Origin: Verrucomicrobiota bacterium
Lineage (GTDB): Bacteria; Verrucomicrobiota; Verrucomicrobiia; Limisphaerales; UBA1100
NCBI GenBank assembly: GCA_028343615.1
Contig: JAOLZA010000004.1
Span: 8,697-72,696 of the forward strand
DNA length: 64,000 nucleotides
Reading direction: 5' to 3'
This document shows, one piece after another, positions 1 to 64,000 of this stretch. The number at the start of each line of letters is the position of its first letter. Within the stretch, counting starts at the first letter, position 1. Both the position numbers and the translations under genes were made by a program. The notes beneath the pieces are model-generated. The model saw only the letters and a program-made list of their open reading frames with translations. It made no database searches and had not been told where the DNA came from.

Positions 1-32
1 GTCACACGGAGCCTACACTGCGGGGTGGTGGC

Positions 33-893
33 TTGGCGACGGTGCTGTTAGTGGCGGGCGCGGTGGCAGCGTGGGTGTGGCCGATGGATCGATTGATCGC
101 GCAAGCTTGGCTGGGCGGATTGGCATTACTCGGCTTTGTTTCGTGGCGCGACGATCGGCACGGTGTGCCGGTGGCGGTACGGATTTGTATCCAAACGCTG
201 GTGGCGGTGGGCGTGGTGCTAGCCATCACAGGTCGTGCTGCGCCGGTAGAGTTGATTTTGTTTTCGGTGTTCGCGCTGGTCGCATTTATGAATTTTGTAA
301 ATTTTATGGACGGCATCAATGGGCTTGTGCCTGGTCAGCTCGTGCTGCTGCCCTTGGGCGCGGCGTTGCTTTTTGGCGTGGCGGGCGATGTCACTCCGCT
401 ATTGATCGCGCTAGTACTGGCGGGCGCGCTGGCGGGATTTTTGCCTTTCAACTTTCCCCGCGCGCGGATGTTTCTGGGTGATGCGGGCAGTGTCCCATTG
501 GGGTTTTCGTGCGGCGTATTATTAATGTGGATGGCGGTGACGGCTACTGATTTTGATTTGTACAAAACCTTGGCAGTGCTGCCATTTTATTTTTATCTTG
601 AAGGATCGTTAACAGTCATTCGGCGTCTGTGTCGTGGAGAAAAATTATCGCACGCACATCGCGAGCATTTTTACCAACGCCTCATTCGCTCGGGTTGGAG
701 CCACGCGCGTACCACCGGCTGGGTGTGGGTCCTACAAGTTGTTGTCATTCTGTTGGCGTGCTGGAAAATTAGAGTGGGTTGGCGGGTGGAATATTTGTGG
801 CTGGCGGCCGGGCTGGTATGGGTCGGGTTTTTTGCTTACGCTGAAACAGCATTCCGGCGAAGCCAAGATGAGCACGCGGAGGACAGAAACTAA
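33..893 (+). CDS. Polyprenyl-phosphate sugar-1-phosphate transferase, glycosyltransferase family 4 (WecA/WbpL/MraY-like); probably 5'-truncated by the window edge
   Basis: Multi-TM protein with FMNFVNFMDGINGL and MFLGDAGS motifs typical of the MraY/WecA family. The frame stays open back to nt 3, so the TTG at 33 may not be the true start. TAATG overlap with the next gene at 891-895. Confidence 0.8.
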   Translation: MATVLLVAGAVAAWVWPMDRLIAQAWLGGLALLGFVSWRDDRHGVPVAVRICIQTLVAVGVVLAITGRAAPVELILFSVFALVAFMNFVNFMDGINGLVPGQLVLLPLGAALLFGVAGDVTPLLIALVLAGALAGFLPFNFPRARMFLGDAGSVPLGFSCGVLLMWMAVTATDFDLYKTLAVLPFYFYLEGSLTVIRRLCRGEKLSHAHREHFYQRLIRSGWSHARTTGWVWVLQVVVILLACWKIRVGWRVEYLWLAAGLVWVGFFAYAETAFRRSQDEHAEDRN

Positions 894-2743
894 TGTCTCT
901 ATTGCAACCACCCAATTTGTCACGCGGTCAGCGGTTTGCGGCGTTGCTAGTGCTGTACCTCGCGGTTCTATCGTCGGCTACTTGGTTGGCGTACGGGTTG
1001 CGGTTTGATTTCGCTGTACCCCTGAATCACCAACGACACGTTATCGAAATTTGGGTGTGGGTGTGGGCGTCAAAACTGCTGGCGCTCGCGGTGGCCGGAC
1101 AATTTTCCAGTTTGCTTAGCTTCTTTAGTTTGCCGGATTTGAAACGGCTTGGCTTGGCGTTGGGCGTAGTGACATTTGGGCTTTTTGGCCAATGGTACGC
1201 GGTGGATGTGGTGGGCGAAATGTCACGTGGGGTGATTGTACTCGATGGCATTTTGAGTTTTCTTGGGTTGGCGGCGTGTAGATTGGGCTTCCGGTTGGTA
1301 CGGCAGGGAACGGGAAGCAGAGGTGTGCAGCAAGCGGGCACTTGCGTGGCGATTGTGGGTGCTGGCGAAGTGGGCGCGGCGTTGGCACGGGAATTGCAAA
1401 GTAAAGCCACACTACGACCGGTGGTTTTTTTCGATGATGCTAAACGCAAACACGGTACGCAAATTCATGGGGTGCCGGTGGTGGGCGCGGCGGAAGATTT
1501 ACGTGAAAGCAATGGGGGCAATGTGTTTGGTGTGGACGAAGTGATTATTGCGATGCCATCCGCGCCGGGTGCGCGGGTGCGAGAAGTGGTTGAGTTGCTG
1601 GATGAATTGGGTTTGCGTTGCCGGACGGTTCCCTCGATGAGCCAGCTGGCGGTGGGTGATATGGTCACGGCATTACGACCGGTGGAGATTGTCGATGTGC
1701 TCGGTCGTGAGTCGGTGGATCTCGGCACGGAAACGGTGCGGGAATTTTTGGAGGGTAAAACCGTGCTAGTCACCGGCGCGGGCGGTAGCATTGGCTCGGA
1801 GTTGTGCCGTCAACTCGCCCATCTTGGGCCGACCAAATTGATTTTGGTGGAGCGTTCGGAATTTCAGTTATTTGAAATCTACTCAGAGATCGGAAGCGCT
1901 ATCAAAGCCATTCCTGAGTTGATCGACGTGCAGGATACACCCGCGATGGTTGCTGCGTTGGAGCGTCATTCGCCTGATGTGATTTTTCACGCTGCTGCGT
2001 TCAAGCACGTGGCGCTGATGGAACGCCAACCGGGGGTGGCTATTCGCAACAACGTGCTGGCCACGCATCGACTCGCTGCCGAGGCGGCGAAACACGGCGC
2101 GGGGCGGTTCATTTTGATTTCCACTGACAAAGCGGTGATTCCTTCCTGCGTGATGGGTGCCACCAAGGCGTTGGCCGAGCGAGTGCTGCAAGGGCACGCG
2201 TTGGAGGGCAGTGCCACGCGGTTTATTTCGGTGCGGTTTGGAAATGTGCTCGGCTCGTCAGGCAGCGTGGTTCCGATTTTTCAAAAACAAATCGAACTGG
2301 GCGGGCCGGTGACGGTGACCGATGCGGCAGTGACGCGGTTTTTTATGAGCATTCCCGAAGCCGCCGGCTTAGTGCTACGCAGCGCGGCGATGGGCGCGGG
2401 CGGCGACCGGTTTATTTTGGATATGGGCGAACCCGTACGTATTGCGGAATTAGCGGAGGATATGATCCGACTCACCGGTCGTGAACCGGGAACGGACATC
2501 GCCATCGAATTCATAGGGCTTCGCCCGGGCGAAAAACTGCACGAAGAACTTCACACGGCCGATGAACAATTGACCAACACCGATCATCCAAAAATTCAAC
2601 GCATCACCGGCGCGGCCCTGACCGCAACGGATTGGCGAGTACTGGAAACCGCTCTGCAACGGGGCGGTAATTTTGATGATGACGCTGCGCGTGCGTGGCT
2701 GTGTGAGTTACTTCCGAACTACAAACCAACTTCGTCCGAATAG
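893..2743 (+). CDS. Membrane-anchored nucleotide-sugar 4,6-dehydratase/epimerase, CapD/PglF/WbpM family
   Basis: N-terminal hydrophobic segments followed by two Rossmann motifs (VAIVGAGEVGAA; VLVTGAGGSIGSELCRQL), STDKAV and MGATKALAE (YxxxK-like region). Architecture is typical of CapD/WbpM. Confidence 0.85.
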   Translation: MSLLQPPNLSRGQRFAALLVLYLAVLSSATWLAYGLRFDFAVPLNHQRHVIEIWVWVWASKLLALAVAGQFSSLLSFFSLPDLKRLGLALGVVTFGLFGQWYAVDVVGEMSRGVIVLDGILSFLGLAACRLGFRLVRQGTGSRGVQQAGTCVAIVGAGEVGAALARELQSKATLRPVVFFDDAKRKHGTQIHGVPVVGAAEDLRESNGGNVFGVDEVIIAMPSAPGARVREVVELLDELGLRCRTVPSMSQLAVGDMVTALRPVEIVDVLGRESVDLGTETVREFLEGKTVLVTGAGGSIGSELCRQLAHLGPTKLILVERSEFQLFEIYSEIGSAIKAIPELIDVQDTPAMVAALERHSPDVIFHAAAFKHVALMERQPGVAIRNNVLATHRLAAEAAKHGAGRFILISTDKAVIPSCVMGATKALAERVLQGHALEGSATRFISVRFGNVLGSSGSVVPIFQKQIELGGPVTVTDAAVTRFFMSIPEAAGLVLRSAAMGAGGDRFILDMGEPVRIAELAEDMIRLTGREPGTDIAIEFIGLRPGEKLHEELHTADEQLTNTDHPKIQRITGAALTATDWRVLETALQRGGNFDDDAARAWLCELLPNYKPTSSE

Positions 2744-2787
2744 AGCGCTTCAAAAATTCCAATGAACTTACCGCACCGGAGGTGTGC

Positions 2788-3888
2788 TTATGCGCAAAAT
2801 GTGCTGACGGATTGAGTGACTTCGGCGACTTGGTCTTCGGTCATTTCGGGAAAGACGGGGAGACTGAGGACTTGATCGGCGAGTTGCTCGGCGACAGGGC
2901 AGGTGGCGGTTGGGAGATAGGCGAAGCAGGGTTGTTGGTGGAGAGCTTCGGGATAATAAATTTCGTTACCGATTTCGGCGGCGCGCAGGTGGGCGGCTAG
3001 GGCGTTGCGGCGCTCGCGGTTGGGGAGGCGGACGGTGAATTGATTCCACGAATGGCCGGGCGCGGCGGCGGGTAGGATGAGGTCGGGGGTGCCGGCGAGA
3101 AGGGATTGGTATTGCGCTGCATTGCCGGTGCGAAGGGCGATCCATTCGTCTAGCTTGGTTTGTTTCACACGGAGCAGTGCAGCTTGGAGTTCATCAAGAC
3201 GGAAATTGCCGCCGACGTGGGCGTGATGATATTTGGGCTGCATGCCGTGGTTGCGTAGCACGCGGGCGCGTTCGGCGAGGGTGTCGTTGCTGGTGGTGAG
3301 CAGACCGGCATCGCCTAGTGCGCCGAGGTTTTTGGTGGGATAAAAACTGAACGCGCCGAAGTCACCCATGCCGCCAACGGGGATGCCTTCCCACGTGGCG
3401 CCTTGTGCTTGCGCGGCGTCTTCGATTATGTGTAGCGAGTGCGCTTTGGCGAGTTGACCAATGGCGGTCATGTCGGCGGCTTGTCCAAAAAGGTGAACAG
3501 GGAGAACGGCTTTGGTGCGTTCGGTGACTTTGCCGTGAGCGTCCTCGGCGTTGAGGTTGAAAGTATTCGCGTGGGAATCGACGAACACCGGTGTGGCACC
3601 CGTGCGCGCGATGCTGCCGGCGGTGGCGAAGAAAGTGAAGGACGGGCACAACACTTCATCTCCCGGCCCAATACCGAGGCTCATCAGCGCGAGCAATAGT
3701 GCATCCGTGCCGGAAGAAACGCCAATGCCGTGGACGGTGCCACAGCACGTGGCGCTTTCATTTTCAAAAGAAGATACTTCCTCGCCAAGAATATACCGGC
3801 CTGAATGTAGTACGCGCGTGAAGGCATCCTGAAGCTCAGCTTCCAGTGCGAGGTTTTGGGCAGCAACATCAAGCAATGGAACGGCCAT
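2788..3888 (-). CDS. DegT/DnrJ/EryC1/StrS-family PLP-dependent sugar aminotransferase (PglE/WbpE-like)
   Basis: FSFYPTKNLGALGDAGLLTT (PLP-lysine motif), SGTDALLLAL and LRNHG. I moved the start to the internal ATG (MAVPLLDV, cat at 3886-3888), because the longer ORF to 4002 would overlap the stop of the upstream gene at 3906. Confidence 0.85.
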   Translation of the reverse strand: MAVPLLDVAAQNLALEAELQDAFTRVLHSGRYILGEEVSSFENESATCCGTVHGIGVSSGTDALLLALMSLGIGPGDEVLCPSFTFFATAGSIARTGATPVFVDSHANTFNLNAEDAHGKVTERTKAVLPVHLFGQAADMTAIGQLAKAHSLHIIEDAAQAQGATWEGIPVGGMGDFGAFSFYPTKNLGALGDAGLLTTSNDTLAERARVLRNHGMQPKYHHAHVGGNFRLDELQAALLRVKQTKLDEWIALRTGNAAQYQSLLAGTPDLILPAAAPGHSWNQFTVRLPNRERRNALAAHLRAAEIGNEIYYPEALHQQPCFAYLPTATCPVAEQLADQVLSLPVFPEMTEDQVAEVTQSVSTFCA

Positions 3889-3905
3889 TAGGAAGTCGTG
3901 CCGGT

Positions 3906-6900
3906 TTAGGGCTGCGTGTTGATTTGCTGCGAGGTGCCGTTTTGATCGGCCGCTGTGATGAGGCGGATTACGCGCGGGTTGGTAGCATTCACGTCGGCCC
4001 AACTGGAATTGTTATCACTGATATAGGTGTTGGTGATTGAGATTTGCGTGCCAGTGCTGTTGAACGTAATGCCAGCGGGTGGTGCTGCGGGGTCGATTGT
4101 GGATGTGATGAACACAGTGCCATTAGAGTCTGGGTCAGTAGAATTATCCTCGAAACGAATGGTCTTCACGCCGAGGAAGTTGCTGCCGTTGATGACGAGG
4201 TTACCTGTGCTGAGGTCGTAGGTATTGCTGCCACCATCGTAGCCGCCACCAGCGAAAGTAGCCGCGGCGTTGCCTAGGTAAGCGGGTGTGGCACTTACGC
4301 TGAAGGTGCCACTGGAATTATTGTCACTCACCACGATGCCAAAGGGCGTAGTGATTTTCATCCGGCGGGTGCTGTTGCTCGCAGCGTCCACTAAGTTAGC
4401 GTTGGGGAAGGAGTTGGCCGCGATAGTGAATTGAGTATTGTTCACATAAGTGGCACCGGTGGTGGTATCAATGCTGGTGTTGGCTGCGATGGTATTGCCG
4501 TTGATATCCACGATTTCCACGGAGGAAATTACGCCGAGACCAGAGCCGTTGACGGTGAATGTGTTGTTGTCACGACGGTAGTTAACCGCATCTGAAGTGG
4601 AACTGGTAGTGAGCCCACTGTAGCTGGTGTACTTGGGGGGCACGCCAACATAGAAACGCTGATCCTGTGCTGTGTAAACCGTGGTGCGTGGGCCGGTGAG
4701 GGCAAAACGGCGGTAGAGAGAATTGGCGCTGGAGTCACCGTCGCTGCCATTGAGGAATTGCGCGGTTTGGGTATCGATGACAATGGAGTTGTCGGTCACG
4801 GTTACGCCCGGGTTTGGCAGTGTAACAGCGGGCGTGTTGGACAGTGCACTGCCGTTTTCATCCACCATCACAATAGCGTTTACATTCTTTAGGTTAGTGC
4901 CGGTGATGGTGACATCATCGCCAGTGGTGGCATCGCGGTTAAACGTGTTGGGTGTTGTAAAGCCCGCTACAAAAAGCACCGTGGGCTGGGCGTTTACATT
5001 AAAGGCTAGCGTAGAATTAAGGTCGGTGTTGCCCACTATGTTAAATACTTTGAATTGTTTGTCCGTAGCGTTTCCGTCCGCCTGAGTAGTGAAAAATACA
5101 TCACGTGATATTTGGATGCGCGAACCGTTGTCATCTACAGTCACACCCGCAGCGGGGAGATCTACCTTCATTACCGGTGAAAGTGAGCTGCCGTCGGTAT
5201 TGACCAATTCAATTCGATAAGCGGTGTTGAGGGCGCTGCCGTTTATGTCGATCGCTTCATCACGTCGGAAGTTGCTGTCGAGCAACTGGCCTAGTGTGGC
5301 GATCACGGGCTTGGTGGTAATATTTGAAATAAGTGCCACACTGTTGGTGGCGGTGAGTTCTGAGGTGCCGCCGCCTCTGGCCACTCGAAGTCGGCGGTAT
5401 GAACCATCGGCAATGTTGCTGTTAATGGCGCTAAGCGGCAGAACTGCCTCGGTGTCAGACCGGATCTCAAACGCAACCTCTGTGCTGTTCCCACTGGCAG
5501 GGTACACCATCGTACCATCCGATTTTTCCACGCGGAAATAAGTGAGTGTGGAGTTGCCGTCACTGGCGCCAGAGATTTGCGAGCTTTTGAAGCCGTAACC
5601 GTAAACTGTTAGTGTTTGGGTACGGTCAAAGGTGAGGTTGTCCCGGCTAGTGCCGGTGATAACTGGCAAGCCAGTGTAGATGCCAATTGTATCTGTGGAT
5701 GCGGTGCTAGCACCGAGCGTATTCCATACACGCACCGTGCGTGTGCCGGAGGCGCCCTCGGCAAGCTCATCAATAACGCCGGCCGGTATGACGATTTGTT
5801 GATGCGACTTAATAAATGTTTGAACCTGAGAACCGCTTATAGTTTGCACTACCAAGTTGCCGTTCATGATTTGAATGTGTTCTACAGAATTGAGTAACTG
5901 CCCCTCAATGGTGAGACTTTCCTGTGTGCGGGTAAGGATGTCGTCCTGTCCGGAATCATAAATTCGCGTGATGGTGGGTACGGCGGTGGCGGGAGTAAGT
6001 ACGTTTTCGAGGATATGCATCTGTGCGTCATTTGGGAAGGTCACCACATCATTCGGCCCTGGCCCTTTAATATGGCCCCACAGCGAATAAGAATCGGTAT
6101 TGCCCACCACGCTGGCTTCACCGCTCCAGATGACTTCAAATCCCTCGCCTAGTTTGGTAAAGGTGTATTGCATGGGGCCCACAATTAGACCCGGCCCTAC
6201 ATTGGTGGTGAGCACCTGCACGGGGCCCAAGTTGTTGGTGTAGTTATCAATCCAAGCCGTGCTATCCGTACGGTTGAATGCGATGGGCACACCATCAGGT
6301 GAGACCCCTAGCTCATCGGCTACAAAAATTATATCCGGTTGAAAAATTCCTCGGCCAACTGTTTGCTCGAACCAAGCTAGTGTGGGAATACCGATATATG
6401 CGGATGCCCCCGGTGTTGTATTGTTTAAGCCTGCCACATTTTGACCATTCGTGCTCACGAACCGGTCAGTCCAAATATGGTTGGTGGCAGTAAAGGTAAT
6501 GCCTAGAAATGAGTCAAAAGGCTGTTCGATAAACTGCATCTTATCCATGCCTCCGCGCAGCGCCACATCCACCAAGGCCGGCGGAGCTTGCGCCGGCAGG
6601 GAGGAAGTGATGGGCAGTCCGGGAATAATACCTGAGTTTCTACGGGGGATGAATGCACCCGTTGTGCCCGAAGGATCCGGATACTGTCGCGGACTGCCAT
6701 TGGGAAAAACGGGAATCGCATAAGTCGGAAGGAAATTAGCCGGAACTATCAGCGCCACATTGGGATCGAGATTTTCATATACAATATTGCCCTTTCTATA
6801 AAGATAATGTAGTCCGCCCGCGTCATCATAAGTGAGTGCGTGGCGTGGTTTGTACTGACCGCCCATTGCGTATTTGCCGCTGTAAAACATTCCGAACCCA

Positions 6901-7664
6901 AATAGCGTGGGCTGATCCGTCCAGTAAATCGCTGTGTTGCCATAGAACGCGTCCACGATGCCCGCTACGGAAGTCCACGCATTACCACTGGTATCGGTGG
7001 TGAATTCCTCCATGTCCGCAAAGGTGGGTGCCACGGTGAAACCCGCCGAGGGCGGCGCGTCATGAATTAACCGATAGCTATAAGTCACACCGTTGATCAC
7101 CGACGTGGGCTTGAAGGTAATGGGATCAAAATTACGGAGGCGCACATTGAAATTCAATTGAGTGCCCGCAGCGTTGGTGGTGATTGCGCGCGCACCAAAC
7201 GCATAACGGTGTGGATTGCCCAAGCCGAGCTGGTTCACCACCATGCCTAGCACGAGGCTCTTAAGGTCGATAATGCCTGCCTCTTTCGCAGTGCGATTTT
7301 CCCACGTGGTATTGTAATTACTGCGAAACCCGTGCTCTGTGTAATCCAGAGCACTTACACCCGAGTAGTCATCATTTTCGAAAAAATCATTTACAATCGT
7401 AAACGCTTCCTTAACTGCCTCGCGTCCCTCGAGCCCGAAATATTGCATGAAGCTCGCATCAAACGCGTACGTAAGCATTGGGGTATTCCACCGGAAAAAC
7501 GTCTTGAGATCCTTCGGCCCGCCCAAGTCGTCCGTATAGTTGAAGTCGATGCCGCCACTGGATACTTCAGCAACATCCATCGGGCCGATCATGACAAAGG
7601 CCCGAGCACTCGGCGTCCCCAGCAACCCCGTCACGCAGCAAAGTGCAAGCACCAGTTTTTTCAT
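3906..7664 (-). CDS. Large secreted surface protein, 1252 aa: unassigned N-terminal region of about 550 aa plus a C-terminal array of IPT/TIG-like Ig-fold repeats
   Basis: Signal peptide MKKLVLALCCVTGLLGTPSARA. The C-terminal half has a recurring pattern (VTITGTNLKNVNAIVMVDENG..., FTVNGSGLGVISSVEIVDINGN..., LVINGSNFLGVKTIRFEDNS..., IDINGSALNTAYRIELVNTDG...). Composition is T/N/S/G-rich. No HExxH or other catalytic motif seen. Confidence 0.75.
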   Translation of the reverse strand: MKKLVLALCCVTGLLGTPSARAFVMIGPMDVAEVSSGGIDFNYTDDLGGPKDLKTFFRWNTPMLTYAFDASFMQYFGLEGREAVKEAFTIVNDFFENDDYSGVSALDYTEHGFRSNYNTTWENRTAKEAGIIDLKSLVLGMVVNQLGLGNPHRYAFGARAITTNAAGTQLNFNVRLRNFDPITFKPTSVINGVTYSYRLIHDAPPSAGFTVAPTFADMEEFTTDTSGNAWTSVAGIVDAFYGNTAIYWTDQPTLFGFGMFYSGKYAMGGQYKPRHALTYDDAGGLHYLYRKGNIVYENLDPNVALIVPANFLPTYAIPVFPNGSPRQYPDPSGTTGAFIPRRNSGIIPGLPITSSLPAQAPPALVDVALRGGMDKMQFIEQPFDSFLGITFTATNHIWTDRFVSTNGQNVAGLNNTTPGASAYIGIPTLAWFEQTVGRGIFQPDIIFVADELGVSPDGVPIAFNRTDSTAWIDNYTNNLGPVQVLTTNVGPGLIVGPMQYTFTKLGEGFEVIWSGEASVVGNTDSYSLWGHIKGPGPNDVVTFPNDAQMHILENVLTPATAVPTITRIYDSGQDDILTRTQESLTIEGQLLNSVEHIQIMNGNLVVQTISGSQVQTFIKSHQQIVIPAGVIDELAEGASGTRTVRVWNTLGASTASTDTIGIYTGLPVITGTSRDNLTFDRTQTLTVYGYGFKSSQISGASDGNSTLTYFRVEKSDGTMVYPASGNSTEVAFEIRSDTEAVLPLSAINSNIADGSYRRLRVARGGGTSELTATNSVALISNITTKPVIATLGQLLDSNFRRDEAIDINGSALNTAYRIELVNTDGSSLSPVMKVDLPAAGVTVDDNGSRIQISRDVFFTTQADGNATDKQFKVFNIVGNTDLNSTLAFNVNAQPTVLFVAGFTTPNTFNRDATTGDDVTITGTNLKNVNAIVMVDENGSALSNTPAVTLPNPGVTVTDNSIVIDTQTAQFLNGSDGDSSANSLYRRFALTGPRTTVYTAQDQRFYVGVPPKYTSYSGLTTSSTSDAVNYRRDNNTFTVNGSGLGVISSVEIVDINGNTIAANTSIDTTTGATYVNNTQFTIAANSFPNANLVDAASNSTRRMKITTPFGIVVSDNNSSGTFSVSATPAYLGNAAATFAGGGYDGGSNTYDLSTGNLVINGSNFLGVKTIRFEDNSTDPDSNGTVFITSTIDPAAPPAGITFNSTGTQISITNTYISDNNSSWADVNATNPRVIRLITAADQNGTSQQINTQP

Positions 7665-7871
7665 ACTAGTCGCGGATCATTGGAAAAGGAATGCCTCTTC
7701 ACCCATCTTGGGTGCCCCATCATTGGCATGGCAACAATACTCGTGCGGGTTGTGAAAAAAACCAACACCTACCTCCTCCTCGCCGTGAGTATGCGGCAGA
7801 ATACTCACGGACCAACCCTACATTGCTCACACGGAGCCGTTAATCTGTGAACAACTTATCGGCAAGAAAAG

Positions 7872-8780
7872 CTACTCAGCGCTAATTGCCGAGCGTAACG
7901 CTACCAGATTTGCCCGCATCACCTTCAACCAATCATCCGTTCCGTTTCCGGATCGATTGGCGCACGGAGCAAAAACCACACTGCGTATCATTTGTGTCTT
8001 GAGTTCGAGCACGATAGATTTGCCCGGCACATCTTCCCAGAGCATCACTCTTGCCGGATGTGTTTTGCGCAGTACCGCCAGTTCTGTCCAGCCTTCGGCA
8101 TCGGGCATTGCATCCGGTTCCCAGTGCACGCTGCGAATTTTCAAACCATAACCGCGCGACAAGTATTGGTAGACAGGATGCGACCCCAGTAGCGGCGTGT
8201 CTCCCAAATCGGCGGCGATGCCTCGCAAATCCGCATCCAGCGAAACCAAATCACGCTGCAACCCGGCAAAATTGTTCGCGAGGGTTTCGTCGTGCGTTGG
8301 CAATAAATCGGCCAGTGCACGATGCACCGCGGCGGCTTGTTGTTGGGCTTGTTTGAAATCCAGCCAAGTAGTGAACGCCATGCCTGTGTGGCTGTGTTCG
8401 CCGTCCTTGCCGTGCCGATGTACTGTATCGGCTTTCACCGCGATGAACGCATCGCGAAACGCCGCACTGGTGTTTATCGTACGCGAACCCGGCAGTGAAG
8501 ACCACGCCGTCCATTTCGCGTACGAAGCGCCATTGAGTAGAATCAAATCGTTAGATTGAAATTCCCGGACCTCTGCATTCGTTGGTTTCCAAAATGCCGG
8601 ATCCCCCTTGATCTTCGGGAAATGCACTTCCACCAAATCGCCCGCAATTCGTTCCACAAAATACGCCAGCGGATAATTCACTACGGCCACGCGCGGCTTG
8701 CCCGATCGCTGTGCGGGAGCATTCACCGTCGGTTTGCAGCCGATCACAAAAATCGAAATGAGGATCACAAGCTGTTTCAT
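7872..8780 (-). CDS. ZnuA/TroA-like (cluster A-I) metal-binding periplasmic lipoprotein
   Basis: Lipoprotein signal MKQLVILISIFVIGC. PRVAVVNYPLAYFVERIAGD, GSHPVYQYLSRGYGL and His-rich GKDGEHSHTG resemble Zn/Mn ABC solute-binding proteins. The start at 8780 gives an ATGA overlap with the upstream permease stop. Confidence 0.7.
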   Translation of the reverse strand: MKQLVILISIFVIGCKPTVNAPAQRSGKPRVAVVNYPLAYFVERIAGDLVEVHFPKIKGDPAFWKPTNAEVREFQSNDLILLNGASYAKWTAWSSLPGSRTINTSAAFRDAFIAVKADTVHRHGKDGEHSHTGMAFTTWLDFKQAQQQAAAVHRALADLLPTHDETLANNFAGLQRDLVSLDADLRGIAADLGDTPLLGSHPVYQYLSRGYGLKIRSVHWEPDAMPDAEGWTELAVLRKTHPARVMLWEDVPGKSIVLELKTQMIRSVVFAPCANRSGNGTDDWLKVMRANLVALRSAISAE

Positions 8781-9919
8781 CCGGCAAGTGTGTTCAAGTA
8801 ATCCCGCGCCCACCCCACCGTGGTCCACGCGGCGACGAGAGCGAGAGCAAAGGCGGCGATAAAAATAATTATTAGCTCCGCCGCCTGCAAAGAATACTGC
8901 GTGCCGCGACTACAGCCCAGTAAAAAGAGCGTCTGCATTTCCCGCGAGCGGAGCCGGCGCGACAGCGCGACAATCAGCGACAGCAGCATTCCCATCGCGC
9001 CCGCTACCATCACGTAGTTCGCATCGAGAAACTGTCGCACCCGCATCACCATCCCCATCATTTCATTGACGATAACTGGCGGCTTGAGTGCCTGCAGTTG
9101 GTCGCTATGTTGATAACGGCTCAACACCATCGCTGTTTCCTTGGCGTCCATCGGTTCCACGAGAATAGCCGTGAGCGGCAGCGCGGTGGTATCGCTGTGA
9201 AAATGAAACGTACCCATATTTTTCGGCGTGATTTCCAAATACGTTTTCACCATTTTCGCGCTAAGTGAGTTCGTGGCGTTATATTTACTTTCATCATGCC
9301 CGTGGCCGTGGCCCGCGATAATCCACGCCGTTTTCACATCCACAAACACCCCTTCATCATCTGCCGTGCCTGTGGCGGAAAGCACGCCGGTCACGTTAAG
9401 TTGCAGTGGATAATCGCCCGCGAGATCAAAAAGGTTTTTGCGGTCGGTTTTCAACTTATCGCCAGGACTGAGGCTTAACTCACTCGCAGCATTAGCTCCC
9501 AGTACACAATCACCCAAAAGCATCATCGATTCGCCACGCGCCATTTGCAATTCTCGGAACTCAAAATAATCCAGCGACGTTCCGACCACCGGCTGTCCAC
9601 CCGCGGTGAACTGCACGTGCAGCGGAATCACACGTCCGTGCCCCGCATCGCGCAGCGCGGTGAATTCTCCGTGCGCCACGGTGCCCTCACTGTGCGCGCG
9701 GAAGTACAGTCCGTGCAGCACAAGATCAAACCGACTGCCGCGCGCGCCCACAATCATTGGCGTGGTCGCCGCGCGCGCGCCCAGTGTTTCGTCGAATGCA
9801 TTCGCCGCCCAATGCGTTGCCAGTGGGAGGTACAGCGCCAGCGCCACGCCGGCCACCATCACGCCAGCCGCCACACGCCGTCGCCGCAGGTACAGCCAAG
9901 CCAGCCACAAGCTATTCAT
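8777..9919 (-). CDS. FtsX/MacB-like ABC permease, atypically short (apparently 3 TM), with a His-rich periplasmic loop
   Basis: N-terminal TM (VAAGVMVAGVALALYLPL), a periplasmic domain of about 270 aa containing AGHGHGHDES, then only two further hydrophobic segments flanking RRLRSREMQTLFLLGCSRG (FtsX cytoplasmic helix-like). Overlaps the ATPase gene by 8 nt. Confidence 0.65.
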   Translation of the reverse strand: MNSLWLAWLYLRRRRVAAGVMVAGVALALYLPLATHWAANAFDETLGARAATTPMIVGARGSRFDLVLHGLYFRAHSEGTVAHGEFTALRDAGHGRVIPLHVQFTAGGQPVVGTSLDYFEFRELQMARGESMMLLGDCVLGANAASELSLSPGDKLKTDRKNLFDLAGDYPLQLNVTGVLSATGTADDEGVFVDVKTAWIIAGHGHGHDESKYNATNSLSAKMVKTYLEITPKNMGTFHFHSDTTALPLTAILVEPMDAKETAMVLSRYQHSDQLQALKPPVIVNEMMGMVMRVRQFLDANYVMVAGAMGMLLSLIVALSRRLRSREMQTLFLLGCSRGTQYSLQAAELIIIFIAAFALALVAAWTTVGWARDYLNTLAG

Positions 9920-10589
9920 TCAGGGCCTCCTGTTTCTGAAATTTAGTAAAATCAACCACGCGGTCGAAGCGATCCAGCAGCGCGTGGTCGTGTGTCACCA
10001 TCACAAGCGTGGCCTCAGCGCTTTCGGCTTGTTGGAAAAGTTGGTCGAGAATGCGGTCCTTGTTTTTCGGATCAAGATTGCCGGTGGGTTCATCGCCCAG
10101 CAACAGATCGGGGCGTGGCAACAGCGCACGGCAAATGGCGACACGTTGTTGTTCGCCTTGCGACAACTCGTCTACTGGCGAATCCAACTTGTCCGCAAGG
10201 TCGAGCCGTTTGGCCTGCTGTTTCACCTGCGACTCGATGGAATCGTAAACCGGAAGCGCATCGTTGAGGCGATAGGGCAGCAAAATATTTTCGCGCACGT
10301 CGAGGTGCTCCACCAACCGAAAATCTTGGAACACAAAGCCAACGTGCCGAATGCGAAATGCGCGCCGGCCGGCATCGGCCAGTTCGTTCACCGGCACTTC
10401 ACCGATGGTCACCGTGCCTGATTGCGGCGTGACGATACCCGCGATCAACCGCAGCAGCGTTGTTTTACCCGAGCCACTCGGCCCCACGAAGGCCATGCGC
10501 GTGCCCGCTTCGATTTGTAAATCAGGAATACACAACCGGAAGCGCCCCGGACCGTATTCGAATTCAAGATTTTCAATCGTAACGCGCAT
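9912..10589 (-). CDS. ABC transporter ATP-binding protein (LolD/MacB-NBD-like)
   Basis: Walker A GPSGSGKTT, signature LSQGEQQRVAICRAL, Walker [14 protein letters not shown]-loop VTHD. Confidence 0.9.
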   Translation of the reverse strand: MRVTIENLEFEYGPGRFRLCIPDLQIEAGTRMAFVGPSGSGKTTLLRLIAGIVTPQSGTVTIGEVPVNELADAGRRAFRIRHVGFVFQDFRLVEHLDVRENILLPYRLNDALPVYDSIESQVKQQAKRLDLADKLDSPVDELSQGEQQRVAICRALLPRPDLLLGDEPTGNLDPKNKDRILDQLFQQAESAEATLVMVTHDHALLDRFDRVVDFTKFQKQEALNE

Positions 10590-10595
10590 GATGCA

Positions 10596-12356
10596 TTATC
10601 GATCCTCAAATTGTCGGATGCCGGTTTCGAAGCGCACGCGTTTTTCATCCGTCACCTCAAACGCCACAATTCGTCCGCGGTCTTCTGGAGTCGTACTGAG
10701 GAGGATGCGTGCGGTGTACTCATTCTCGCGCGTGTGAATGTGCCCCCAATGCTCCACCGTGCCGATGACGCGCCAAGTGCAATCGAGTGGCACGCGTTCG
10801 TCTTTAGTATTTTTGCCAGACGCGATTCGCATGATGCGCACACGCTTCACGTGCGCCACCGCGCCGCCCTGCTCCTGCATGCGCAGGCCAGATTGGATTT
10901 TCAAGAACAATTCTTCCAAAAGATCGCCCGTCACGCTATGTTCCAGCGCATCGTACACGTCGCTCTTTTCATTGTAGTCAAAAGCGCGGTAAATATTTTG
11001 CAGCAGGGTGGCGGCATGTTTGGTTACGATTCCGGCTTTTGATGTGGGCGTATTTGAAATACTAACAATGGCTAGCACGCCTGCGCCAACGACCAGCGCG
11101 CCGCCAAACGCTAAAGTCGATGCGCGCGAAATTCCGATGTACACCGCTAGCGCGAGTAGCAGGGCGGCCATTAAATTGATCGATGATCTTTTTGAGGTCA
11201 CCACGAGGTTGGGTAATTTAAAATCATGCGCGGTCGGAGGGTTGCCTTCGCGAGTCCATTCCCAGCGCGGTTGGTCGCGCACGAAGAATTCCTCGGTTGG
11301 ATCTTTTTCGTGGTCGTACACCACTGAGCGAAGGAAGGGAGCGGCTTCGTGGAAGGAATCCCACGTCAAACGCACGCGATTGGGCGGAGCTTTGGCGGGG
11401 TATTTCAGAATGATGCCGAGCCGCGCTTGATAGGCGCTCACGCGGCGGGGTTCGGCGTTCTCCGCAAAATCGCGGATATCGAGGCCGAAAAACTGAAGTC
11501 GCTGCAGAATGGGCTTCACGGGCACGCCGTCGATTTCCACGGGGTTGCGACCACGAAACCATTCGGCAACTTTTTGGCGCGCGGCTTCCTGTTCAGCGAC
11601 TTCGAGAAATGCCGGATTGGCGCGGGTGAGCGGCAGCCATTTTTCGAAGGTGAGTAGTGGCATCAAAATTTCGTGGCGCACTTCGCGGTCGGTCAAATAA
11701 ATGTACGAGTACAGCCCGCTGTAACTCGTGATGCCGAGGCGTTTCTGGAATTCCTCGGCGCGTTTCTTGCGCAGTTCGCGCCAGTTTTGCGGGGCTTGGT
11801 CAGGCGGGTTTTCCCAGTCCAGCGCCACGGTGTGCGGCTGTCCGGGCTGGAGCTGCACAGGTTTTTCAATCCACACGCCGGTTTGCAGCACCATGAATTC
11901 CATGATGGAAGGCACAACCGATTTTTCGCCGCCAAAGTTTTGGGTGAAGGTGAGGAAGGCGGGCTTGTTTTCTACGGGGGTGAACTTGAGAAGATACACG
12001 ACAGTGAGCTTCATTAGCTTCTCTGATGGCACGCCGTCATCCGAGATAACGGTATCATCGCGGCGATCCACCTCGCCCTTGAGTAACCGCCCCCGGGCAT
12101 CGCGCACTGTGAAATGTTTCAACAAAAATGCATCGTGCTTTTTGGCCGCCATGAGCAGGTCTGTGGCACTGAAGATTGTATCGCTATTGGCCTTGAGCCC
12201 GTGAAAGAGCACGAGATCCTCAAGCATCACGCGCATTTCCACGAGCACCTCGTTCTCGCGGCAATTTGCCACGGTGTTGCTCATGGAAATGGGATGTGCC
12301 ACGACGGATGCCGCTACGCAGAACCAGGCCAAGGCAATGACTCGAAGGGGATTCAC
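10596..12356 (-). CDS. Uncharacterized membrane protein: secreted N-terminal region of about 400 aa, TM block, and a C-terminal domain of about 140 aa
   Basis: Signal peptide MNPLRVIALAWFCVAASVVA followed by HPISMS. Hydrophobic block INLMAALLLALAVYIGISRASTLAFGGALVVGAGVLAIVSI. The C-terminal globular part begins ATLLQNIYRAFDY. No catalytic motif recognised. Operon position is between the MBL and ABC genes. Confidence 0.6.
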   Translation of the reverse strand: MNPLRVIALAWFCVAASVVAHPISMSNTVANCRENEVLVEMRVMLEDLVLFHGLKANSDTIFSATDLLMAAKKHDAFLLKHFTVRDARGRLLKGEVDRRDDTVISDDGVPSEKLMKLTVVYLLKFTPVENKPAFLTFTQNFGGEKSVVPSIMEFMVLQTGVWIEKPVQLQPGQPHTVALDWENPPDQAPQNWRELRKKRAEEFQKRLGITSYSGLYSYIYLTDREVRHEILMPLLTFEKWLPLTRANPAFLEVAEQEAARQKVAEWFRGRNPVEIDGVPVKPILQRLQFFGLDIRDFAENAEPRRVSAYQARLGIILKYPAKAPPNRVRLTWDSFHEAAPFLRSVVYDHEKDPTEEFFVRDQPRWEWTREGNPPTAHDFKLPNLVVTSKRSSINLMAALLLALAVYIGISRASTLAFGGALVVGAGVLAIVSISNTPTSKAGIVTKHAATLLQNIYRAFDYNEKSDVYDALEHSVTGDLLEELFLKIQSGLRMQEQGGAVAHVKRVRIMRIASGKNTKDERVPLDCTWRVIGTVEHWGHIHTRENEYTARILLSTTPEDRGRIVAFEVTDEKRVRFETGIRQFEDR

Positions 12357-12404
12357 GGGCGCGTTTTATAGCTGAATCGCACGACTTTCGGAAGCTTCAA
12401 CGAG

Positions 12405-14234
12405 TTATTTCACTTCCATCACCGTTTCCACCCAATCGTGGAAGTGCATGCCTTTGGAATCCACATCGGCCGTGATGACATACACACCCGGCTCTTTTGG
12501 CGCGCGGATTTCCACCTTCACCGCGCCTTCACCACGCGATGGCAGCGTGATGGAAATTGCCTTGGACAAAACCTCAACACCCCGATGGCCGCGCGGAGTC
12601 ACAGTGAATTTCCGCTGCGCAGGTGAGTGGTTGATGAGCCGCACCTCCACCTCGCGCGTTTCGCCGGGGCGCAGCGTACTGCCGTACGGATAAAACGTGG
12701 CCCATCGTTCATCGATGCCGTAGTTTGGATCATCCCACGGCAACAACTCGCGCAAAATTCGCTTGCGCTCCGCGTAGCGCGTTTCGAGAAAGGTCAGTTC
12801 CTTTTCAGAAAATCGGAACACATGCGGCACGTGCTGGTTGATGAGCCAAGTGTCCTGGGGCAGTTGACGGATGATTTTAAAGCACCTCCCGTAACCGGTA
12901 TCCGGATGCACAAGATTGCGATTGAGAAGGCAATAGTCATCAATGCCCGAAGGCGCGAAGGAGTCGCCAATAAAAAACACCGGCTTCGACTTGGGCCGCT
13001 GCACCAGCAACGCGCCATGGTAAAACATTTGGCCCGGGAAAAAACGAAACGTCAACTCGTACTCGTTCCATTTCAGTTTCGCGCCATCCTCCATCGCCAT
13101 CACGCGAGGCACCGCGTTTTCGGTGAGGCCGGGCATCAGATAACGGCCGGGGTTTTCCACCACGTCAGCGTATTCAGTGGTGGCGTACACGGGGCATTTA
13201 AAAAACTCGGCCGCCGCCTTTACCATTTGCGAGTGATCATCATGTATGTGCGTGAGGAAAATGCCGTCGATTTTTTTCACCACGTCACGGGCCACCAAAT
13301 CTTTCACGAAATCCAACTGCCGTTGCCCACCGCAATCCAGCAGAAACCCGTGTCCGTTATCCGCCACAATGATGCGACTGGTGGAAAATTCGATAATCCA
13401 TCCCGGCGTTTTTACGTGCAGACAATAAGGCATCAGCTCGATTTCTGCGCCCTTGCCCAGCACGCGCTCACCGCAAATACGCATGCGCTCCTCTTTGAAA
13501 TACCAGTGCAATGCGTTGGTCGAAAGATAGTTGCGATACAGTGCGCGCACCCGAGCGATCAGCTGGTCGATGGCTGCGTTCGGCTTACGAATGACCGGCC
13601 CGCGCGCGGGATAAATCACATCCAACTTAGCCGCCCGCAATTTTTGAAGGCTGGAAATCAAGTCCGCCAACCGTCCTCCGTAGCCGTGATAGCCGCCCAC
13701 CTTCGCCGTCGGGATGGCATCCTGAAAACTATACAAATCAAAAATTTTTCCATCGCCCATAATCAAGTCGCCCGTGAACCCCACGCGCCGGCCCTCCACC
13801 GTGCCCACGTACGACACAGCCCCGCGCGTGAACCCCGGCGTGCCCAGCACCTTCAACCGCACCGCGCCCACCGTCACCACATCGCCCTTCTTCACCCATC
13901 GCCGCACTACCACCGGCTCCACTGGCACCTTCGTGGATTGCTGCGCGTAATAATGAAATCGCTTCTTCGCGAATCCCTCCCAAAACTCGCGTGCCTTTTC
14001 AAAGTGCACGCGCTCCGCCTCCGGCGCAACGATTGCGCCCGCCAACTTTCCGTGAGCATCCCGCCGATGATGCGTGAGCAGAACCGTGCCCGTCCCCTTC
14101 ACCGCGCCATAGATCGCCACCGTTTTACCGCTTGAAGTGACGGTGAATTGATTGACGTGATGCAGTTCGAAATGCTGCTGAATCGCCGCGTGTGTCGCCA
14201 AGGCTGTGGTAAGGAAAACAATTAAAACGCGCAT
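12405..14234 (-). CDS. Secreted MBL-fold metallo-hydrolase: a degenerate first lobe, a canonical second lobe and a C-terminal Ig-like domain
   Basis: Signal peptide MRVLIVFLTTALATHA. Canonical HxHxDH motif in FLTHIHDDHSQM. The first half carries only LLTHHRRDAHG. The C-terminal beta-rich segment (VEVRLINHS...VYVITADVD) looks like a CARDB/Ig fold. Confidence 0.7.
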   Translation of the reverse strand: MRVLIVFLTTALATHAAIQQHFELHHVNQFTVTSSGKTVAIYGAVKGTGTVLLTHHRRDAHGKLAGAIVAPEAERVHFEKAREFWEGFAKKRFHYYAQQSTKVPVEPVVVRRWVKKGDVVTVGAVRLKVLGTPGFTRGAVSYVGTVEGRRVGFTGDLIMGDGKIFDLYSFQDAIPTAKVGGYHGYGGRLADLISSLQKLRAAKLDVIYPARGPVIRKPNAAIDQLIARVRALYRNYLSTNALHWYFKEERMRICGERVLGKGAEIELMPYCLHVKTPGWIIEFSTSRIIVADNGHGFLLDCGGQRQLDFVKDLVARDVVKKIDGIFLTHIHDDHSQMVKAAAEFFKCPVYATTEYADVVENPGRYLMPGLTENAVPRVMAMEDGAKLKWNEYELTFRFFPGQMFYHGALLVQRPKSKPVFFIGDSFAPSGIDDYCLLNRNLVHPDTGYGRCFKIIRQLPQDTWLINQHVPHVFRFSEKELTFLETRYAERKRILRELLPWDDPNYGIDERWATFYPYGSTLRPGETREVEVRLINHSPAQRKFTVTPRGHRGVEVLSKAISITLPSRGEGAVKVEIRAPKEPGVYVITADVDSKGMHFHDWVETVMEVK

Positions 14235-14326
14235 CCGTACAGGGTAGTTCGCAGCGCGCTAAAAGCAACCTCGCACGGGATTAGACTTGAAAAATAGGCG
14301 CAAAACCTCCACCAATCTTCCAAGGA

Positions 14327-15523
14327 GTGACGACCCAAACTGCAACCCAACCCTGCTGGCAATCCCGCGGCGAACGCCTTGGCGAAATTAGCCTCGTCCT
14401 GATCGGCTTCACCATCCCGCTTTCCAATGCACTGTGCACTGGCGTGTTCCCGGCACTGGCAGTGGTGGCGTGGCTGATGCTGTGCGGCTGGCGGGGTGTG
14501 CCAAAATTGTTGCGCGAAAACCGCGTGGCGCTGTTGTGCGTGGTGCTGTTCGCGTGGCTCGGCGTGGCGGGCATCTACGGCGGCGGCAGTGAAGCCTTCG
14601 GCATCTGGAAAAAATATCGCGAGCTCGCGCTGATCATTATTTACATGGGTCTCGCCTCCGCCCTGCCCAACCGCACGCGAGCCGTGACCGCCCTCGCCAT
14701 CGGCCTCATGCTCGCTATGCAAATCAGCTTCATGCAAGCGGCGGGAATATTGCCAATGAAACACGGCAACGCCGTGCTCTCTAGCAGCCTCACGCATGGA
14801 GCATTGATGGCATGGTTGGTATTTTGGCTGATGCATTATCATCATAAAACCGGGATGAACGGCATCCTCGCGTTGGTGGCGCTGGTGCTGGCGAATTTAT
14901 TTTTCCTTGTGGATTCCTCTACCGGCGTAGTGCTCGTGCTGTCGTTGGGATTGCTCTTCGGTTTGCAAACGATGCGTCGTGCCAAACTCGCAGTGATGGC
15001 TGGTGGTCTCATAGCCGTGGTGGTGTTTGCGTTTGCAGTTTCACCCATGTTTCGCACCGCCACCCAAGGGGATGTGAAAGCAGTGCAAGAAATGTTGAAC
15101 GGGAAAATCACCTTCACGCCCACTGGCGAGCGCCTGCAATTTTACCGCAACAGCCTTGCTCTCCTCAGTCAAGCGCCGGTGCTGGGCCATGGCACTGGGC
15201 GGTTCCACGAAAAATACGCCATGCATGTGGCTGGCACAAACCAAGTGGTGACGGCCAATCCGCACAACGAATACCTGATGGTGGGTGTACAATCGGGGTT
15301 GGTTGGCGTAGGGATTTTACTGGCCCTCTTTTGGGCCTTGTGGCAAGCCGCCGCACGATGGGAGGGAATGGATCGTTGGCTGGCACAGGGCATGGTGGTG
15401 TGGCTATCGGTGGGCTGCTGCTTCAATTCCTTTATTTTAGACTCCCGCGAGGGTATGCTCTTCGCCCTGCTGACCGCGCTGTACGCCAAGCCGCCATCGT
15501 CCAATCCCCATGATTCATCCTAG
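14327..15523 (+). CDS. O-antigen ligase/polymerase family membrane protein (Wzy_C domain, WaaL-like)
   Basis: Polytopic membrane protein with NPHNEYLMVGVQSGLVGVGILLALF, typical of the O-antigen ligase family. Confidence 0.8.
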   Translation: MTTQTATQPCWQSRGERLGEISLVLIGFTIPLSNALCTGVFPALAVVAWLMLCGWRGVPKLLRENRVALLCVVLFAWLGVAGIYGGGSEAFGIWKKYRELALIIIYMGLASALPNRTRAVTALAIGLMLAMQISFMQAAGILPMKHGNAVLSSSLTHGALMAWLVFWLMHYHHKTGMNGILALVALVLANLFFLVDSSTGVVLVLSLGLLFGLQTMRRAKLAVMAGGLIAVVVFAFAVSPMFRTATQGDVKAVQEMLNGKITFTPTGERLQFYRNSLALLSQAPVLGHGTGRFHEKYAMHVAGTNQVVTANPHNEYLMVGVQSGLVGVGILLALFWALWQAAARWEGMDRWLAQGMVVWLSVGCCFNSFILDSREGMLFALLTALYAKPPSSNPHDSS

Positions 15524-16307
15524 TATCTCACTGATCATCAGTACGTACGACCGGCCTGGCGCATTGACCAAGGTGTTGGCTGGCGTTGCGGGACAAGTGG
15601 TTCAGCCGCTGGAGGTGATGCTGGCCGATGATGGTTCGGCCGGTTTGACCCGGTCCGTTGTAGACAAGCTGACCCGGGAATTGCCATTATCCCTACGGCA
15701 TTTGTGGCATAAGAATCTGGGCTTCCGAAAGACCATTATTCTCAACGAGGCAATCCAACAAGCGCGGGGAGAGTATATTGTTTTGCTCGATGGCGATTGC
15801 GTGCCGCATCGAAAGTTTATTCGTGACCATCAGGAATTAGCCGAATCTGGCTACTGGGTGCAGGGGCGGCGTAGTTTTTTAACCGAACAATTTTCCCCTA
15901 GTTTTCAACCCCTTCGAAACAGGTTTATGACCTGTTGGTTGCGTGCTCGCGCCAGTGGTTTGTTCAAGGGCATTCGCTGGCCTTGGCCCATTGTGTATCG
16001 CAATCAAACTCAACGCGGTATTGTTGGTTGCAACATGGGGGTGTGGCGTGAGGACTTGATCCTAATCAATGGGTTCGATGAGGAGTACGAGGGCTGGGGG
16101 CTGGAAGATTCCGATCTGGGCAATCGCCTCTATAACCTAGGCCGCCCTCGAAAATTCGTTTACGGCCGGGCGATTGTTCATCATCTGAACCACCGGGAAA
16201 CCTCGCGCACCGAGCTTTCCGCCAACCACGACCGGCTGCAAGCCACCCTCGAATCGGGTCGGGTGCGTTGCCAGTCCGGGTTGAGTACGCATCAGCCCAT
16301 CTCCTGA
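15510..16307 (+). CDS. Glycosyltransferase family 2 (with a galactosyltransferase-type C-terminal region)
   Basis: ISLIISTYDRPGAL, MLADDGS, DxD LLDGDCVP, GFDEEYEGWGLEDSDLGNRL. Confidence 0.85.
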   Translation: MIHPSISLIISTYDRPGALTKVLAGVAGQVVQPLEVMLADDGSAGLTRSVVDKLTRELPLSLRHLWHKNLGFRKTIILNEAIQQARGEYIVLLDGDCVPHRKFIRDHQELAESGYWVQGRRSFLTEQFSPSFQPLRNRFMTCWLRARASGLFKGIRWPWPIVYRNQTQRGIVGCNMGVWREDLILINGFDEEYEGWGLEDSDLGNRLYNLGRPRKFVYGRAIVHHLNHRETSRTELSANHDRLQATLESGRVRCQSGLSTHQPIS

Positions 16308-16310
16308 GCC

Positions 16311-17333
16311 ATGCGGATAATACAAATTGTTCGTCGGTTTGGCCCAGTCGGCGGGCTGGAGGGATACGCCTGGCAGTTGACCCGCGCCCTCGCCGCGCGC
16401 AGCCTCGCCGTGGCCGTGGTGTGCGAGACGGATGAATCAGAAGCCATCAGAGGCGTTGCCGTGACAGCTCTTGGGAAAATGCGCCCCAAGCCGCGCTGGC
16501 TGCATTACCTTCGATTTGCCCGGCGTGTGGCAGCGCAGCGCAAGATGCAAAGCCGCAAGAATGAAATTTGGCACAGCCATGAAATGGTCACCTGCGCGGA
16601 AGTGGGGACCTTTCATTCCACCGCTCATGGCGCGGGCGAGCGGGCACTGCACAAACGACTGGATCCTACCTGGCACGTCAACCGCTGGCTTGAGCGTCGC
16701 ACCATGGCGGGCTCAGCTTTGCGAGCGATGGTGCCCGTCTCCGCGCCGGTTCGTGTGCAACTGGCTGCCGTGCATACTCGTTGGGCGGAACGGCTGGCGG
16801 ACCCTATTCGCCCAGGCGTGGAGTTGCCGGAACCCATCGCGACAAGGGAAACGGGTCCGGTGATGGGGTTTATCGGGCGAGAGTGGAAACGCAAGGGGCT
16901 GCCGCGCGTGTTGGAAATGCTCCGAGCCATGCCGGACGCTCGGTTGGTGATCGCCGGCGTGCCTCGCGAAGAAATCACCCGCCTCCTTGTGGGTTTGGAA
17001 ACTCGCGTGGAGCTGCTCGGTTGGGTGAACGATCCCAATGATTTTTATAGTCGAATCAGCCTGCTGGTTCACCCCGCTAAACTCGAAGCCTACGGTATGG
17101 TAGTGGCCGAGGCTTTGGCGCGGCGCATTCCGGTGCTTGTCTCCGAAGCCACCGGTGCGTCCGCCGACATGGGCGCGGCGGGGCGTGCCCTGCCCCACAC
17201 TGCGCCAGTGCAGCCTTGGACCGCCGCCGCGCGCGGAATGCTGTCCCAACCGCCGGATGCATTTCCTCCCACCCGTTCGTGGGCCGAGGTGGCCGAGGAA
17301 TACCATTTGCTTTACCAGGGATTAACCCTTTGA
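16311..17333 (+). CDS. Glycosyltransferase family 4 (GT-B, RfaG-like)
   Basis: GFIGREWKRKGL and EAYGMVVAEALARRIPVLVSE (EX7E-type motif). Confidence 0.8.
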   Translation: MRIIQIVRRFGPVGGLEGYAWQLTRALAARSLAVAVVCETDESEAIRGVAVTALGKMRPKPRWLHYLRFARRVAAQRKMQSRKNEIWHSHEMVTCAEVGTFHSTAHGAGERALHKRLDPTWHVNRWLERRTMAGSALRAMVPVSAPVRVQLAAVHTRWAERLADPIRPGVELPEPIATRETGPVMGFIGREWKRKGLPRVLEMLRAMPDARLVIAGVPREEITRLLVGLETRVELLGWVNDPNDFYSRISLLVHPAKLEAYGMVVAEALARRIPVLVSEATGASADMGAAGRALPHTAPVQPWTAAARGMLSQPPDAFPPTRSWAEVAEEYHLLYQGLTL

Positions 17334-17368
17334 CTACACGCTATGCCGTCTGATTTGCTTGTCGCCCA

Positions 17369-18340
17369 ATGAGAACACTCGTGACAGGCGGTGCCGGTTA
17401 TGTGGGCAGCGTGTGCGTGGAGCGCCTACTGGCCGAAGGCCATGCGGTGACGGTGTTGGATGACCTGTCCGTGGGACACCGTGCCGCCGTGGCGCCGGGC
17501 GCGCAGTTCTGCGAGGGGAACATTGGCGACCCTGCTCTGCTGGATGCGTTGATGACTAAGGCGCGCCCGGAAGTGGTGCTGCATTTTGCCGGTAGTGCTT
17601 TGGTGGGGGAATCGATGGAAGACCCCTTCAAATATTTTCAAAACAACACCTCAAACGGCATCACCCTATTGAAAGCCGCGGAGGCAGCGAAAGTAGGGAA
17701 ATTTATTTTTAGTTCCACCTGTGCCGTGTATGGCGAGCCGGAAACCGTGCCGATAACGGAGACCGCCCCATGCCAACCGGTGAATCCTTACGGTGCATCC
17801 AAACTTATGATGGAACAGACGATGGAATGGCAGGCCCAAGCCACGGGTATGGAATGCGTGGCTCTACGCTACTTCAATGCCGCCGGTGCCAGCAAACAAT
17901 TCGGAGAACATCACCGGCACGAAACCCACATCATTCCCTGCCTGCTTCAAACTGCCCTCGGCCAACGCGAAACCTTTTCTCTGTTCGGCACCAATCATCC
18001 CACCTCCGACGGCACCTGTATTCGCGATTACATTCACGTGTCCGACCTCGCCGCCGCCCATGCATTGGCCCTGCGCCCGGGCATCAGCGGTCCCTTCAAC
18101 CTCGGCCGTGGCCACGGTGATTCCGTCCGCGAAGTATTGACTGCTTGTCGCGAGGTGACGGGCCACGCCATCCCCGTGGAAGAGCAACCCGCACGCCCCG
18201 GCGATCCTCCCGAACTGGTGGCCGACGTGACCAAGGCCAGCGCGGAACTGGGTTGGCAGGCGGCACACACAGAAATTCGGACCATCGTGGAGACTGCCTG
18301 GCTCTGGCACCAGCGGTTTCCCCAAGGTTATCCGGCCTGA
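17369..18340 (+). CDS. galE: UDP-glucose 4-epimerase
   Basis: MRTLVTGGAGYVGS, SSTCAVYG, YGASKLMMEQ (YxxxK), RYFNAAGA. Confidence 0.9.
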   Translation: MRTLVTGGAGYVGSVCVERLLAEGHAVTVLDDLSVGHRAAVAPGAQFCEGNIGDPALLDALMTKARPEVVLHFAGSALVGESMEDPFKYFQNNTSNGITLLKAAEAAKVGKFIFSSTCAVYGEPETVPITETAPCQPVNPYGASKLMMEQTMEWQAQATGMECVALRYFNAAGASKQFGEHHRHETHIIPCLLQTALGQRETFSLFGTNHPTSDGTCIRDYIHVSDLAAAHALALRPGISGPFNLGRGHGDSVREVLTACREVTGHAIPVEEQPARPGDPPELVADVTKASAELGWQAAHTEIRTIVETAWLWHQRFPQGYPA

Positions 18341-19401
18341 TCAGGCACGGGTGCGCGCATGATTTCGCGAGTTGCGGCAAGTACTTTTTCCGGCTGGTGC
18401 GCGCGCATGATTTCACTGGGGGGAGTTTCGAGGACTTCCTCCCAAGAATTGAGCCATTGGCGGGGGTGGAATAGTTGGCACTTGGCGCGCCAAGGTTTCC
18501 ATTGTTCCATAATCGTGTAGGCATACATGGCGGTAATAGGGCATTGGCAGGCGGCAGCTAAGTGTGTAGCGGCGGTATCAAGCCCCACATAGGCTCGAGC
18601 TAGTTGCAGACAGCCGGCCAATTCAGCCCAAGACCATTGGCCATCGGAATTAATCACGCGTTCGGGTCCAATCTCGGAGGTGAGTTGATCGGCCAACTTC
18701 CGCTCGTCCTCAGCGGGGCCGCTGCTGATTACAAGGGTGTTTGTGTGTTCTAACAAAGCCTTGCCCAATATCAGCCAGTGGTCGAGTGGCCATCTTTTTT
18801 TTCTCCAGCGGGAGCCAGGGTGGATCACCACAAAATCATTAACCCTCTGCATGGACGGAGGAATCTTGGTTTGGGCTTCGTCATAATTTAGAGATGGGAT
18901 TTCTCCTGCCAAAGGTAGGAATTCCGAAACCATGAGGTGATCTTTCTCCACTCGGTGACCCCTGTTCCAAGGAGTGGTCGTCCGCTGTGTGATCCACTGG
19001 TCACACCATAGGTTGATTGGCCGCTTGGTGGCGGAAATACAGCGCTGTGTCCCTTGGGATAACCCAACCATCCAGCGACCCCGATCACCATCGGACAAAT
19101 CAAACGCGTAATCAAATCGTTGCCGGCGTATGTGCAGCAGTGTGCTTAAATCGCGCCAAAGGCTACCGAAGCCACGCTGATCATTTTCGTTTGGGGCGAC
19201 TGTAATGAGGTGGTCGATGGCGGTGCACCCAGCGAGGATACCCTCGGTACCTTGGCGAACCACCACCCAGATTTCGGCCTCGGGGTATTGGCTGCGCGTG
19301 GCGACCAGTGTGGGGGTAAGCAGCAATGCGTCACCAATGTGCTTGAGTTTGACGAAGAGTAGACGAAGTATCTTCGGGTTGCGCTGAACTGGGCTAGCCA
19401 T
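18328..19401 (-). CDS. Glycosyltransferase family 9 (LPS heptosyltransferase-like)
   Basis: LRLLFVKLKHIGDALLLTPTL and GLDTAATHLAAACQCPITAMY, matching the RfaF/RfaC family pattern. Confidence 0.8.
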   Translation of the reverse strand: MASPVQRNPKILRLLFVKLKHIGDALLLTPTLVATRSQYPEAEIWVVVRQGTEGILAGCTAIDHLITVAPNENDQRGFGSLWRDLSTLLHIRRQRFDYAFDLSDGDRGRWMVGLSQGTQRCISATKRPINLWCDQWITQRTTTPWNRGHRVEKDHLMVSEFLPLAGEIPSLNYDEAQTKIPPSMQRVNDFVVIHPGSRWRKKRWPLDHWLILGKALLEHTNTLVISSGPAEDERKLADQLTSEIGPERVINSDGQWSWAELAGCLQLARAYVGLDTAATHLAAACQCPITAMYAYTIMEQWKPWRAKCQLFHPRQWLNSWEEVLETPPSEIMRAHQPEKVLAATREIMRAPVPDQAG

Positions 19402-19409
19402 GACCTGAC

Positions 19410-20393
19410 CTAAAAAATTCGTGCCCGAGAAAGGTCTTGTACGTCCACTAAGCCTACCACTTTTTGTTTGGCATCGATAACGACAATTTCGTCAATGCGG
19501 TTTTTCCCTAGCTCGATCACGGCCTCGGCGGCGAGTTTGTCACCTTGAACGGTTACTGGGTTTGCTGTCATGTGATCACGGATGAGGTGGTCGGCGATAT
19601 TGCGGTCTTTCTCATATGCGCGGACAAAGTCGCCATGGGTGAAGATGCCCTGTAACTGGCCTTGCTCATTGGTGGCCACCACGGCACCGGCCTTACATTG
19701 TTTCATGGCGGTGAGGGCGGTAGCCACGGTGTCGCTGGGTTGTACGCGAGCAAGCTGATCGCCTTGGCGCATGATGTCGGTGACGCGGATGAGCAGTTGG
19801 CGGCCGAGGTTGCCACTGGGGTGCAGTTGGGCGAAATCCTCGGCCTTAAAACCGCGGGACTGCAGGAGTACCATGGCCAGCGCGTCGCCGAGGGCGAGCA
19901 TGTTGGTGGAGCTGGAGGTGGGGGCAAGGTTGAGCGGACAGGCTTCGGTTTCCACGCTGATATCGAGTACCACGTCGCTGTTGGCGGCGAGGGTGGAATC
20001 GAGTTTACCAGTGAAAGCGATGATTGATGCGGCACGTTGCTTGAGGTGCGGCAACAGGTTGAGCAGTTCGCTGGTTTCGCCGCTGTAGCTTAGGGCTAGA
20101 ACCGAATCACCTTCGGATACAACACCCAGATCGCCATGCAGTGCATTTTGGCAACTTAGCAGGACAGCTGATGCGCCTGTGCTATTCAGCGTGGCGGCGA
20201 TCTTGGTGGCGATGTTTTCTGACTTGCCGATACCGAGCACGATGATCTTCCTTCGTTCTTCCAATCTTTTTTTCAGAATGTTGATGGCTTGGGTAAACTC
20301 CGGGCCAATCCGGTCTGACAGGCGATGCAATTCGTCAATCTCAGTCCGGAGCACTGCCTTGGCCATAGCCACGAAATCATTACCCATCTTCAT
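19410..20393 (-). CDS. kpsF: Arabinose-5-phosphate isomerase (SIS domain plus CBS pair), KpsF/GutQ family
   Basis: GIGKSENIATKIAATLNSTG (SIS) and a C-terminal CBS pair. The start is set at MKMGNDF (cat at 20391-20393) rather than the ORF-track start at 20468. Confidence 0.85.
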   Translation of the reverse strand: MKMGNDFVAMAKAVLRTEIDELHRLSDRIGPEFTQAINILKKRLEERRKIIVLGIGKSENIATKIAATLNSTGASAVLLSCQNALHGDLGVVSEGDSVLALSYSGETSELLNLLPHLKQRAASIIAFTGKLDSTLAANSDVVLDISVETEACPLNLAPTSSSTNMLALGDALAMVLLQSRGFKAEDFAQLHPSGNLGRQLLIRVTDIMRQGDQLARVQPSDTVATALTAMKQCKAGAVVATNEQGQLQGIFTHGDFVRAYEKDRNIADHLIRDHMTANPVTVQGDKLAAEAVIELGKNRIDEIVVIDAKQKVVGLVDVQDLSRARIF

Positions 20394-20847
20394 TCTCTCC
20401 ACAAACTGCAGGCATTTCAAGGCACTCGTCAACCATATAGCTAGATGCAAACCGCCATTCTGAGTCATGTTTAGACCAATTTTAATCGCTCATAAATGTG
20501 TGAAACTGAGGATCTGGATTTCAAAATGTGTATATCCTTATCTGATTATTTAATTTCTATCTTCGGAGCACTGTGTTCAAGCGAAATAGAATGATTCTGG
20601 CTTGATTCACCTTCGAATGACTGATGTTTTTGTTAAAGATTGTAGGGTTTACCCAACCAGACTTTCCTGAAAAATCTGCGCGATCGATCATTCCGAACTG
20701 TGCGGGATCAGTTCGGTTGTCGAAAATTCTGAACGCAAGATCTCAACGAAGGCTGGCCCGGGTTTGCCAAACTTGATTGGTCTTCCACAGCTCTGGCGAA
20801 TATGCTAGAATAACATCCGTATCAATAAATTCCACGCAATTAGTAGT

Positions 20848-21618
20848 ATGTCGAGTCATGACAATTCAGAGTTATCAGTTAAATCTGGTGGAGTCGCAAA
20901 AGCGCTATACAGATGGCTCCTTGCGCCCGCGATCATCAGGAAGGGGACCCAAGAGATCCCGCTCATTCGTAAGTACTTGGGCAAGGAACCGGGCGTCTTT
21001 GTCGAAGTCGGAGCAAACGACCCGGTAATAGACTCGCAGACATGGGCCCTGGAATCCGAGGGCTGGACCGGTCTTCTTGTGGAGCCGCTCGCGGAGAGGG
21101 CGAGCGAGCTCCGCGAGCAACGCACAGCCATCGTGGAAGAGGTAGCCTGCGGACCACCGGAACTGGACGGAACTGAAGCGGAATTCCATGTCTCCCACCG
21201 GAAGGATGCCCTCTCTTCCCTCAACCCCGCCGGAGCCAAGCCCGGCAACAAGTTTTCTGAAACTCGACATGTGCCTGTTCGTACGCTTGATTCCCTTGTA
21301 AAGAAAGCTGGCCTCAAGCAAATCGATTTCCTTTCGATCGACGTTGAAGGTTTCGAGTCCGAGGTACTCAAGGGAGCCACCCTTGAGCGCCTTCGTCCGC
21401 GTCTTTGCCTGATCGAGGATTGGGCTATTGATTGGACGGTGCACCGGCAGATGACTGCGGCGGGATACAAGCGCGTGCGGCGAACGCAGGTTAATTCGTG
21501 GTACGTTCCTCGGGAAGCTCGGTTTCCCATCTCCATTCTCGGCCACTTCCAGCTATTTAGGAAATATGTTTTGAACGTACCCATCCATCGTATGCGCCAC
21601 CATGCCACCGCCGGATAG
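20848..21618 (+). CDS. FkbM-family SAM-dependent methyltransferase
   Basis: VFVEVGANDPVIDS...GWTGLLVEP and FLSIDVEGFESEVLKG match the FkbM family. The two long antisense ORFs over the same interval have no motifs. Confidence 0.75.
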   Translation: MSSHDNSELSVKSGGVAKALYRWLLAPAIIRKGTQEIPLIRKYLGKEPGVFVEVGANDPVIDSQTWALESEGWTGLLVEPLAERASELREQRTAIVEEVACGPPELDGTEAEFHVSHRKDALSSLNPAGAKPGNKFSETRHVPVRTLDSLVKKAGLKQIDFLSIDVEGFESEVLKGATLERLRPRLCLIEDWAIDWTVHRQMTAAGYKRVRRTQVNSWYVPREARFPISILGHFQLFRKYVLNVPIHRMRHHATAG

Positions 21619-21626
21619 TTTCCAAG

Positions 21627-22805
21627 TTATTGGTTACGCTCGGCAATTATTTCGCACAACTTGTCTCCCGCTTCACCCAAAACCTCTCCCCAACCTCTGC
21701 CGTCCTTTCCTGCAATCCGGACACTGGGATACCAAGGTGTTCGGTCGCGCGTTACTGGCCATTCGCGCCTTAATATATCATCCCGCACCACAATAGTTGG
21801 CACATCGAGCGCACCCGCCACATGGGCCAGCGTGTTGACAATGGTGATCACGCCGTCCAAGGCGGCGACTTGGGCCGCAAAGTCATCCATATTCACCAAC
21901 TGATCAATGGATTCATCGGCGATTATATTTTCATGGCCCAGAATTTTAAGATGAGAGTTCACATTTCCATATTGCAAGGAGACGAATCCTGCTTGGGTCC
22001 GTCTGATGAAATCCGCCCAATCACTCACTTCTGGGGTCTCCTTGGCAAAATGGGAACTGTACCAGCAAATCCCGATTAGTCGCTGGTGTCTCCGGCTACG
22101 CGAATCCGCCCTGTACTTTTGCCTCAATTGCTCGACGAGAGCTTGGTCTGCCACTAGGAAATCACCCGTCTCACCCGGGGGCGGGGCGGTTGGTAAAAAG
22201 TGGGCCAACATCCGATCCGGGGAAATGACATAATCAAAAGCGCCTTCATCGATTGCTTCCGTTGCCGCCTGTACCTTGAGGGTGGGAAAACTGCGGTGAA
22301 ATGTTTTAACTAAGCGCGGCTCCAGCACCGCCATCACTCGGCTGGCTTGGCGGGTAATATGGTGCATTAAGCGTGCCCGCCGGTATCCAACCGCGAGGCC
22401 TTGGCGGTCCGAGGGTTGTAACTGAATCAGCACGTTCTTGCCCTGAAGATCTTCCCCTCTCCATTCGTTGGGAATTGCTTTGGGTTCCCTATTCAATTGG
22501 TTTATCCAGAGCCGCTGGCTATCTTCATAACATCCCAATTGAGAAAGCACAGAAATCATTTCTTTGAGAGTGTGGCGATGCCCACACGCTTCGGCAAGGG
22601 CGGTGACGGTCTTTACCCGTTCCCGCACCAACGCCCAATCGCGGGTCGGGATCGATCGGCGATAGGCGGAATAGGCCAGGCCCAGTTTGGGGTTGCGTGC
22701 GAAACGTGCCACTTGCCGCCGCAGTTGCTTTCCTTTGTCCCGCCGCCACGATATGATATGCCAAGCGTCTTCCGAAACCCAGCGGGGTCGTTTCTTAAAC
22801 AGCAT
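21627..22805 (-). CDS. Uncharacterized protein with a GT9-like/GT-B C-terminal half
   Basis: WRGEDLQGKNVLIQL..., IGICWYSS..., FVSLQYGN and DDFAAQVAALDGVITIVNTLAHVAGALDVPTIVV resemble the heptosyltransferase-like fold seen in TPR-GT proteins. The usual EQGLGD motif is degenerate. Confidence 0.5.
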   Translation of the reverse strand: MLFKKRPRWVSEDAWHIISWRRDKGKQLRRQVARFARNPKLGLAYSAYRRSIPTRDWALVRERVKTVTALAEACGHRHTLKEMISVLSQLGCYEDSQRLWINQLNREPKAIPNEWRGEDLQGKNVLIQLQPSDRQGLAVGYRRARLMHHITRQASRVMAVLEPRLVKTFHRSFPTLKVQAATEAIDEGAFDYVISPDRMLAHFLPTAPPPGETGDFLVADQALVEQLRQKYRADSRSRRHQRLIGICWYSSHFAKETPEVSDWADFIRRTQAGFVSLQYGNVNSHLKILGHENIIADESIDQLVNMDDFAAQVAALDGVITIVNTLAHVAGALDVPTIVVRDDILRREWPVTRDRTPWYPSVRIAGKDGRGWGEVLGEAGDKLCEIIAERNQ

Positions 22806-22828
22806 ATTCGGAAAAGTTAACGATGAAT

Positions 22829-23557
22829 TCAGGGTATTATGAGCTGGCGAACTCGCTCCAGGTCTTCAGGGGTGTCCACGGAAATCGCCCCATCAGCCGG
22901 TGTGGACACCATAGCGACATCGTAACCGTGCTCAATGAAGCGTAGCATCTCGACGCCCTCGGCCAGTTCAACCGGTCCAGGCTGATGGCTTCCGAAGATT
23001 TTCAGTCCTTCCTTGCGAAACGCGTACAGGCCGAGTTGCCTGCGGTGGGTGACTGAGCCGCTCTTGGGAAAAGGAATGGGCAATCGAGAATACGCCAAAG
23101 CCAATTCGCCTATGGTTAGTGAAACTTTGACCGCATTCACATCCACCGCTTCCGAGGGGTGAGAGATCTTCTGGTAGCCATTAGAGGCCATCACGTTGTC
23201 GTTCTGATTCTCGACCATCGCTTTGGTTACCAACTCGATGGCCAGCGGATCGATCATCGGTTCATCGCCTTGGACATTGACGTATATCTCCGCGTCGATG
23301 GAATCCATACACTCCACCAATCGGTCGGTACCCGTGGGATGATCGTCCCGCGTCATCACCACCGGCAACTCCAAGCGTTGGCAGGCTTCCTTAATGCCAG
23401 GGTCGTCCGTCGCAATCCAAGTTTCGTCCAGTATCCCCACCTTGGATGCCTGACGATGCACGTGCCACATCATCGGTTTGCCGTGAATATCCGCCAGCGA
23501 TTTTCCGGGGAAACGCGAGGCTCCGTGTCGGCACGGTATGATTCCCACAACTTTCAT
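22829..23557 (-). CDS. kdsB: 3-deoxy-manno-octulosonate cytidylyltransferase (CMP-Kdo synthetase)
   Basis: IIPCRHGASRFPGKSLADIHGKPMMWHV, ATDDPGI, HPTGTDRLVEC, VNVQGDEPMIDP. The start is at MKVVGI (cat at 23555-23557), giving an ATGA overlap with the HAD gene stop. Confidence 0.8.
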   Translation of the reverse strand: MKVVGIIPCRHGASRFPGKSLADIHGKPMMWHVHRQASKVGILDETWIATDDPGIKEACQRLELPVVMTRDDHPTGTDRLVECMDSIDAEIYVNVQGDEPMIDPLAIELVTKAMVENQNDNVMASNGYQKISHPSEAVDVNAVKVSLTIGELALAYSRLPIPFPKSGSVTHRRQLGLYAFRKEGLKIFGSHQPGPVELAEGVEMLRFIEHGYDVAMVSTPADGAISVDTPEDLERVRQLIIP

Positions 23558-24210
23558 CAATCGCTTGCGTCCTCCTCCGATAACAGCAAATCCGAAATCT
23601 CTGAGAGTATCCAACAATTCTCCTTTGGCTGATCCCCGTATCCCCAAGTGGCGTGAGCGTAGTCGACTCTCGCCCGCTGGGCTGCTTCGAAATCGGAATC
23701 CATATCTCCAATGTATAAGGTTTCTGAGGGATCCACATTTGCTTGTGCCATGGCCATCAGCAAATGATCGGGGGCGGGTTTGCCTCGTAGACGCTCGTTC
23801 GGAGATCGGACACTGTCGAAATCCACCGCCAACATGGCGATAATTGCGTTGGTGCGCATTTTGTCCTTGGAAGTGACGATTCCTATCTTGAATCCCTCCG
23901 AACTCAGCTGGCTCAACACGCGCTGAACATAGGGGTAGAAACTCAGGAGATCCATTCGCTCCATGGACGCGACCCGGAAAGTGGACTCAATAACATGGTC
24001 GGGATCCGCGACTCCAATTCTCTGGAGGATGGTCTGAAACGGGCGACCGATTTCTCTGAAATAAGCTTCAAAATCCACCTCAATCCCGGCTGTTGCCGCC
24101 GCCTTTTTCCAAGCATAACACATATTCTCGCGGGAATTTAACAACACCCCGTCCAAGTCGAACAGAATCAATCGCTTCCCGGCCAGTTTTTCCCTGTTGG
24201 GTTGATTCAT
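23557..24210 (-). CDS. HAD-superfamily phosphatase (phosphoglycolate-phosphatase-like)
   Basis: LILFDLDGVLLNS (DxD nucleophile motif), VTSK, IGDMDSDFEAA. Confidence 0.75.
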   Translation of the reverse strand: MNQPNREKLAGKRLILFDLDGVLLNSRENMCYAWKKAAATAGIEVDFEAYFREIGRPFQTILQRIGVADPDHVIESTFRVASMERMDLLSFYPYVQRVLSQLSSEGFKIGIVTSKDKMRTNAIIAMLAVDFDSVRSPNERLRGKPAPDHLLMAMAQANVDPSETLYIGDMDSDFEAAQRARVDYAHATWGYGDQPKENCWILSEISDLLLSEEDASD

Positions 24211-24567
24211 TTTTTGGATTTAACCGAAGGGCTGTGTCGGCGGCTGGGGTGAAACCTCTTTACTGATTGGAGGGGCAATCAAATACACCGTCAAGCTTAA
24301 AGCTGATCATGACTGATTTGTCTGGCGCTCCCAAAAGAGTGTCGCTGGAGTGGGAGAAAGTAAGGGCGGGGTAAGGAATCGTTGACTTTAGAACTGTAAT
24401 GGTCGAGTGTTTCCCCCCCTCTTGGCTTGAGGATGAGTAAAAAAGGAGCATGACTGTGATTCCAAAAAGTGGGGCAGTTTTTCTGTAAATCCCAAAAACG
24501 GATAGTAAACGGGTCACCATCACACTTGAAAAGACTGGGCTAGCCCCTAAGCAGATATGTTTGAAAG

Positions 24568-25794
24568 ATGCCCCCAAATCTAGATGAGAGGGGTTTGAGT
24601 AATAACAGCAAAAGTCATATGAAAAATTTGAAACGCTATTTGCTGTTAATCAAGTTTTCCACAAAATGGTTTTTCAAGAACGTGGTGAATTTTTTTGTGA
24701 TTATCTATTGCTTAGTAAGGGGGAAGCATTCGCAACGAAGGAGTATATTCTATAGGGAATTGATCTCTGCACAAAACGTCCTATCATATACTAATTCCTA
24801 TTGGAGAATTCTTGATAAGCAATACAGTGCCAACATTGAAATATACAAGGAGTATGTAGAGGAAAATTCTTATGATATTGTGCGCAACCGGCAAGTCGAA
24901 ATGCTTAAGGCACTGGATCGCGTAATACAGAAAAAAAGTTTTGATTCAATCGTGGGAGACGAGAAAAATTCAGAATTAACCTGGGTAATGTCAACCGGGA
25001 GATGTGGGGTAGATGCACTAGACAGATATTTTAAATTGTCTAAGGATCATTTTTCAATACATAGAGAATTCTTTAAAGATGAAATGTATTACGCACACAG
25101 ATCTACGTTGACAACAAAAAGTTATGTGTTTCATAAATTCTTCTATAATAACGCTTCAGATGCGGAAATCGAATCAATAATAAAAACTTTTCTTAGCAAA
25201 AGGATTAAAACCATCAGCCGCAGGAAGGGGAAAAAGTGGGTGTTCTGTGAGCACTGTGACACCGTGTGGCTGCCTATTATTCTAAGAATATTTCCATCCT
25301 CTAAAATTGTTTTTTTATCAAAGAACCCAAAAGAGGTCATAAGGTCATACATGAGTAAGCAGCAATACTCTAGCGCGCAGGAAATGCCCCTCTCTCCATC
25401 GCAGGATAAACTGATGTTCAAAACGCTATTTGGGCTTATGTGCTGGTTTTACACATATATCAACATGTATATTAGCATCCATTGCGAGCTCATTGGAAAT
25501 GATCAACGTATATTAAGTGTCAATGGAGAAGATTTAATGGGGGCTAACTTGGATACATATGAAAAATTAAATAAATTCTTGGGCATGAGTATTTCCCAAA
25601 AACAGTATATGGAACATTTTGGGGGAAGATATAATTCAAAATCTCATAGATCGAAATACTCTGGATTTCCGGAAATCGAGAAATGGCCGGATTCATATCA
25701 GGATTTATTAGAATTATTTTCCACCCAAATAGATGGCAAGATAGATATTAGCCCCCGCGCAAATGCTTGCGCTTTGGCCTCTGGAAATCAGTAG
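24568..25794 (+). CDS. Membrane-anchored putative sulfotransferase
   Basis: N-terminal hydrophobic anchor (YLLLIKFSTKWFFKNVVNFFVIIYCLV). STGRCGVDAL resembles the 5'-PSB loop, and IVFLSKNPKEVIRSYMS resembles the 3'-PB (RxPxDxxxS) region. It lies immediately upstream of the PAPS-synthesis genes. The true start may be MKNLKRY at 24619. Confidence 0.55.
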   Translation: MPPNLDERGLSNNSKSHMKNLKRYLLLIKFSTKWFFKNVVNFFVIIYCLVRGKHSQRRSIFYRELISAQNVLSYTNSYWRILDKQYSANIEIYKEYVEENSYDIVRNRQVEMLKALDRVIQKKSFDSIVGDEKNSELTWVMSTGRCGVDALDRYFKLSKDHFSIHREFFKDEMYYAHRSTLTTKSYVFHKFFYNNASDAEIESIIKTFLSKRIKTISRRKGKKWVFCEHCDTVWLPIILRIFPSSKIVFLSKNPKEVIRSYMSKQQYSSAQEMPLSPSQDKLMFKTLFGLMCWFYTYINMYISIHCELIGNDQRILSVNGEDLMGANLDTYEKLNKFLGMSISQKQYMEHFGGRYNSKSHRSKYSGFPEIEKWPDSYQDLLELFSTQIDGKIDISPRANACALASGNQ

Positions 25795-25806
25795 CTTTAC
25801 TTTGCG

Positions 25807-26343
25807 ATGTTACCAAACCAGTGCAGGATAATTTGGTTCACAGGACTTTCAGGGGCGGGAAAATCTACGTTGGCAGATGAAGTCTTAATGTACCTGACTG
25901 CAAAGGGTGTGAAAAGTAGACTCATTGACGGAGATGATGTGCGCAAAAGCATGAAGGTCCAAAAATTCACAAAATCTGAAATAATTCAGAACAATGAACG
26001 TGTCATTCAGTTATGTAATGATATAAAGGACGAGTTCGAGTATCTGCTCGTAGCTGTAATTGCCCCCTTTAGCCAAACAAGACAAAAGGCAAGGGAAGCT
26101 TTTGGTGGTAATTATGTGGAAATATACGTGAAAGCCAGCATCGAGATCTTGGAAGGCAGGGACACAAAAGGCCTTTATCAGAAAGCTTTAGCCGGAAGAT
26201 TGAACAACCTGATAGGAGTAGACCCAGAAGTCCCATATGAGGAGCCTCGGTTTCCCGAACTTATCGTTGATACGGATAAAGAAACAGTGGGAACATCCGT
26301 GAAAAAAATAGTCAAATTTATCAGTAATAAAACCGAGTTATGA
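25807..26343 (+). CDS. cysC: Adenylyl-sulfate (APS) kinase
   Basis: IWFTGLSGAGKSTLA P-loop and IDGDDVR, typical of CysC. There is a 4-nt overlap with the next gene. Confidence 0.9.
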   Translation: MLPNQCRIIWFTGLSGAGKSTLADEVLMYLTAKGVKSRLIDGDDVRKSMKVQKFTKSEIIQNNERVIQLCNDIKDEFEYLLVAVIAPFSQTRQKAREAFGGNYVEIYVKASIEILEGRDTKGLYQKALAGRLNNLIGVDPEVPYEEPRFPELIVDTDKETVGTSVKKIVKFISNKTEL

Positions 26344-28529
26344 ATAGGGCAAAAATCATTGCGACATTGGGCCCATCGTCCCTTTCAAAAGAGATCGTGG
26401 CACAAATGGATCATTTGGGTGTTGATTTGTTTCGTATCAACCTATCACACACAAACATTAATGATTTAGAAGATATAATTACAATGGTTCAGAGATGGAC
26501 TTCAAAGAAGATTTGTATCGATACCGAGGGGGCTCAACTTAGGGTGGGTCGAATCAACAATAATTCGATGCGCTTCAACTCAGGAGAGCAAATTAGATTT
26601 TGCGGTTCAGAGGGGGTTCATGACGGATCCCTCATTCCGCTTAATGTTCCCAACCCACATGAGATTTTGCGGGTCGGAGACCTATTGAAAATTGATTTTA
26701 ATTCAGTGCTTGTGCAAATAACTGAAATTGATGAACTGCAACCAGTTGCCCGCGTGCTTAAGAAGGGGGCAGTTGGAAATAATAAAGGAATAGGAATTGA
26801 CAGGGCGATTAGTTTGCCAGCGTTCACCGACAAGGACATGTCGGCATTCGAAATAACCAAACAACTAGGGCTGGATACAGTTTTCCTTTCATTTTGTTCT
26901 AGCGGTGGAGATGTGTTGGCCTTGAGGAAAATTTACAATTATCCAATTAGTATTATTTCAAAAGTTGAAAGCCGGTTGTCGATATTCAATTTGGATTCAA
27001 TTTGTGCTGAAAGTGACGCTGTTCTAATTGACCGGGGGGATTTATCAAGAGACGTCCCGCTAACAAAAATACCCTTTGCTCAATCACATATTTTAGATAC
27101 AGCAAAACAATTGGATGTTCCCGTTTATGTGGCAACTAATTTACTTGAGACCATGGTTGAAAAGGCTGAGCCAACTCGAGCAGAGATTCATGATGTTGTG
27201 AGAACTTTGCAAGATGGTGCCGCTGGACTCGTTCTGGCTGCTGAAGCAGCAATTGGATTAAATCCCCCGAACTGTGTTCGGGTCCTATCGAGTCTCATTA
27301 ATGAAGTTGAAAATAAGCCGGGTCAATTTGAGGAGGGTTTTTTATTCGAAAACCCTTCAGGCATCATCATTGCCCCTCATGGTGGACATTTGGTTAATCA
27401 ATATCTTAATGAAGACACCAAATTGAATGTTTCTGACTTAATCACTCTAGACTCAAGTGAAAAAATGAAATCGGACGTGGTTCAGATAGCCAACGGGGTA
27501 TATTCACCTCTAGATAGGTTTATGAATCTCGAAGAGTTGTCTTCGGTTTTAGAGAAAAATCAGTTGCTAGACGGCAATGTGTGGACGATGCCAATAATAT
27601 TGCAGGCAAAAAAGATAGATAAATCAAAAATTATCGGTCAAGAATACATTGCGCTTCGATCTGCGCATGACAATGAGGCTTATGCGGTTATCAAGTCGCC
27701 TAAGGTAGAAGAGATCTCGGATATGAATGGAGTATCTCAAGGCTGGTTTGGAACTGCAGATAAAAGGCATCCTGGAGTCAAAGAGTTTTTTGCGGAAGGC
27801 AATTATATTGTTTCTGGAACGGTTTTATTAATCGAGAAGCCTGCGCCCAGCTCTGCACGTTGTTATGATTTAACACCGAGGCAGACGCGCAGCATTTTTA
27901 GTGACAATGGATGGTCAAACATCGTGGGTTTTCATACACGGAATGTGCCACATCGTGCCCATGAGTATATCCAGTTGAAAGCACTGAACGAATCTAAATC
28001 AGATGCAATTTTTATTTCTCCGGTAACCGGATTAAAGAAGTCAGGTGATTTTTTAGCAATGCCGGTAATCGAGTGTTACAACGCATTGATACGGAGTAAT
28101 TATTATGGTGCATACGGTGCCGTGATAGGTGCCTTTAATACCTATTCAAGGTATTGCGGCCCTAGAGAGGCTGCGTTTACTGCAATTTGCCGGAAAAATT
28201 TCGGCTGTAACCATTTTATTGTGGGCAGAGATCATGCAGGGGTGGGTGATTTTTATGCCTCGGATGCTTCAGTAAAAATTTTTGACTCATTAGATCTCGG
28301 GGTCAACATACTTAACTCCGAACCCGTTTCATGTGTCGATGGTGAATTGGTTTCAGGGGAAGCTGCGGACATCAGTGATGGGAAAACAGTGAAACCAATT
28401 AGCGGATCGGCCGTCCGGGATTGTCTTGTGCGAGGGAAGGAAATCCCTGAATATTTAATGAGAAAGAATATTTCAAGGATACTGTATGACATGATAGAGC
28501 ACGATGCAGATTCTATGTTTCAAGCATAG
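26340..28529 (+). CDS. Fusion protein: N-terminal pyruvate-kinase-like barrel (about aa 1-330) plus C-terminal sulfate adenylyltransferase (ATP sulfurylase)
   Basis: PK-like motifs: KIIATLGPSS, FRINLSH, IDTEGAQLR, ISKVES, IDRGDLS, VATNLLETM, PTRAEIHDVVRTLQDGAAGLVLAAEAA. Sat motifs: FHTRNVPHRAHEYIQ and IVGRDHAGVG. Confidence 0.8.
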   Translation: MNRAKIIATLGPSSLSKEIVAQMDHLGVDLFRINLSHTNINDLEDIITMVQRWTSKKICIDTEGAQLRVGRINNNSMRFNSGEQIRFCGSEGVHDGSLIPLNVPNPHEILRVGDLLKIDFNSVLVQITEIDELQPVARVLKKGAVGNNKGIGIDRAISLPAFTDKDMSAFEITKQLGLDTVFLSFCSSGGDVLALRKIYNYPISIISKVESRLSIFNLDSICAESDAVLIDRGDLSRDVPLTKIPFAQSHILDTAKQLDVPVYVATNLLETMVEKAEPTRAEIHDVVRTLQDGAAGLVLAAEAAIGLNPPNCVRVLSSLINEVENKPGQFEEGFLFENPSGIIIAPHGGHLVNQYLNEDTKLNVSDLITLDSSEKMKSDVVQIANGVYSPLDRFMNLEELSSVLEKNQLLDGNVWTMPIILQAKKIDKSKIIGQEYIALRSAHDNEAYAVIKSPKVEEISDMNGVSQGWFGTADKRHPGVKEFFAEGNYIVSGTVLLIEKPAPSSARCYDLTPRQTRSIFSDNGWSNIVGFHTRNVPHRAHEYIQLKALNESKSDAIFISPVTGLKKSGDFLAMPVIECYNALIRSNYYGAYGAVIGAFNTYSRYCGPREAAFTAICRKNFGCNHFIVGRDHAGVGDFYASDASVKIFDSLDLGVNILNSEPVSCVDGELVSGEAADISDGKTVKPISGSAVRDCLVRGKEIPEYLMRKNISRILYDMIEHDADSMFQA

Positions 28530-28899
28530 ATTTTCCCGCAAAGATATCCCGCTTGCCCAATTTGCTCCGGAGCACTGAGGTTGAGGGTGAATCTGGATTC
28601 TCAATTAAACCCAGATGGCTAGTGTGTGCGTTTTTTAAATAAAACAGAGCACACAAATGGCACTAATCCTCAAGACACAGTTTGCTCTTCCTGTATACAT
28701 TTAGATAGACTTAGAGCCTTCCTATGATAAGCTTGTCTGTTTCTCTGTGAGCACCCCTGTAAACTCTTGAAGGCTTACGGGTTTGCCGTATTAGATTATC
28801 GATTGGGGATGAGCAGATTCTTTTGGGAAAGAAAGGCTCAGATGCCGACAGAGATTTACTCAACCACTCCCGCCTCTTGGATATGATTGTAGTTTCCTG

Positions 28900-29625
28900 T
28901 TAATTGAAATTGCAAAAAGAGACTAACCCATAAATCAGGATGATAAAGGTTATCGCGTTTTGAAATTTACTTTCGTTAACTTTTTTCATTAAGGGTGCAT
29001 TAAAAACTCTATATACAAGAAGGGATAAGGGCGGGAATAAAAGGTAATTTAAATTGAAGGCATCCGGTCGCGCAAAGGCCAAGACGGAGAGCTGCATGAT
29101 ACAGAAAAGACAATATACAAAGGCTATATTTACCCGCATGGAGTTTTTATTTTTATGGATGGCGGCCATGAGGATAGTCAAAGGACCTCCCCCCATGTTC
29201 GACAGGCCGTGGACTATGCCGGTCAGCAAATAGAAATACCTAGGGTTTTGATTGATGAATAAGGATAGGTGTGCCATTGAGGTTTTGAAAGTTCTCAAGA
29301 GGCCTATCATGATCAAAAATGATCCCACGATCTTTGTTACATCCCAAGCCTCTTCATAATTTAATAATATTACCAAACTGACCATCGCCGGGAGTAATGT
29401 GTAAAGGCATGCATTGCCTTTTGCCTCAACTAAATGGTGGTGGCTGTATAACTGGGCCAGCGAAATCGAAAGGGATGCCGGCAGTACAATCCATAATGTT
29501 TCACTGTAAGAATATCCCAGAAAAAGGAGTGTCGGAGTTCCGAAGAGAAGGAGGCCTACTCCGAAAACCGATTGGATCAAGCTCAAAAGTACAATGATGA
29601 GCATTAACGTTAAAACTGCTGACAT
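28900..29625 (-). CDS. TauE/SafE (TSUP, DUF81) family anion permease
   Basis: Polytopic 241-aa protein. The N-terminus LIIVLLSLIQSVFGVGLLLFGTPTLLFLGY and the internal repeat GLSNMGGGPLTILMAA are typical of the TSUP family. Confidence 0.7.
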   Translation of the reverse strand: MSAVLTLMLIIVLLSLIQSVFGVGLLLFGTPTLLFLGYSYSETLWIVLPASLSISLAQLYSHHHLVEAKGNACLYTLLPAMVSLVILLNYEEAWDVTKIVGSFLIMIGLLRTFKTSMAHLSLFINQNPRYFYLLTGIVHGLSNMGGGPLTILMAAIHKNKNSMRVNIAFVYCLFCIMQLSVLAFARPDAFNLNYLLFPPLSLLVYRVFNAPLMKKVNESKFQNAITFIILIYGLVSFCNFN

Positions 29626-29899
29626 GGCAAATAATTCTATGCAAAAATACGAATCCAGATTTAAGTTAGGGCAAAATGGTATATATTCTCCAGAAAGAAC
29701 TTTTCTGCCAACAACTGGGATCAGGATCTTACGGTCCGGACAGATTCTATCTCACCATATTAGTTGATAAAAGGCTAGGGAGGATTTGTGCCGCATGCAA
29801 CTTTCAAACTTGGGCAAAGCGGTATTGGTGCGAGGGAGTTGTCGTTTCCCGAGCATACTCGGAAACCAAGCGGATCTAGTCGATATATCACCGGTCGCG

Positions 29900-30643
29900 C
29901 TAAGGTTTGATGAATTGTCGGCCGGTGTAGTCCAAATACTTCAGGTCCACTTGAATATTTCTTTGGTCAAAAAATTCGTGCAATGCCTTGCGCGCCCCGG
30001 CCCAGTGACCATAATCGTCTATTTGAATTACACCCCCTGATGAAACTTTATCGTACAGTTGTTCAAGGCACACCCAAGTGCTATCGTGCCAATCACCATC
30101 CAGATGGAGCAGAGCAATTTGTTGGATTTCTGAACAGGGCAACGTGTTTTGAAATAATCCCTTAACCATTTGGACGTCATCAAGAATTTGAAATTTTTCA
30201 AACAATCTCCGCACTTCATCATAATCTCCGCGGCAATCCCCTTCAAAGGATTTGGCTAAATCAAAGTCGGGGTCTTCTTGGCTGGGGGCTGGCAATCCTT
30301 CAAACGTGTCATAAACCCAAATTTTTCGGGACGTTTGGATTTGGCGACAGGTCAATCCCATTAAAGCCGCGCAGCCTCCGCGCGCGGTTCCACATTCCAC
30401 CAAATCTCCCTTCACTTTCCGGCGAATCACATCTTGCACGCCACGAAAAATTCCCTTCAGACGGGGGTGGCTCATCATACTGAAAGGGCTGACCTGTTTG
30501 TATAAACGGCCAAATTCACCTGGGGCAACGTGGTCTCGAAAGCCCCCCAATCGATTTAGGAAATCTGCCCAGCGATTACGCTGCTTCTTGCGCTCTGCCT
30601 TGAACAATTCGTGGGAGGTGCCTACTGGAGGTGAATTCGTCAC
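29900..30643 (-). CDS. TylF/macrocin-O-methyltransferase-family sugar O-methyltransferase
   Basis: GDLVECGTARGG and LLHLDGDWHDSTWVCLEQLYDKVSSGGVIQIDDYGHWAGARKALHEF. Confidence 0.8.
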   Translation of the reverse strand: MTNSPPVGTSHELFKAERKKQRNRWADFLNRLGGFRDHVAPGEFGRLYKQVSPFSMMSHPRLKGIFRGVQDVIRRKVKGDLVECGTARGGCAALMGLTCRQIQTSRKIWVYDTFEGLPAPSQEDPDFDLAKSFEGDCRGDYDEVRRLFEKFQILDDVQMVKGLFQNTLPCSEIQQIALLHLDGDWHDSTWVCLEQLYDKVSSGGVIQIDDYGHWAGARKALHEFFDQRNIQVDLKYLDYTGRQFIKP

Positions 30644-30844
30644 GTGCTGGGATCATAGGCGGTTGCTCTTAAAATTCAAGCCGAAGAGAGGTGTCCCTGC
30701 ATTTTCGCCGGAATTTTATCCTGCCTGAAAGGGCTTGCTGTAGGGATCGGCGTTTTTTACCATCCAGAAGGAGGTGTCGCCGACCCTTGCCGTACTTTGT
30801 CAACCTAAATACGTTGCGTTTCCAACTGGGAAAAATCTTAGATC

Positions 30845-31522
30845 ATGGGTAGCCGCCCCTGTGCAAATACGTTGAAGCCAGAAATGACCGATGAGGAATT
30901 GTCGGGATTAAGGGAATGGTCTCAATCGGCAAATCTGAATGGCAGACATTTGGAAATTGGTACTGCGGCAGGAGGCACGCTATGCTTCATGATGAATTGC
31001 TTTGAGGCCAATGCGTGCCCGGAATTTACCGTGGTGGACACGATGAGCTATTTTGCCGGTCAGTTAGATATTGTAAAACGCAATTTGTCCCAGAACGGAT
31101 TAGACACGCGGCCGGTCGATTTTCTTGTCATGTCCAGTGATGCGGCGTTTGCTCGTGCGGAGGCGGAGGGCGCGCGTTTTGATTTCATTTTGGTTGATGC
31201 CTCGCACAAGATTCGCCATGTGATGGCGGACTTGCGTTGGTTGCGTCTGCTTAATGTTGGAGGGCTGGCATGTTTTCATGATTACACCGCCAGATTCAAG
31301 GGGGTGCGCTGGCCAATCGATAGGTTCCTGCAACGCAACTCGCAATTTAGTCGGGTGGCGTTGGCGGGTAGCTTGCTCTGTATTCGCAGGGATACGACTT
31401 CTGCACGATCGGAAGTCACGTCATGCGACCGCATATGGGCGTCGCTGTGGTCCCCCATCTTGCAACTTGACTTGAGTTTGCAGAAACGACTCAAGTCAAA
31501 ACGCAACTCCCGTCCGGAATGA
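30845..31522 (+). CDS. Class I SAM-dependent methyltransferase (Methyltransf_24-like)
   Basis: HLEIGTAAGGTL, FDFILVDASH, LLNVGGLACFHDY. Confidence 0.7.
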   Translation: MGSRPCANTLKPEMTDEELSGLREWSQSANLNGRHLEIGTAAGGTLCFMMNCFEANACPEFTVVDTMSYFAGQLDIVKRNLSQNGLDTRPVDFLVMSSDAAFARAEAEGARFDFILVDASHKIRHVMADLRWLRLLNVGGLACFHDYTARFKGVRWPIDRFLQRNSQFSRVALAGSLLCIRRDTTSARSEVTSCDRIWASLWSPILQLDLSLQKRLKSKRNSRPE

Positions 31523-32655
31523 GCACCCAACGGTCATGGCGGATTGTGCACTCGGAGGCTTCTCTTGGCTGGGGAGGGCAAGAGCATCGTGTGTTAGCGG
31601 AGTTAATCGGTTTCCGAAAACGGGGAGCTTGGGTTGCATTGTTGGCTCCTGAGAATAGTGAGATTTTCCAACGTGCGAGGGTCGACGGAATCAAAGTTCA
31701 AATACTCGATACTCGAAAGTTTAGATACCTCTTCACCGCGCTGCGCCTGAAACGGTGGCTGCGGGCAAACAATGTCCAGGTGGTCAACACCCATAGCTCG
31801 CGGGACGGGTATTTGGTGGGTGCGGCTGCCCGATTGGCGCGGGTGCCGTTGTTGATTCGCTCGCGGCATATCGATGTGGACTATCCTAATCCGCGGATCA
31901 GCCGCCATGCCTTTACGACTTTCGCGGATCACGTGTTGACAACCAGCGAGAAAATCACCGGCCACCTCAAGTCCACATTTTGTCTTCAGGACGACCACGT
32001 CTCAACCGTTCCCACCGGGATTGATTTGGCAAGATTTGCGCCCGACGGCCCGAAGGCGGATTTGTTCGAGGAGAGCAACCCGGATCAGTATCCAGTCGTG
32101 GGAATGGTCTCGGTCTTGCGTTCATGGAAAGGGCATTCGGTTTTTCTTGAGGCGGCGAATTTGCTGAAGGCTCAGGGCGTCAAGGCCCGTTATGTCATTG
32201 TTGGGGAAGGCCCGGTACGAGAATCGGTTCTTCAGAAAATTTCCGAATGTAATTTGAGTGCGGAAACCTCACTCACGGGCTATCGGGAGGACATCCCCGA
32301 AGTGCTTCGAGCACTGGATGTACTAGCCATCCCATCGACTGGACATGAGGGTATCCCGCAAATCGGGTTGCAGGCACTGGCTTGTGGAACATCGGTGGTG
32401 GGAAGTGATGCGGGGGGGATTCCCGAGATCATCCAACCCGGGGAAACGGGACGGATTGTAAAGACAAGTGATGCCGGGCAGTTGGCCGATGCCATTGCGA
32501 CTTCACTTATGGACAAGGAGGAATCACTTCGGATGGCGGCCAATGGTCGGCAACTGGTCGAGCACAGTCACGGGGTTGGTCATATGCTGAATCGACTTGA
32601 GAATATTTACGCAGGTTATGTAGGGGTGAGTCAACCAATGAGGATTCTGTCGTAG
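31519..32655 (+). CDS. Glycosyltransferase family 4 (GT-B)
   Basis: WRIVHSEASLGWGGQEHRVL, VSVLRSWKGH, EGIPQIGLQALACGTSVVGSDAGGIPEII. Confidence 0.8.
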   Translation: MSTQRSWRIVHSEASLGWGGQEHRVLAELIGFRKRGAWVALLAPENSEIFQRARVDGIKVQILDTRKFRYLFTALRLKRWLRANNVQVVNTHSSRDGYLVGAAARLARVPLLIRSRHIDVDYPNPRISRHAFTTFADHVLTTSEKITGHLKSTFCLQDDHVSTVPTGIDLARFAPDGPKADLFEESNPDQYPVVGMVSVLRSWKGHSVFLEAANLLKAQGVKARYVIVGEGPVRESVLQKISECNLSAETSLTGYREDIPEVLRALDVLAIPSTGHEGIPQIGLQALACGTSVVGSDAGGIPEIIQPGETGRIVKTSDAGQLADAIATSLMDKEESLRMAANGRQLVEHSHGVGHMLNRLENIYAGYVGVSQPMRILS

Positions 32656-32717
32656 AGGAAATGATGTTCAAAGTCACTTAGGTTTGATATGGGTGGGCGG
32701 CGTTTGTTGCCCATCGC

Positions 32718-33407
32718 ATGAAACAAAATCAGTCTAAAACTCAAGTTTCGGAATTCTACGAGGAGTTCCAGTCTCATGGGAAATATGACTACTTATATGG
32801 CGATGAAGACCGTAAAGAACTTTATGTAGATCTGATTGGAAAGGGCCATCGTATTCTCGAGGTGGGCTGCCGCGCCGGCAACTTAACCCAATACTTCCAC
32901 GAGGGTAATGAGGTGGTGGGCATTGATGTCGATCGCAACGCGCTTAAGGAATTTACCAAGCGCCTAGGCCTGACAGGCCATTGGGTTGATGCGGATTCAG
33001 AGGACTTCCCGTTTGATGACGCGCAATTTGACGTGGTGGTCTTCTCGGAGGTGATGGAGCATTTGCGTTTCCCGAAAAAGGCACTCAAGGAAATTGCCCG
33101 CGTGTTAAAGCCGGATGGGCGGCTGATTGGATCCGTCCCAAATGCGTTTCGGCTCCGCAATCGTCTGAAATTCTTGTTGGGAAAGCCATACGAAGTTGAC
33201 GCCTCCCACTTGAGATCTTATTCGCATACCTTGTTGCATAAAGAATTGTCCTCATGCTTCGAACAAATTGATATTCATCCCATCTCTGGCCACTTGTTAG
33301 GCGGAGGTAGCACGGGCATCCCGGTATACACTTGGCTGCCGTTCCGCATCCGGGCGCTGTTTGCATTGGATCTCGTGTTTGTTGGCGTGGGGAAAAACGT
33401 GAAATAA
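32718..33407 (+). CDS. Class I SAM-dependent methyltransferase (Methyltransf_11-like)
   Basis: ILEVGCRAGNL (motif I), FDVVVFSEVMEHL, LKPDGRLIGSVPN. Confidence 0.75.
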   Translation: MKQNQSKTQVSEFYEEFQSHGKYDYLYGDEDRKELYVDLIGKGHRILEVGCRAGNLTQYFHEGNEVVGIDVDRNALKEFTKRLGLTGHWVDADSEDFPFDDAQFDVVVFSEVMEHLRFPKKALKEIARVLKPDGRLIGSVPNAFRLRNRLKFLLGKPYEVDASHLRSYSHTLLHKELSSCFEQIDIHPISGHLLGGGSTGIPVYTWLPFRIRALFALDLVFVGVGKNVK

Positions 33408-34501
33408 TGAACATCGCCTTGGCACGCAGGGAGTTTGGTGCGGGCGGGGGAGCAGAGTTATATTTGCAACGGCTCATCGGTGCTTTGCGGGATAAAGGGC
33501 ACGAGGTGGTGTTGGTCACCGCGGATGCGAAGGCGAAACCGGAGGGTGTGGAAGTGCGGCGGGTGCCGCTTTTCGGCAGTCGTTCGGCGCGTATTGCGCA
33601 GTTCGACGCCGGCGTGCAAACGGTGCTGGCGAGCAAACCCGTGGATTGCCTGTTCAGCCTCGAGCGACTTAGCCGACAGGATGTATTGCGGGCGGGCGAT
33701 GGGGTGCACGCCTCGTGGATGGAACAGCGGCGGCGGTTTTCGCCGGCGTGGAAACGCTGGCTGGTGGGACGTGGTGCGTTTCATCGGGCAATGATGGATT
33801 TGGAAACGCGTGCGTACTCGCCCGCCAATACCCGCCATTTGATTATCAATTCCGAAATGGTGGCGCGTGATGTTCGCGCGCGGTTTGGGTTTCCGGATGA
33901 GCGGGTACACATGGTGCGTAATGGGGTGGAGTTGGAGCGTTGGCAGCGAGGTGACCGCGAAGCTCAACGTGCAAAGTGGGGATTGAGGCCGGATGAATTT
34001 CTGCTGCTGTTCGCCGGCTCCGGTTGGGAACGGAAAGGGTTGCCCTTTGTCATTGCTGCACTGGAAAAAATATCGGATTCCAGCCTCAAGCTTGTTGTTG
34101 CCGGAAAGGGCCGGTCACCTCGTAATGCACCGTCGGGCGTCCGGTTTGTGGGGCCTATGGCAGATTTAGAAAACGCGTATGCGGCGGCGGATTTATTTGT
34201 ATTTCCTCCCGTTTATGAGCCTTCGGCCAATGTAGTGTTTGAGGCATTGGCGGCGGGGTTGCCTGTGGTGACGAGCGCTTGCAACGGCGCGGCGGAGGTG
34301 ATTGAGGAAGGAATCAACGGCACCGTGGTGACGGCCCCCTCAGACATCGAAGCACTCGTTGATGCGATCCAATCCTGGCGTGCGTGTCCTAATGCGCGAC
34401 CGGTACCGGTGAAGGCGGACTTGAGTTTGGAACGCAATGTGCGCGAGACTTTGGCGGTGTTGGAATTAGCGGCGGCTGAGAGGGCCGCAGAGGAACGATG
34501 A
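33407..34501 (+). CDS. Glycosyltransferase family 4 (WaaG/RfaG-like)
   Basis: The start is at MNIALARREFGAGGGAELYLQRL (TAATG overlap at 33405-33409). YEPSANVVFEALAAGLPVVTS is an EX7E-like motif. Confidence 0.8.
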   Translation: MNIALARREFGAGGGAELYLQRLIGALRDKGHEVVLVTADAKAKPEGVEVRRVPLFGSRSARIAQFDAGVQTVLASKPVDCLFSLERLSRQDVLRAGDGVHASWMEQRRRFSPAWKRWLVGRGAFHRAMMDLETRAYSPANTRHLIINSEMVARDVRARFGFPDERVHMVRNGVELERWQRGDREAQRAKWGLRPDEFLLLFAGSGWERKGLPFVIAALEKISDSSLKLVVAGKGRSPRNAPSGVRFVGPMADLENAYAAADLFVFPPVYEPSANVVFEALAAGLPVVTSACNGAAEVIEEGINGTVVTAPSDIEALVDAIQSWRACPNARPVPVKADLSLERNVRETLAVLELAAAERAAEER

Positions 34502-35259
34502 AAATTTCACTTTGCATTATTACCAAGAATGAAGAGTCGAATTTGCGGCGGTGTCTCACGAGTGTGGCGTTGGTAGTGGATGAGATTATTGTGGTGGATT
34601 CGGGGAGCACGGATGGTACGGAGGAGGTGGCGCGGGAATTTGGGGCGCAGTGGGTGCATCAGGATTGGTTAGGGTTTATGGCACAGAAAAATCATGCGCT
34701 GAGTTTAGCGAACCACGATTGGGTTCTTAGTCTCGATGCGGATGAGGCGTTGTCGGGAGATTTGTTTTCGGAATTGCTTACGTTGAAGGAGGTGCGGTTT
34801 CCAGAAGGCATCATTGGATTCAGTTTACCGCGCTGTGTGTTGTATGAGGGCAAATGGATTCGGCGTGGGGATTGGTATCCGGACCGGCTGGTGCGGCTGT
34901 TCAAAAATGGCGTGGGCAAGTTTGCCGGGGGCAAGGTGCACGAGCGGCTGGAAATAGAGGGGGCAGTGCAGGAACTGGAAGGCGAACTTGAGCATCATTC
35001 GTTCCGCGACGTGGTCGATCACTGGTCGCGCTGCGAAACGTATGCCCAGCTTTGGGCGGAGATGAAGTTTGAAGAAGGGAAAAAGGTTAGTCGGCTCGAT
35101 GGATCAATTCACGCAGCGATTCGTTGGGTGCGTGGTTATTTGCTTCGCGGCGGGTTTTTGGATGGCGTGCAAGGTTGGCAAATTGCCCGCCTCAACTCGC
35201 GCGAGGTGAGACTGAAATATCGGTTGCTAAGGCAGATGAACATTGCCGCGCGTGAGTGA
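34498..35259 (+). CDS. Glycosyltransferase family 2 (LPS-core WaaE/KdtX-like)
   Basis: ISLCIITKNEESNLRRCL, IIVVDSGSTDGT, LSLDADE. Confidence 0.8.
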   Translation: MKISLCIITKNEESNLRRCLTSVALVVDEIIVVDSGSTDGTEEVAREFGAQWVHQDWLGFMAQKNHALSLANHDWVLSLDADEALSGDLFSELLTLKEVRFPEGIIGFSLPRCVLYEGKWIRRGDWYPDRLVRLFKNGVGKFAGGKVHERLEIEGAVQELEGELEHHSFRDVVDHWSRCETYAQLWAEMKFEEGKKVSRLDGSIHAAIRWVRGYLLRGGFLDGVQGWQIARLNSREVRLKYRLLRQMNIAARE

Positions 35260-35279
35260 GTGGCTTACAAGGCGGGCGC

Positions 35280-37133
35280 ATGGAAAATATCCGGCAAATT
35301 TTCGATTTCGGCTGGCCCTATGTGCGGCGGTACTGGGGGCGATTGGCGCTGGGCATTTTGTTGGGCGTGGCGTTCGGTTTGTTTAACGCTACTTTCGTTT
35401 GGGGTACCAAGACGCTTTTCGAACGGCTCGAGCCGGTGGAAACCACAGTGGACATCCCCCAAGCGGACGCTGTGCCGGGCGCGTGGAAGGCGAAGCTCAA
35501 CGCGCTGAACGAGCGAGCGCTGGCGGTGGCGGATGGGTGGCTGCCGCGCGTGGGGGTGCCGCTGGAGACGAAGCAGATCATCGGCGGTCTGATGTTTCTT
35601 CCGGTTCTAGTTTTTTTCCGAAGCGGCATTGGCTACGCGAGCGTTTATTGTCTGGGGTGGGTCAGCGAATATGCGGTGCGCGACATCAAGCTCGATGCCC
35701 ACAAAAAATTACAGGGATTGTCCATAGATTATTATCATGCTCGACAATTAGGCGATCACACGATGCTAATCAACCGTGGTGCGGGGTCATTGCACCGGTG
35801 CCTTACTTACGGCGTCGCCGATGCTATTAAGGAGCCGTTCACGATTCTCGGTTTAGTGGTGGCGATGTTTCTGCTTGATTGGCAACTAGCTTTGTTCGGG
35901 ATAATGTTCGCGCCGCTGAGCGCGGTCCCGATTGTACTGGTGGGCCGCAAGCTGCGGCGTGTGGCCAAAGTGGGTTACGACAAAGGTACGGAGCAGGATA
36001 GCCTGATGGTGGAGGTGTATACCAACATGCGCACCATCAAGGCTTATGGGCTGGAGCGGTTGCAGCAAAGTCGGTTTTCGGAGATTTACCAAAAGCTGGC
36101 GAGCGTGGGCATGAAATCATTACAGGCGAGGCACCTGCAAAACCCGGTCATTGAATTACTCAGCATGTTTGGTGCGGGGATGATTATTTTATTCGTGTTC
36201 CACACTGGAAAATCCGCGCCGCAGTTGGTGGGCTTTCTCACGGGGATGATTATGCTGTATCAACCGATCAAAAAACTTGGCGGCATCAACGCGTATTATC
36301 AGGAGGCATCCGTGGGTGTGGGGATGTTGCGCGAGGTGTTTGAAACTCAGCCTACGGTGGAAGAGGTGGTGGAGGCAAAGGCGTTACCGCGTTTGCGGGA
36401 AAGTCTCAAATTTGAAGCGGTGGATTTTAGTTATGGTGATGAGCCGGTGTTGTGTGAGCTGTCCGTGGATTTGCCTAAGGGCACGAAGCTGGGGGTAGTG
36501 GGCGAGAGTGGCGCGGGGAAGAGTACTTTGGTGAGTTTGTTACTACGGTTTTATGATCCTACGGGGGGGCGAATTATGATTGATGGCGCGGATATTCGGG
36601 AGGCGTCATTCGAAAGCTTGCGCGGGCAAATGGCGTTGGTGAGTCAGGAAATTGTGATTTTCAATCAGTCGGTGGCCGACAACATTGCGTGCGGCAAACT
36701 GGCCGCCACGCGCGAGGACATCATCGCCGCGGCCAAGGCGGCGAATGCGCACGAGTTTATCGAGGGCTTACCCGAGGGCTACGACACGCACTTGGGCGAA
36801 CAGGGTACCCGGCTTTCGGGCGGCCAACGCCAGCGAATTGCCATCGCGCGGGCGTTTGTGCGGCAGGCGCCGATTTTGATTTTGGATGAGGCGACGGCTT
36901 CGCTGGATTCCAAGGCGGAGGCGGAGGTGCAGGACGCGATCGATCGCTTGGAGGAGGGGCGCACTGTGGTGTGCGTTGCCCATAGACTTTCCACATTGCG
37001 CAGCATGGATCGCATCATTGTGCTGGATGCGGGCCGTGTGGTGGAGTCGGGCGGGTTTGCGGAATTGATGGAACGCGAGGGGGCGTTTGCCGAGATGGCG
37101 CGGAAGCAAGGGATTACTTCATCGGCGGTTTAG
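35280..37133 (+). CDS. msbA: Lipid A/lipid-linked glycan export ABC transporter, fused TMD-NBD (MsbA-like)
   Basis: A six-TM exporter domain, then GESGAGKST, LSGGQRQRIAIARAF, ILDEATASLD and VAHRLST. The start could also be the GTG at 35256. Confidence 0.8.
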   Translation: MENIRQIFDFGWPYVRRYWGRLALGILLGVAFGLFNATFVWGTKTLFERLEPVETTVDIPQADAVPGAWKAKLNALNERALAVADGWLPRVGVPLETKQIIGGLMFLPVLVFFRSGIGYASVYCLGWVSEYAVRDIKLDAHKKLQGLSIDYYHARQLGDHTMLINRGAGSLHRCLTYGVADAIKEPFTILGLVVAMFLLDWQLALFGIMFAPLSAVPIVLVGRKLRRVAKVGYDKGTEQDSLMVEVYTNMRTIKAYGLERLQQSRFSEIYQKLASVGMKSLQARHLQNPVIELLSMFGAGMIILFVFHTGKSAPQLVGFLTGMIMLYQPIKKLGGINAYYQEASVGVGMLREVFETQPTVEEVVEAKALPRLRESLKFEAVDFSYGDEPVLCELSVDLPKGTKLGVVGESGAGKSTLVSLLLRFYDPTGGRIMIDGADIREASFESLRGQMALVSQEIVIFNQSVADNIACGKLAATREDIIAAAKAANAHEFIEGLPEGYDTHLGEQGTRLSGGQRQRIAIARAFVRQAPILILDEATASLDSKAEAEVQDAIDRLEEGRTVVCVAHRLSTLRSMDRIIVLDAGRVVESGGFAELMEREGAFAEMARKQGITSSAV

Positions 37134-37149
37134 CGGCATCATTTTCCCT

Positions 37150-38031
37150 TCAAGCGGGGATAGCTGCGGGCACTATCATTGGCTGCGGCATTCCATTGAA
37201 GGTGGCGGGCACTTGTTGCACGCCAAGGATGGTGTGCAGTTGCGCGTTGAGAATGGTCATGTTCGGGTAGCGCTGATCGGGTGAATGGGCGAGGCAGCGG
37301 AGGATGAGTTGGCTGAGCGCGATTGGCACTTCGGGATTGATGCGGTTGGGTGGCTTCACGGGGAAATTTTCATCGAGCTGATTGCGGAGGGCCTCATCGG
37401 GCGTGCGGCCACTGAAGGGTTTGCGGTGGGTGAGCAGCTCGTACATGGTGGCGCCAAAGGCGTAGATGTCGGCGCGCTGGTCAATTTTCTCATTCTTCAA
37501 TTGCTCAGGTGGCATGCACGAGGGTGTGCCGGAGGCGCGGGAAAACTTTTTGGGTTGGCGCGGTATTTTTTGCGCTGTATCGAAATCCAGTAAACTCACG
37601 TGGCCGTTGAGTGAGATCATTAGGTTCTCTGGTTTGAGGTCCAAATGCATCCAGCCGTGGTCGTGCAGGTGGTTGATGCCGTCGGCGGCTTGGATGATTA
37701 CATCGGCTACGTTGTCCACGAGATGATCGTGATCGCGCATGAGTAATTCCTTCAGGTTCGCGCCTTGGATGAATTCCAGAACCATGAAGGGCAGTCCATC
37801 TGCTTTGCCGTGGTTGATGTAACGAACCACGTTCGGGTGCGGTGCTAGCTTTCGAAGCACCCCGAGACCGGCTTTGAAAAGCTTGGGAGCGTTGGATTGC
37901 TTGAGCACGCGCCGCCGAAGCCTTCGTACAGCGACTACGTTCTCATGTTCGTCGGTTGCGAGCCAAATTTCCGTGATTCCACCCTGATTTACGCAGTCGT
38001 GTAGCCGATACTTCCCAAATTTCTGTGCCAT
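37150..38031 (-). CDS. Stand-alone Hanks-type Ser/Thr protein kinase domain with degenerate catalytic motifs
   Basis: HLDLKPEN (HRD to HLD), LLDFDTA (DFG to DFD), GTPSCMPPE (APE-like). VAVRRL sits where VAIK is expected. The G-loop is NQGGITEI. There are no extra domains. Confidence 0.75.
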   Translation of the reverse strand: MAQKFGKYRLHDCVNQGGITEIWLATDEHENVVAVRRLRRRVLKQSNAPKLFKAGLGVLRKLAPHPNVVRYINHGKADGLPFMVLEFIQGANLKELLMRDHDHLVDNVADVIIQAADGINHLHDHGWMHLDLKPENLMISLNGHVSLLDFDTAQKIPRQPKKFSRASGTPSCMPPEQLKNEKIDQRADIYAFGATMYELLTHRKPFSGRTPDEALRNQLDENFPVKPPNRINPEVPIALSQLILRCLAHSPDQRYPNMTILNAQLHTILGVQQVPATFNGMPQPMIVPAAIPA

Positions 38032-38213
38032 TTTCTGTTTTTCTAATGAGCAAACGTAGACGCTCCAATATATATATGCGTTTCAACTTAGTTTTCCTTA
38101 CAAAAAAGTGAAATTATTTTTCTTAAAATTGTAACAAACCGCCAAAAACGGCGGTAAACGGGCGCGGAGCATATAGTAAGCAACAAGTGATTCGCTAGGC
38201 TTTCACTAAAGAT

Positions 38214-38243
38214 GTGAATAACTTTGCCGAATGGTGAATAACT
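38214..38243 (+). promoter_or_regulatory. Direct repeat GTGAATAACT x2 with 20-bp periodicity, upstream of the efflux cluster
   Basis: gtgaataact at 38214-38223 and again at 38234-38243 (both preceded by atg/atgg). This lies about 100 nt upstream of TolC-1, in the divergent region shared with the kinase gene. Confidence 0.35.
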
Positions 38244-38344
38244 GTTGTGCCTCACGATCCGCACAGGCATTATGTTCTCGGCGTGTTTGAAACAGTTCCG
38301 AGACCTGTGCGTCTGACTTGCGGTGGGTGTTGCGATATTTTCTG

Positions 38345-40075
38345 ATGATAAAACAACGAAAGAGTAGTTCGGGCAATTTTCTCCGGAGATTTGCTGTTTG
38401 TGCCATATTCTCCATGGGAATGGTGGGTTGTAAAAACGCGGCAGAACACCACGCGGCTGCCGACGAAGAGGTGTACGATATTCTTAAATTGCGCCATCAA
38501 CAACTATTTGGAGCGGAACAGGCATTCGCGGTGGAGACACCCTACTCCAAGCGCGCGCCGGGCGACATTCCTTCGGTGGAGATTATCCTAAACCGTTTTT
38601 CCGATGGCACCAATTTGCTAACGCTGCCTAAGGCGCTGGAGATGGCGGTGAATCACAGTCGCGATTACCAGCTCCAGCGCGAGACGTTGTATCTCTCCGC
38701 GCTGTCACTCACCGGCGAGCGGCACAAATTCGCGCTCAAACCCACCAAGGCCAATCTCGACCTCAGCCGCAACCGCTCCAGTAGTAACGTCAACACCACC
38801 GAATCCGACGCCACCCTGACTCTCAGCAAAGCGCTCAAGACTGGCGGCACGCTCACGGCCACGCTTGCCAACGACCTCACGCTCTTTTTCAATGGCGGCG
38901 GCCCCAAGATTCCGGACCTCACCCTCGCGCTCACGCAGCCGTTGCTAAAAGATGCCGGCGCGAAGTTTGCCGAGGAATTGCTGACGCAATCCGAGCGCGA
39001 TCTTGTGTATGCTATCCGTACCTTTTCGCGTTATCAAAAAACTTTTCTGGTCGACCGCATTTCCGAGTATCTAGCACTCTTGCAAAAAAAGGATGAGGTG
39101 CGTGTCCAATATGAATTGTACCAAAACCGAATCCTGTTCCGGAAGGAACAGGAGCTGCGTCTTCAGGGTGAACTGATTAGTCAATTCGAGCTGGATCAGG
39201 CACTGCGGCAGGAATATTCCTCGAAGGTAAGTTACATTAACGCCATAGAATCGTATCAGGCCTTGCTGGATGATTTCAAGAAACAACTCAACTTGCCACT
39301 GGGCGAATCGGTGGTACTGGACGATGCTGAACTGGGCAACTTTAAGCAATTTGGCCTGCAACCGGTGCCTTTGAATGACAAGCATGGTTTCCAGCTCGCA
39401 CTAACCAATCGGTTGGATATTTTGAATAACATCGACAAATTCGAAGATAAGAAACGCAAAGTGGAGGTTTCCGCCAACGACCTGTTACCCAGTCTTGCTG
39501 TCGTGGCGGATTACTCCCTCAAAGATCAGTTTTACAATCGCAACTCTTTCGACTTCGGCGATTACTCTGGTAAGATTGGCCTCTCGCTAGATTTGCCGCT
39601 GGATAAACACACCGAGCGCAACGCCTACCGCAAGAGTCGTATTACCTTCGAGCAACAGTTACGCAGTTTGATGAAGACACTCGATGACTTGCGCGATGAG
39701 ATTCGTACTAATGTACGTACACTGGATCAGAACCAGCAATCGTACGTGATCAACCAGAAAGCACTTGCAGTATCCAGGCGTGAACTTGAGAAGGCGAAGC
39801 TGGATATGCTGGCTGGTGGCAACGTTTCCCCTCGTGACATTCTCGAAGCGCAGACTGCTGTGGCCAAGGCGCAGAATGATGTTACAAAATCCTTCATAAA
39901 TTTCCATACCCAGCGCCTAAAGCTACTCAACAACACCGGCATTCTCAACACCGGCTTGAATCAGTTTTGGGTGCAACCACAACCCGTGCCGGGCGTGGCG
40001 ACAGGGGTGCCTCTTCCACCGGGCGCGGAGCAAGATGTGCCGGTGCTGCCGCCGGCACAAATTTTAGGCAATTAA
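38345..40075 (+). CDS. TolC-family outer-membrane efflux lipoprotein (copy 1)
   Basis: Lipobox FSMGMVGC. The two-repeat coiled-coil/beta-barrel pattern (LALTQPLLKDAG...; GLSLDLPLD...) is typical of the OEP family. The start is set at ATG 38345. Confidence 0.8.
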   Translation: MIKQRKSSSGNFLRRFAVCAIFSMGMVGCKNAAEHHAAADEEVYDILKLRHQQLFGAEQAFAVETPYSKRAPGDIPSVEIILNRFSDGTNLLTLPKALEMAVNHSRDYQLQRETLYLSALSLTGERHKFALKPTKANLDLSRNRSSSNVNTTESDATLTLSKALKTGGTLTATLANDLTLFFNGGGPKIPDLTLALTQPLLKDAGAKFAEELLTQSERDLVYAIRTFSRYQKTFLVDRISEYLALLQKKDEVRVQYELYQNRILFRKEQELRLQGELISQFELDQALRQEYSSKVSYINAIESYQALLDDFKKQLNLPLGESVVLDDAELGNFKQFGLQPVPLNDKHGFQLALTNRLDILNNIDKFEDKKRKVEVSANDLLPSLAVVADYSLKDQFYNRNSFDFGDYSGKIGLSLDLPLDKHTERNAYRKSRITFEQQLRSLMKTLDDLRDEIRTNVRTLDQNQQSYVINQKALAVSRRELEKAKLDMLAGGNVSPRDILEAQTAVAKAQNDVTKSFINFHTQRLKLLNNTGILNTGLNQFWVQPQPVPGVATGVPLPPGAEQDVPVLPPAQILGN

Positions 40076-40094
40076 AATCGGACTCTAACTCATT

Positions 40095-42155
40095 ATGAAA
40101 AAAACAAATTTATTTCCAATCAGTGCCTTCGCAATGGTTGCAGTGGCTTTGGCCGGGTGTAATTATTTTTCCAGTGATGATGAAGTCTCCAGCACCTACG
40201 GCACGGAGAAAGTGGAGAACGAGCAATTCATCGTGTCCTTTTCCGAAGGCGGCGAACTAGTGTCGGTGAATGCGGTGAAGGTGGAAAATGAAATGGATGG
40301 CTCCGCTTCCATCGTGAGTATTGTGGACGAGGGCTCCTACGTGGAGGGGCCGCGTCAGGTTCAGGTGGAGCTCGGTGACACGCCTGCCAAACTGGCAGCA
40401 CGGCACAAGATTCCTGAGGCAGATCTGCGGAATATGAATCCCGCTCTGGAACAAGCGATCGCTAATAATGAGACAATTATGTTACCGGGAGATTTGTTGG
40501 TGGAACTGGATCCCGGCTCGTTAAAGGATAGAATTCTCAGCCAGGAAATCTCCGTGCGCACGTCGAAGAATTCCGTAATCAAATCACAGAACGATCTTGA
40601 GATTCAAAAGCTGAGGAATGAGCAGAACATTGATGACGCGAAAATTTCCCTGAACTTTGCCAATCTGGATTTGAAGAAATTCAAGAACAGTGACGCCCGC
40701 CTCACGCGCGAGGATTACGCGGGGCAGCTTTCCAACCTCTCCAACAAGGTATCCATCTCCGAGGCCAAGCTGGTTTATTTGAGGGAACTGGAGAAGAAAC
40801 AATTCCTTTCTAAAATGTCCCTGCGCGAGGAAGAGCAAAAGGTTTCGGAGTTCCGTCACAACATCCGGATGCTACGCGGTGAAAGCGATGCCTATGAAAA
40901 ATATGTGTATCCAAAATCCGAGCAAGATTATAATTCCAAAATCAAACAGGCCGAGCTTTCGCTGACTACTGTGGAGCAAACTGCCACCAATAATATGATC
41001 ACCGCTACTGAGGAGGTGGATACACAAAAGCAGAAACTTCAGCTTGAGGAAGAAAAACTCACCGAGGTTAAGGATCAAATGAACAAAAGCCGCATTTACG
41101 CGCCCTCCAGCGGGTTGGTGGTCTATCACGTCGGCGAATCCTCACGCTACGGCGGCTCCTCCGGCATCATCGAGAAAGGCACCACTCTGCGCAAGGGGCA
41201 GGATATCATTCACCTGCCGGATCTTTCCAAAATGAAAGTGCAGCTCAAAATTCACGAGAGTCGCATCAATCAAGTGAAGCCCGGCTTGCAGGTGCAGATC
41301 CGTATCGACACCATTTCCGATCGCACCTTTCGCGGTGAGATCACCTTTGTCGCCCCTGTGGCTGCTGCTGCCGAGCGTTGGGGTAGCGACAAAAAGGTTT
41401 TTAAATGCGAGGTCGCTATCAAAGATAAACTGCCATCGTATATCCGCCCTGGCGCCTCTGCTACTTGTCGCATCTTTGTGGCCAACCTGCCGAAGGTCCG
41501 AACGGTGGAAGGTGAACAAATCAAAACCCTGCGGGTGCCCATCCAGAGCGTGGTCACCACCGTCGAAGGCCGGCGTGTGTGTTTCAAGATGAATAAAAAA
41601 AACCAGCCCATCCCCGTGCCGGTGGAGACGGGCTATTACGACCAAACTCACATCCAAATCACCAAAGGTTTGGCCCTTGGTGAAGTCATCCTCAAAGCCC
41701 CCCTGCTCCACGCCAAAGAGCTGAACGTCGGCGGCGGCCTCTTTGGCTACCGGCAAATCAATGCCGATGATTTCTTCGCGGATTTACCCGAGACCATCGA
41801 GCCCGCCAAGCCTGTGGAGCCTCAACCCAGCATCGCCCAAAAGGCACCGCCCACCAAAGGGGGGCAAGGCAAGGGGCGGCCGGGCGGAGGTTCTGGACGT
41901 TCTACAGAGCCCCCTGCAGAACTCAATCTTTCCGCCGAGCAAAAAACCCAGTGGGCTGCGGCCGCTAAGAAAATGGCCGACAAAATGACAGACATTCGCG
42001 CTCGCCAAGCATGGACTGAGATGCGCACTTTGCGTGATGGATTCAAGGCAGATCTCGGGAAGTTTCTCACCAAGGATCAGCTTGCCAAATACGATGAGCT
42101 CAATGCCCAACGTGCTGGTGGAAGTGGCGGCAATCGCCCGGGTGGCGGAGGTTAA
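40095..42155 (+). CDS. HlyD/MacA-type periplasmic adaptor lipoprotein with a LysM-like insertion and a C-terminal G/P-rich plus LTxxQ tail (adaptor 1)
   Basis: Lipobox VALAGC. The lipoyl half-motifs IVSIVDEGSYVEGP ... PGDLLVELDP are split by VQVELGDTPAKLAARHKIPEADLRNMNP...IMLP. A long coiled coil and beta-barrel follow (RIYAPSSGLVVY). The tail contains LSAEQ and LTKDQ. Confidence 0.8.
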   Translation: MKKTNLFPISAFAMVAVALAGCNYFSSDDEVSSTYGTEKVENEQFIVSFSEGGELVSVNAVKVENEMDGSASIVSIVDEGSYVEGPRQVQVELGDTPAKLAARHKIPEADLRNMNPALEQAIANNETIMLPGDLLVELDPGSLKDRILSQEISVRTSKNSVIKSQNDLEIQKLRNEQNIDDAKISLNFANLDLKKFKNSDARLTREDYAGQLSNLSNKVSISEAKLVYLRELEKKQFLSKMSLREEEQKVSEFRHNIRMLRGESDAYEKYVYPKSEQDYNSKIKQAELSLTTVEQTATNNMITATEEVDTQKQKLQLEEEKLTEVKDQMNKSRIYAPSSGLVVYHVGESSRYGGSSGIIEKGTTLRKGQDIIHLPDLSKMKVQLKIHESRINQVKPGLQVQIRIDTISDRTFRGEITFVAPVAAAAERWGSDKKVFKCEVAIKDKLPSYIRPGASATCRIFVANLPKVRTVEGEQIKTLRVPIQSVVTTVEGRRVCFKMNKKNQPIPVPVETGYYDQTHIQITKGLALGEVILKAPLLHAKELNVGGGLFGYRQINADDFFADLPETIEPAKPVEPQPSIAQKAPPTKGGQGKGRPGGGSGRSTEPPAELNLSAEQKTQWAAAAKKMADKMTDIRARQAWTEMRTLRDGFKADLGKFLTKDQLAKYDELNAQRAGGSGGNRPGGGG

Positions 42156-42191
42156 GGTCGCGGCGGTAATTAATTTTCAAGCGTTTCGAAT

Positions 42192-42908
42192 ATGGAAACA
42201 AATCTAAACGGCAACGGTACGTCTATCATTCGCATTGAGGGAATGAAAAAGATATATGATCTTGGCGAGGTAAAGGTACCCGCATTAGCAGGGGTGGATA
42301 TCAACATTAAGGAGGGCAGCTACGTTGCTATCATGGGCCCCTCTGGCTCCGGTAAATCCACGCTGCTAAATTTGCTCGGTTGCCTCGATCGGCCCACCTC
42401 CGGCCGGTATTTCCTGGGCGAACAGGATGTGTCCCTCATGAGCGATAGCGCTCTGTCCGAAGTGCGCGGTCAACGCATCGGATTTATCTTCCAGTCATAT
42501 AACCTCATTCCGCAGCTGGATGTGGTGGAAAACATTCATGTGCCACTTTTTTATCAGGGCAAACAACTCTCCGCTCATCGTGAGCATTGCGAGGATCTGG
42601 CGCGGCTGGTGGGTCTGGCTGACCGGCTCGATCACCGCCCGCTGCAACTTTCTGGTGGTCAACAGCAGCGCGTTGCCGTGGCACGGTCGTTGGTGAATGA
42701 TCCATTAATGATCCTCGCCGATGAACCCACTGGCAATCTCGATTCCAAAACCGGCCTGGAAATCCTCGCACTGCTAGACAAGCTGCATGCCGATGGCAAG
42801 ACCATCGTTGTGGTGACGCACGATGAGGAAGTGGCGGAACGCGCGGATCGGGTAATTCGGCTCAAGGACGGTCTAGTGGATCGCGACGAACCCAATCCAC
42901 GTAAATGA
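42192..42908 (+). CDS. ABC transporter ATP-binding protein, MacB-NBD/LolD type (the only NBD gene in the cluster)
   Basis: [45 protein letters not shown]. Confidence 0.9.
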
Positions 42909-42909
42909 T

Positions 42910-44691
42910 ATGGGCTTCTTCCGCGCCATTATTCAAGGCATCAAGAGCCTCATGCTCTACCCGCTTCGCTCGATGCTCACTATGCTGGGCATCATCTTTG
43001 GTGTGTGCTCAGTGATTGCGATGCTTGCCATTGGCGAGGGCCAAAAACAAAAGGCAGAGGAGGAAATTAAAAAACTCGGTGCTATCAACATCATCATTAC
43101 CAGCCAAAAACCCATTGCGCAGGAAGTGCAGGGCCAGCGCACGGGGTTTGTGGCCAAGTACGGTGTGAAGTATGACGACGCTGCGCGCATTGCCGACCTG
43201 CGCGATGCCGGCGTGATCCGCGTGTTGCCCGAAAAAATTCGACGTGAGGACGTGGCCTTCGATCAGTTTGTGAAAAAGGACCGCGCAATTTACGGTACGA
43301 CTCCGTACTTTTTAGAATTCAGCCAAGCCGAAGTGGTGATGGGGCGTTTCATCAGCGAGGAGGACGAGATGACCAAGAACAATGTGTGTGTGATCTCAAC
43401 TACGTTGGCCTCGGAATTGTTTGCGTACCAAAATCCGCTTACCAATGAAATTAAAGTCGGGAAATATTATTACCGCGTGGTGGGCCTTGTGCGCACTCCG
43501 GCGGATTTATTGCGTGATTTCAAGGAGCAAAAACAACGCGTGCTTGACGAAGCCGTATTACGTGAAGCCGCGGCGCGGCTGGAGGAGAGCTTGGCGGCGC
43601 AGAATAAAATCATCAATCAGCGTCGGGAAAAGTTAAAGACCGGCACCGCCAAGGAACGCATGGTGGGCGAGGTAATTGAGCGCGAGCATCTCATTGAAAA
43701 CTCGGATATTTTGAAGCTCAACAAATTGCCCCCAATCGTTTTTCAGGAACGATTGGAAAATCAGGACACGCCGGAATCCAAATGGTTTTCCGACCAATCC
43801 GGCAAGGAATTTTTCGTGACGCCCGAAAACTGGGTGTACTCTTATGAAGGCAACAAAGCCGAGCTGGCTGGCCATCTCGGCCACGGGCGCGTTATGCGGA
43901 TGGCGATGGAGGCGGATATGGGCAATCAGGAAAGCAACCTCGGTAAGGCTAACGAATTTTATGGCGACGTGTACGTGCCTTTCCACACGTTGAGGCAGGA
44001 TTATGGTGATCGTGAATTTAAGCGGCAATCCGGTGGTATCTCAGCCAAGGAGGTGCAGATCGATCGGCTGCGTGTACAATTCGATCGGATGAATCATGTG
44101 ATCCCCGGTGCTAAAATGCTTGAACGTACAATGCGATACGGGCATCAGGATGTTCAAGACTTCGTCATCCGTGTGCCGCTTGATGAGCTAGCCACCGCGC
44201 GCAAAATTAACCTCATCTTCACCATCGTGCTTGCGGCTATCGCTTCCATCTCGCTGTTGGTCGGCGGTATTGGTATTATGAATATTATGCTTGCGACTGT
44301 CACCGAGCGTACCAGCGAGATTGGCGTGCGCCGCGCGTTGGGTGCCAAGAAGCTGCATATCATCCGCCAATTCCTCGTGGAAACCAGCGTGCTCTCTATA
44401 GCTGGAGGTATATTGGGTATCGCGGTGGGCTATGTATTCCCCAAATTGGCACAGAAGATTCTAAGTTCAAATGAGACTCTAAGTTGGCTAAGTGATAAAA
44501 TCCGGCAGATTACGTTTGGCATATTAGATTACGATTTTACAAAATTTAGCTACAATTTGGAGCTCGTCTTTACAAACTGGTCTGTGGCGTTGGCCTTTGG
44601 CCTTTCAGTATGTGTGGGCATCATCTTTGGCATTTACCCCGCCTATCGTGCTGCGAACCTCGACCCCATCGAAGCGCTGCGGCATTCTTAA
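42910..44691 (+). CDS. MacB/FtsX-type ABC permease with an enlarged periplasmic domain (permease 1, 593 aa)
   Basis: TM1 [26 protein letters not shown]. FtsX core [31 protein letters not shown] and C-terminal DPIEALRHS. It is about 160 aa longer than the three paralogues. Confidence 0.85.
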
Positions 44692-44789
44692 TGCCGGTGT
44701 TCCGATTCGCTCAGGAGCATCATTATTTTGTAACGCGGATGACATTCCTGCTGTAATAAGTGATAGCGAAGCATTGTGTGCAAATTTTA

Positions 44790-44818
44790 TTGAAAAGAAC
44801 TGGGGGTTTTTATACAAT
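44790..44818 (+). promoter_or_regulatory. Candidate sigma70-type internal promoter for the second efflux module
   Basis: TTGAAA-17 nt-TACAAT in the AT-rich 193-bp gap between permease 1 and adaptor 2, about 66 nt upstream of ATG 44885. Confidence 0.4.
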
Positions 44819-44884
44819 GTAAACAGTTTCCGTTGGGATGAAGACAGGGCATCGAGGCATACGTCCGAATTGCAAATTGAGCTA

Positions 44885-47026
44885 ATGACCATGAAAAAAC
44901 AAAATCAAACGACCGTAGACCAGAAGGGGTTTGCCATGGGAAAGTTACTCGGATTGTTAGCCTTGCTTGGATTGGTGGTCGGAGGCGTTTGGGGTGTTAA
45001 GCATTTGCTTTCCAAGGAAGAAGAGAAGGTCCGTCAGGAAAAGTACTGGACCGCTGAGAAGGCCGATTTTTTGGTGACAGTGAAACTCACGGGCAGGCTG
45101 GCTTCCACGGATGTGGTGGAACTCAAGTGCCAGCTAGAAGGGAGCACAACGATCGAATCGATTGTGGACGAAGGCGTCGAGGTCAAAGGTCCATTCAGGT
45201 ATATTATCAAGGCAGGTGATACACTTGCGTCAATTGCCGAATACATGGGTAGAGATGATCTTTCCATCCGCCTGCTTAATTCAGTAGAAGATATTGATTG
45301 GGGTAATTTGCCCGAAGGTCAGTCGATCATGATTCCCGGCGACCTACTGGTGGAACTGGATCCGCTCAATCTCAAGGAGCGGATTAACCAGATGGAGATC
45401 GTGGTGGAAAAGTCCGAGAATTCGCTCTTACGAATGACTGGAAACCTGAAAAACACCGAGCTCGCGGCGGCCTTCTCCTTAAAAGTCGCGGAAAATAATC
45501 ACAAGCTGGCAATCATGGCGCAGGACAAGGCCATAAACAGTACCATCAAAAACCAAATCAAGTCTGATATGGGAAGTATTACCAATCTTGCCAACCAAGT
45601 GGAGGAATCCAAAGAACAGATGGCAATCTCAGAAGCCAAGCTTAAGTGGCTCAAGGAGTTGGAGGAGAAAAAATTCCTTTCCAAGATGTCTTTGCGTGAG
45701 GAAGAACTGAAATTGATCAGGGAGCGGAATAATGCCCAGAATCTTCGCCACCAAATCGCGATGGCTCAAGAGCGGCTGGATGCCTACCAGAAATATGATA
45801 GTGTATCTATTCTGAACCAAAGTGAATTGGCTGTTGATGAGGCCTTGGTCTCCATTGAGAAGGTAAAGGTAAGGAATGTTGCTGACTTGAGGGATGCCAA
45901 TTCAACCATTGCCACCCAGAAGAAGACCTTTGAACTGGAAAAGGAAAGACTCGAAGATCTTAAGGAGCAAATGGCGGCCACAAGGATTTATGCGCCTTCA
46001 GATGGCACTGTTGTCTATTTTTCGGAAAGCTATAAGGAATACGGACCCATCATGGATGGGGCTCGAGTGCACCGAGGCCGCAACCTCATCAAGCTTCCCA
46101 AGACCAAGTCTCTGAAAGTAGAACTCAATGTTCCGCAAGCCAAACGAGGGCTTCTCAGGCGCGACATGAAAGCTTGGGTGCAGGTGGAGGATGTGACTCT
46201 GCCAGGAACCCTCTCGGTACTCGGGAGTACGGTTGATACCAATCGTCGTGGTCACACCGAAAAATCATATTTTAAAGGCGAAGTGTATATCGATAACAAT
46301 GATTTTCCCGATGCAGTTTCTGAAGGTATGACTGTTACCGTGGAGATCAAGGTCATCAATCTTGAGGGCGAAAACCAGCGGATCAAGGTCCCCAACCAAT
46401 GCGTGACAACCCGGATGATCAGTGAAGATACCGCACAGACTGGCTGCTATGTGTTGGATCCCGCCACCAAGAAACATAAGTGGCGACCGGTGACCATTGA
46501 ATACAGCGATGAAAACTTTATCGCGATCAAGGAAGAAACAGATCCAAGATTTGGCCTTCGAGAAGGTGAATTGATCCACTTGTCACCGTTGACTGAAGCA
46601 GAGAACCTAAACTTGGAGGAGGCAGTCATGGACAAAGGGATAGTTGAGTTGGGGGATCCAGGCAGCGTGGAAGCTTTGAATGTAAAAGGGAGAAATAGCG
46701 AACCTGTGGATTTTGGGTTGAGTGATGAGCAGCGGAAAGAGTGGGATGCGGCACAAGCCGAGGCCACAAGCGGAATTGCGGAGGTGATCAAGAAAATTCA
46801 GTCAAGGGAGATACCGCAAGAGAATGCCGTTTCAGTATTGAGTGAAACTTTTGAAGGTTCCCGTGCAAAGCTTGAGGGATTTCTTACTGAAGATCAGTTG
46901 AAGAAGTATGATGTATGGATTATTCCCGCCAAACAGGCTGCCGGCGAGAGGGTAAAACGTTTTCTTTCAACAAAATCTTCATTAGGGAAGTCGGTTAGCG
47001 GTAAGCAACGGCGTAATCGTAAATAG
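44885..47026 (+). CDS. HlyD/MacA-type adaptor with an N-terminal TM anchor, a LysM-like insertion and an LTxxQ tail (adaptor 2)
   Basis: The start is set at MTMKKQ (ATG 44885). The ORF-track extension to 44597 overlaps the previous gene. Anchor LLGLLALLGLVVGGVWGV. Insertion YIIKAGDTLASIAEYMGRDDLSIRLLNS...GQSIMIPGDLLVELDP. Tail has LSDEQ and LTEDQ. Confidence 0.8.
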   Translation: MTMKKQNQTTVDQKGFAMGKLLGLLALLGLVVGGVWGVKHLLSKEEEKVRQEKYWTAEKADFLVTVKLTGRLASTDVVELKCQLEGSTTIESIVDEGVEVKGPFRYIIKAGDTLASIAEYMGRDDLSIRLLNSVEDIDWGNLPEGQSIMIPGDLLVELDPLNLKERINQMEIVVEKSENSLLRMTGNLKNTELAAAFSLKVAENNHKLAIMAQDKAINSTIKNQIKSDMGSITNLANQVEESKEQMAISEAKLKWLKELEEKKFLSKMSLREEELKLIRERNNAQNLRHQIAMAQERLDAYQKYDSVSILNQSELAVDEALVSIEKVKVRNVADLRDANSTIATQKKTFELEKERLEDLKEQMAATRIYAPSDGTVVYFSESYKEYGPIMDGARVHRGRNLIKLPKTKSLKVELNVPQAKRGLLRRDMKAWVQVEDVTLPGTLSVLGSTVDTNRRGHTEKSYFKGEVYIDNNDFPDAVSEGMTVTVEIKVINLEGENQRIKVPNQCVTTRMISEDTAQTGCYVLDPATKKHKWRPVTIEYSDENFIAIKEETDPRFGLREGELIHLSPLTEAENLNLEEAVMDKGIVELGDPGSVEALNVKGRNSEPVDFGLSDEQRKEWDAAQAEATSGIAEVIKKIQSREIPQENAVSVLSETFEGSRAKLEGFLTEDQLKKYDVWIIPAKQAAGERVKRFLSTKSSLGKSVSGKQRRNRK

Positions 47027-47028
47027 CC

Positions 47029-48330
47029 GTGTTTGGGTTTTACATCCTTCGCATCGTTCAGGTGGGCTTCAAAAGCTTAAGGCTTCACAAGTTGCGGAGT
47101 GGTCTCACTATGCTGGGCATTGTCATTGGTGTGTGGGCCGTTATCACACTGGTCGCCATCGGTGAAGGGGCAAGCCATGACGCGCAGGAGGCGATCAAGG
47201 CACTGGGCGCGAATAACGTCATTATTCGTAGCGTAAAGCCTTTGTCAGACAAGCTCCAACTGCAGGGGAGAATGCAGTGGGAGACGATCTACGGCCTGAA
47301 AAATTCAGACGCAGGGCGGATTCTAAAAACAGTGCCGGGAGTTAAGCGTGTGTTGCCTATCCTGAGCCAGCGCAAGAATGTGGTACACGGCAAACGAAAT
47401 GTAGATTGCCAACTCATTGGCACCTTCCCTCACTACCCTGGATTCACCCAGTCCCGTATCGTTGCCGGTCAATTTCTAAATGAGATGGAGGAGGCTCGAA
47501 AAGAAAACTCCTGCGTCCTCACACTAGAGTTGGCTGAGAAGCTGTTCGCGGGCCAAAATCCACTCCTGGAAAATGTGATTGTTCGCGGTGTTGAATCTGC
47601 GCAGGTCTTCCGGGTAAAGGGTATTTTACAAGAGCGCGTGGATACCGAGAAACTGCCGCAGATGGCAGACGCAATGGGGCGAACGATTTCTGCCAATGTG
47701 TACATCCCTTTGTCTACCTTTAAAGCCCTTTACGGAATCAAGAATATTGATCTTAGCGTTGGCAGCGTTTCTGTGGAGCGCGTGGAGCTTACCGAGATTC
47801 GGGTTGAATTCGGATCGGTTGAAGAGGTGATCCCTGCGTTGCCGCTTCTCAGGGATTGCCTTGATAAATCACGCAAAGGCGAGGTGGATTACGAGATTGT
47901 GGTTCCCATTAAAGAGCTCAACACCCTCAAGGCGCAAAAAGCGCGTGATACCCGTATGCTTCTATACATCGCCTGTATCTCACTGTTGGTCGGTGGAATT
48001 GGCATTATGAATATCATGCTGGCCACCGTCACCGAGCGCACTCAGGAGATTGGTATCCGTCGGGCACTGGGGGCGACCCAGACGGACATTACCGTACAGT
48101 TCATGGTTGAGGCGCTGATGCTCTGCCTGATTGGGGGCACTATTGGGGTGGTGGGCGGTTGGGCGTTTGCCGCGTTCCGGCACAACATTTTACATATAAC
48201 GACCATAGTTACTGAATGGTCGGTAGTCATCGCTTTTGGTTTGTCCGTTGTAGTCGGGTTATTTTTCGGCATTTGGCCGGCTATCAAGGCTGCTGCATTG
48301 GATCCCATAGAAGCCCTGCGGCATAATTAG
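47029..48330 (+). CDS. MacB/FtsX-type ABC permease (permease 2)
   Basis: GTG start 3 nt after the adaptor stop. Motifs: [66 protein letters not shown]. Confidence 0.85.
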   Translation: MFGFYILRIVQVGFKSLRLHKLRSGLTMLGIVIGVWAVITLVAIGEGASHDAQEAIKALGANNVIIRSVKPLSDKLQLQGRMQWETIYGLKNSDAGRILKTVPGVKRVLPILSQRKNVVHGKRNVDCQLIGTFPHYPGFTQSRIVAGQFLNEMEEARKENSCVLTLELAEKLFAGQNPLLENVIVRGVESAQVFRVKGILQERVDTEKLPQMADAMGRTISANVYIPLSTFKALYGIKNIDLSVGSVSVERVELTEIRVEFGSVEEVIPALPLLRDCLDKSRKGEVDYEIVVPIKELNTLKAQKARDTRMLLYIACISLLVGGIGIMNIMLATVTERTQEIGIRRALGATQTDITVQFMVEALMLCLIGGTIGVVGGWAFAAFRHNILHITTIVTEWSVVIAFGLSVVVGLFFGIWPAIKAAALDPIEALRHN

Positions 48331-48436
48331 TCTATTATGGTAACAGAGGTGAAAAGATTGCCCCCAAAGAATCGTAAAATGTAATATTAAAGCTCCTCAT
48401 GCTGTAAGAATGGGAGCGAATTCACAGTTTTAAGTT

Positions 48437-49750
48437 ATGCTTGGTTTATCCATTCTACGCATCATTCAAGTTGGCTTCAAAGGACTTCGGCTGCACAAAC
48501 TGCGTAGCGGTCTGACGATGCTTGGAATGATCATTGGTGTGTGGGCGGTTATCACTCTGGTCGCCATAGGGGAAGGGGCCAGCCATGATGCGCAGGAGGC
48601 GATCAAGGCACTGGGCGCGCAAAATGTTATCATTCGAAGTATTAGGCCCCCCTCAATGAATGCCCAAATGCAGGGGGATTGGGAGAGTTTCTTTCGTCGG
48701 TGGATGGCGATCTATGGGCTCAAGAACACGGATGCAACTCGCATAAAAGAAACTGTGCCGGGAGTGAAACGCGTATTACCCATTTTGAATAAGCGCCTGA
48801 ATGTCGTGCATGGTCGCCGCGAAGTGGATTGTCAACTCATCGGCACCTATCCCTATTACCCGGAATTCACACAATCCAAAATTATCGCTGGGCAATTCTT
48901 GAATGAGGCCGAGGAAAACAGCAAGGCTTCCTCCTGTGTGGTTTCTCTGGAACTGGCGCAGAGACTATTCTCCGGACACAATCCACTCATGGAAAAGGTG
49001 ATTGTGCGAGGCTATGAATCTTCGCAGGTTTTTCAGGTTAAGGGTATTTTGGAGGAGCGCACTGATACTGAGAAATTGCCGCAATTGCCCGATGCTATGG
49101 GCCAGACAATTGCCGCCAACGTGTATATTCCTTTATCTACTTTTAAGTCGTTGTTCGGCGTTAAGAATGTTGACCGCAGTGTGGGCAATCTTAAATTGGA
49201 GAGTGTGGAACTGTCGGAGATTCGCGTGGAGTTCGACTCTGTTGAGCAGGTGATTCCGTCATTGCCGATGCTCATTGAAGCTTTGCAGACTGGGCGTGCT
49301 GAGAGGGATTTCGAGATTGTCGTTCCTATTAAGGAGCTCAACACTCTCAAAGCGCAAAAGGCGCGAGACACCCGCATGCTTCTTTACATCGCTTGCATCT
49401 CGCTATTGGTGGGCGGTATAGGCATAATGAACATCATGCTGGCCACCGTCACCGAGCGCACACAGGAGATTGGTATCCGTCGGGCACTGGGAGCCAAGCG
49501 GACGGACATAACCGTACAGTTTTTGGTGGAAGCCCTGATACTTTGTCTAATTGGCGGTTCCATCGGTGTTTTAGGTGGCTTAGCCTTTGCCGCATTCCGG
49601 CATAACATTCTACACACAACGACCATCATTACTGAATGGTCGGTACTTATCGCTTTCGGCTTATCGGTGGCGGTGGGGCTGACCTTCGGCCTTTGGCCAG
49701 CAATCAAGGCGGCCTCACTCGATCCCATTGAAGCTCTGCGGCACACGTAG
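48437..49750 (+). CDS. MacB/FtsX-type ABC permease (permease 3), a tandem paralogue of permease 2
   Basis: Long runs identical to permease 2, for example [47 protein letters not shown]-terminus is DPIEALRHT. Confidence 0.85.
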   Translation: MLGLSILRIIQVGFKGLRLHKLRSGLTMLGMIIGVWAVITLVAIGEGASHDAQEAIKALGAQNVIIRSIRPPSMNAQMQGDWESFFRRWMAIYGLKNTDATRIKETVPGVKRVLPILNKRLNVVHGRREVDCQLIGTYPYYPEFTQSKIIAGQFLNEAEENSKASSCVVSLELAQRLFSGHNPLMEKVIVRGYESSQVFQVKGILEERTDTEKLPQLPDAMGQTIAANVYIPLSTFKSLFGVKNVDRSVGNLKLESVELSEIRVEFDSVEQVIPSLPMLIEALQTGRAERDFEIVVPIKELNTLKAQKARDTRMLLYIACISLLVGGIGIMNIMLATVTERTQEIGIRRALGAKRTDITVQFLVEALILCLIGGSIGVLGGLAFAAFRHNILHTTTIITEWSVLIAFGLSVAVGLTFGLWPAIKAASLDPIEALRHT

Positions 49751-49814
49751 ATCTGCCTTGATACATAAAATACCGATTAAAACCAACGGGCGTGCGTCCA
49801 ACTTGCCCCTAAAT

Positions 49815-51515
49815 ATGATGATGAATTATTCCTTTAAACTTCTTGGCATTCTTTTGTTGGTCGCGGTGTTGCTAGCCGGCTGCGAAGCGGCCAAGTTCCG
49901 TGACGCTGCTGATGACGAAGTGTATGGCATTTTGAAACAAAGAGGTAGCGACGTATTGGGTGCGGAGCAGGATTACGATATCCGTACCGTGTGGAGCGGT
50001 CGCGCGCCGGATGCTATTCCGCCGGTGGATATTATCAACGACCGCTTCCGCGATCAAACCAGTGTACTTACCCTTGAGTCCGCGCTAGGTATGGCCATTA
50101 CTAACAATCGCGCGTATCAGTTGCAAAAAGAGACCCTTTATCTTTCCGCATTGTCGCTCACCGGAACGCGGCATAAATTTGTGTGGCAGCCTACAAAGAG
50201 CACGGCGGACCTCGGCATTGGCCGTGACTCAAGCAAGGGCCTTAAGGGCGATTCCGATCTCGATTTGACCTTCAGTAAACTTTTCAAAACTGGTGGCACG
50301 CTTACTGCCACTTTGGCGAACGACTTGGTACTGTATTTCAATGGCAAACCGAAGGTTCCGGACATCACCCTCAAACTTACCCAACCGTTGTTGCGTGGAG
50401 CGGGGCGCGCCATCGCTGAGGAAGTGCTCACACAGGCGGAGCGCGATGTGGTTTATGCAGTTCGCGATTTCAGCCATTACCAAAAGACGTTTGCGATTGA
50501 AACGGTGTCCGAGTATTTCCGTATCCTTCAGAAAAAGGATTCAGTGAGGAACAGTTATAGCAATTATCAAAACCTGCAGGGCGCGCGCGCGCGCGCGGAG
50601 GCGATGGTGGATGCGCAGCGGTTGCCGAAGTACCAAGTGGATCAGGCGCGTCAAAAAGAACTTTCTTCCCGCGTAAAATATCTTGCTGCTGTGGAGAGCT
50701 ATCGCGCGGCATTGGATACCTTCAAGCAACGGCTCGCTTTGCCGCTGGGCGCGGATCTCAAGCTTGACGAAACCGCTCTCCGCGTACTTGTGCAGACGGG
50801 ACTAACCCCGTTGGAGTTAAACGCCCGCAATGGCTACCTCATTGCGGTGACAAACCGATTGGACCTTCTCAACCGAATCGACCAGTATGAGGATTCGCAG
50901 CGTAAAGTGCGGGTGTCGGCGGATAATCTACAACCGAGCCTAAACCTAGTAGTGGATGCTTCGTTGACAGAACAGTTCTACAGCTCCTTTTCGCCGGAAA
51001 ATTTTTCCGCAAACGTGGGCCTGCAGCTGGGTTTGCCGCTGGATAAATTGACGGAACGTAACGCCTATCGCACCAGCCTCATCAGCTTTGAAAAGCAACT
51101 CCGCGCCCTCGCCTCGGAACTTGACGAATTACGGGAAGACATACGCCAAGGTATCCGGCAACTTGCTCAAGAACATGAAAACTATTTTATCCAACAAAAC
51201 GCCCTCGCCCTCGCTCAACAGCGGGTAAATGTTATGCCGCTGTTGCTTGATGCGAATCAGGCAGACATCCGCGACCAACTCGAAGCTCAAGCCGACCTTG
51301 TAAGTGCACAGAATGCTGTGACCGGAGCAATGGTTAACTATCATGTGGCACGTTGGAATTTATTGAAGGACCTAGGCGTTATGCGCGTCGAAACTGGTCA
51401 GTTTTGGCTGGGAAATCAGCCTTTACTTGGAGTAGCCGCACCGGTTATCCCAAGTGCCTCGGGGCAGTTGCCTAACGTAGTTACGCCTGGGCAGGTGTTC
51501 GGAGAACAGAAATAG
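49815..51515 (+). CDS. TolC-family outer-membrane efflux lipoprotein (copy 2)
   Basis: The start is set at MMMNYSFKLLGILLLVAVLLAGC (lipobox). It is collinear with TolC copy 1 (for example TLTATLANDL, LTQPLL, GLQLGLPLDKLTERNAYR). Confidence 0.8.
   Translation: MMMNYSFKLLGILLLVAVLLAGCEAAKFRDAADDEVYGILKQRGSDVLGAEQDYDIRTVWSGRAPDAIPPVDIINDRFRDQTSVLTLESALGMAITNNRAYQLQKETLYLSALSLTGTRHKFVWQPTKSTADLGIGRDSSKGLKGDSDLDLTFSKLFKTGGTLTATLANDLVLYFNGKPKVPDITLKLTQPLLRGAGRAIAEEVLTQAERDVVYAVRDFSHYQKTFAIETVSEYFRILQKKDSVRNSYSNYQNLQGARARAEAMVDAQRLPKYQVDQARQKELSSRVKYLAAVESYRAALDTFKQRLALPLGADLKLDETALRVLVQTGLTPLELNARNGYLIAVTNRLDLLNRIDQYEDSQRKVRVSADNLQPSLNLVVDASLTEQFYSSFSPENFSANVGLQLGLPLDKLTERNAYRTSLISFEKQLRALASELDELREDIRQGIRQLAQEHENYFIQQNALALAQQRVNVMPLLLDANQADIRDQLEAQADLVSAQNAVTGAMVNYHVARWNLLKDLGVMRVETGQFWLGNQPLLGVAAPVIPSASGQLPNVVTPGQVFGEQK
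50581..50597. repeat. (GC)8 dinucleotide microsatellite inside the TolC-2 coding sequence
   Basis: gcgcgcgcgcgcgcgcg is read directly from the sequence and encodes GARARAEA in frame. Confidence 0.9.
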
Positions 51516-51519
51516 AAAA

Positions 51520-53229
51520 ATGGCCAAAGCCAAGGCATTCATTCAGAAGCATCCGGCGTGGACCACGGTGATCATCGTGATGCTCGCCAGCGTGTTCATG
51601 GGCGCTAAATGGCTGGAACCCACAAGCGGGTCCGCAGTCGTCATGCAGTTCGCAACTGCCCAACGGGGGGGCTTGCGCGTTACGGTAACCGAAGGGGGGT
51701 CACTCGATTCCACACGCAAGGTCAGCCTACGCTGTGAACTTGATGGTGGCGGGACCATCGTGGAGTTGGTGAATGAGGGAGCCTATGCGAAAGGTCCGCG
51801 TGAACACCAGGCTGAGGTAAGCGACACATTGCAAACTCTCACCGAAACCTATCGGTCTCTTGCTCAGCCTCCAAGCGGAAAAGAACCACCGACTCCGCTC
51901 CAAATAAAGGCACTGGAGGAATCCATTCGACGGATCAACCCCGAAGTGGATTGGGATAACTTGAACCTCGGCCAAACAATTCTTTTGCCGGGCGATCTAT
52001 TGGTGAAGTTTGAGGACGGTTTATTACGTGAGCGGATTTTTAGCCAAACCAAATCCGTGGAGGATGCCGAGCGGGACTTGGGAAATTCCGAAAAAGATTT
52101 GGCGCTGCGCAAGATTGAAACTGCTGAGGTGAATCGGCAGGCAGAACTTGATGTGGAATTCGCCGAACAGGATTTAGCAAAATACATTGAAGGTACCGCC
52201 CCGCTGGCCAAGTTGGCGTTAAAGGGCGATATTGATATTGCGGAGGAGGAAATCAAGCGCGCTGAAGACCGGCTGGTGAGCACGAAAAAACTCCGCACCA
52301 AAGGCTACGCCACCGACCTTGAGGTGCAAGCTGATGAGCTAACCATTCAAAAACAGAACAACCTCATCACCAAATATCGCAAACAAATGGACTTGCTAGA
52401 GCGGTTTGACATTCCACAAATGACTAAGCGATACCAGTCCAAGTTAGCCCAAGTGCGCGTGAGTGAGAAGCGCATGATCGAGAAGTCCCGGACCATCGTC
52501 GAAAGTCAAACCGAGACGGTCGACCGGCGCAAAGCCGGGCTTCAGGCCCAGCGCGATAAGTTGGAATTGTATCAGGTTCAACTCATTAAGACTGAAATGC
52601 GCGCTCCGCAGGATGGCCTCGTGATTTTCGCCCGCAGTTCCTCGCGCTACAGCGAATCCTATATCAAGCTTGGTGCGGATATTCGCAAGGGCTACAATGT
52701 TATCGATTTGCCGGACGTTAGCGAGCTGATGGCGGTGGTCCAGGTGCATGAATCGTATGTGCGTCACTTGCACAATGACCTCAAGGCGATTGTGAAGATT
52801 GATTCATTGCCGGAACAAGAATTTGACGGTGTCGTCCGATTGGTGGCCCCCACTCCCGATCAGCGCCGTCGGTACTATGAGAATATTTCAGTATACGACA
52901 CGCATGTTTGGATTGAGGATGAGCAAAATCAATTGCCCCCGGATCTCAAGCCGGGGGTTTCTGCGCGCGCAGAAATTGTCATTGCTGAGCTGACAGATGT
53001 ACTCAAGATCCCCGTACAATGTGTTACCACTCTTCGCGGACAAAAGGTGGTTCAGATCAAACGCGGTGATTCAGTGGAGACGGTGTCCGTAGAAACCGGG
53101 CAATTCAACGAACGTTTCATAGAAATTCGAGAAGGGCTCACGGCGGGGGATCAAGTTTCGCTGTCACCGAAAATCGAAGAGCCTTCCAACTTGACCAAAG
53201 GCAAAACGCAAGCCGCGGTCGGGCGCTGA
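51520..53229 (+). CDS. HlyD/MacA-type adaptor with a TM anchor and a longer, degenerate LysM-like insertion; no LTxxQ tail (adaptor 3)
   Basis: Anchor WTTVIIVMLASVFMG. IVELVNEGAYAKGP ... LPGDLLVKF flank the insertion AEVSDTLQTLTETYRSL...INPEVDWDNLNLGQTILLP. Beta-barrel motif MRAPQDGLVIF. Confidence 0.8.
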   Translation: MAKAKAFIQKHPAWTTVIIVMLASVFMGAKWLEPTSGSAVVMQFATAQRGGLRVTVTEGGSLDSTRKVSLRCELDGGGTIVELVNEGAYAKGPREHQAEVSDTLQTLTETYRSLAQPPSGKEPPTPLQIKALEESIRRINPEVDWDNLNLGQTILLPGDLLVKFEDGLLRERIFSQTKSVEDAERDLGNSEKDLALRKIETAEVNRQAELDVEFAEQDLAKYIEGTAPLAKLALKGDIDIAEEEIKRAEDRLVSTKKLRTKGYATDLEVQADELTIQKQNNLITKYRKQMDLLERFDIPQMTKRYQSKLAQVRVSEKRMIEKSRTIVESQTETVDRRKAGLQAQRDKLELYQVQLIKTEMRAPQDGLVIFARSSSRYSESYIKLGADIRKGYNVIDLPDVSELMAVVQVHESYVRHLHNDLKAIVKIDSLPEQEFDGVVRLVAPTPDQRRRYYENISVYDTHVWIEDEQNQLPPDLKPGVSARAEIVIAELTDVLKIPVQCVTTLRGQKVVQIKRGDSVETVSVETGQFNERFIEIREGLTAGDQVSLSPKIEEPSNLTKGKTQAAVGR

Positions 53230-53243
53230 TCCGACCGCATCCG

Positions 53244-54533
53244 TTGCGCATGAACCTTTCCCTCGTTCGAGTCATTCACCTGGGCATCAAGAGTCTGATG
53301 CTACACAAAATGCGTTCACTGCTTACGATGCTGGGTATTATCTTCGGCGTGTGTTCGGTGATTGCGATGCTTGCTATTGGTGAAGGTGCCAGCCATGAGG
53401 CGCAGGAAGCCATCCGTGCGCTCGGCAGTCGCAATGTTATCATACGTAGTGTACCGCCGCCCAAGGGGCAGTCTACCGCCGACACCGTGCAAACCTATAC
53501 TGCAAATTATGGCCTCAAACTTTCGGATGTGCAGTTGCTGGAAGAAACTCTGCACCCGCGTATCACAGCCACACTTGCCAAACGGCGCTATCGCATGAGT
53601 GTGCGAGTCGGGCGTGTGGAAGTATCTGGCACCGTGTGGGGAACACAACCCAATCACCTGCGGATGAGCCAAATGGAATTGCTTGCGGGGCGGTTCCTGT
53701 ATGTCACCGATGCGCATGCCAACGTGTGCGTGATCACTGATTCCATGGCCACCCGGCTTTTTCCTGTTTCCGATCCGCTTCACGGCGAAGTAAAGCTGAA
53801 TAACCGGCAGGTATTTCGCGTGGTGGGTGTGGTGCGTGAAACCGCCGCGGCCAGCGCACGCGCACCGGGGCAGGACAATATCGGCCGCGCGTTGGATGCC
53901 AATGTGTACATCCCTCTTGCCGCTGCGCATTCGCGCCTAGGCGTGCTGTTCACCGAACGTTCCACCGGTGGCTCCCAGCGCGAGCGGGTGGAACTGCATG
54001 AACTGGTTGTTGAATTGGCCGATGTGAATCACGTGGAGGCCACCGTGCCAGCTATCCGCGCCGCATTAAAAACAGCGCACAAAAAAATTGATTATGAAAT
54101 CATCGTCCCATTAGAGTTGCTGCGACAAGCGGAAGAAACTAAGCGCATATTCAACATCGTCCTCGGCTCCATCGCCGGCATTAGCCTCATCGTCGGTGGC
54201 ATTGGCATTATGAATATCATGCTCGCCACCGTCACCGAGCGTACGCGTGAGATCGGCATTCGTCGCGCGCTCGGTGCACAAAAGAGCCAGATCATCACGC
54301 AGTTCTTGGTGGAGACCGTCGTGCTCTCAATCGCCGGCGGTTTGGTGGGTGTAGTGCTTGGCGTAGCGTTGCCTATAGCAGTAGAACATTTTGCCGAAAT
54401 GAAAACCATCGTCACCCTTCCCGCCGTGCTGCTTGCCTTTGGTATCTCTGCCGTAGTGGGCGTGGTTTTCGGCGTGTACCCCGCCCGACGTGCCGCCAGC
54501 CTCGATCCCATTGAGGCCCTGAGGCACACCTAA
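53244..54533 (+). CDS. MacB/FtsX-type ABC permease (permease 4)
   Basis: [66 protein letters not shown]. The start is either TTG 53244 or ATG 53250. Confidence 0.85.
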   Translation: MRMNLSLVRVIHLGIKSLMLHKMRSLLTMLGIIFGVCSVIAMLAIGEGASHEAQEAIRALGSRNVIIRSVPPPKGQSTADTVQTYTANYGLKLSDVQLLEETLHPRITATLAKRRYRMSVRVGRVEVSGTVWGTQPNHLRMSQMELLAGRFLYVTDAHANVCVITDSMATRLFPVSDPLHGEVKLNNRQVFRVVGVVRETAAASARAPGQDNIGRALDANVYIPLAAAHSRLGVLFTERSTGGSQRERVELHELVVELADVNHVEATVPAIRAALKTAHKKIDYEIIVPLELLRQAEETKRIFNIVLGSIAGISLIVGGIGIMNIMLATVTERTREIGIRRALGAQKSQIITQFLVETVVLSIAGGLVGVVLGVALPIAVEHFAEMKTIVTLPAVLLAFGISAVVGVVFGVYPARRAASLDPIEALRHT

Positions 54534-54713
54534 AGCTTCAAAATTCGATGTTGGCACATTAGTTGCTTAAATTGCGTCATAAGGAAACAGACGTGAAAAC
54601 GACTGGTTTTCCGGAAAAAGTTTGAAGCTGGCGTGTGAATTTTCACGCAATTGAGTGAGTTTTGCGCACCGTCGGTTAATTCGGTAAAAAAATATCAAAA
54701 TAGGATCATTAAA

Positions 54714-55604
54714 ATGAAGAAATTAACTCAAAAGAACGGATTCACTCTCATTGAGCTACTAGTCGTGATCGCCATCATCGGTATTCTTGCCAGTATGCTA
54801 TTGCCCGTGCTGGCTAAGGCCAAGCAGAAGGCGAATGACGTGAAGGCAATGTCCAACCTGAAACAGGTGGCTCTGGCAATGCAGCAGTATGTGGGGGATA
54901 ACGACGAGACTTATCCCAAAGTATACGGTGGCAATGGCGCCGCTGGTCGGCCGATGTGGTTGAATTATAAATACCCCAAGGATAGCCAAATCCTGCAATA
55001 CCTTGGTAGTCAGGACGTTGGGGAACTGGAGAAGATGTTTGTGCACCCCAAGGATCGCTACTATAAAAGGCGCGGCTATAAGTATAGTTACTCAATGAAT
55101 GCACGACTGAGCGACCGGCCGTCGGTTTTCAACAGCGCGCAAAATATGGCCGTTCTACTAGAAGAAGCCTGTCAGCATGATCCGGCGGATCGCGTGAATG
55201 CTGTTGATGGTAATCAGAATCGCACCGGCGGTAAATATGCTTGGAGAGCTGATGCGATTGTCGCCAAGACGGGCAAATACCTCGCCGGTAAGACCGTCCG
55301 GGAGGTGGCGATCAACGATCCCTTCATGCTCGCCACGTGGAATGGAGGTCTCCAGCTGTGCGATCCCGATACAGTGACCTTTCGTCATATGGATGATTTC
55401 CATCAGTTGCGGGACGATTTAAAGGCTGGCAAGCTTGATAAGGCCCGCATCCTCGAAGTGTGTAATACACCCAGTGCGCATGTAATCTTTGCTGATTTCC
55501 ATGTTGGTCGAGCCTCCCGCACCGAGGCTAAAAACCCAGGTTATATGGAGCCCGAGCAGAACACTGCCGATCTGCCCAACATCGGCTACGAGAAGACTCG
55601 CTAA
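54714..55604 (+). CDS. Prepilin-type N-terminal methylation-domain protein (type II secretion pseudopilin-like, DUF1559-like)
   Basis: MKKLTQKNGFTLIELLVVIAIIGILASMLLP (cleavage/methylation motif) and C-terminal VIFADFHVG, resembling the DGHV motif of PVC pseudopilin-like proteins. The start is set at ATG 54714. Confidence 0.8.
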   Translation: MKKLTQKNGFTLIELLVVIAIIGILASMLLPVLAKAKQKANDVKAMSNLKQVALAMQQYVGDNDETYPKVYGGNGAAGRPMWLNYKYPKDSQILQYLGSQDVGELEKMFVHPKDRYYKRRGYKYSYSMNARLSDRPSVFNSAQNMAVLLEEACQHDPADRVNAVDGNQNRTGGKYAWRADAIVAKTGKYLAGKTVREVAINDPFMLATWNGGLQLCDPDTVTFRHMDDFHQLRDDLKAGKLDKARILEVCNTPSAHVIFADFHVGRASRTEAKNPGYMEPEQNTADLPNIGYEKTR

Positions 55605-55623
55605 TTTTCAGCATCCTGTCCAC

Positions 55624-55659
55624 GGCGGTCTCGCAAATGCGGGACCGCCTTTTTTATTT
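55624..55659 (+). terminator. Rho-independent terminator of the pseudopilin-like gene
   Basis: ggcggtctcgc / aaat / gcgggaccgcc forms an 11-bp stem (one G-U pair) with a 4-nt loop, followed by ttttttattt. Confidence 0.8.
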
Positions 55660-55665
55660 GACCAC

Positions 55666-55691
55666 AAAAAAAACGCCCGCGGTGCGGGCGT
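55666..55691 (-). terminator. Rho-independent terminator of the minus-strand lipoprotein gene (back to back with the previous one)
   Basis: On the plus strand, an A8 run then cgcccgc-ggt-gcgggcg. On the minus strand this reads as a GC-rich hairpin followed by T8, about 28 nt after the stop at 55719. Confidence 0.7.
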
Positions 55692-55718
55692 CTCATAGGC
55701 TTCCCAGCCACCGGCTGA

Positions 55719-56099
55719 CTATTTTTTAGGGAATCCGGCTTTGATTTTTTTGATTTGGGCTTCGGCGTTGGCTTTGTCGGCATCGGCCACGGATCGGTTT
55801 AACTCGGCCAGAGCCTGCATAAGGCCCGGGTCAGTTTTCAAGTCTTCATCCTCTGCTGCCAGCGTCAGCCAAATCAAGGCCAACAGGTCGTCCTTTTTTA
55901 CATCTTCGGCTCCATTATAATAGGTCATACCCAATCCAAACATTTGGATGGGGTCACCCTTGCGGGCATCTTGCTCGGTTTGCTGGAGGTTTTCGCCCAT
56001 GCTCGGCGAGTCTTCAACGTCTGAGCTGTCGCCACCGCAACCGGTCAAAAGTGCGGCGCACAGGCACACGGCTCCAATCAATTGTAAGGGGTGTTTCAT
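55719..56099 (-). CDS. Small lipoprotein with Sel1/TPR-like repeat
   Basis: The start is set at MKHPLQLIGAVCLCAALLTGC (lipobox). GLGMTYYNGAEDVKKDDLLALIWLTLAA resembles a Sel1 repeat. Confidence 0.65.
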   Translation of the reverse strand: MKHPLQLIGAVCLCAALLTGCGGDSSDVEDSPSMGENLQQTEQDARKGDPIQMFGLGMTYYNGAEDVKKDDLLALIWLTLAAEDEDLKTDPGLMQALAELNRSVADADKANAEAQIKKIKAGFPKK

Positions 56100-56224
56100 G
56101 CTCCGACCATTGTACTTGAACGCGTGTGGCTGACAAGAAAAAGTGCACGGGATTGGGACAGCATTCGATCGTGCATTGGCATTGACCCCCCCTGCTCCAT
56201 TGCCTAGCATCGGCGCTCCACGTT

Positions 56225-57070
56225 ATGAGATTTGGCATTAACTCCTTTTTATTCACTTCGCCGTTTACGACGAAATCCACCAGCCTATTTCCCAAGTTTG
56301 TGAAATGGGGCTTCGATACTATCGAAATCCCCATCGAAGCACCTGAGCACATCGACTCGGTGAAGGTTCGCAAAGCCCTCGACAAACACGGGCTCGCGTG
56401 CGGATCGGTGTGCGCGTGCATGGGCCCCGGGCGCGACTTTCGTGGCAGCGCCAAGGATCAGCGCGAGGCGATGAAATATTGCAAGGCGCTCATAGATCAT
56501 ATGGTAAACCTAGGCTGCCCGTCGCTCATTGGCCCCGTGTACAGCGTGGTCGGCAAGGCTGATGCCGTGGATCCGAAGGAGCAGAAACGCGAGTTTGCGT
56601 TGGTGGTTAAAAATCTTAAAGTGCTTTGCGCGTACGCCGAGAAAAAGGGCGTTCAGATTTGTGTAGAGCCGCTCAACCGGTTCGAGACTGACTTTCTCAA
56701 CACCTGCGAAAAAGGACTGCGTCTCATCAAGGCGGTCAACAGTCCAGTGCTCAAGCTGCACCTCGACACCTTCCACATGAACATCGAGGAAAAAAACCAA
56801 GCCGCCGCCATTCGTAAGGCCGGTAAATTGCTCGGCCATTTTCACGCCTGCGGCAGTGACCGTGGCACCCCAGGCAACGACCACATTGACTGGACCCCCA
56901 TCGTCAAGGCACTCAAAGGAATCCGCTACAAGGGCGATGTGGTGATCGAGAGTTTCACTACTGATGTGAAGGTCATCGCCCGTGCGGCAGCTATCTGGCG
57001 GCGCATGGAGCCTACTCGCGAGGAAATCGCCGTGAAGGGCCTCAAATTTCTAAAGAAAGCGTTCAAGTAA
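56225..57070 (+). CDS. Xylose-isomerase-like TIM-barrel protein (ketose 3-epimerase / sugar-phosphate isomerase family)
   Basis: LHLDTFHMNIEE and HFHACGSDRGTPG resemble the metal-binding motifs of D-tagatose/D-psicose 3-epimerase-type enzymes. No signal peptide. Confidence 0.75.
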   Translation: MRFGINSFLFTSPFTTKSTSLFPKFVKWGFDTIEIPIEAPEHIDSVKVRKALDKHGLACGSVCACMGPGRDFRGSAKDQREAMKYCKALIDHMVNLGCPSLIGPVYSVVGKADAVDPKEQKREFALVVKNLKVLCAYAEKKGVQICVEPLNRFETDFLNTCEKGLRLIKAVNSPVLKLHLDTFHMNIEEKNQAAAIRKAGKLLGHFHACGSDRGTPGNDHIDWTPIVKALKGIRYKGDVVIESFTTDVKVIARAAAIWRRMEPTREEIAVKGLKFLKKAFK

Positions 57071-57089
57071 ACCATCCAATTAAATAACT

Positions 57090-57797
57090 ATGAAAAAAAT
57101 TATCATTACCTTTTTGACCGCGACCCTTGCGCTAACAACCTTAGCGGACGAGAAGGGCCTTAAGTCTATTTTCGACGGGAAAACCCTCAAGGGCTGGAAC
57201 GGAGACCCAAAATTCTGGAGCGTGAAAGATGGTGCTATTACCGGCCAGACCACCAAGGGAAACCCCACCAAGGGCAATACCTTTATTATTTGGGAAGCGG
57301 GCAAACTAAAGAATTTCGTGCTCGAGTTGGACTTCAAGATCGTAGGCGGCAATAGTGGCATCCAGTACCGCAGTTTCAAGAAGCCGGGCAACAATGATGG
57401 TTGGCGCATCGGAGGCTATCAGGCCGATTTCGCTGCCGGCGCCGGTGGCGACCGCTACTCAGGCATCTGTTACGGCGAAGGGTTTCGCGGTATCTTGTCC
57501 CTTAGAGGTGACCAAACGACTCTCACTAAAGAGGGCGGCAAGCTTAAGAAGACGATCAAGAAAATCGGAGATGCTGCCGCACTCGGCAAACTGGTGAAGA
57601 AGGAGGACTGGAACACCTTCCGCATCGAGGCCAAGGATTTTCACCTTACCCACTACATTAATGGCGAGAAAATGACTGTGCTCATCGATAACGACGAGAA
57701 AGTTCGCCGTGCCGAGGGTCTTTTAGCACTGCAGTTGCACCAAGGCCCACCGATGACCGTGCAGTTTCGCAATATCCGCGTGAAGAACCTTAAATAA
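57090..57797 (+). CDS. Secreted DUF1080 (3-keto-disaccharide hydrolase family) protein
   Basis: Signal peptide, then SIFDGKTLKGWNGDPKFWSVKDGAITG, NSGIQYRS, and GLLALQLHQGPPMTVQFRNIRVK, the typical DUF1080 signature. Confidence 0.85.
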   Translation: MKKIIITFLTATLALTTLADEKGLKSIFDGKTLKGWNGDPKFWSVKDGAITGQTTKGNPTKGNTFIIWEAGKLKNFVLELDFKIVGGNSGIQYRSFKKPGNNDGWRIGGYQADFAAGAGGDRYSGICYGEGFRGILSLRGDQTTLTKEGGKLKKTIKKIGDAAALGKLVKKEDWNTFRIEAKDFHLTHYINGEKMTVLIDNDEKVRRAEGLLALQLHQGPPMTVQFRNIRVKNLK

Positions 57798-57839
57798 TTT
57801 TGTAAGGGCGACAAAAAAATAATTTAGAAAGACAACACG

Positions 57840-60800
57840 ATGAAAAAGATTCTGACACTCGGCTTAATCCTTGGGCTATCGATTGGCGTGATGGCCAAAC
57901 CCAAAAAAGTTGTAATGATTGCCGGTGGCCCAAGTCACGGTGTGTTATCACACGAACATAACGCGGGGATTCAGCTTCTCGCCAAGTGCCTCAAGCAAGG
58001 TGCGAGCGAATTGGTGACTCCGATCGTTGTGCTTAACGGTTGGCCCAAAGATGCCAGCGTTTTTGACGGTGCTGATGAGGTGGTGATTTATAGTGATGGA
58101 GGCGGCAGGCATCCTGCCTTGGGTGGTAAAAACCTCGAGGCCCTTGGCAAGTTAATGGACAAGGGCGTCGGTTTCCTCACCATTCACTATGCCGTGGAGC
58201 CCACCACCAACAAGGGGAATAAGGAATTCATCGCGTGGCAGGGCGGCTGTTTCGAAACACACTGGTCAGTGAACCCGCACTGGACTGCCAATTTCACGAA
58301 GTTTCCAAAGCATCCAATTACACAAGGAGTTAAGCCCTTCAAGGCGAATGATGAGTGGTATTTTCATATGCGCTTTGCGCCGGGGATGAAGGGCGTGACG
58401 CCGATTCTTTCCGACGTGGCCCCCAAGGAAACCATGAAGCGCGGTGACGGTGCTCACAGCGGCAACCCGGCTGTTCGAAAGAGCGTGGCGGCAGGTAACC
58501 CCCAGCATGTGGCCTGGGCGTTTGAGCGACCCAATGGCGGCCGAGGGTTTGGCTTCACCGGCGGACACAATCACCTCAATTGGGCCAACGACGATTTCCG
58601 CAAGACCGTTCTCAACGCCATCGTGTGGGTCGCCAAGGCGGAGGTGCCGAACGGTGGGGTGCCAAGCAAGTTGGTAGAAAAAGATTTATATGAAAACCTA
58701 GATAACAAGGGTCGTAAACCTAAGCCAAAGAGTAATCCCGGCCCCAAGCCTTCCGGCAAGGTGACCGGTCCCAAGGCAGCAGCGGAATCGAAGTTGATCA
58801 CCAAAAAAACTGGACCGGCTAAACTCGAGGCAAATATCAAGGGGGCGAAGGAGTTGCATTTGGTGGTGACTGATGGGGGGAATGGCTTTGCCTGTGATTG
58901 GGCCGATTGGGTCCACCCCACGCTCATCGATGAGGCGGGTATGCCGACAAAATTAACATCTTTAAAATGGAAGAGTGCCTCCAGCGGTTTTGGCTCCGTT
59001 CAATTGAATAAAAATTGCGACGGTAAGCCGTTGCGCGTTGGAGGTAAGTCTGTGGAATTCGGGCTCGGCACGCATGCCAATTCGATTGTCAGTTATACGC
59101 TTCCTAAAGGTCATAAGTTTGTGAAGTTTGTTTCCACCGTGGGTCTCGACAATGGCGGTACAGATCAAGGTGCCTGTGGCAATGTGTCCAGCGTGAAGTT
59201 TCATGTGTTCACTCAGCGGCCTAAGTTCGTCAAGGTGGCTTCAGGCGGAGGCCAATCGATTGGAAGGAAGCCGGAAGAGGCAATAGAGAACCTTGATGTA
59301 CATGAGGCATTGCAGGCGGAGGTGTTTGCTGCCGAGCCGATGATGCTCAGCCCATCAAATATCGACATCGATCATCGCGGACGTGTGTGGGTTTGCGAGG
59401 TGATCAACTATCGCCGACACAATGGTAAACGCCCGAAGGGCGACTGCATTCTTATTCTTGAGGACACCAATGGGGATGGCAAAGCGGACTCGAAAAAGGT
59501 TTTTTATCAGGGCCGCGATATTGATTCAGCCCATGGTGTGTGTGTGCTCAGTACGCCGGATGGTAAAAACACGCGTGTCATTGTCAGCGCGCTGGACAAA
59601 GTTCAAGTGTTTACTGACGTGGATGGCGATGACAAGGCCGACAAAAAAGAGACACTTTTTTCGGGCATTAGCGGTTCACAGCATGACCATGGCATTCACC
59701 AGTTCATGTTCGGTCCGGATGGTAGGTTATATTTCAATTTTGGTAACAGCGGGAAACAGCTAAAGGATAAGGGTGGTAAACCGATTGTGGATCGTGTCGG
59801 TAATGAGGTAAATGACCGCCGCCAACCTTACCAGCAGGGGATGGTCTTCCGTTGTTATCTTGATGGCAGTGAGTTGGAGACGTTGGGCTGGAATTTTCGA
59901 AATAACTGGATGGTTGCTGTCGATAGCTTTGGCACGATTTGGCAGAGCGACAACGATGATGATGGCAACCGAGGTGTGCGAATTAATTTTGTGATGGAGT
60001 ATGGTAACTACGGTTACCGGGATGAGCTTACTGGTGCCGGCTGGCGTTCCAAACGCACCAATATGGAAAAAACTGTGCCCGAACGCCATTGGCATCTTAA
60101 TGATCCAGGGGTGATACCCAACCTGCTTCTGACCGGTGCTGGCTCACCTACGGGCATATGTGTCTATGAAGGCGATCTTCTCCCTAAGGTTTTTCAGGGC
60201 CAAATGATTCACTGTGATGCCGGTCCCAGCATCGTTCGTTCCTATCCTGTAAAGCAAAGTGGTGCGGGCTACACTGCTGAAATCGTAAACATCCTTGATG
60301 GCGCGAAACGTGATAAGTGGTTCCGCCCATCCGATGTCAAGGTTGCGCCTGATGGATCTTTAATCGTTGCTGACTGGTACGATCCTGGAGTGGGTGGTCA
60401 CAATATGCAGGATTTGGATCGTGGTCGTTTGTTCCGTATTACTCCTAAAGGACATAAGGGTTATAAACTTCCTAAGATCGATTTCAAAACCACTGAAGGC
60501 CTGATTGCCGCTCTGCAAAATCCGAATAACTCAGTCAGGAACGTTGCGTGGATGGAATTGCACAAACAGCAGAATGAGTCGAAACCGGCTCTATTAAAAT
60601 TAGCAGCAGATAAGAATCCTCGAATGCGAGCTCGCTCTCTCTGGTTGCTTTCCCAGATTAAGGGAAATCAGCAGTCGACGGTGTTGCTTGCTGCCAAGGA
60701 CAAGGATGAAAATATCCGTGGGATGGCTTTACGTATTGCCCGTCAGCACAAGCTGGATGTTATTCCGCTTATTCGTGAAATGTCCGGTGACGGGAGTGCG

Positions 60801-61172
60801 TTGGTTCGCCGCGAATGCCTCATCGCATTGCGGCACCATCCGAGTGACGAGGCTCCACATCTTTGGGCTAAGCTTGCCAGTGCGCACGATGGTAAGGACC
60901 GGTGGTATCTTGAAGCCCTTGGCCTTGCCGCTGATAAGCAGGAGAACAAGTTCTTCGACAATTGGGTGGCAGGTGCCAAGCTCAATACTGCTGCTGCTCG
61001 CGACATCATCTGGCGTAACCGTGGAACTCATGGAGCAAAGCATATTGCCGATATCGTTCTTGATAAGAAAACCACCAAAGAAGAAAAACCGCGCTACCTG
61101 CGAGCGCTGGACTTCATTCCCAAGAGCAAAGAGAAGGATGATGCGCTCGCCCGCATTGCGCTGGGTTTGTAG
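57840..61172 (+). CDS. Secreted multidomain protein: ThuA-like + NPCBM-like + 'membrane-bound dehydrogenase' beta-propeller domain + HEAT repeats
   Basis: Signal peptide. ThuA-like KKVVMIAGGPSHG...VIYSDGGGRHP. NPCBM-like LHLVVTDGGNGFACDWADWVHP...GLGTHANS. Propeller FAAEPMMLSPSNIDIDHRGRVWVCEV...LEDTNGDGKADS. HEAT-like NPNNSVRNVAWMEL, DKNPRMRARSLWLL, DENIRGMALRIA. Confidence 0.75.
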   Translation: MKKILTLGLILGLSIGVMAKPKKVVMIAGGPSHGVLSHEHNAGIQLLAKCLKQGASELVTPIVVLNGWPKDASVFDGADEVVIYSDGGGRHPALGGKNLEALGKLMDKGVGFLTIHYAVEPTTNKGNKEFIAWQGGCFETHWSVNPHWTANFTKFPKHPITQGVKPFKANDEWYFHMRFAPGMKGVTPILSDVAPKETMKRGDGAHSGNPAVRKSVAAGNPQHVAWAFERPNGGRGFGFTGGHNHLNWANDDFRKTVLNAIVWVAKAEVPNGGVPSKLVEKDLYENLDNKGRKPKPKSNPGPKPSGKVTGPKAAAESKLITKKTGPAKLEANIKGAKELHLVVTDGGNGFACDWADWVHPTLIDEAGMPTKLTSLKWKSASSGFGSVQLNKNCDGKPLRVGGKSVEFGLGTHANSIVSYTLPKGHKFVKFVSTVGLDNGGTDQGACGNVSSVKFHVFTQRPKFVKVASGGGQSIGRKPEEAIENLDVHEALQAEVFAAEPMMLSPSNIDIDHRGRVWVCEVINYRRHNGKRPKGDCILILEDTNGDGKADSKKVFYQGRDIDSAHGVCVLSTPDGKNTRVIVSALDKVQVFTDVDGDDKADKKETLFSGISGSQHDHGIHQFMFGPDGRLYFNFGNSGKQLKDKGGKPIVDRVGNEVNDRRQPYQQGMVFRCYLDGSELETLGWNFRNNWMVAVDSFGTIWQSDNDDDGNRGVRINFVMEYGNYGYRDELTGAGWRSKRTNMEKTVPERHWHLNDPGVIPNLLLTGAGSPTGICVYEGDLLPKVFQGQMIHCDAGPSIVRSYPVKQSGAGYTAEIVNILDGAKRDKWFRPSDVKVAPDGSLIVADWYDPGVGGHNMQDLDRGRLFRITPKGHKGYKLPKIDFKTTEGLIAALQNPNNSVRNVAWMELHKQQNESKPALLKLAADKNPRMRARSLWLLSQIKGNQQSTVLLAAKDKDENIRGMALRIARQHKLDVIPLIREMSGDGSALVRRECLIALRHHPSDEAPHLWAKLASAHDGKDRWYLEALGLAADKQENKFFDNWVAGAKLNTAAARDIIWRNRGTHGAKHIADIVLDKKTTKEEKPRYLRALDFIPKSKEKDDALARIALGL

Positions 61173-61263
61173 CGCATTTTCAGACACGCATTTCACGGAT
61201 AACTACGGATTGGGGTTCTAATCTGTGTCTTTCATTTTTAACACGCCCCGTTAGAATGTCCGC

Positions 61264-62370
61264 GTGAAACTGTTCATCGCCATTTTGTTTTTGGCCGGTA
61301 ATCTATCCGCTGCAAATCCTTTGCCGCCGGAGCAGGTGAATACGTTGATTGGGGCGTTGGGCCGGTTGGATCCGGCTTTGGTTAATTCCAATCCCGCGCT
61401 CAAGGAGCGATTGGGGCAAGTCCTCGATGCGGTGCGGGGTGAGGCGCGCTCGGTGGCGTTGATTAAAAAATTTCAAGTGGAAGGCCGCGAGTTGGATTTG
61501 CTGGCGGTGGCAGTGAAGCATCCCAATGACCCCGCCGGTGTGGAGGCAATGGGAATGGTGTTGGCGGGTGATGGGAAAAAAGTGGTAATTGACTTGCTCA
61601 TCGGCAAAGATGCCCAACAAGCCACAGCCGTGGCCAAGGCGTTGGGGAACAGCAACAACCCCAGCGTCATCCCGATGCTCGCGCCGTTGGTGGTCGACGC
61701 CACGCTGCACGCCAATGTGCGCAAGGAGGCGGTGAAGGGTTTGGCGAATTATGAGGCGGGGGCGAAGCATTTGTTGAGCTTGGCGAAGGATGGGAAGTTG
61801 CCGCAGAACGTGAAGTTCACCGCGAGTCTTGCGTTGAGCACGGTGCGTTGGCCGCCGATTAAGGCTGAGGCGGCGAAGGTGTTGCCATCGCCTTTCGGTG
61901 CGAATGCGAAACCGTTACCGCCGGTCGCGGACTTGGCGAAACACAAAGGCGATATCGCCAAGGGCGCAAAAATTTATATGCGCGAAGCGGTGCAATGCGC
62001 GCGTTGTCACAAAGTGGGCGATGCAGGTATCGAAGTGGGGCCGGCGCTGACGGAGATTGGCGATAAGTTGCCGAAAGAGGAATTGTACGCGGCAATCCTC
62101 GATCCGAGCGCGGGAATTTCTTTTGGCTACGAGGCGTGGTTGGTGACTATGAAAGATGGTAATGCTGCCTTCGGCATTATCGAAAGCGAAACGGACGATG
62201 AAATTTCTGTGAAAGGTCCCACAGGCGCGGTGACAAAACACGCGAAGGCGAACATCAAAAGCCGCGCGCAACAGCCAGTTTCATTGATGCCACCGGGATT
62301 GCACCTGACGATGAAGGAGGCGGAGTTGGTGGATTTGGTTGAGTATCTTTCTTCGTTAAAGAAGAAGTAG
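61264..62370 (+). CDS. Secreted HEAT-repeat protein with a C-terminal mono-heme cytochrome c domain (Pirellula/Verrucomicrobium-type heme-binding domain)
   Basis: GTG start and signal peptide MKLFIAILFLAGNLSAA. Heme motif CARCHKVGDAG, with distal MPPG providing a candidate Met ligand. Confidence 0.8.
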   Translation: MKLFIAILFLAGNLSAANPLPPEQVNTLIGALGRLDPALVNSNPALKERLGQVLDAVRGEARSVALIKKFQVEGRELDLLAVAVKHPNDPAGVEAMGMVLAGDGKKVVIDLLIGKDAQQATAVAKALGNSNNPSVIPMLAPLVVDATLHANVRKEAVKGLANYEAGAKHLLSLAKDGKLPQNVKFTASLALSTVRWPPIKAEAAKVLPSPFGANAKPLPPVADLAKHKGDIAKGAKIYMREAVQCARCHKVGDAGIEVGPALTEIGDKLPKEELYAAILDPSAGISFGYEAWLVTMKDGNAAFGIIESETDDEISVKGPTGAVTKHAKANIKSRAQQPVSLMPPGLHLTMKEAELVDLVEYLSSLKKK

Positions 62371-62371
62371 C

Positions 62372-62710
62372 TCAGCCTGGGGGCCAGGTCATAGCGCGGC
62401 CGCCCAAAATATGAAGGTGTAAATGGGGGACGCTTTCGCCGGCGTCTTTTCCGTTGTTGATGGCAAGGCGAAATCCGTTTTTTTGCAGGCCAAGGTCGCC
62501 CGCAATATCTTTGGCCTTCAAGAGCAGATGGCCGAGCACCTGATGATCATCCGGTTCAGCCTCGGCGATACGGGGGATAGGTTTTTTTGGAATCACCAAC
62601 ACGTGCACGGGGGCTTGCGGGTTGATGTCGTTAAAGGCGAGGACGAGCTCGTCTTCGTAGACAATGTCGGCGGGGATTTCGCGGGCGATGATTTTCTCAA
62701 AGAGAGTCAT
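62372..62710 (-). CDS. HIT-family (histidine triad, HinT-like) nucleotide hydrolase
   Basis: The start is set at MTLFEKIIAREIPADIVYED. Histidine triad VPHLHLHILGG. Confidence 0.85.
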   Translation of the reverse strand: MTLFEKIIAREIPADIVYEDELVLAFNDINPQAPVHVLVIPKKPIPRIAEAEPDDHQVLGHLLLKAKDIAGDLGLQKNGFRLAINNGKDAGESVPHLHLHILGGRAMTWPPG

Positions 62711-63270
62711 CACACAATCATCAGCGTGAGCTTGGCTTTTTGCTGATGCTTGGAAACGATGTGGCGGAGATAATCGACAATTTGATCGTTCAGCTTCTGG
62801 CAGCGTGGGCTCCACTGTTTGGTACCGGTAAGTTTTTTGACCGCTTCGCGTAAACCCTTAACGCGGAGCAGCTCAGGCTTGCCGTGGAGGTCGGCGTGGA
62901 TTTGGTCGCGCAGTGTGCAGAAGAAAACCATCTCCAATCCTTCGCCGGCTTGATGGGCCAGGTCGTGCAAATTAGTTTCGGCGGCGTCCTCATCACAATC
63001 ATCCTCATCGTCGGCGGCCATCACTTTGAAACCAAAACCGCGCAGGATGCACTCGAGTGCGAGAGTAAATTCACCGACGGAAATAGAGTTGCGGTTGAGA
63101 TCTGTTTTGAAATGATACAGTACCGCCTCGGCGGCTTCGGTGACGAGCATCGGCTCCAACTCGTGCGCGGCATCGCCGAGTAGTTCGACGGTGACGTCCT
63201 GTGCTGAGCATGGGATGGCTTCGCCATCGGAGGTTTCAAAAACCAGGCAGTCGGTATGTAGCTGAATCAT
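62710..63270 (-). CDS. Hypothetical acidic protein
   Basis: 186-aa ORF between nrdR and the HIT gene with an acidic patch DDEDDCDEDAAE. No recognisable motif. The start overlaps the nrdR 3' end by 35 nt, so the true start is uncertain. Confidence 0.45.
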   Translation of the reverse strand: MIQLHTDCLVFETSDGEAIPCSAQDVTVELLGDAAHELEPMLVTEAAEAVLYHFKTDLNRNSISVGEFTLALECILRGFGFKVMAADDEDDCDEDAAETNLHDLAHQAGEGLEMVFFCTLRDQIHADLHGKPELLRVKGLREAVKKLTGTKQWSPRCQKLNDQIVDYLRHIVSKHQQKAKLTLMIV

Positions 63271-63721
63271 GCTTTGTTTCGAGTTTCTTCACAGCTTGGA
63301 TGAAGTCATCAGCTTCCTCAAAGCGTCGGTACACGCTCGCATATCGCACATAGGCCACTTGGTCGATTTCACGGAGGCCGTTCATCACCGCCTCGCCAAT
63401 CGCCATACCGGGGACCTCTTCGGAGTATTCTTCTGATATCGAATCATAAATACCCTGTGTGAGGTCCTCAATGACCTGTTGACTAATGGGGCGTTTTTGG
63501 CAGGCCTTAGAAATGCCCGAGAGCAGTTTGTCCCGCGCAAATTCTTCACGACGCCCATCCCTTTTCACCACCATGAGTCGTTGGTGCTCAATCTGCTCGT
63601 AGGTGGTGAACCGATGGGTGCACTGGGCACACTCGCGCCGGCGGCGAATAATTGCCCCCTCCTTGGACGAGCGCGAATCAATCACCTTGTCCTCAATACA
63701 TTCGCACTTCGGACAGCGCAT
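63236..63721 (-). CDS. nrdR: Transcriptional repressor NrdR (zinc ribbon plus ATP-cone)
   Basis: MRCPKCECIEDKVIDSRSSKEGAIIRRRRECAQCTHRFTTYE (CxxC...CxxC ribbon) followed by an ATP-cone (VVKRDGRREEFARDKL). Confidence 0.9.
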   Translation of the reverse strand: MRCPKCECIEDKVIDSRSSKEGAIIRRRRECAQCTHRFTTYEQIEHQRLMVVKRDGRREEFARDKLLSGISKACQKRPISQQVIEDLTQGIYDSISEEYSEEVPGMAIGEAVMNGLREIDQVAYVRYASVYRRFEEADDFIQAVKKLETKHDSATYRLPGF

Positions 63722-63752
63722 CAGTCAAATATCCAAACCTCCTTGGCAGAAA

Positions 63753-63802
63753 GGCCACATATAGTGGCCACCGAAGAACTACCACACAGCAGCTTGTGCG
63801 GT
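63753..63802. promoter_or_regulatory. Two palindromes upstream of nrdR (possible operator sites)
   Basis: ggccac-atata-gtggcc (63753-63769), and accacacagcagcttgtgcggt (63781-63802) with ACACA...TTGTG arms. The centres are about 30 bp apart. Confidence 0.3.
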
Positions 63803-64000
63803 CAAGCCTTCAACCGTTGTCTCTTATTAACAGTGGGTTGATTTGTCCGCACTTTTTCATAGTTTGCTCTGGTGAGGTTCGCATCGGAATCAGAATCACA
63901 AGTTTGGATAGCAAGATACCGATTCTATTTAGTCTCAGTATATCAGTACTAAAACGCACTGGCAGTTTGATCGTTACAAACTCTGACCAACTCATGACCA

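Follow-up and report, generated by a model that had tools for sequence, protein, structure and literature searches.

A tandem array of MacAB-TolC-type export modules with one stand-alone ATPase gene in a marine Verrucomicrobiota genome

Described relatives and layout of the array

MacB-type pumps are 2:6:3 complexes that power export with ATP; LolCDE works with LolA, to which it hands its cargo; and the duplicated orphan permeases (ADOP, TIGR03434) are internally duplicated proteins of ~800 aa. Separate ATPases (NBDs) are an accepted permutation in the MacB superfamily, and LolCDE provides an example of type VII permeases able to heterodimerise (PMC5985334). The Treponema pallidum operon tp0959-0972, MacB-type and unbalanced in its gene numbers, encodes permeases TP0962 and TP0963, inferred to heterodimerise on one NBD (TP0964), together with adaptor TP0965 and four outer-membrane factor (OMF) paralogues, TP0966-0969 (PMC8407342). 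In Anabaena, one OMF is common to many DevBCA paralogues of the DevBCA-HgdD system (PMC8277102), and hgdBC comprises an adaptor and a permease with no ATPase gene; the authors of that study suggest that DevA or a different ATPase acts on it in trans (PMC6161253). Genomes commonly contain type VII ABC permeases for which no ATPase partner can be recognised, from ADOP arrays and Anabaena hgdBC to many Bacteroidota/PVC paralogues, and the ATPase driving such partnerless permeases has not been settled experimentally in the field. No direct description of NBD sharing in MacB-type exporters was found in the literature searched.

The array described here comprises three paralogous tripartite export modules of the MacAB-TolC type (type VII ABC) in a marine Verrucomicrobiota genome. 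Within the window, as the whole 64-kb stretch of DNA analysed is called here, ORF calls combined with Pfam and NCBIfam delimit ten co-directional + strand genes at 38345-54533, arranged as three tandem modules: OMF1-MFP1-NBD-P1, MFP2-P2-P3 and OMF2-MFP3-P4 (Table 1). These supply two TolC-like channels, three periplasmic adaptors, four MacB_PCD+FtsX permeases and one stand-alone ATPase; domain content upholds the 2:3:4:1 count, the gene order and the lack of a fused NBD in all four permeases, as claimed in a preliminary description of the locus. The tight spacing that it reported holds within modules (1-36 nt) but gives way to 193 nt between modules 1 and 2, 106 nt between P2 and P3, and 64 nt between P3 and OMF2. 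Its single ATPase gene is likewise single in the cluster but not in the window, where two more NBDs are encoded: one fused, in an MsbA-like gene (35256-37133), and one stand-alone member of the FtsE/MacB superfamily (9912-10589, - strand), which a MacB_PCD-like ORF (8777-9919, - strand) adjoins and overlaps. The exact stoichiometry, which the preliminary description did not know to have been reported, does not appear in the literature searched, although its ingredients have been described (PMC6161253, PMC8407342, PMC3914696). The array is flanked by msbA and Ser/Thr-kinase genes on one side and by xylose-isomerase-like and 3-keto-disaccharide-hydrolase genes on the other.

Table 1. Features of the array and its 3' flank, in window coordinates
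Feature	Position	Strand	Evidence or remark
OMF1, TolC-family outer-membrane factor	38345..40075	+	Pfam OEP 5.5e-13
MFP1, HlyD-type adaptor, module 1	40095..42155	+	HlyD_D23/HlyD_3; RND_mfp
NBD, stand-alone ATPase, clade NBD-1	42192..42908	+	ABC_tran 2.9e-30
P1, MacB-type permease	42910..44691	+	MacB_PCD+FtsX
Module 1/2 gap, 193 nt	44692..44884	+	promoter-like site; recombination breakpoint
MFP2, adaptor, module 2	44885..47026	+	HlyD_3
P2, MacB-type permease, no NBD gene in module 2	47029..48330	+	MacB_PCD+FtsX
P3, MacB-type permease	48437..49750	+	MacB_PCD+FtsX
OMF2, TolC-family outer-membrane factor, module 3	49815..51515	+	OEP 4.5e-13
MFP3, adaptor, module 3	51520..53229	+	HlyD_D23/HlyD_3; RND_mfp 9.6e-23; MacA 1.4e-15
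P4, MacB-type permease, no NBD gene in module 3	53244..54533	+	MacB_PCD+FtsX
Prepilin-type N-methyl-domain gene, 3' of array	54651..55604	+	N_methyl 1.7e-08
Intrinsic-terminator-like hairpin	55624..55649	+	11-bp stem, 9 GC pairs, T-run; pattern match only

Family identity of the components

All four permeases combine MacB_PCD with FtsX (Pfam) and have a 1+3 TM pattern by hydropathy, and for each of them MacB is the best sequence and fold match. P4 matches MacB PRK10535 (1.1e-58) and PDB MacB 5lil (4.4e-50), with no LolC/E chain for it in the PDB at 1e-5, and the top Foldseek matches of a P1 model are MacB 5lil/5gko/5nik and Spr0695 5xu1. The Lol-type label first attached to the cluster does not stand: LolCDE identity was rejected on scores far under the cut-offs (TIGR02212, 31.7-48.2 bits vs 362; LolC/LolE exception models, about 20-31 bits vs 439-540), and the permeases are MacB-type, not Lol-type. 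What remains is a formal analogy between P2/P3 and LolCDE, where a single separate ATPase goes with two paralogous type VII permeases; Lol, however, has neither adaptor nor OMF, whereas every module here has a HlyD-family adaptor, and several relatives need P2 only. Membership of DevBCA was also rejected (TIGR02982 DevA, 193 bits vs 295.8; TIGR01185 DevC, 21 vs 290), as was that of ADOP, the permeases being single units of 429-593 aa that score 107-133 bits against the TIGR03434 cut-off of 622.

The array agrees with MacAB-TolC of E. coli, A. baumannii and A. actinomycetemcomitans (5nik, 5gko, 5lil) in permease fold, four TM segments, large periplasmic domain, major and minor coupling helices, NBD subfamily, hexamer-type adaptor and TolC-family duct. 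It differs in that the NBD is a separate polypeptide rather than fused to the permease N-terminus (PRK10535, 137-199 bits vs a cut-off of 966), in having three modules with one NBD gene, in adaptors with a LysM-like insert, ~99-residue hairpin helices and C-terminal helical tails, and in an extra periplasmic subdomain in P1. Spr0693-0694-0695 of Streptococcus pneumoniae (5xu1, among the top matches for both NBD and permeases) and YknXYZ are likewise MacB-type with separate NBD and permease and an adaptor, but are Gram-positive systems of one permease and one NBD each, with no OMF. The T. pallidum operon is equivalent to the OMF-MFP2-NBD-P2-P3 form that module 2 takes in relatives, but has a single adaptor, a single transporter and no extra ATPase-less modules. 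With Anabaena DevBCA-HgdD/hgdBC the array shares multiple MacB-type paralogous pumps and an ATPase-less adaptor-permease module; hgdBC is, however, unlinked to devBCA, whereas the ATPase-less modules here are contiguous with an ATPase-bearing one and comparative data show the loss of cognate NBD genes. Clustered MacB_PCD/FtsX paralogues also outnumber ATPase genes in ADOP arrays such as the 42-kb cluster of Psychroflexus torquis (PMC3914696), but in the window each permease comes with an adaptor.

The NBD is a 238-aa protein whose best NCBIfam models are the MacB NBD (2.2e-71), DarD and LolD and whose PDB matches are MJ0796, Spr0694, MacB and LolD, placing it in the MacB/LolD/FtsE subfamily. 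In the NBD tree, three clades correspond to the three module types (bootstraps: NBD-1, 97/100; NBD-2, 100/100). A Q-loop region of 24 protein letters is common to all three, but the idea that the Q-loop/helical-subdomain region is extra-invariant was rejected (invariant columns 0.47 vs an NBD average of 0.47). Searching the cluster by tblastn with the three NBD clades as queries recovered no NBD remnant. One NBD gene accompanies four permease genes, rather than one NBD per permease protomer being encoded with each pump.

Coupling helices, positioned by homology to MacB as in PMC5985334, are found in P1-P4 and all orthologues: a major helix, TVTERTxEIGxRRALGA, after TM2 and a C-terminal minor helix, LDPIEALRH. 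Both are essentially invariant across the four permease clades, whether or not a cognate NBD is present; among the paralogues the coupling segments are 67-77% and 76-88% identical vs 29-37% for the periplasmic domain. The periplasmic domain of P1 is ~125 residues longer than in P2-P4, with a non-homologous insert at roughly aa 197-350 that is modelled (AF2) as long helices (197-270) and beta strands (276-322); neither this insert nor the MFP2 tail has a Pfam match at or near the gathering cut-off. P2 and P3 are 78% identical and fall in separate clades (51/60 and 59/60 bootstraps) distinguished by seven diagnostic residues, periplasmic without exception; the pair is an old tandem duplication, and many loci have retained both copies. 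The LolC/LolE-like heterodimer proposed earlier for the pair is compatible with such a history but would not be obligatory, because several relatives keep P2 alone (P2 without P3 in at least 8 loci: L013, L014, L019, L036, L042, L045, L047, L062). In the window lineage P2 and P3 have WPAIKAA at a site where the sequence in other P2/P3 is YPARRAA, and P1 is hydrophobic at that position; convergence toward P1 after loss of NBD-2 was rejected as an explanation, for P2 of L013/L014/L019, without NBD-2, retains YPARRAA.

Each module has a cognate MacA-like adaptor, and modules 1 and 3, but not module 2, have a TolC-family OMF gene of their own. MFP1 has a lipoprotein-type N-terminus (LAGC), a LysM-like insert (20.9 bits to LysM when excised), a Gly/Pro-rich linker and a C-terminal helical tail with only weak LTXXQ/Metal_resist/DUF4890 matches in Pfam. 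MFP2 is TM-anchored, with a LysM-like insert, a very long helical hairpin and a C-terminal three-helix bundle in its AF2 model, which matches AcrA/MacA/EmrA in Foldseek; MFP3 is TM-anchored with a degenerate LysM-like insert. The adaptors' hairpins measure about 99 residues per helix, and LysM-bearing adaptors have no direct description in the literature searched. The two channels are 51% identical: OMF1 (ORF opening at TTG 38318, ATG at 38345) has a lipobox-like MVGC near its N-terminus and a TIGR01844 match under the cut-off, and OMF2 (ORF opening at TTG 49728, first ATG at 49815; lipobox LAGC) falls in a clade of its own.

Module content and selection across related loci

The window was compared with 57 related loci (L numbers) from Verrucomicrobiota genomes and metagenomes; the route to them was through homologues of the adaptors at the same locus, which makes the sample biased and not fully independent, and some contigs probably represent the same populations. 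Across these 57, the locus combines module types, between one and three of them, in many ways (2 only; 3 only; 1+2; 1+3; 2+3), and the ten-gene order is also found in L009, L039, L008 and L037+L038 (only about 60-67% identity). The 2:3:4:1 order is conserved, then, to the extent that it recurs in several lineages, but it is one state among many rather than a fixed design, at a recombination-prone and very plastic locus. A mosaic of nucleotide identity switches within the gap at about 44.7 kb, a breakpoint indicating that module 2 has been swapped between lineages as an NBD-less, OMF-less cassette. The gap itself follows from moving the MFP2 start to ATG 44885 on alignment to 713-aa homologues, and its best + strand sigma-70-like site (44790-44818, TTGAAA-17-TACAAT, 10/12) is a consensus match only; the promoter and terminator scan returned 23 and 29 hits, not far above the shuffled expectation of 16.3 and 21.9. 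The hairpin listed in Table 1 is the first strong + strand terminator-like element downstream of the cluster. A prepilin-type gene follows the last permease in L009, L019, L023, L031, L036, L039, L040, L042, L043, L045 and L046 and is missing there in other loci, and that this gene is part of the system is doubtful.

Possession of an ATPase gene varies with module type and context. In the window and the 57 loci MFP1 is followed by an NBD at 12/12 junctions, MFP2 by an NBD at 18 and directly by a permease at 21, and MFP3 by an NBD at 3 and directly by a permease at 25; each of the three module types is accompanied in some genomes by an ATPase clade of its own. Module 2 on its own has an NBD in every case (L015-17, L027, L028, L030), and module 3 has one as the sole module in view in L055 and the more distant L034. 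Exactly one NBD is present in 8/9 fully bounded multi-module arrays (window, L009, L013, L020, L023, L031, L036, L049). The remaining one, L021, keeps two, as do L025/L054, whose downstream edge lies outside the view, and NBD loss is therefore not obligatory. Wherever the upstream side is visible at the locus, the NBD-less module 2 stands directly 3' of NBD-P1, and in L021 directly 3' of an NBD-bearing module 2. Orphan ATPase-less modules also occur, as an OMF-MFP-permease unit among unrelated genes in L058/L059 and as MFP2-P behind an ECF sigma/anti-sigma pair in L011, with no NBD in view in either setting, so a distal NBD is evidently able to serve such modules.

Decay of the paralogues, which the preliminary description had named as a possible objection, is rejected: all ORFs are intact and dN/dS is 0.03-0.17 for all ten genes (vs L009/L008/L013), lowest in P2 (0.027), 0.05-0.07 in P4 and about 0.05 in the NBD. 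The ATPase-less genes are under strong purifying selection.

Powering of the ATPase-less modules

Relatives show loss of the ATPase genes that once belonged to the other modules, which makes a shared motor probable; the reading favoured here, at a probability of about 0.55 and with an NBD survey covering the 64-kb window, is that three pumps use one ATPase in trans. The earlier proposal of one ATPase for several pumps fits the comparative pattern, in which cognate NBD genes are lost after juxtaposition and coupling helices are conserved. The single NBD would dimerise beneath each permease dimer (homodimers of P1 and of P4, and for P2 and P3 either a heterodimer or one homodimer each). Each dimer would act by mechanotransmission, paired with a hexameric adaptor of its own and a TolC-like channel; module 2 would borrow OMF1 or OMF2. 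The most-diverged periplasmic domains would give each pump a different substrate, making the array a substrate-diversified efflux/export battery with one motor. Against sharing, one NBD gene must supply six copies per set of P1, P2/P3 and P4 dimers; moreover, the coupling-helix and Q-loop motifs show that an NBD is still needed but, being conserved family-wide, are silent on which. A broader and more tentative proposition is that the MacB-type ATPase is a generic, interchangeable motor in a plug-and-play efflux array: recombination beside it would add, remove and swap cassettes of adaptor and permease, some with a channel and some lacking one, redundant NBDs being purged after juxtaposition.

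It is somewhat unlikely, yet the most serious of the alternatives, that modules 2 and 3 do form pumps but are driven by an NBD from elsewhere in the genome, either a further stand-alone ATPase of MacB/LolD type or a generalist, with the cluster NBD serving P1 only. The orphan units of L058/L059 and L011 are in keeping with this, as are the many MacB homologues of Verrucomicrobiota genomes (PMC8636102) and Anabaena hgdBC, thought to use an ATPase encoded beyond its cluster (PMC6161253). The second type VII-like NBD of the window (9912-10589, - strand) offers a candidate, but its identity to the cluster NBD is only about 38%, and a permease-like ORF of its own overlaps it; at this locus, furthermore, NBD loss correlates with a neighbouring NBD-bearing module, and lone modules keep their NBD (L055, L030, L015-17). 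That the modules no longer use ATP, as remnants or as repurposed scaffolds or sensors, would account for the missing NBD genes of modules 2 and 3 and for the second permease split into two ORFs in L016, L017 and L032; it is very improbable given the low dN/dS, ORFs intact across lineages to about 60% identity, and NBD-docking helices that are the best-conserved permease segments, which would be unexpected without an NBD partner. As little can be said for a mixing of the four permeases, beyond P2/P3, into one or two hetero-oligomeric machines on one NBD dimer, as the preliminary description had also envisaged. The LolCDE heterodimer is a precedent (PMC5985334), and the paralogues resemble one another in TM2 and the coupling helices. 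But each module has an adaptor paralogue of its own, identity among P1, P2/P3 and P4 falls to 29-47% in the TM3-TM4 and periplasmic regions, and mixing is unlikely because relatives have the modules independently of one another, singly or in all pairwise combinations, with module 2 swapped independently.

Cargo is a separate matter. An envelope-biogenesis role tied to the upstream glycan/MsbA block, with export of a glycolipid or (sulfated) polysaccharide in the manner of DevBCA-HgdD, is improbable. It draws on the msbA and glycosyltransferase genes upstream in the window and most Verrucomicrobiales loci, on msbA directly adjoining module 3 in L055, and on a PAPS-synthesis/sulfotransferase island at 24-30 kb. 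The two blocks, said earlier to follow directly on one another, are adjacent, but a divergently oriented Ser/Thr kinase gene lies between them; that neighbourhood is missing from Opitutales loci whose module 2 is the same (L015-17, L027-28), variable module content and cassette exchange look accessory rather than a core envelope trait, and DevA and DevC models score far under their cut-offs. The case for an LPS or glycolipid cargo thus comes down to adjacency.

The locus offers a compact, 16-kb natural test case, with one NBD, four permeases and three adaptors, and a comparative series is at hand in which these modules have an NBD of their own in some loci and lack one in others. Were sharing not to hold, the array would simply be a well-conserved set of MacAB-TolC paralogues. 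If sharing of the one ATPase is true, NBD sharing would be documented for the first time in type VII ABC exporters, across three or more pumps of different structure, and a power source would be suggested for many orphan MacB/FtsX permeases. The prediction of efflux from genomes would change, because counting ATPases under-counts pumps, and the evolution of substrate range would find an explanation in cassette exchange.

Gene content and identity of the cluster

ORF calling in the window places ten ORFs, all on the same strand, between 38318 and 54533. The preliminary description had counted here two TolC-like channels (OMF), three periplasmic adaptors (MFP), four permeases (P) and one ABC ATPase (NBD), and both the count and the gene order proved correct, because Pfam and NCBIfam assign the domains accordingly, neither detects a fused NBD in any of the four permeases, and tblastn with NBDs of three clades as queries found no NBD remnant in the cluster. 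Pairwise identities within the cluster (P2 vs P3 78%, remaining permease pairs 45–46%; OMF1 vs OMF2 51%; adaptors 30–36%) resolve it into three paralogous modules. The tight spacing originally ascribed to the whole holds within modules (1–36 nt) and fails at the gaps P1/MFP2 (193 nt), P2/P3 (106 nt) and P3/OMF2 (64 nt), the first of which follows from placing the MFP2 start at its ATG rather than at the opening of its ORF. The best plus-strand sigma-70-like match of the region, by consensus match only, falls in the 193-nt gap; the first strong plus-strand terminator-like hairpin, also the strongest of the region, lies 3' of a prepilin-type gene. This gene stands 3' of the last permease in the window and in 11 related loci.

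Features of the window, with coordinates and basis of assignment
Feature	Module	Position	Strand	Basis or remark
OMF1, OEP/TolC	1	38345-40075	+	Pfam, NCBIfam
MFP1, HlyD-family adaptor	1	40095-42155	+	Pfam, NCBIfam
NBD, ABC_tran ATPase, sole NBD gene of cluster	1	42192-42908	+	Pfam, NCBIfam
P1, MacB_PCD+FtsX permease	1	42910-44691	+	Pfam, NCBIfam
MFP2, HlyD-family adaptor	2	44885-47026	+	Pfam, NCBIfam
P2, MacB_PCD+FtsX permease	2	47029-48330	+	Pfam, NCBIfam
P3, MacB_PCD+FtsX permease	2	48437-49750	+	Pfam, NCBIfam
OMF2, OEP/TolC	3	49815-51515	+	Pfam, NCBIfam
MFP3, HlyD-family adaptor	3	51520-53229	+	Pfam, NCBIfam
P4, MacB_PCD+FtsX permease	3	53244-54533	+	Pfam, NCBIfam
Sigma-70-like match		44790-44818	+	consensus match only
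Prepilin-type N-methylation-domain protein		54651-55604		317 aa
Terminator-like hairpin		55624-55649	+	
ZnuA-like binding protein		7872-8828		
MacB_PCD-like ORF		8777-9919	-	380 aa, weak match
Stand-alone type VII-like NBD		9912-10589	-	best match FtsE, below cut-off
Low-GC island		24000-30000		GC 0.40-0.43 vs 0.51-0.60 around
MsbA-like gene		35256-37133		fused NBD

Homologues are annotated as Verrucomicrobiota, Verrucomicrobiales or Opitutales MAG proteins, mostly from marine metagenomes; identical contigs are present in marine data sets, polar ones among them. From the original label of MacB/Lol-type, the first half stands, as MacB ranks first for the permeases among models and solved structures alike, and the second does not: a Lol-type identity is ruled out by NCBIfam LolC/E models that score the window permeases at 20–48 bits against cut-offs of 362–540. 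No Lol chain among solved structures matched P4 at 1e-5. Elsewhere in the window, the further stand-alone NBD overlaps the MacB_PCD-like ORF, and the ZnuA-like protein, likewise on the minus strand, adjoins this pair in an unusual combination.

Plasticity of the locus

Species-representative genomes were scanned with an MFP2 alignment and metagenomes with an MFP3 alignment, alongside three exact-protein look-ups; both scans and two of the look-ups yielded 57 related loci, which were annotated by BLASTP against the window proteins and form a biased sample in which some loci probably share source populations. Among them, L009 belongs to the MAG that holds CALKBX010000009.1, and L036 to GCA_902566265.1. 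Most Verrucomicrobiales loci hold a variable array between msbA/Ser-Thr kinase genes on one side and xylose-isomerase-like/3-keto-disaccharide-hydrolase/ThuA genes on the other. As the full window order recurs at the loci in the last row of the table below, the ten-gene order is conserved in several lineages, yet the locus is plastic and this order is one of its states, and the conservation sought for the 2:3:4:1 arrangement is borne out to that extent.

Module arrangements among related loci
Modules present	NBD genes	Loci
2 only, order OMF-MFP2-NBD-P2-P3	with NBD	L015-17, L027, L028, L030
3 only	with NBD	L055; more distant L034
2+3	one	L020, L022, L023, L029, L031, L049
2+3	two	L025, L054
1+2	one	L019, L036
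1+3, contig edge		L061
1+2+3, single P2	one where junction visible (L013, L042)	L013, L042, L047, L062
Full window order	one	L009, L039, L008; L010/L012 to contig end; L037+L038, only 60-67% identity

Identity to the window is mosaic in L010, L012, L013 and L019, at window positions of about 44700 and 50000. The sharp shift in nucleotide identity at about 44.7 kb falls within the P1/MFP2 gap that carries the sigma-70-like match: L013/L019 share 79–88% with module 1 and 63–72% with module 2 (75–83% with module 3 in L013), and L010/L012 show the reverse pattern, with 68–75% in module 1 and 81–86% across MFP2-P2. Because the phylogenetic affinity of module 2 differs from that of modules 1 and 3 about this breakpoint, the comparison indicates that module 2 (MFP2-P2-P3, with neither NBD nor OMF) has been swapped between lineages by recombination, independently of the NBD. 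Module 2 must presumably function with the resident NBD and OMF, whichever are present.

Permease pairing and periplasmic elaboration

P2 and P3 are sister clades (bootstraps 51/60 and 59/60), each including Opitutales and Verrucomicrobiales loci, and the duplication is therefore old, with both copies usually retained. Since all seven P2/P3 clade-diagnostic residues are periplasmic, the pair fits a putative heterodimer resembling the Treponema pallidum permeases TP0962/TP0963 (PMC8407342) or LolC/LolE. P2 occurs without P3 in at least eight loci, and two ORFs replace an intact P3 in L016 (14034-15008), L017 (9078-10514) and L032 (1113-2335), where either the tandem copy is truly decaying or the MAGs are misassembled; for these reasons a homodimer would evidently be enough in some lineages. 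The LolC/LolE-type heterodimer of the preliminary description thus agrees with an old, usually co-retained pair, without extending to every lineage.

A LysM-like beta-alpha-alpha-beta insert separates the first lipoyl half from the helical hairpin in each of the three adaptors (MFP1 aa ~85–140; MFP2 aa ~104–150 in 713-aa numbering), with a pLDDT of 84–91 there in AF2 modelling. Pfam LysM scores 20.9 bits on MFP1 and 19.5 bits on MFP2, at or near threshold, and gives nothing on MFP3; PF01476 is precomputed on many adaptor homologues. The adaptor reviews found by literature search, with 0 occurrences of 'LysM', make no mention of a peptidoglycan-binding module within an efflux adaptor. The two alpha-hairpin helices of the MFP2 model, of ~99 residues each (163–261 and 267–365), predict a hairpin much longer than that of MacA or AcrA, and a disordered linker leads to a C-terminal three-helix bundle (614–694). 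The MFP1 tail is similar; its linkers are Gly/Pro-rich, and it matches LTXXQ/Metal_resist/DUF4890 (CpxP-like) weakly. Contigs L001-L006, whose NBD is identical to the window's, encode MFP1 of 691, 713 and 766 aa (686 in the window), and faint EF-hand matches occur in MFP1 orthologues of L003, L036 and L037; on both grounds the MFP1 C-terminal linker or tail appears to be hypervariable.

The periplasmic domain of P1 is ~125 residues longer than those of P2–P4, with a modelled insert (aa ~197–350) that comprises a long helical hairpin (197–270) and a small beta subdomain (276–322) and has no match in Pfam. P1-type permeases of 567–593 aa make up about 50 clusters, and the few with a named source are from Verrucomicrobiota. 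Both channels, at about 560–580 aa, are longer than E. coli TolC. Lipobox-like N-termini are present in OMF1 (MVGC), OMF2 (LAGC) and MFP1 (LAGC); MFP2 and MFP3 instead have an N-terminal TM helix.

The link of the cluster to the upstream glycan/MsbA block, from which the preliminary description took its glycolipid, lipoprotein or exopolymer cargo, is one of adjacency only. This polysaccharide gene block includes the low-GC island, whose products (a sulfotransferase, an APS kinase, a TauE-like exporter, a TylF-like methyltransferase and a 729-aa pyruvate-kinase-barrel/PUA/ATP-sulfurylase fusion) together suggest PAPS synthesis for a sulfated glycan.

Energisation of ATPase-less modules

NBDs of the locus form three clades that match module types: NBD-1 at the MFP1/P1 junction, NBD-2 at MFP2/P2 and NBD-3 at MFP3/P4 (NJ bootstraps 97/100 for NBD-1, 100/100 for NBD-2). 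Across the window and the 57 loci, an NBD follows the adaptor at 12/12 MFP1 junctions (a permease directly at 0), at 18 MFP2 junctions against 21 leading directly to a permease, and at 3 MFP3 junctions against 25. By this census the window lineage is without NBD-2 and NBD-3, whose genes occupy the corresponding junctions in other lineages; in the window these junctions are clean (2 nt at MFP2/P2, 14 nt at MFP3/P4). Wherever the upstream side is visible at this locus, an NBD-less module 2 has NBD-P1 directly 5' or, in L021, another NBD-bearing module, and exactly one NBD is present in 8/9 arrays that comprise two or more modules and are fully bounded. Together these patterns point to redundancy, whereby a neighbouring NBD would render the cognate NBD dispensable.

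Decay of some paralogues, contemplated in the preliminary description, was not borne out: pairwise NG86 dN/dS against L009, L008 and L013 is 0.03–0.17 for all ten genes, with P2 the most constrained (0.027). Next to no variation is seen across the four permease clades in the major coupling helix (TVTERTxEIGxRRALGA) or in the C-terminal minor helix (LDPIEALRH), whether a cognate NBD is present or not. Window paralogues share 67–77% identity over TM2 and the major coupling helix and 76–88% over the minor helix, vs 29–37% over the periplasmic domain, and the Q-loop region is common to all three NBD clades. At the level of sequence, these motifs show that P2, P3 and P4 retain predicted NBD docking, at an interface with nothing that would forbid cross-pairing; because the motifs are family-wide, they speak for an NBD partner rather than for a particular one.

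We put a probability of roughly 0.55 on three tripartite pumps that work by MacB-type mechanotransmission and draw their energy from dimers of the sole NBD. The P1 dimer would combine with MFP1 and OMF1, the P2/P3 dimer with MFP2 and an OMF borrowed from another module, and the P4 dimer with MFP3 and OMF2. A less probable rival, in which a distal NBD encoded elsewhere in the genome powers modules 2 and 3, draws support from ATPase-less modules that exist apart from NBD genes. An orphan OMF-MFP-permease unit, 40–59% identical to module 3 and with no NBD (L058 3413-7918, L059 565-5124), has glutamine synthetase, aldehyde dehydrogenase and an unrelated opposite-strand gene as its neighbours. An MFP2-permease unit with no OMF and no NBD in view (L011 605-5970, from the same MAG as L019) lies directly behind an ECF sigma/anti-sigma pair, in which 605-1132 resembles an ECF sigma factor and the ORF at 1096-2484 a FecR-like anti-sigma factor, both read by eye from translations. 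From these cases, such modules can exist away from any NBD gene.

In the MacB superfamily the NBD may be separate or fused and the permeases may form homo- or heterodimers, all of them accepted permutations (PMC5985334), and OMF sharing is well known, with HgdD working with at least seven DevBCA paralogues (PMC8277102). Anabaena hgdBC, a MacB-type module that has a mutant phenotype but no ATPase, would by its authors' proposal use DevA or some other ATPase in trans (PMC6161253); ATPase sharing is established for importers through FhuC and MsiK (PMC10147376). Other irregular arrangements include an unbalanced T. pallidum operon in which four OMFs and two permeases go with a single adaptor and a single NBD (PMC8407342), orphan MacB_PCD permease arrays in Psychroflexus (PMC3914696) and, in a Verrucomicrobiota genome, numerous MacB homologues whose gene structures are called 'complex' (PMC8636102). 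Our literature search found no account of MacB-type modules standing side by side with only one NBD among them, just as the preliminary description was aware of none for this stoichiometry, nor of cognate NBD loss after module juxtaposition. Were three pumps to share the single ATPase, their substrate range would be set by the diverged periplasmic domains.

Follow-up and report, generated by a model that had tools for sequence, protein, structure and literature searches.

The window analysed, a stretch of 64,000 nucleotides, contained a verrucomicrobial MacB-type efflux locus with three periplasmic adaptors, each of which carries a LysM domain inside the hairpin turn of its lipoyl domain. The predicted function of the LysM domain is docking: it probably lets the assembled pump hold the cell wall.

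The locus was encoded on the plus strand. Outer-membrane factor 1 (38318..40075; TolC/OprM-like, lipobox 'MVGC'; Pfam OEP 5.5e-13; NCBIfam TolC family 1.9e-8, below the curated cutoff) was followed by adaptor 1 (40095..42155), a lipoprotein-type periplasmic adaptor with the lipobox 'LAGC' (Pfam HlyD_D23 4.5e-11, HlyD_3 1.3e-8) and orthologues of 750–800 aa. The sole ATPase of the locus was a MacB-type ABC ATPase encoded as its own polypeptide (42192..42908; Pfam ABC_tran 2.9e-30; best NCBIfam match MacB NBD, 2.2e-71). Permease 1 (42910..44691; 593 aa; Pfam MacB_PCD 2.4e-26, FtsX 2.3e-20), a MacB/FtsX-type protein with an enlarged periplasmic domain, preceded adaptor 2 (44885..47026; Pfam HlyD_3 1.3e-6). 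The likely start of adaptor 2 is the MTMKK at 44885; the mechanical ORF begins at 44597. Two further MacB/FtsX-type permeases, permease 2 (47029..48330; MacB_PCD 1.5e-28, FtsX 6.3e-21) and permease 3 (48437..49750; MacB_PCD 3.9e-29, FtsX 4.4e-20), were followed by outer-membrane factor 2 (49728..51515; lipobox 'LAGC'; Pfam OEP 4.5e-13), whose true start is probably the MMMNYSF near 49815. Adaptor 3 (51520..53229; Pfam HlyD_D23 9.4e-8, HlyD_3 7.8e-6; NCBIfam RND_mfp 9.6e-23, below cutoff) and MacB/FtsX-type permease 4 (53244..54533; MacB_PCD 1.5e-32, FtsX 1.3e-19) completed the set. Each of adaptors 2 and 3 had an N-terminal TM helix as its anchor. The three adaptors were paralogues with identities of only about 27–32%. 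The locus adjoined GT2, GT4, methyltransferase and MsbA-like genes, and several MAGs kept the gene order GT2-MsbA-kinase-OMF-adaptor.

In all three adaptors the lipoyl motif was split exactly where the first-pass annotation had placed the break. The descending side of the lipoyl hairpin of adaptor 1 (DEGSYVEGP, 40326–40352) and the ascending side, which leads into the alpha-hairpin (PGDLLVELDP, 40485–40514), flanked the insert. The corresponding flanks were DEGVEVKGP (45167–45193) and PGDLLVELDP (45335–45364) in adaptor 2, and NEGAYAKGP (51772–51798) and PGDLLVKF (51988–52011) in adaptor 3, all on the plus strand. Between "EGxxVxGP" and "PGDLLVELD" each adaptor contained 44–63 extra residues; the ranges given earlier translate to 46, 49 and 65 residues, with the flanking prolines counted in. 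Insert-less relatives were contiguous over the site (EGTRVKKGDPLVELD, EGTHVEPGDLLVELD). The nearest of them, from Planctomycetota, Phycisphaeraceae and Opitutia MAGs, read EGTHVEPGDLLVELD across it, and five insert-less paralogues (P0077, P0079, P0082, P0084 and P0085) read through without a gap as VDEGTRVKKGDPLVELDPGSL. This clean gap identified the flanks as the two sides of one lipoyl hairpin, as had been proposed. Of the first 120 homologues listed, 108 carried the same insert at the same site, as did all 120 adaptor-3 homologues among the matches listed; chance therefore does not account for it.

The insert is a complete LysM module, joined by linkers of 1–2 residues to the lipoyl domain at the turn that precedes the final strand in the N-terminal half of that domain; this strand leads up into the alpha-hairpin. 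Since a LysM domain has its two termini side by side, a hairpin turn can hold the module with the host domain undisturbed. By strand order in the AF2 model of adaptor 2, the turn is at the lower end of the lipoyl domain, close to the barrel.

The modules comprised 44 aa in adaptor 1 (RQVQVELGDTPAKLAARHKIPEADLRNMNPALEQAIANNETIML, 40353..40484), 47 aa in adaptor 2 (FRYIIKAGDTLASIAEYMGRDDLSIRLLNSVEDIDWGNLPEGQSIMI, 45194..45334) and 63 aa in adaptor 3 (51799..51987). Against the Pfam LysM cutoff of 20.9 bits, the isolated insert of adaptor 1 scored 21.4 (E 2.4e-4) and that of adaptor 2 scored 20.3 over profile positions 1–43 of 43, both borderline, and the insert of adaptor 3 gave no match. Across a set of 24 inserts, 23 matched Pfam LysM (best 9.9e-8). 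When a profile of adaptor-1/2-type inserts was compared with the PDB, the matches were almost exclusively solved LysM domains, which made up all of the top 12 (LytE 1.7e-10, Thermus thermophilus NlpC/P60 LysM 2e-10, YkuD 2.5e-9) and spanned positions 2–44 of the 44 in the insert profile. The segment-profile search of representatives drew in multi-LysM proteins through positions 40–90.

The fold agreed with the profile matches. The insert in the AF2 model of adaptor 2 (mean pLDDT 80.8) formed the beta-alpha-alpha-beta domain expected of LysM at pLDDT 85–90, with strands at residues 64–67 and 107–110 and helices at 74–81 and 85–91. The insert of adaptor 3 aligned to the adaptor-1/2 insert profile in hhalign (98.8%, E 4e-17); its AF2 model (pLDDT 90.9) retrieved LysM domains as all of the top eight Foldseek matches (TM 0.76–0.82, rmsd 2.1–2.7 Å). 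The LysM reading of all three inserts thus held, as did their ranking, with adaptor 2 the clearest and adaptor 3 the longest and most degenerate. For adaptor 3, a LysM whose helices 1 and 2 are joined by an 18-residue loop (RSLAQPPSGKEPPTPLQI, about 51853–51906, plus strand) is a better description than "degenerate". That a true LysM is nested in the lipoyl hairpin is, as a structural statement, nearly certain.

Outside the insert, the adaptor 2 model was a canonical four-domain MacA/AcrA-like adaptor, with MacA, AcrA, MexA and EmrA as its best Foldseek matches at about 1e-16 (MacA 5nik_D 2e-16). We take all three adaptors to have this four-domain build, and their LysM modules are periplasmic. 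The alpha-hairpin spacer comprised 194–208 residues, with model helices at 123–221 and 227–324, and the spacer of E. coli MacA, in what we take to be its sequence, comprises 92. The hairpins are thus about twice the E. coli length. In E. coli MacA the hairpin stem measures 70 Å and the Gln209 loop projects into the channel (PMC5985334). The long hairpin did not co-evolve with the LysM module, because insert-less relatives share it.

The module was found in more than 100 orthologues. Apart from one probable Planctomycetaceae lineage, every named carrier was an aquatic Verrucomicrobiota MAG. On a rough tree the module seems to have been gained once and cleanly lost once, and an insert-less paralogue group was present in the same lineage.

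We propose that the modules dock the pump to the sacculus. In LysM the beta1-alpha1 and alpha2-beta2 loops make up the glycan groove (PMC4083421), which would end at the far tip of the module, away from the lipoyl domain. If the adaptor assembles as the usual hexamer, its six modules would encircle the lipoyl ring on the outer side as a collar. By gripping sacculus glycan strands that contain GlcNAc, this collar could fix the MacB-type pump in the wall or set its position there. A six-fold collar is proposed as the grip because a single LysM binds weakly and affinity rises with multiple modules (PMC4083421). In adaptor-1/2-type inserts the Thr of GDT and the Asn of helix 2 were invariant; in adaptor-3-type inserts the D and N were invariant and the T nearly so. 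The corresponding Thr of the AtlA LysM touches the MurNAc lactyl group (PMC4083421). Retention of the module in three paralogues and many orthologues argues for selection on it. We give the whole reading, nested LysM and sacculus-gripping hexameric collar together, an even chance of being correct.

Geometry is the main doubt. From the hairpin length, the collar is estimated to lie about 145 Å below the hairpin tip and only 7–9 nm above the inner membrane. The E. coli wall sits immediately over the tip of the adaptor hairpin and not at the level of the lipoyl ring (PMC6570770). For the collar to grip it, the wall here would need to lie much closer to the inner membrane than it does in E. coli.

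The alternative that survives best, though an unlikely one, is a structural or protein-protein role free of glycan binding, in which the module is a brace, for example between neighboring protomers or to the enlarged periplasmic domain of the permease, or is a tolerated passenger. Several observations favor it and most of them count against docking. Inserts evolved faster than the core (mean pairwise identity 45–67% vs 70–77%), above all in adaptor 3 (45% vs 76%). Canonical motif positions were eroded in several lineages: adaptor-1-type modules had GDTP in place of GDTL and were missing the G-Q that usually precedes the final strand, SDT stood in adaptor 3 of the window, and the putative planctomycete form had GNET. 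The subgroup that lost the module presumably still works. The borderline Pfam scores of single sequences and the loop gained by adaptor 3 are also consistent with a structural role. However, the groove-lining Thr and Asn were the most conserved positions of the module, which is unexpected for a spacer. The module was also retained at the same site while the three paralogues diverged, and a genuine passenger ought to have decayed or vanished more often.

Somewhat less likely again is capture of cargo, in which LysM would bind a GlcNAc-containing substrate or signal (such as a glycolipid, oligosaccharide or wall fragment) in place of anchoring. The bound molecule would then be enriched where the cavity enclosed by the MacB periplasmic domains and the adaptor ring opens to the side. 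MacB-type pumps load periplasmic substrates into the cavity just under the lipoyl ring (PMC5985334), the modeled insertion turn is on the lower side of the lipoyl domain, and LysM recognizes GlcNAc-X-GlcNAc in several polymers beyond peptidoglycan (PMC4083421). The neighboring GT2, GT4, methyltransferase and MsbA-like genes, with the GT2-MsbA-kinase-OMF-adaptor order conserved in several MAGs, would point the same way, though as a link by position. Against this, all three paralogous pumps carry the module with differing permease sets, which a general envelope role fits better, and the same lineage holds the insert-less paralogue group. Very improbable is a lumen-facing plug or gate regulating flow like the glutamine-loop valve of MacA: the insertion turn pairs by pseudo-twofold symmetry with the Gln209 loop in what we take to be the E. 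coli MacA sequence (length correct, Q at 209 within 'IAAQQAPN'), but this pairing is the sole pointer to a lumen-facing orientation. The chamber under the lipoyl ring also holds the upper parts of the MacB periplasmic domains and is unlikely to have room for six modules of 44–63 residues (30–40 kDa in all).

The docking proposal describes a design that the first-pass annotation did not know from characterised tripartite pumps. A literature search likewise found no paper describing such a design, reviews included. MacA of MacAB-TolC (E. coli and A. actinomycetemcomitans; PDB 5NIK, 3FPP, 4DK0) was among the best structural matches, shares the membrane-proximal, beta-barrel, lipoyl and alpha-hairpin domains and, with adaptors 2 and 3, the N-terminal TM anchor, and likewise partners a MacB_PCD/FtsX permease, an ABC ATPase and an OMF. 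Its lipoyl hairpin is contiguous ('VKKDQLLGVID') and free of LysM, its stem is about half the roughly 145 Å predicted here, and MacB has its ATPase fused to the permease, whereas here the ATPase is separate. NCBIfam MacA scores of the adaptors were 22–57 bits vs a cutoff of 342.

LysM modules surround a trans-envelope channel and couple it to the wall in the type IV pilus proteins TsaP and FimV; these are separate proteins with terminal LysM acting on a secretin, not insertions in efflux adaptors. The wall-binding domain of SiiA is of MotB/OmpA type. SiiA brings peptidoglycan binding to a tripartite ABC-adaptor-OMF machine, the type I secretion system of Salmonella SPI4, as an accessory protein outside the adaptor SiiD, whereas here the module lies within the adaptor (10.1101/2020.01.25.919720). 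In AcrAB-TolC, in situ cryo-ET showed AcrA touching the sacculus, a contact proposed to position or stabilise the pump as proposed here; it is made by the alpha-hairpin tip, without a dedicated glycan-binding domain, whereas the LysM lies at the lipoyl domain, far below the tip (PMC6570770). The best sequence matches were LysM modules of wall enzymes (YkuD 1Y7M, LytE 8I2E, T. thermophilus NlpC/P60 4UZ2, AtlA 2MKX), which share the full module length and the GDT...N signature and, in YkuD, the 'NPsLq' after helix 2. Those modules are N- or C-terminal and often tandem on hydrolases or transpeptidases, whereas here a single module is nested in another domain.

The pump locus formed a plus-strand cluster at 38.3-54.5 kb of the window, in which three adaptor genes were interleaved with genes for two outer-membrane factors (OEP), four permeases (MacB_PCD/FtsX), and a single ABC ATPase (Pfam). 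In order along the plus strand these were: a first OMF (38318-40075; Pfam OEP), adaptor 1 (40095-42155; lipobox LAGC; Pfam HlyD_D23/HlyD_3), the MacB-type ATPase (42192-42908; Pfam ABC_tran), permease 1 (42910-44691; Pfam MacB_PCD+FtsX), adaptor 2 (about 44885-47026; N-terminal TM helix; Pfam HlyD_D23/HlyD_3), permease 2 (47029-48330; Pfam MacB_PCD+FtsX), permease 3 (48437-49750; Pfam MacB_PCD+FtsX), a second OMF (49728-51515; Pfam OEP), adaptor 3 (51520-53229; N-terminal TM helix; Pfam HlyD_D23/HlyD_3), and permease 4 (53244-54533; Pfam MacB_PCD+FtsX). This gene order was kept in other MAGs. The transporter was MacB-like, but its ATPase was encoded by a separate gene, giving a ratio of ATPase to permease genes of 1:4. 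Judging from the lipobox of adaptor 1 and the N-terminal TM helices of adaptors 2 and 3, all three adaptors are periplasmic and anchored in the inner membrane. Permease 1 was 593 aa long, against 429-437 aa for the other three permeases; the surplus of ~160 residues sat within the periplasmic core domain and appeared coiled-coil-rich.

Each adaptor contained an insert in the hairpin of its lipoyl domain, where the first-pass annotation had placed a LysM-like module; the motifs and coordinates on which that placement was based were exact on checking. Without the flanking prolines the inserts were 44, 47, and 63 residues long in adaptors 1, 2, and 3, respectively, and fell between 'EGxxVxGP' and 'PGDLLV(E/K)(L/F)'. 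When the N-terminal 300 residues of each adaptor were aligned with 20 homologues, a clean gap appeared at the insert. The insert-less paralogues aligned here, P0077, P0079, P0084, and P0085, read 'IVDEGTRVKKGDPLVELDPGSL', and a fifth (P0082) was identified in a separate comparison. The nearest relatives outside the clade came from Planctomycetota, Phycisphaeraceae, and Opitutia MAGs and one unclassified MAG, and had the sequence 'EGTHVEPGDLLVELD'. As the insert-less relatives ran straight across the gap, the flanks were both sides of one beta-hairpin in the N-terminal lipoyl half; the split-hairpin claim therefore survived the alignment, and the flanks were not foreign to the lipoyl domain. 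Among the matches listed, the insert was present in 108 of the 120 adaptor-1/2-type homologues and in all 120 adaptor-3-type homologues. The same architecture occurred in independent MAGs from many samples, which ruled out mis-assembly or frameshift as the origin of the insert. The lipoyl hairpin turn can thus accommodate a whole extra domain, a property useful for engineering tagged adaptors.

Single sequences gave only borderline evidence that the inserts were LysM modules. Searched in isolation against Pfam LysM PF01476 (gathering score 20.9), insert 1 scored 21.4 bits with partial coverage, insert 2 scored 20.3 bits over the full length, and insert 3 had no match. At the family level the evidence was decisive. 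In a non-redundant set of 24 adaptor-1/2-type inserts, 23 matched PF01476 (E<0.01; lowest E 9.9e-8). With a profile of the same 24 inserts as query against every sequence in the PDB, the best 12 matches were LysM domains without exception. These included: LytE (1.7e-10), the T. thermophilus NlpC/P60 LysM (2e-10), the YkuD LysM (2.5e-9, covering profile positions 2-44 of 44), and the LysM domains of Ecp6, AtlA, and MltD. Profile E-values near 1e-10 and conservation in >200 sequences excluded chance or low complexity. An exhaustive HMM search used a 125-position profile that ran from the lipoyl strands through the insert to the start of the hairpin. Multi-LysM repeat proteins dominated its matches via positions 40-90, which itself points to LysM as the identity of the profile's central part; the whole design was found in only ~15 of the 150 matches listed, a number that is not a full census. 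The GDT motif read GDTP, GDTL, and SDTL in adaptors 1, 2, and 3 of the window. The Thr of this motif and the Asn at the end of helix 2 were invariant across the adaptor-1/2-type insert alignment; in the adaptor-3-type alignment D and N were invariant and T was nearly so. The GDT motif and helix-2 Asn belong to the LysM groove and have a role in binding (PMC4083421).

The adaptor 3 insert was related to the other two by profile and by fold. A profile of 16 adaptor-3-type inserts aligned to the adaptor-1/2-type profile with an hhalign probability of 98.8% (E 4e-17), the sole large difference being an 18-residue gap from helix 1 to helix 2. Against the PDB this profile gave weak matches to the N-terminal half of LysM (LytE 0.002). 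The isolated adaptor 3 insert was predicted to form a strand, a kinked helix, a long loop, a helix, and a strand (pLDDT 90.9). The best eight Foldseek PDB matches to this model were all LysM (target-normalised TM 0.76-0.82, rmsd 2.1-2.7 A). Together, the profile-profile and fold matches indicate that all three inserts are homologous LysM modules at the same site.

Adaptor 2 was modeled with AlphaFold2 over residues 40-600 from a shallow alignment (50 rows), giving a mean pLDDT of 80.8 and a pTM of 0.50, the latter expected for an elongated multi-domain protein. The beta-alpha-alpha-beta topology anticipated in the first-pass annotation was obtained in the predicted insert: strand 64-67, helix 74-81, helix 85-91, and strand 107-110 (pLDDT 85-90). 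In the model the insert was flanked by lipoyl strands and preceded strand 114-118, which continued into the hairpin. The linkers joining LysM to the lipoyl domain were one or two residues long. The model thus shows a folded LysM, lying in the periplasm and rigidly attached to the lipoyl domain. The best Foldseek matches to the adaptor 2 model were MacA, AcrA, MexA, and EmrA (1e-17 to 1e-13), and the model had the superfamily architecture, namely a lipoyl domain split by an alpha-helical hairpin together with beta-barrel and membrane-proximal domains. Scores for the named NCBIfam subfamilies fell below their cutoffs: 62.5, 47.5, and 80.6 bits for RND_mfp TIGR01730 (cutoff 94.9), 22.3 and 57.4 bits for the MacA equivalog NF008606 (cutoff 342), and 49.8 and 41.1 bits for type_I_hlyD TIGR01843 (cutoff 208.65). 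The adaptors are members of the periplasmic adaptor/membrane fusion protein superfamily (HlyD, AcrA, MacA) that fall outside these subfamilies.

The closest database relatives were MAGs that carried the label Verrucomicrobia subdivision 3, Verrucomicrobiales, or Pedosphaera, and many of these came from marine sampling, including Tara. A scan of a GTDB-based genome collection with the single peptide pattern PGDLLV[EK][LF][DE], which gives a lower bound, found the design in at least 15 species-level genomes, all Verrucomicrobiota MAGs. Their habitats were marine water, Antarctic, oxygen-minimum zone, and Lake Baikal. The multi-adaptor locus and its upstream GT2-MsbA-kinase genes were syntenic in several carrier genomes. 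A distant subgroup (P0327, P0341, P0387, P0388, and a frameshifted gene at L021:8001-9919, on one of the contigs compared) read 'GPQTAEINGNETPQQLADQHKMTLEKLRELNPTLDTLIKDGKDIIL-KQGDLLVTF'; on a 140-kb contig that also had PSCyt2/PSD1/DUF1501 genes, the gene was adjacent to ABC_tran and MacB_PCD/FtsX genes. A fragment labeled Planctomycetaceae was ~88% identical to P0327 over their overlap, and the design probably extends to Planctomycetota on the basis of MAG binning. In the L021 adaptor, a frameshift at the start of the LysM ('EEGTYVK|GPQTAEING'), probably a homopolymer sequencing error, had divided the protein between two called genes; EF-hands were present at its C-terminus.

An NJ bootstrap tree of the cores, with inserts removed, was based on rough distances and only some of its nodes were well supported. 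The insert-less outgroup separated with 96% bootstrap, while the insert-less P0077 group was nested in the LysM-bearing clade, nearer to the adaptor-1/2 types than adaptor 3 is (95%). This nesting indicates precise secondary loss of the module with restoration of the 'VKKGD' turn. The simplest history is that LysM was acquired once, that duplications then gave rise to the three paralogues, and that the module was cleanly lost once. Members of the insert-less group (P0077, P0079, P0082, P0084, P0085) had signal peptides, and some had EF-hand matches. An adaptor 1 homologue, P0061, combined an adaptor-1-type backbone (61% identity) with an adaptor-2-like LysM ('TKYTIKKGDTLESIS...LSIRKLN...LDNLSVGEVIQIP') that was 12 residues longer, which suggests that LysM modules were exchanged between paralogues.

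Lone LysM modules bind weakly and several modules bind more (PMC4083421). By analogy with 5NIK, the pump is assumed to comprise a hexameric adaptor ring, a dimeric MacB-type transporter, and a trimeric OMF, in which case the adaptor hexamer would provide six LysM modules. The LysM termini are adjacent to each other, as would suit a module set into a turn, and the modules would form a six-fold glycan-binding collar on the outer face of the lipoyl ring, docking the pump to the sacculus. Weak single-module binding and six modules per hexamer make such a collar the best explanation. The value of such a contact has a precedent: in situ, the hairpin tip of AcrA touches the wall, a contact suggested to hold the AcrAB subcomplex in position (PMC6570770).

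Geometry is the main objection to sacculus docking. The spacer between the lipoyl halves was 194-208 residues (two helices of ~98 residues each in the adaptor 2 model), compared with 92 residues in E. coli MacA. This long spacer would place the collar ~145 A below the modeled hairpin tip; the E. coli MacA hairpin stem is 70 A (PMC5985334). In E. coli the wall is located at the adaptor hairpin tip. Either these bacteria have their wall much nearer the inner membrane, or the ligand is not the sacculus. One alternative role is the capture of cargo or ligand close to where the MacB cavity opens laterally. A second alternative is a structural role independent of glycan. Mean pairwise identity was lower in the inserts than in the core (59% vs 70%, 67% vs 77%, and 45% vs 76%), a sign of faster evolution, yet the Thr of GDT and the helix-2 Asn were kept. 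A third alternative, a plug facing the lumen rather than the outer face, draws on the insertion turn being the pseudo-symmetry mate of the Gln209 valve loop of E. coli MacA. Co-evolution of the long hairpin with LysM was rejected, because insert-less relatives share the same spacer length and the two features are thus independent.

Beyond docking, the collar might act as a licensing device instead of a passive tether, with glycan binding at the lipoyl ring controlling hexamer closure or channel opening, or alternatively bind GlcNAc-containing cargo; we regard this as improbable. If licensing were true, assembly or firing of these unusually long pumps (hairpin ~145 A) would be restricted to sites with a properly positioned sacculus, the wall in these PVC bacteria would be only ~7-9 nm above the inner membrane, and the outer periplasm would be very wide and crossed by the hairpin tube.

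In the literature, no description was found of a LysM or other dedicated wall-binding domain within an adaptor, and full-text searches turned up nothing relevant on LysM together with adaptor, HlyD, MacA, or MacB. Reviews of adaptors and tripartite pumps, as far as they were covered, did not mention LysM, and in the literature covered the design was, as first suspected, absent from characterised pumps. Both components are familiar, and it is their nesting and placement that appear new. The nearest functional analogues, SiiA of the SPI4 type I system and TsaP and FimV around type IV pilus secretins, are separate proteins. Automated annotation called the LysM adaptors just HlyD or efflux adaptor subunit, and precomputed PF01476 was present on only 6 of 120 homologues among the matches listed, which makes the design easy to miss. 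How pumps pass through or relate to peptidoglycan is only partly understood, the main datum being the contact of the AcrA hairpin tip with the wall in situ. An adaptor with a built-in wall-binding module would be a natural experiment, offering a defined, mutable handle on whether wall attachment affects pump assembly, positioning, or gating. LysM adaptors would also indicate where the wall lies in marine Verrucomicrobia and Planctomycetes, whose envelopes are poorly known.

The adaptors also differed in their tails. Adaptors 1 and 2 contained C-terminal helical tails past the membrane-proximal domain (about 41890-42110 and about 46760-46960, respectively) with paired 'L(S/T)xEQ...W' and 'LTK/EDQLxKYD' motifs; adaptor 3 had no such tail. 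The adaptor 1 tail had a weak Pfam LTXXQ (Spy/CpxP-like) match (E 0.019, residues 608-654). In the window adaptor 1 was 686 aa long and ended after 'RPGGGG' (42100-42195). Its orthologues, including P0001 (99% identical, 766 aa), ran on past this point through a linker rich in Gly to a pair of EF-hand calcium-binding motifs (DADEDGKVS..., DTDGDGSIN...; precomputed Pfam PF13202/PF00036). The window sequence 'GGGG*GRGGN*' indicates that the EF-hand tail was deleted, with a Glu codon replaced by a stop codon. A periplasmic EF-hand tail is unusual on an efflux adaptor.

Immediately upstream of the pump locus (30845-38031; compare neighbourhoods L008-L012) were genes for methyltransferases, three glycosyltransferases (two GT4, one GT2), and an MsbA-like ABC exporter, together with a Ser/Thr kinase gene in divergent orientation. 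The order GT2-MsbA-kinase(-)-OMF-adaptor was kept in several verrucomicrobial MAGs, a hint of a pump role in exporting envelope glycolipid or glycan. A low-GC island at 24000-30700 (0.40-0.43 vs about 0.53 elsewhere) contained a sulfotransferase, a TauE/SafE exporter, a TylF-type O-methyltransferase, and a 729-aa fusion of a pyruvate-kinase barrel, PUA_2, and ATP-sulfurylase. A CMP-sugar cytidylyltransferase was encoded immediately upstream. The island resembles a cassette for a glycan that is both sulfated and methylated. Immediately downstream of the pump locus, at 54651-55604, was a gene for a protein whose N-terminus bears a methylation motif of the prepilin type (Pfam N_methyl 1.7e-8), from a family strongly expanded in Verrucomicrobia and Planctomycetes.

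Follow-up and report, generated by a model that had tools for sequence, protein, structure and literature searches.

A probable Spy-family helical module fused to MacA-type efflux adaptors of a marine Verrucomicrobiota bacterium

The pump cluster and its three adaptors

The stretch of DNA analysed here (the window; 64,000 nucleotides) carries at positions 38318-54533, on the forward strand as are all the features described below, a cluster of genes which, judging from its Pfam matches (OEP, ABC_tran, and MacB_PCD with FtsX), encodes an ABC-type tripartite efflux pump of a marine Verrucomicrobiota bacterium. Besides three periplasmic adaptors, it comprises outer-membrane factors at 38318-40075 and 49728-51515 (OEP), one ABC ATPase at 42192-42908 (ABC_tran) and four MacB-type permeases at 42910-44691, 47029-48330, 48437-49750 and 53244-54533 (MacB_PCD plus FtsX); such a set of genes is the company expected of a MacA-type adaptor, and an identical gene order is found in the syntenic locus L002. 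The permease encoded at 42910-44691 contains an extra stretch of ~240 residues between its MacB_PCD and FtsX domains. The cluster holds no gene for a two-component sensor, the sole nearby kinase being a short Ser/Thr kinase domain.

Adaptor 1 (40095-42155; 686 aa, identical to GenBank MDC0143174.1 by exact-sequence look-up) is a periplasmic adaptor of the MacA type. Its lipoprotein signal contains an LAGC lipobox, its alpha-hairpin is very long, and a LysM-like insert is present; the protein scores above the Pfam cut-offs for HlyD_D23 (42.9 bits) and HlyD_3 (36 bits), and its full-length AlphaFold2 (AF2) model is matched in Foldseek by MacA in MacAB-TolC (9qgy_G, E 1.5e-18; 5nik_D, 1.5e-17), so that Pfam and Foldseek together outline the lipoyl, beta-barrel, alpha-hairpin and membrane-proximal domains of the MacA architecture. 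Structurally, the body of adaptor 1 is best matched by MacA (PDB 5NIK, 9QGY), and the partners agree with those of MacAB-TolC, in that MacB-type permeases and an ABC ATPase occur with an outer-membrane factor like TolC. Adaptor 1 differs from MacA in being twice as long, in its ~90-residue hairpin helices, in the LysM-like insert, in the lipoprotein anchor and in the presence of a C-terminal tail; moreover, ATPase and permease are here separate genes, unlike those of MacAB. The two genes are separate also in DevBCA-type systems.

Adaptor 2 (44891-47026; 711 aa; Pfam HlyD_3) is paralogous to adaptor 1 (BLASTP, 31% identity, E 3e-76) and is anchored by an N-terminal transmembrane segment; its start was placed at 44891 (MKKQNQ...) on the basis of the orthologue P0087, in preference to a TTG further upstream, where the mechanically delimited open reading frame begins. 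Adaptor 3 (51520-53229; 569 aa) is devoid of a tail. The LysM-like insert is common to all three adaptors.

The C-terminal modules and the LTXXQ superfamily

Adaptors 1 and 2 both end in a helical module of ~70-80 residues carrying two L[ST]xxQ motifs. An earlier note on this DNA had ascribed LTxxQ tails to two of the three adaptors, and translation of 41778-42155 and 46706-47026 returned exactly the peptides that it quoted. The module of adaptor 1 spans residues 607-675 (41913-42119), with LSAEQ at 41928-41942 and LTKDQ at 42066-42080 (first residues 612 and 658); that of adaptor 2 lies at 46697-46936, with LSDEQ at 46718-46732 and LTEDQ at 46883-46897 (first residues 610 and 665). The homology of the two tails, also claimed before, is borne out by BLASTP (34% identity, E 7e-8), which aligns equivalent positions, and seven positions (P4, L9, Q13, W17, L55, Q59 and Y63) are invariant among 30 non-redundant orthologous tails. 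Paired L[ST]xxQ motifs at helix N-termini, tens of residues apart, are those of the LTXXQ superfamily. Adaptor 3, rightly described as tail-less, shows no such motif past residue 550 and no profile match in a six-frame scan, its C-terminus lying ~120-140 residues earlier.

The regions flanking the modules are less alike than had been supposed. A Gly/Pro-rich linker was expected on both adaptors, but only that of adaptor 1 (residues 551-606; 41745-41912) has this composition, with 39% G+P across the 46 residues quoted in the earlier note, versus 19% in adaptor 2. The adaptor 1 linker is predicted to be disordered (pLDDT <50 in 551-603 of the full-length model, at 551-561 and 563-603), as is the Gly-rich end that follows the module in the translation (GSGGNRPGGGG, 42120-42152; pLDDT <50). 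The module of adaptor 2, with a net charge of -6, is followed by a tail which its charge and orthologue identity mark as strongly basic and conserved (AAGERVKRFLSTKSSLGKSVSGKQRRNRK, 46937-47023); the basic stretch (AKQAAGERV...NRK, 32 residues, net charge +10) begins three residues upstream of 46937, and the tail is 86-93% identical in orthologues whose cores are ~95% identical.

Modelled alone, tail 1 gives a pLDDT of 89.3, with helices at 11-34, 37-54 and 57-71; in the full-length model the corresponding helices span 614-637, 640-657 and 660-675 (pLDDT 81-90), and each L[ST]xxQ motif either coincides with the start of its helix, 1 or 3, or precedes it by one to two residues. Tail 1 is thus confidently predicted to be a helical module behind a disordered linker, and not pure coiled coil or disorder. 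The structural expectation of the earlier note was only half borne out: the model is all-helical, with three helices, but a Foldseek search with it returned no significant match (best E 1.7), STV (5io8), Spy (6bie, 6owx) and CnrXs being matched only weakly (E>1, rmsd 8-11 Å).

As to sequence, the claimed similarity to LTXXQ profiles fails at the Pfam threshold and holds through relatives. The gathering threshold of LTXXQ (PF07813; 24.3 bits) is not reached by tail 1 (16-18.3 bits, E 0.004-0.019), on which Metal_resist and DUF4890 are sub-threshold as well, and tail 2 has no Pfam match; the same three families are, however, those matched by Spy. Among the 30 orthologous tails, 21 match LTXXQ at E<=1 (best 6.5e-7). 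Profile A2, built on the tails, retrieves 3507 proteins at E<=1e-3, and the majority of the best 150 of these are secreted proteins with 2-5 tandem copies of the module; 148 of these best 150 were newly found, and 113 of them match LTXXQ at E<=1e-5 (best 1.4e-22), while several free-standing relatives match the NCBIfam Spy and CpxP models. The combined profile A3 aligns with Spy end to end (profile 3-75, Spy 2-95) at E 1.4e-9, and with STV and CpxP at E 0.007 and 0.035, whereas a tail-only profile gives E 0.84 against Spy; hhalign of the tails with a narrow Spy alignment, made only of enterobacterial sequences >=88% identical, yields 35% probability (P 4e-4), a weakness owed in part to the narrowness of that alignment. 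The significant link to a solved member, Spy, is therefore reached via intermediate sequences, the direct link being weak. The relatives came to light with a whole-adaptor query and an exhaustive profile search; the 75-residue tail, used as a query by itself, gave no match, the word index being too coarse for so short and divergent a query, and the sole PDB match of the tail in phmmer, a glycine-rich uS5 segment, was discarded as spurious.

The tails and 2000 shuffles of each were compared with a leave-out profile, which contained no adaptors and only free-standing relatives sharing <=35% identity with the tails: tail 1 reaches 69.5 bits and its shuffles at most 17.6, tail 2 reaches 44.6 bits and its shuffles at most 9.3. 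The sub-threshold Pfam scores and the absence of a significant Foldseek match might suggest that the LTxxQ motifs arose by chance, in a tail that is coiled coil or disordered and unrelated to Spy and CpxP; such an origin, extremely improbable in our estimate, is refuted by the profile links with their shuffle controls, and the confident, compact helical model also stands against it. Given the orthologous tails, the free-standing relatives and the match of the combined profile to Spy, the tails very probably belong to the LTXXQ (Spy/CpxP/ZraP) superfamily.

The free-standing tandem proteins (e.g., P0123, P0133 and P0186; the verrucomicrobial P0121 is membrane-anchored) share with the adaptor tails the ~70-residue module (tail profile E down to 1e-48) and linkers rich in Gly, Pro and Arg, and P0124, with two modules and an EF-hand pair, resembles an adaptor tail; signal-peptide-like N-termini are found in 123/142 free-standing relatives. 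Unlike the adaptors, they carry 2-5 copies each and have no pump attached; the neighbours of P0121 are GFO/IDH oxidoreductases, a tail-specific protease and T2SS genes, and no pump. Conversely, the thought that related pump loci might have free-standing Spy-like neighbours in place of the fusion found no support, since a six-frame scan of the window and 17 related loci detected no free-standing LTXXQ gene beside the pumps. The ~70-residue LTXXQ unit is hence a widespread, repeatable building block, which is not described as such in the papers retrieved.

Spy, the ATP-independent chaperone of the E. coli periplasm (PDB 3O39, 3OEO, 5WNW), resembles the module in its paired, helix-starting L[ST]xxQ motifs and its all-alpha fold; it is longer by 21 residues in two insertions, it uses a dimeric cradle, and it stands free, unlike the module, which is part of a pump adaptor. 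The tails, too, would be periplasmic, by analogy with MacA-type adaptors. A fusion of comparable logic is that of SilB, an RND adaptor of Cupriavidus metallidurans CH34, whose C-terminal CusF-like metallochaperone domain is mentioned in the passage of PMC4446572 that cites Bersch et al. 2011: according to that passage, there too the C-terminus of an adaptor carries a periplasmic chaperone known in stand-alone form as well. The SilB domain, however, is a Cu/Ag chaperone of beta-barrel fold, and its pump is of the metal RND kind; in the present case an ABC pump has a MacA-type adaptor to which an alpha-helical LTXXQ module is added. Literature searches on LTXXQ with membrane fusion proteins, and on LTXXQ alone, returned neither a description of the fusion nor an experiment on it, and the Spy-like module on an efflux adaptor is apparently an undescribed combination of known parts.

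Tail variants and exchange of the module between strains

In most adaptor 1 orthologues the module is followed by an EF-hand pair. The protein P0001, encoded by the sister contig L001 and 99% identical to adaptor 1, retains it (EF-hand_5, 36.7 bits against a cut-off of 25.9), whereas the window contains no pair of DxDxDG loops above the Pfam thresholds. With respect to L001, a deletion of ~240 nt between glycine-codon repeats has removed the EF-hand pair, and the DNA alignment places at 42153-42173 a premature TAA and a scar (GGTCGCGGCGGT-AAT-TAA), the stop at 42153 being TAA here and GAA in sister strains. On this alignment, the tail of adaptor 1 is the remnant of a longer LTXXQ plus EF-hand tail. 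In the sister protein P0390 (...GGGGEGRGGN) the deletion is not accompanied by a new stop, in P0391 and P0395 (...GGGGGSGGN) the junction is a different one, and the sister assemblies together reveal at least three independent EF-hand deletions; misassembly as the source of the missing pair was rejected, the three different junctions occurring in independent assemblies.

The adaptor tails come in several forms. LTXXQ with an EF-hand pair is the commonest for adaptor 1; the LTXXQ module and the EF-hands each also occur by themselves, and there are tails with two LTXXQ modules, by duplication in L013. The module is intact in every short form, but it is missing from the adaptor 2 orthologue P0078 (L002) and from the adaptor 1 orthologues P0012 and P0069, which implies that it is dispensable for assembly of the pump.

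Between closely related strains the module region has 51-73% nucleotide identity, its flanks roughly 82-98%, and in both adaptors no other folded part diverges as fast. The segment is saturated at synonymous sites, with dS of 0.2-0.5 in its flanks; saturation bounded by low dS speaks for imported alleles, and on this nucleotide evidence the module region is a recombination mosaic, a cassette swapped between strains. The same figures, together with a module dN/dS of ~0.12 where dS is measurable, led us to reject positive selection in situ as the cause of its divergence. The low dN/dS, with the retention of the module in distant orthologues, indicates long-term purifying selection. Rapid divergence and exchange between strains would be unusual for a general chaperone.

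The three or more independent EF-hand deletions, the nonsense mutation found among close relatives and the faster divergence of the module region than of the core are also what a functionless relic under erosion would display. Decay is nevertheless disfavoured, and we hold it to be very improbable: erosion halts at the module, the low dN/dS and the seven positions invariant in 30 tails speak for constraint, and adaptor 1 orthologues keep the module down to 33-48% core identity, besides its duplication in L013.

Possible roles of the tethered modules

The earlier note suggested substrate chaperoning or capture, or stress sensing, at the pump, and such roles are conjectural. The arrangement which, with moderate confidence, we take as the best explanation of the whole is one in which a flexible linker joins a single three-helix LTXXQ module to a MacA-type adaptor at its C-terminal end, and the module engages in holdase-type binding near the pump. 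By analogy with the solved MacA structures, the adaptor C-terminus would be the membrane-proximal end, and a hexameric adaptor would surround the pump base with six such modules, tethered in the periplasm beside the periplasmic domains of MacB. The modules may there act as ATP-independent, holdase-type binders, keeping a periplasmic ligand or partner near the pump entrance, and in the long form Ca2+ could modulate or stabilise their binding; taken by itself, the holdase mechanism is tentative, and we would give it rather less than an even chance.

CpxP and ZraP, which belong to this superfamily, have regulatory functions in addition to chaperone activity. Their example raises the prospect of a regulatory or sensor module which, as CpxP does on CpxA or ZraP on ZraS, would bind the periplasmic domain of MacB, the adaptor or an envelope sensor and so gate the pump, in a Ca2+-dependent manner where the long form adds an EF-hand pair. 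The match of free-standing relatives to CpxP family models and the EF-hand pair beside the module in most adaptor 1 orthologues accord with such a role, and the extra ~240 residues of the cognate permease could be the partner; yet the cluster has no two-component sensor, the EF-hands are lost repeatedly while the module is kept, marine Ca2+ would presumably hold periplasmic EF-hands loaded, and tail 1 contains neither His nor Cys, which makes ZraP-like zinc binding unlikely. On balance, gating by the module appears rather unlikely.

Spy and CpxP are obligate dimers, and a hexameric adaptor could accordingly yield three module pairs. If so, the modules might serve assembly or anchoring, pairing across adaptor protomers or binding an envelope component, with no client at all; the acidic module of adaptor 2 and its conserved +10 tail could bind anionic lipids or glycans, and the LysM-like insert of the three adaptors suggests contact with the envelope. 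A disordered linker of ~50 residues would nonetheless be a poor brace, adaptor 3 lacks the module, as do adaptor 2 orthologues of otherwise syntenic clusters, and exchange of alleles between strains would be risky for a self-pairing interface, so that we regard a purely structural function as decidedly improbable.

The boldest reading is that the tethered LTXXQ modules are strain-specific capture domains handing a variable periplasmic client (a peptide, a protein or an amphipathic glycoconjugate) to the MacB-type pump, which we consider quite unlikely. Were it correct, this would be the first ATP-independent Spy-type chaperone inside an efflux or secretion machine, the exchange of cassettes between strains would follow changes of cargo, with an optional Ca2+ switch in the EF-hand pair. 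Were the tail instead a loosely constrained appendage, the gain would be one of annotation, for a family labelled 'efflux RND transporter periplasmic adaptor subunit'. The repeated deletion of the EF-hands and the exchange of the module provide natural variants for tests of function.

How MacB-type pumps find periplasmic substrates is poorly understood, and the only documented chaperone-adaptor fusion that we found is that of SilB, with its CusF-like domain, in a metal RND pump. Spy-family modules tethered at the base of an ABC pump, six of them if the adaptor is hexameric like MacA, would represent a second, unrelated solution, linking periplasmic chaperones to export.

The pump cluster and its surroundings

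The pump cluster (38318-54533, plus strand) comprises three adaptors, two TolC-like outer-membrane factors and four MacB-type permeases, all with MacB_PCD and FtsX (Pfam), served by a sole ABC ATPase gene. Also on the plus strand are the individual adaptor genes: adaptor 1 (40095-42155; 686 aa; GenBank MDC0143174.1, from a Verrucomicrobiota MAG), adaptor 2 (44891-47026; 711 aa, counted from the MKKQNQ start used by its orthologues) and adaptor 3 (51520-53229; 569 aa). Adaptors 1 and 2 are paralogues (31% identity overall); adaptor 1 bears a lipobox, LAGC, adaptors 2 and 3 an N-terminal membrane anchor, and adaptor 1, modelled at full length by AF2, finds its best structural match in MacA of MacAB-TolC (E 1.5e-18 and 1.5e-17). 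Of 13 related loci found in genomes, 12 belong to Verrucomicrobiota MAGs and one to a Prevotella MAG; isolate names (ANT-, FRAM_, ETNP) suggest a marine origin for the samples behind several of them. L002, a related locus, is one permease short and has a tail-less adaptor 2, synteny being otherwise kept.

In the AF2 prediction, residues 143-330 of adaptor 1 (40521-41084) form an unusually long alpha-hairpin of two ~90-residue helices; those of E. coli MacA are probably shorter. Towards the N-terminal end lies a LysM-like insert (GDTPAKLAARHKIPEADLRNMNP...ETIMLPGDLL; 40350-40487, residues 86-131), predicted by AF2 as three short helices flanked by short strands and found also at corresponding positions in adaptors 2 and 3; Pfam LysM is sub-threshold on the window adaptors (E 0.007 and 0.056) and precomputed in several orthologues, and in the homologue P0064 an apparent second LysM-like stretch can be read by eye further along the protein. 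Such inserts suggest a contact between pump and peptidoglycan. The permease adjoining adaptor 1 (42910-44691) is, at 593 aa, longer than the other three (429-437 aa), with ~240 extra residues between MacB_PCD and FtsX that could be a partner for the adaptor-1 tail.

Upstream, 24568-38031 holds a set for sulfated and methylated glycan biosynthesis, including a sulfotransferase, an APS kinase, a pyruvate-kinase barrel/ATP sulfurylase fusion and a TauE exporter, together with methyltransferases (TylF-type and others), glycosyltransferases of the GT4 and GT2 families and an ABC exporter. After this set comes a single minus-strand gene for a Ser/Thr kinase; L002 has GT2, exporter, kinase and pump in the same order, and the set may hint at the pump cargo. 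Directly downstream of the cluster, 54651-55604 encodes a protein whose N-terminus has a methylation motif like that of type IV pilins (N_methyl, E 1.7e-8); such proteins are common in Planctomycetes-Verrucomicrobia genomes.

LTXXQ-type modules at the adaptor C-termini

The earlier note had described CpxP/Spy-like tails behind a Gly/Pro-rich linker on adaptors 1 and 2, with none on adaptor 3. Translation of 41778-42155 and 46706-47026 returns the peptides it quoted: LSAEQ and LTKDQ of adaptor 1 are separated by 46 residues, LSDEQ and LTEDQ of adaptor 2 by 55, while the translated sequence of adaptor 3, which stops earlier, contains neither L[ST]xxQ motif. The linker description holds for adaptor 1 (39% G+P) but not for adaptor 2 (19%). 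The two tails occupy equivalent positions and share 34% identity (E 7e-8). The conserved C-terminal end of adaptor 2 (46937-47023; AAGERVKRFLSTKSSLGKSVSGKQRRNRK) is strongly basic (+10 across a 32-residue stretch beginning three residues upstream of 46937), and the module directly before it is acidic (-6).

By profile search, neither tail reaches the Pfam LTXXQ cut-off of 24.3 bits: tail 1 scores 16-18, with sub-threshold matches to Metal_resist and DUF4890 too, and tail 2 has no Pfam match. Spy itself carries these same three Pfam matches. The profile A2, built from 30 non-redundant adaptor tails, reached Spy in the PDB at E 0.84 only, with both motifs aligned, and a narrow Spy alignment at 35% probability (P 4e-4; hhalign); 21 of the 30 matched LTXXQ at E<=1 (best 6.5e-7). 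An exhaustive search with A2, however, retrieved 3507 proteins at E<=1e-3; among the best 150, Pfam LTXXQ was found at E<=1e-5 in 113 of 148 newly found proteins (best 1.4e-22), several of which also matched the NCBIfam Spy and CpxP models. A combined profile of the window's tails and 71 modules of newly found proteins aligned with Spy end to end (E 1.4e-9), and with the VirG-like protein STV and CpxP at E 0.007 and 0.035. Because circularity was to be avoided, a further profile was built from 239 free-standing modules with <=35% identity to the tails, every adaptor being excluded; its scores for tails 1 and 2 were 69.5 and 44.6 bits, against maxima of 17.6 and 9.3 in 2000 shuffles per tail. 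From these sequence comparisons we conclude that the adaptor tails are very probably divergent, shortened members of the LTXXQ superfamily; 21 residues of Spy, in two insertions, have no counterpart in the adaptor module.

AF2 with A2 predicts a confident module (pLDDT 89.3) of three helices (11-34, 37-54 and 57-71), and both L[ST]xxQ motifs lie at, or just before, a helix start. In the full-length model of adaptor 1 the linker (551-603) and the final 12 residues fall below pLDDT 50, and the module lies at 81-90; on this prediction it is a flexibly tethered, folded domain, neither a coiled coil nor pure disorder. With the small module model, Foldseek gave no significant match (best E 1.7), Spy, STV and CnrX appearing only as weak, poorly superposed matches.

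Free-standing relatives, among the best 150 of the 3507, have a median of 245 aa and mostly signal-like N-termini, and contain two modules in 96 cases, three in 36 and up to five, joined by Gly/Pro/Arg-rich linkers; P0124 combines two modules with an EF-hand pair. The closest in Verrucomicrobiota among the matches listed, P0121, is membrane-anchored, and its neighbours are oxidoreductases, a tail-specific protease and T2SS genes, with no adjacent pump. Six-frame scans of the window, and of the surroundings of the pumps in related loci, detected no further module, so that the check proposed earlier, for free-standing Spy-like neighbours, is negative; the original observation and, of its interpretation, the LTXXQ homology and the predicted helical fold stand.

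Repeated EF-hand loss and exchange of the module region

Adaptor-1 orthologues are nearly all 750-800 aa long, and in most the module is followed by a Gly-rich spacer and an EF-hand pair, flanked by glycine-codon repeats. P0001, an orthologue 99% identical to adaptor 1, has this pair above Pfam thresholds; DNA alignment with its contig, L001, locates in the window a GAA>TAA change (42153-42155) and the loss of ~240 nt between two GCGGCGGT repeats, premature stop and deletion scar together spanning 42153-42173 (plus strand). The window tail is thus the remnant of a longer module plus EF-hand tail. The 90% cluster of adaptor 1 contains five long and four short forms: P0390 has the deletion without the stop (...GGGGEGRGGN), P0391 and P0395 another junction (...GGGGGSGGN), and the window the deletion together with the stop. 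L003 shows a third junction, out of frame. These distinct junctions point to repeated loss, the EF-hand pair having undergone no fewer than three independent deletions among close relatives; the LTXXQ module is intact in every short form. Elsewhere, EF-hands occur without the module (P0012, P0061, P0069, P0070) and the module without EF-hands (P0139, P0235), and adaptor-2 orthologues range from two modules (L013) to no tail (e.g. P0078 in L002). In P0013, a 938-aa adaptor-1 orthologue, the module is followed by cadherin-like/Big_9 repeats in place of the second EF-hand; either a genuine variant or a chimeric contig could explain this.

Among close orthologues the module is much more divergent than the core, in an incongruent pattern: P0004 has 96% identity in the core and 62% in the module, P0003 90% in both. 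DNA identity between the window and L005/L006 drops near residue 601 from 90-97% to 53-78% (third codon positions, from 90-95% to 25-55%), and that between L001 and L006 is 93-98% as far as ~residue 594, 51-73% over the module, the spacer and roughly the first EF-hand, and 82-93% beyond. The low-identity segment covers ~350 nt (window ~41895-42152; L001 2208-2507, against L006). Positive selection in situ is rejected by the saturation of synonymous sites within the segment, flanking dS being 0.2-0.5, and decay by a dN/dS of ~0.12 where dS is measurable, a sign of purifying selection; the pattern argues for cassette-like recombinational exchange of old alleles under such selection. In adaptor 2, too, divergence is faster in the module than in the core, and comparison of its orthologues revealed no sharp mosaic.

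Possible role of the tail

The tails are shown to be homologous to the LTXXQ superfamily, predicted to be helical and tethered, and shown to be constrained, modular and subject to exchange; their role is more tentative. Because the MacA C-terminus belongs to the membrane-proximal domain, six modules of a hexameric adaptor would surround the MacB periplasmic domains, each on a leash of ~50 residues. The likeliest role is that of a tethered binding module independent of ATP, though with limited confidence; the main rivals are a regulatory role, which seems rather unlikely, and one in assembly or anchoring, which is more doubtful still. A generic chaperone would sit poorly with the exchange of alleles, which fits a strain-variable partner or a loosely constrained surface. 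No description of an LTXXQ-adaptor fusion was found in the literature searched, the nearest documented parallel being the CusF-like domain of SilB (PMC4446572). The tail fusion is an apparently new domain architecture made from known parts, and its evolutionary history is unexpectedly dynamic.
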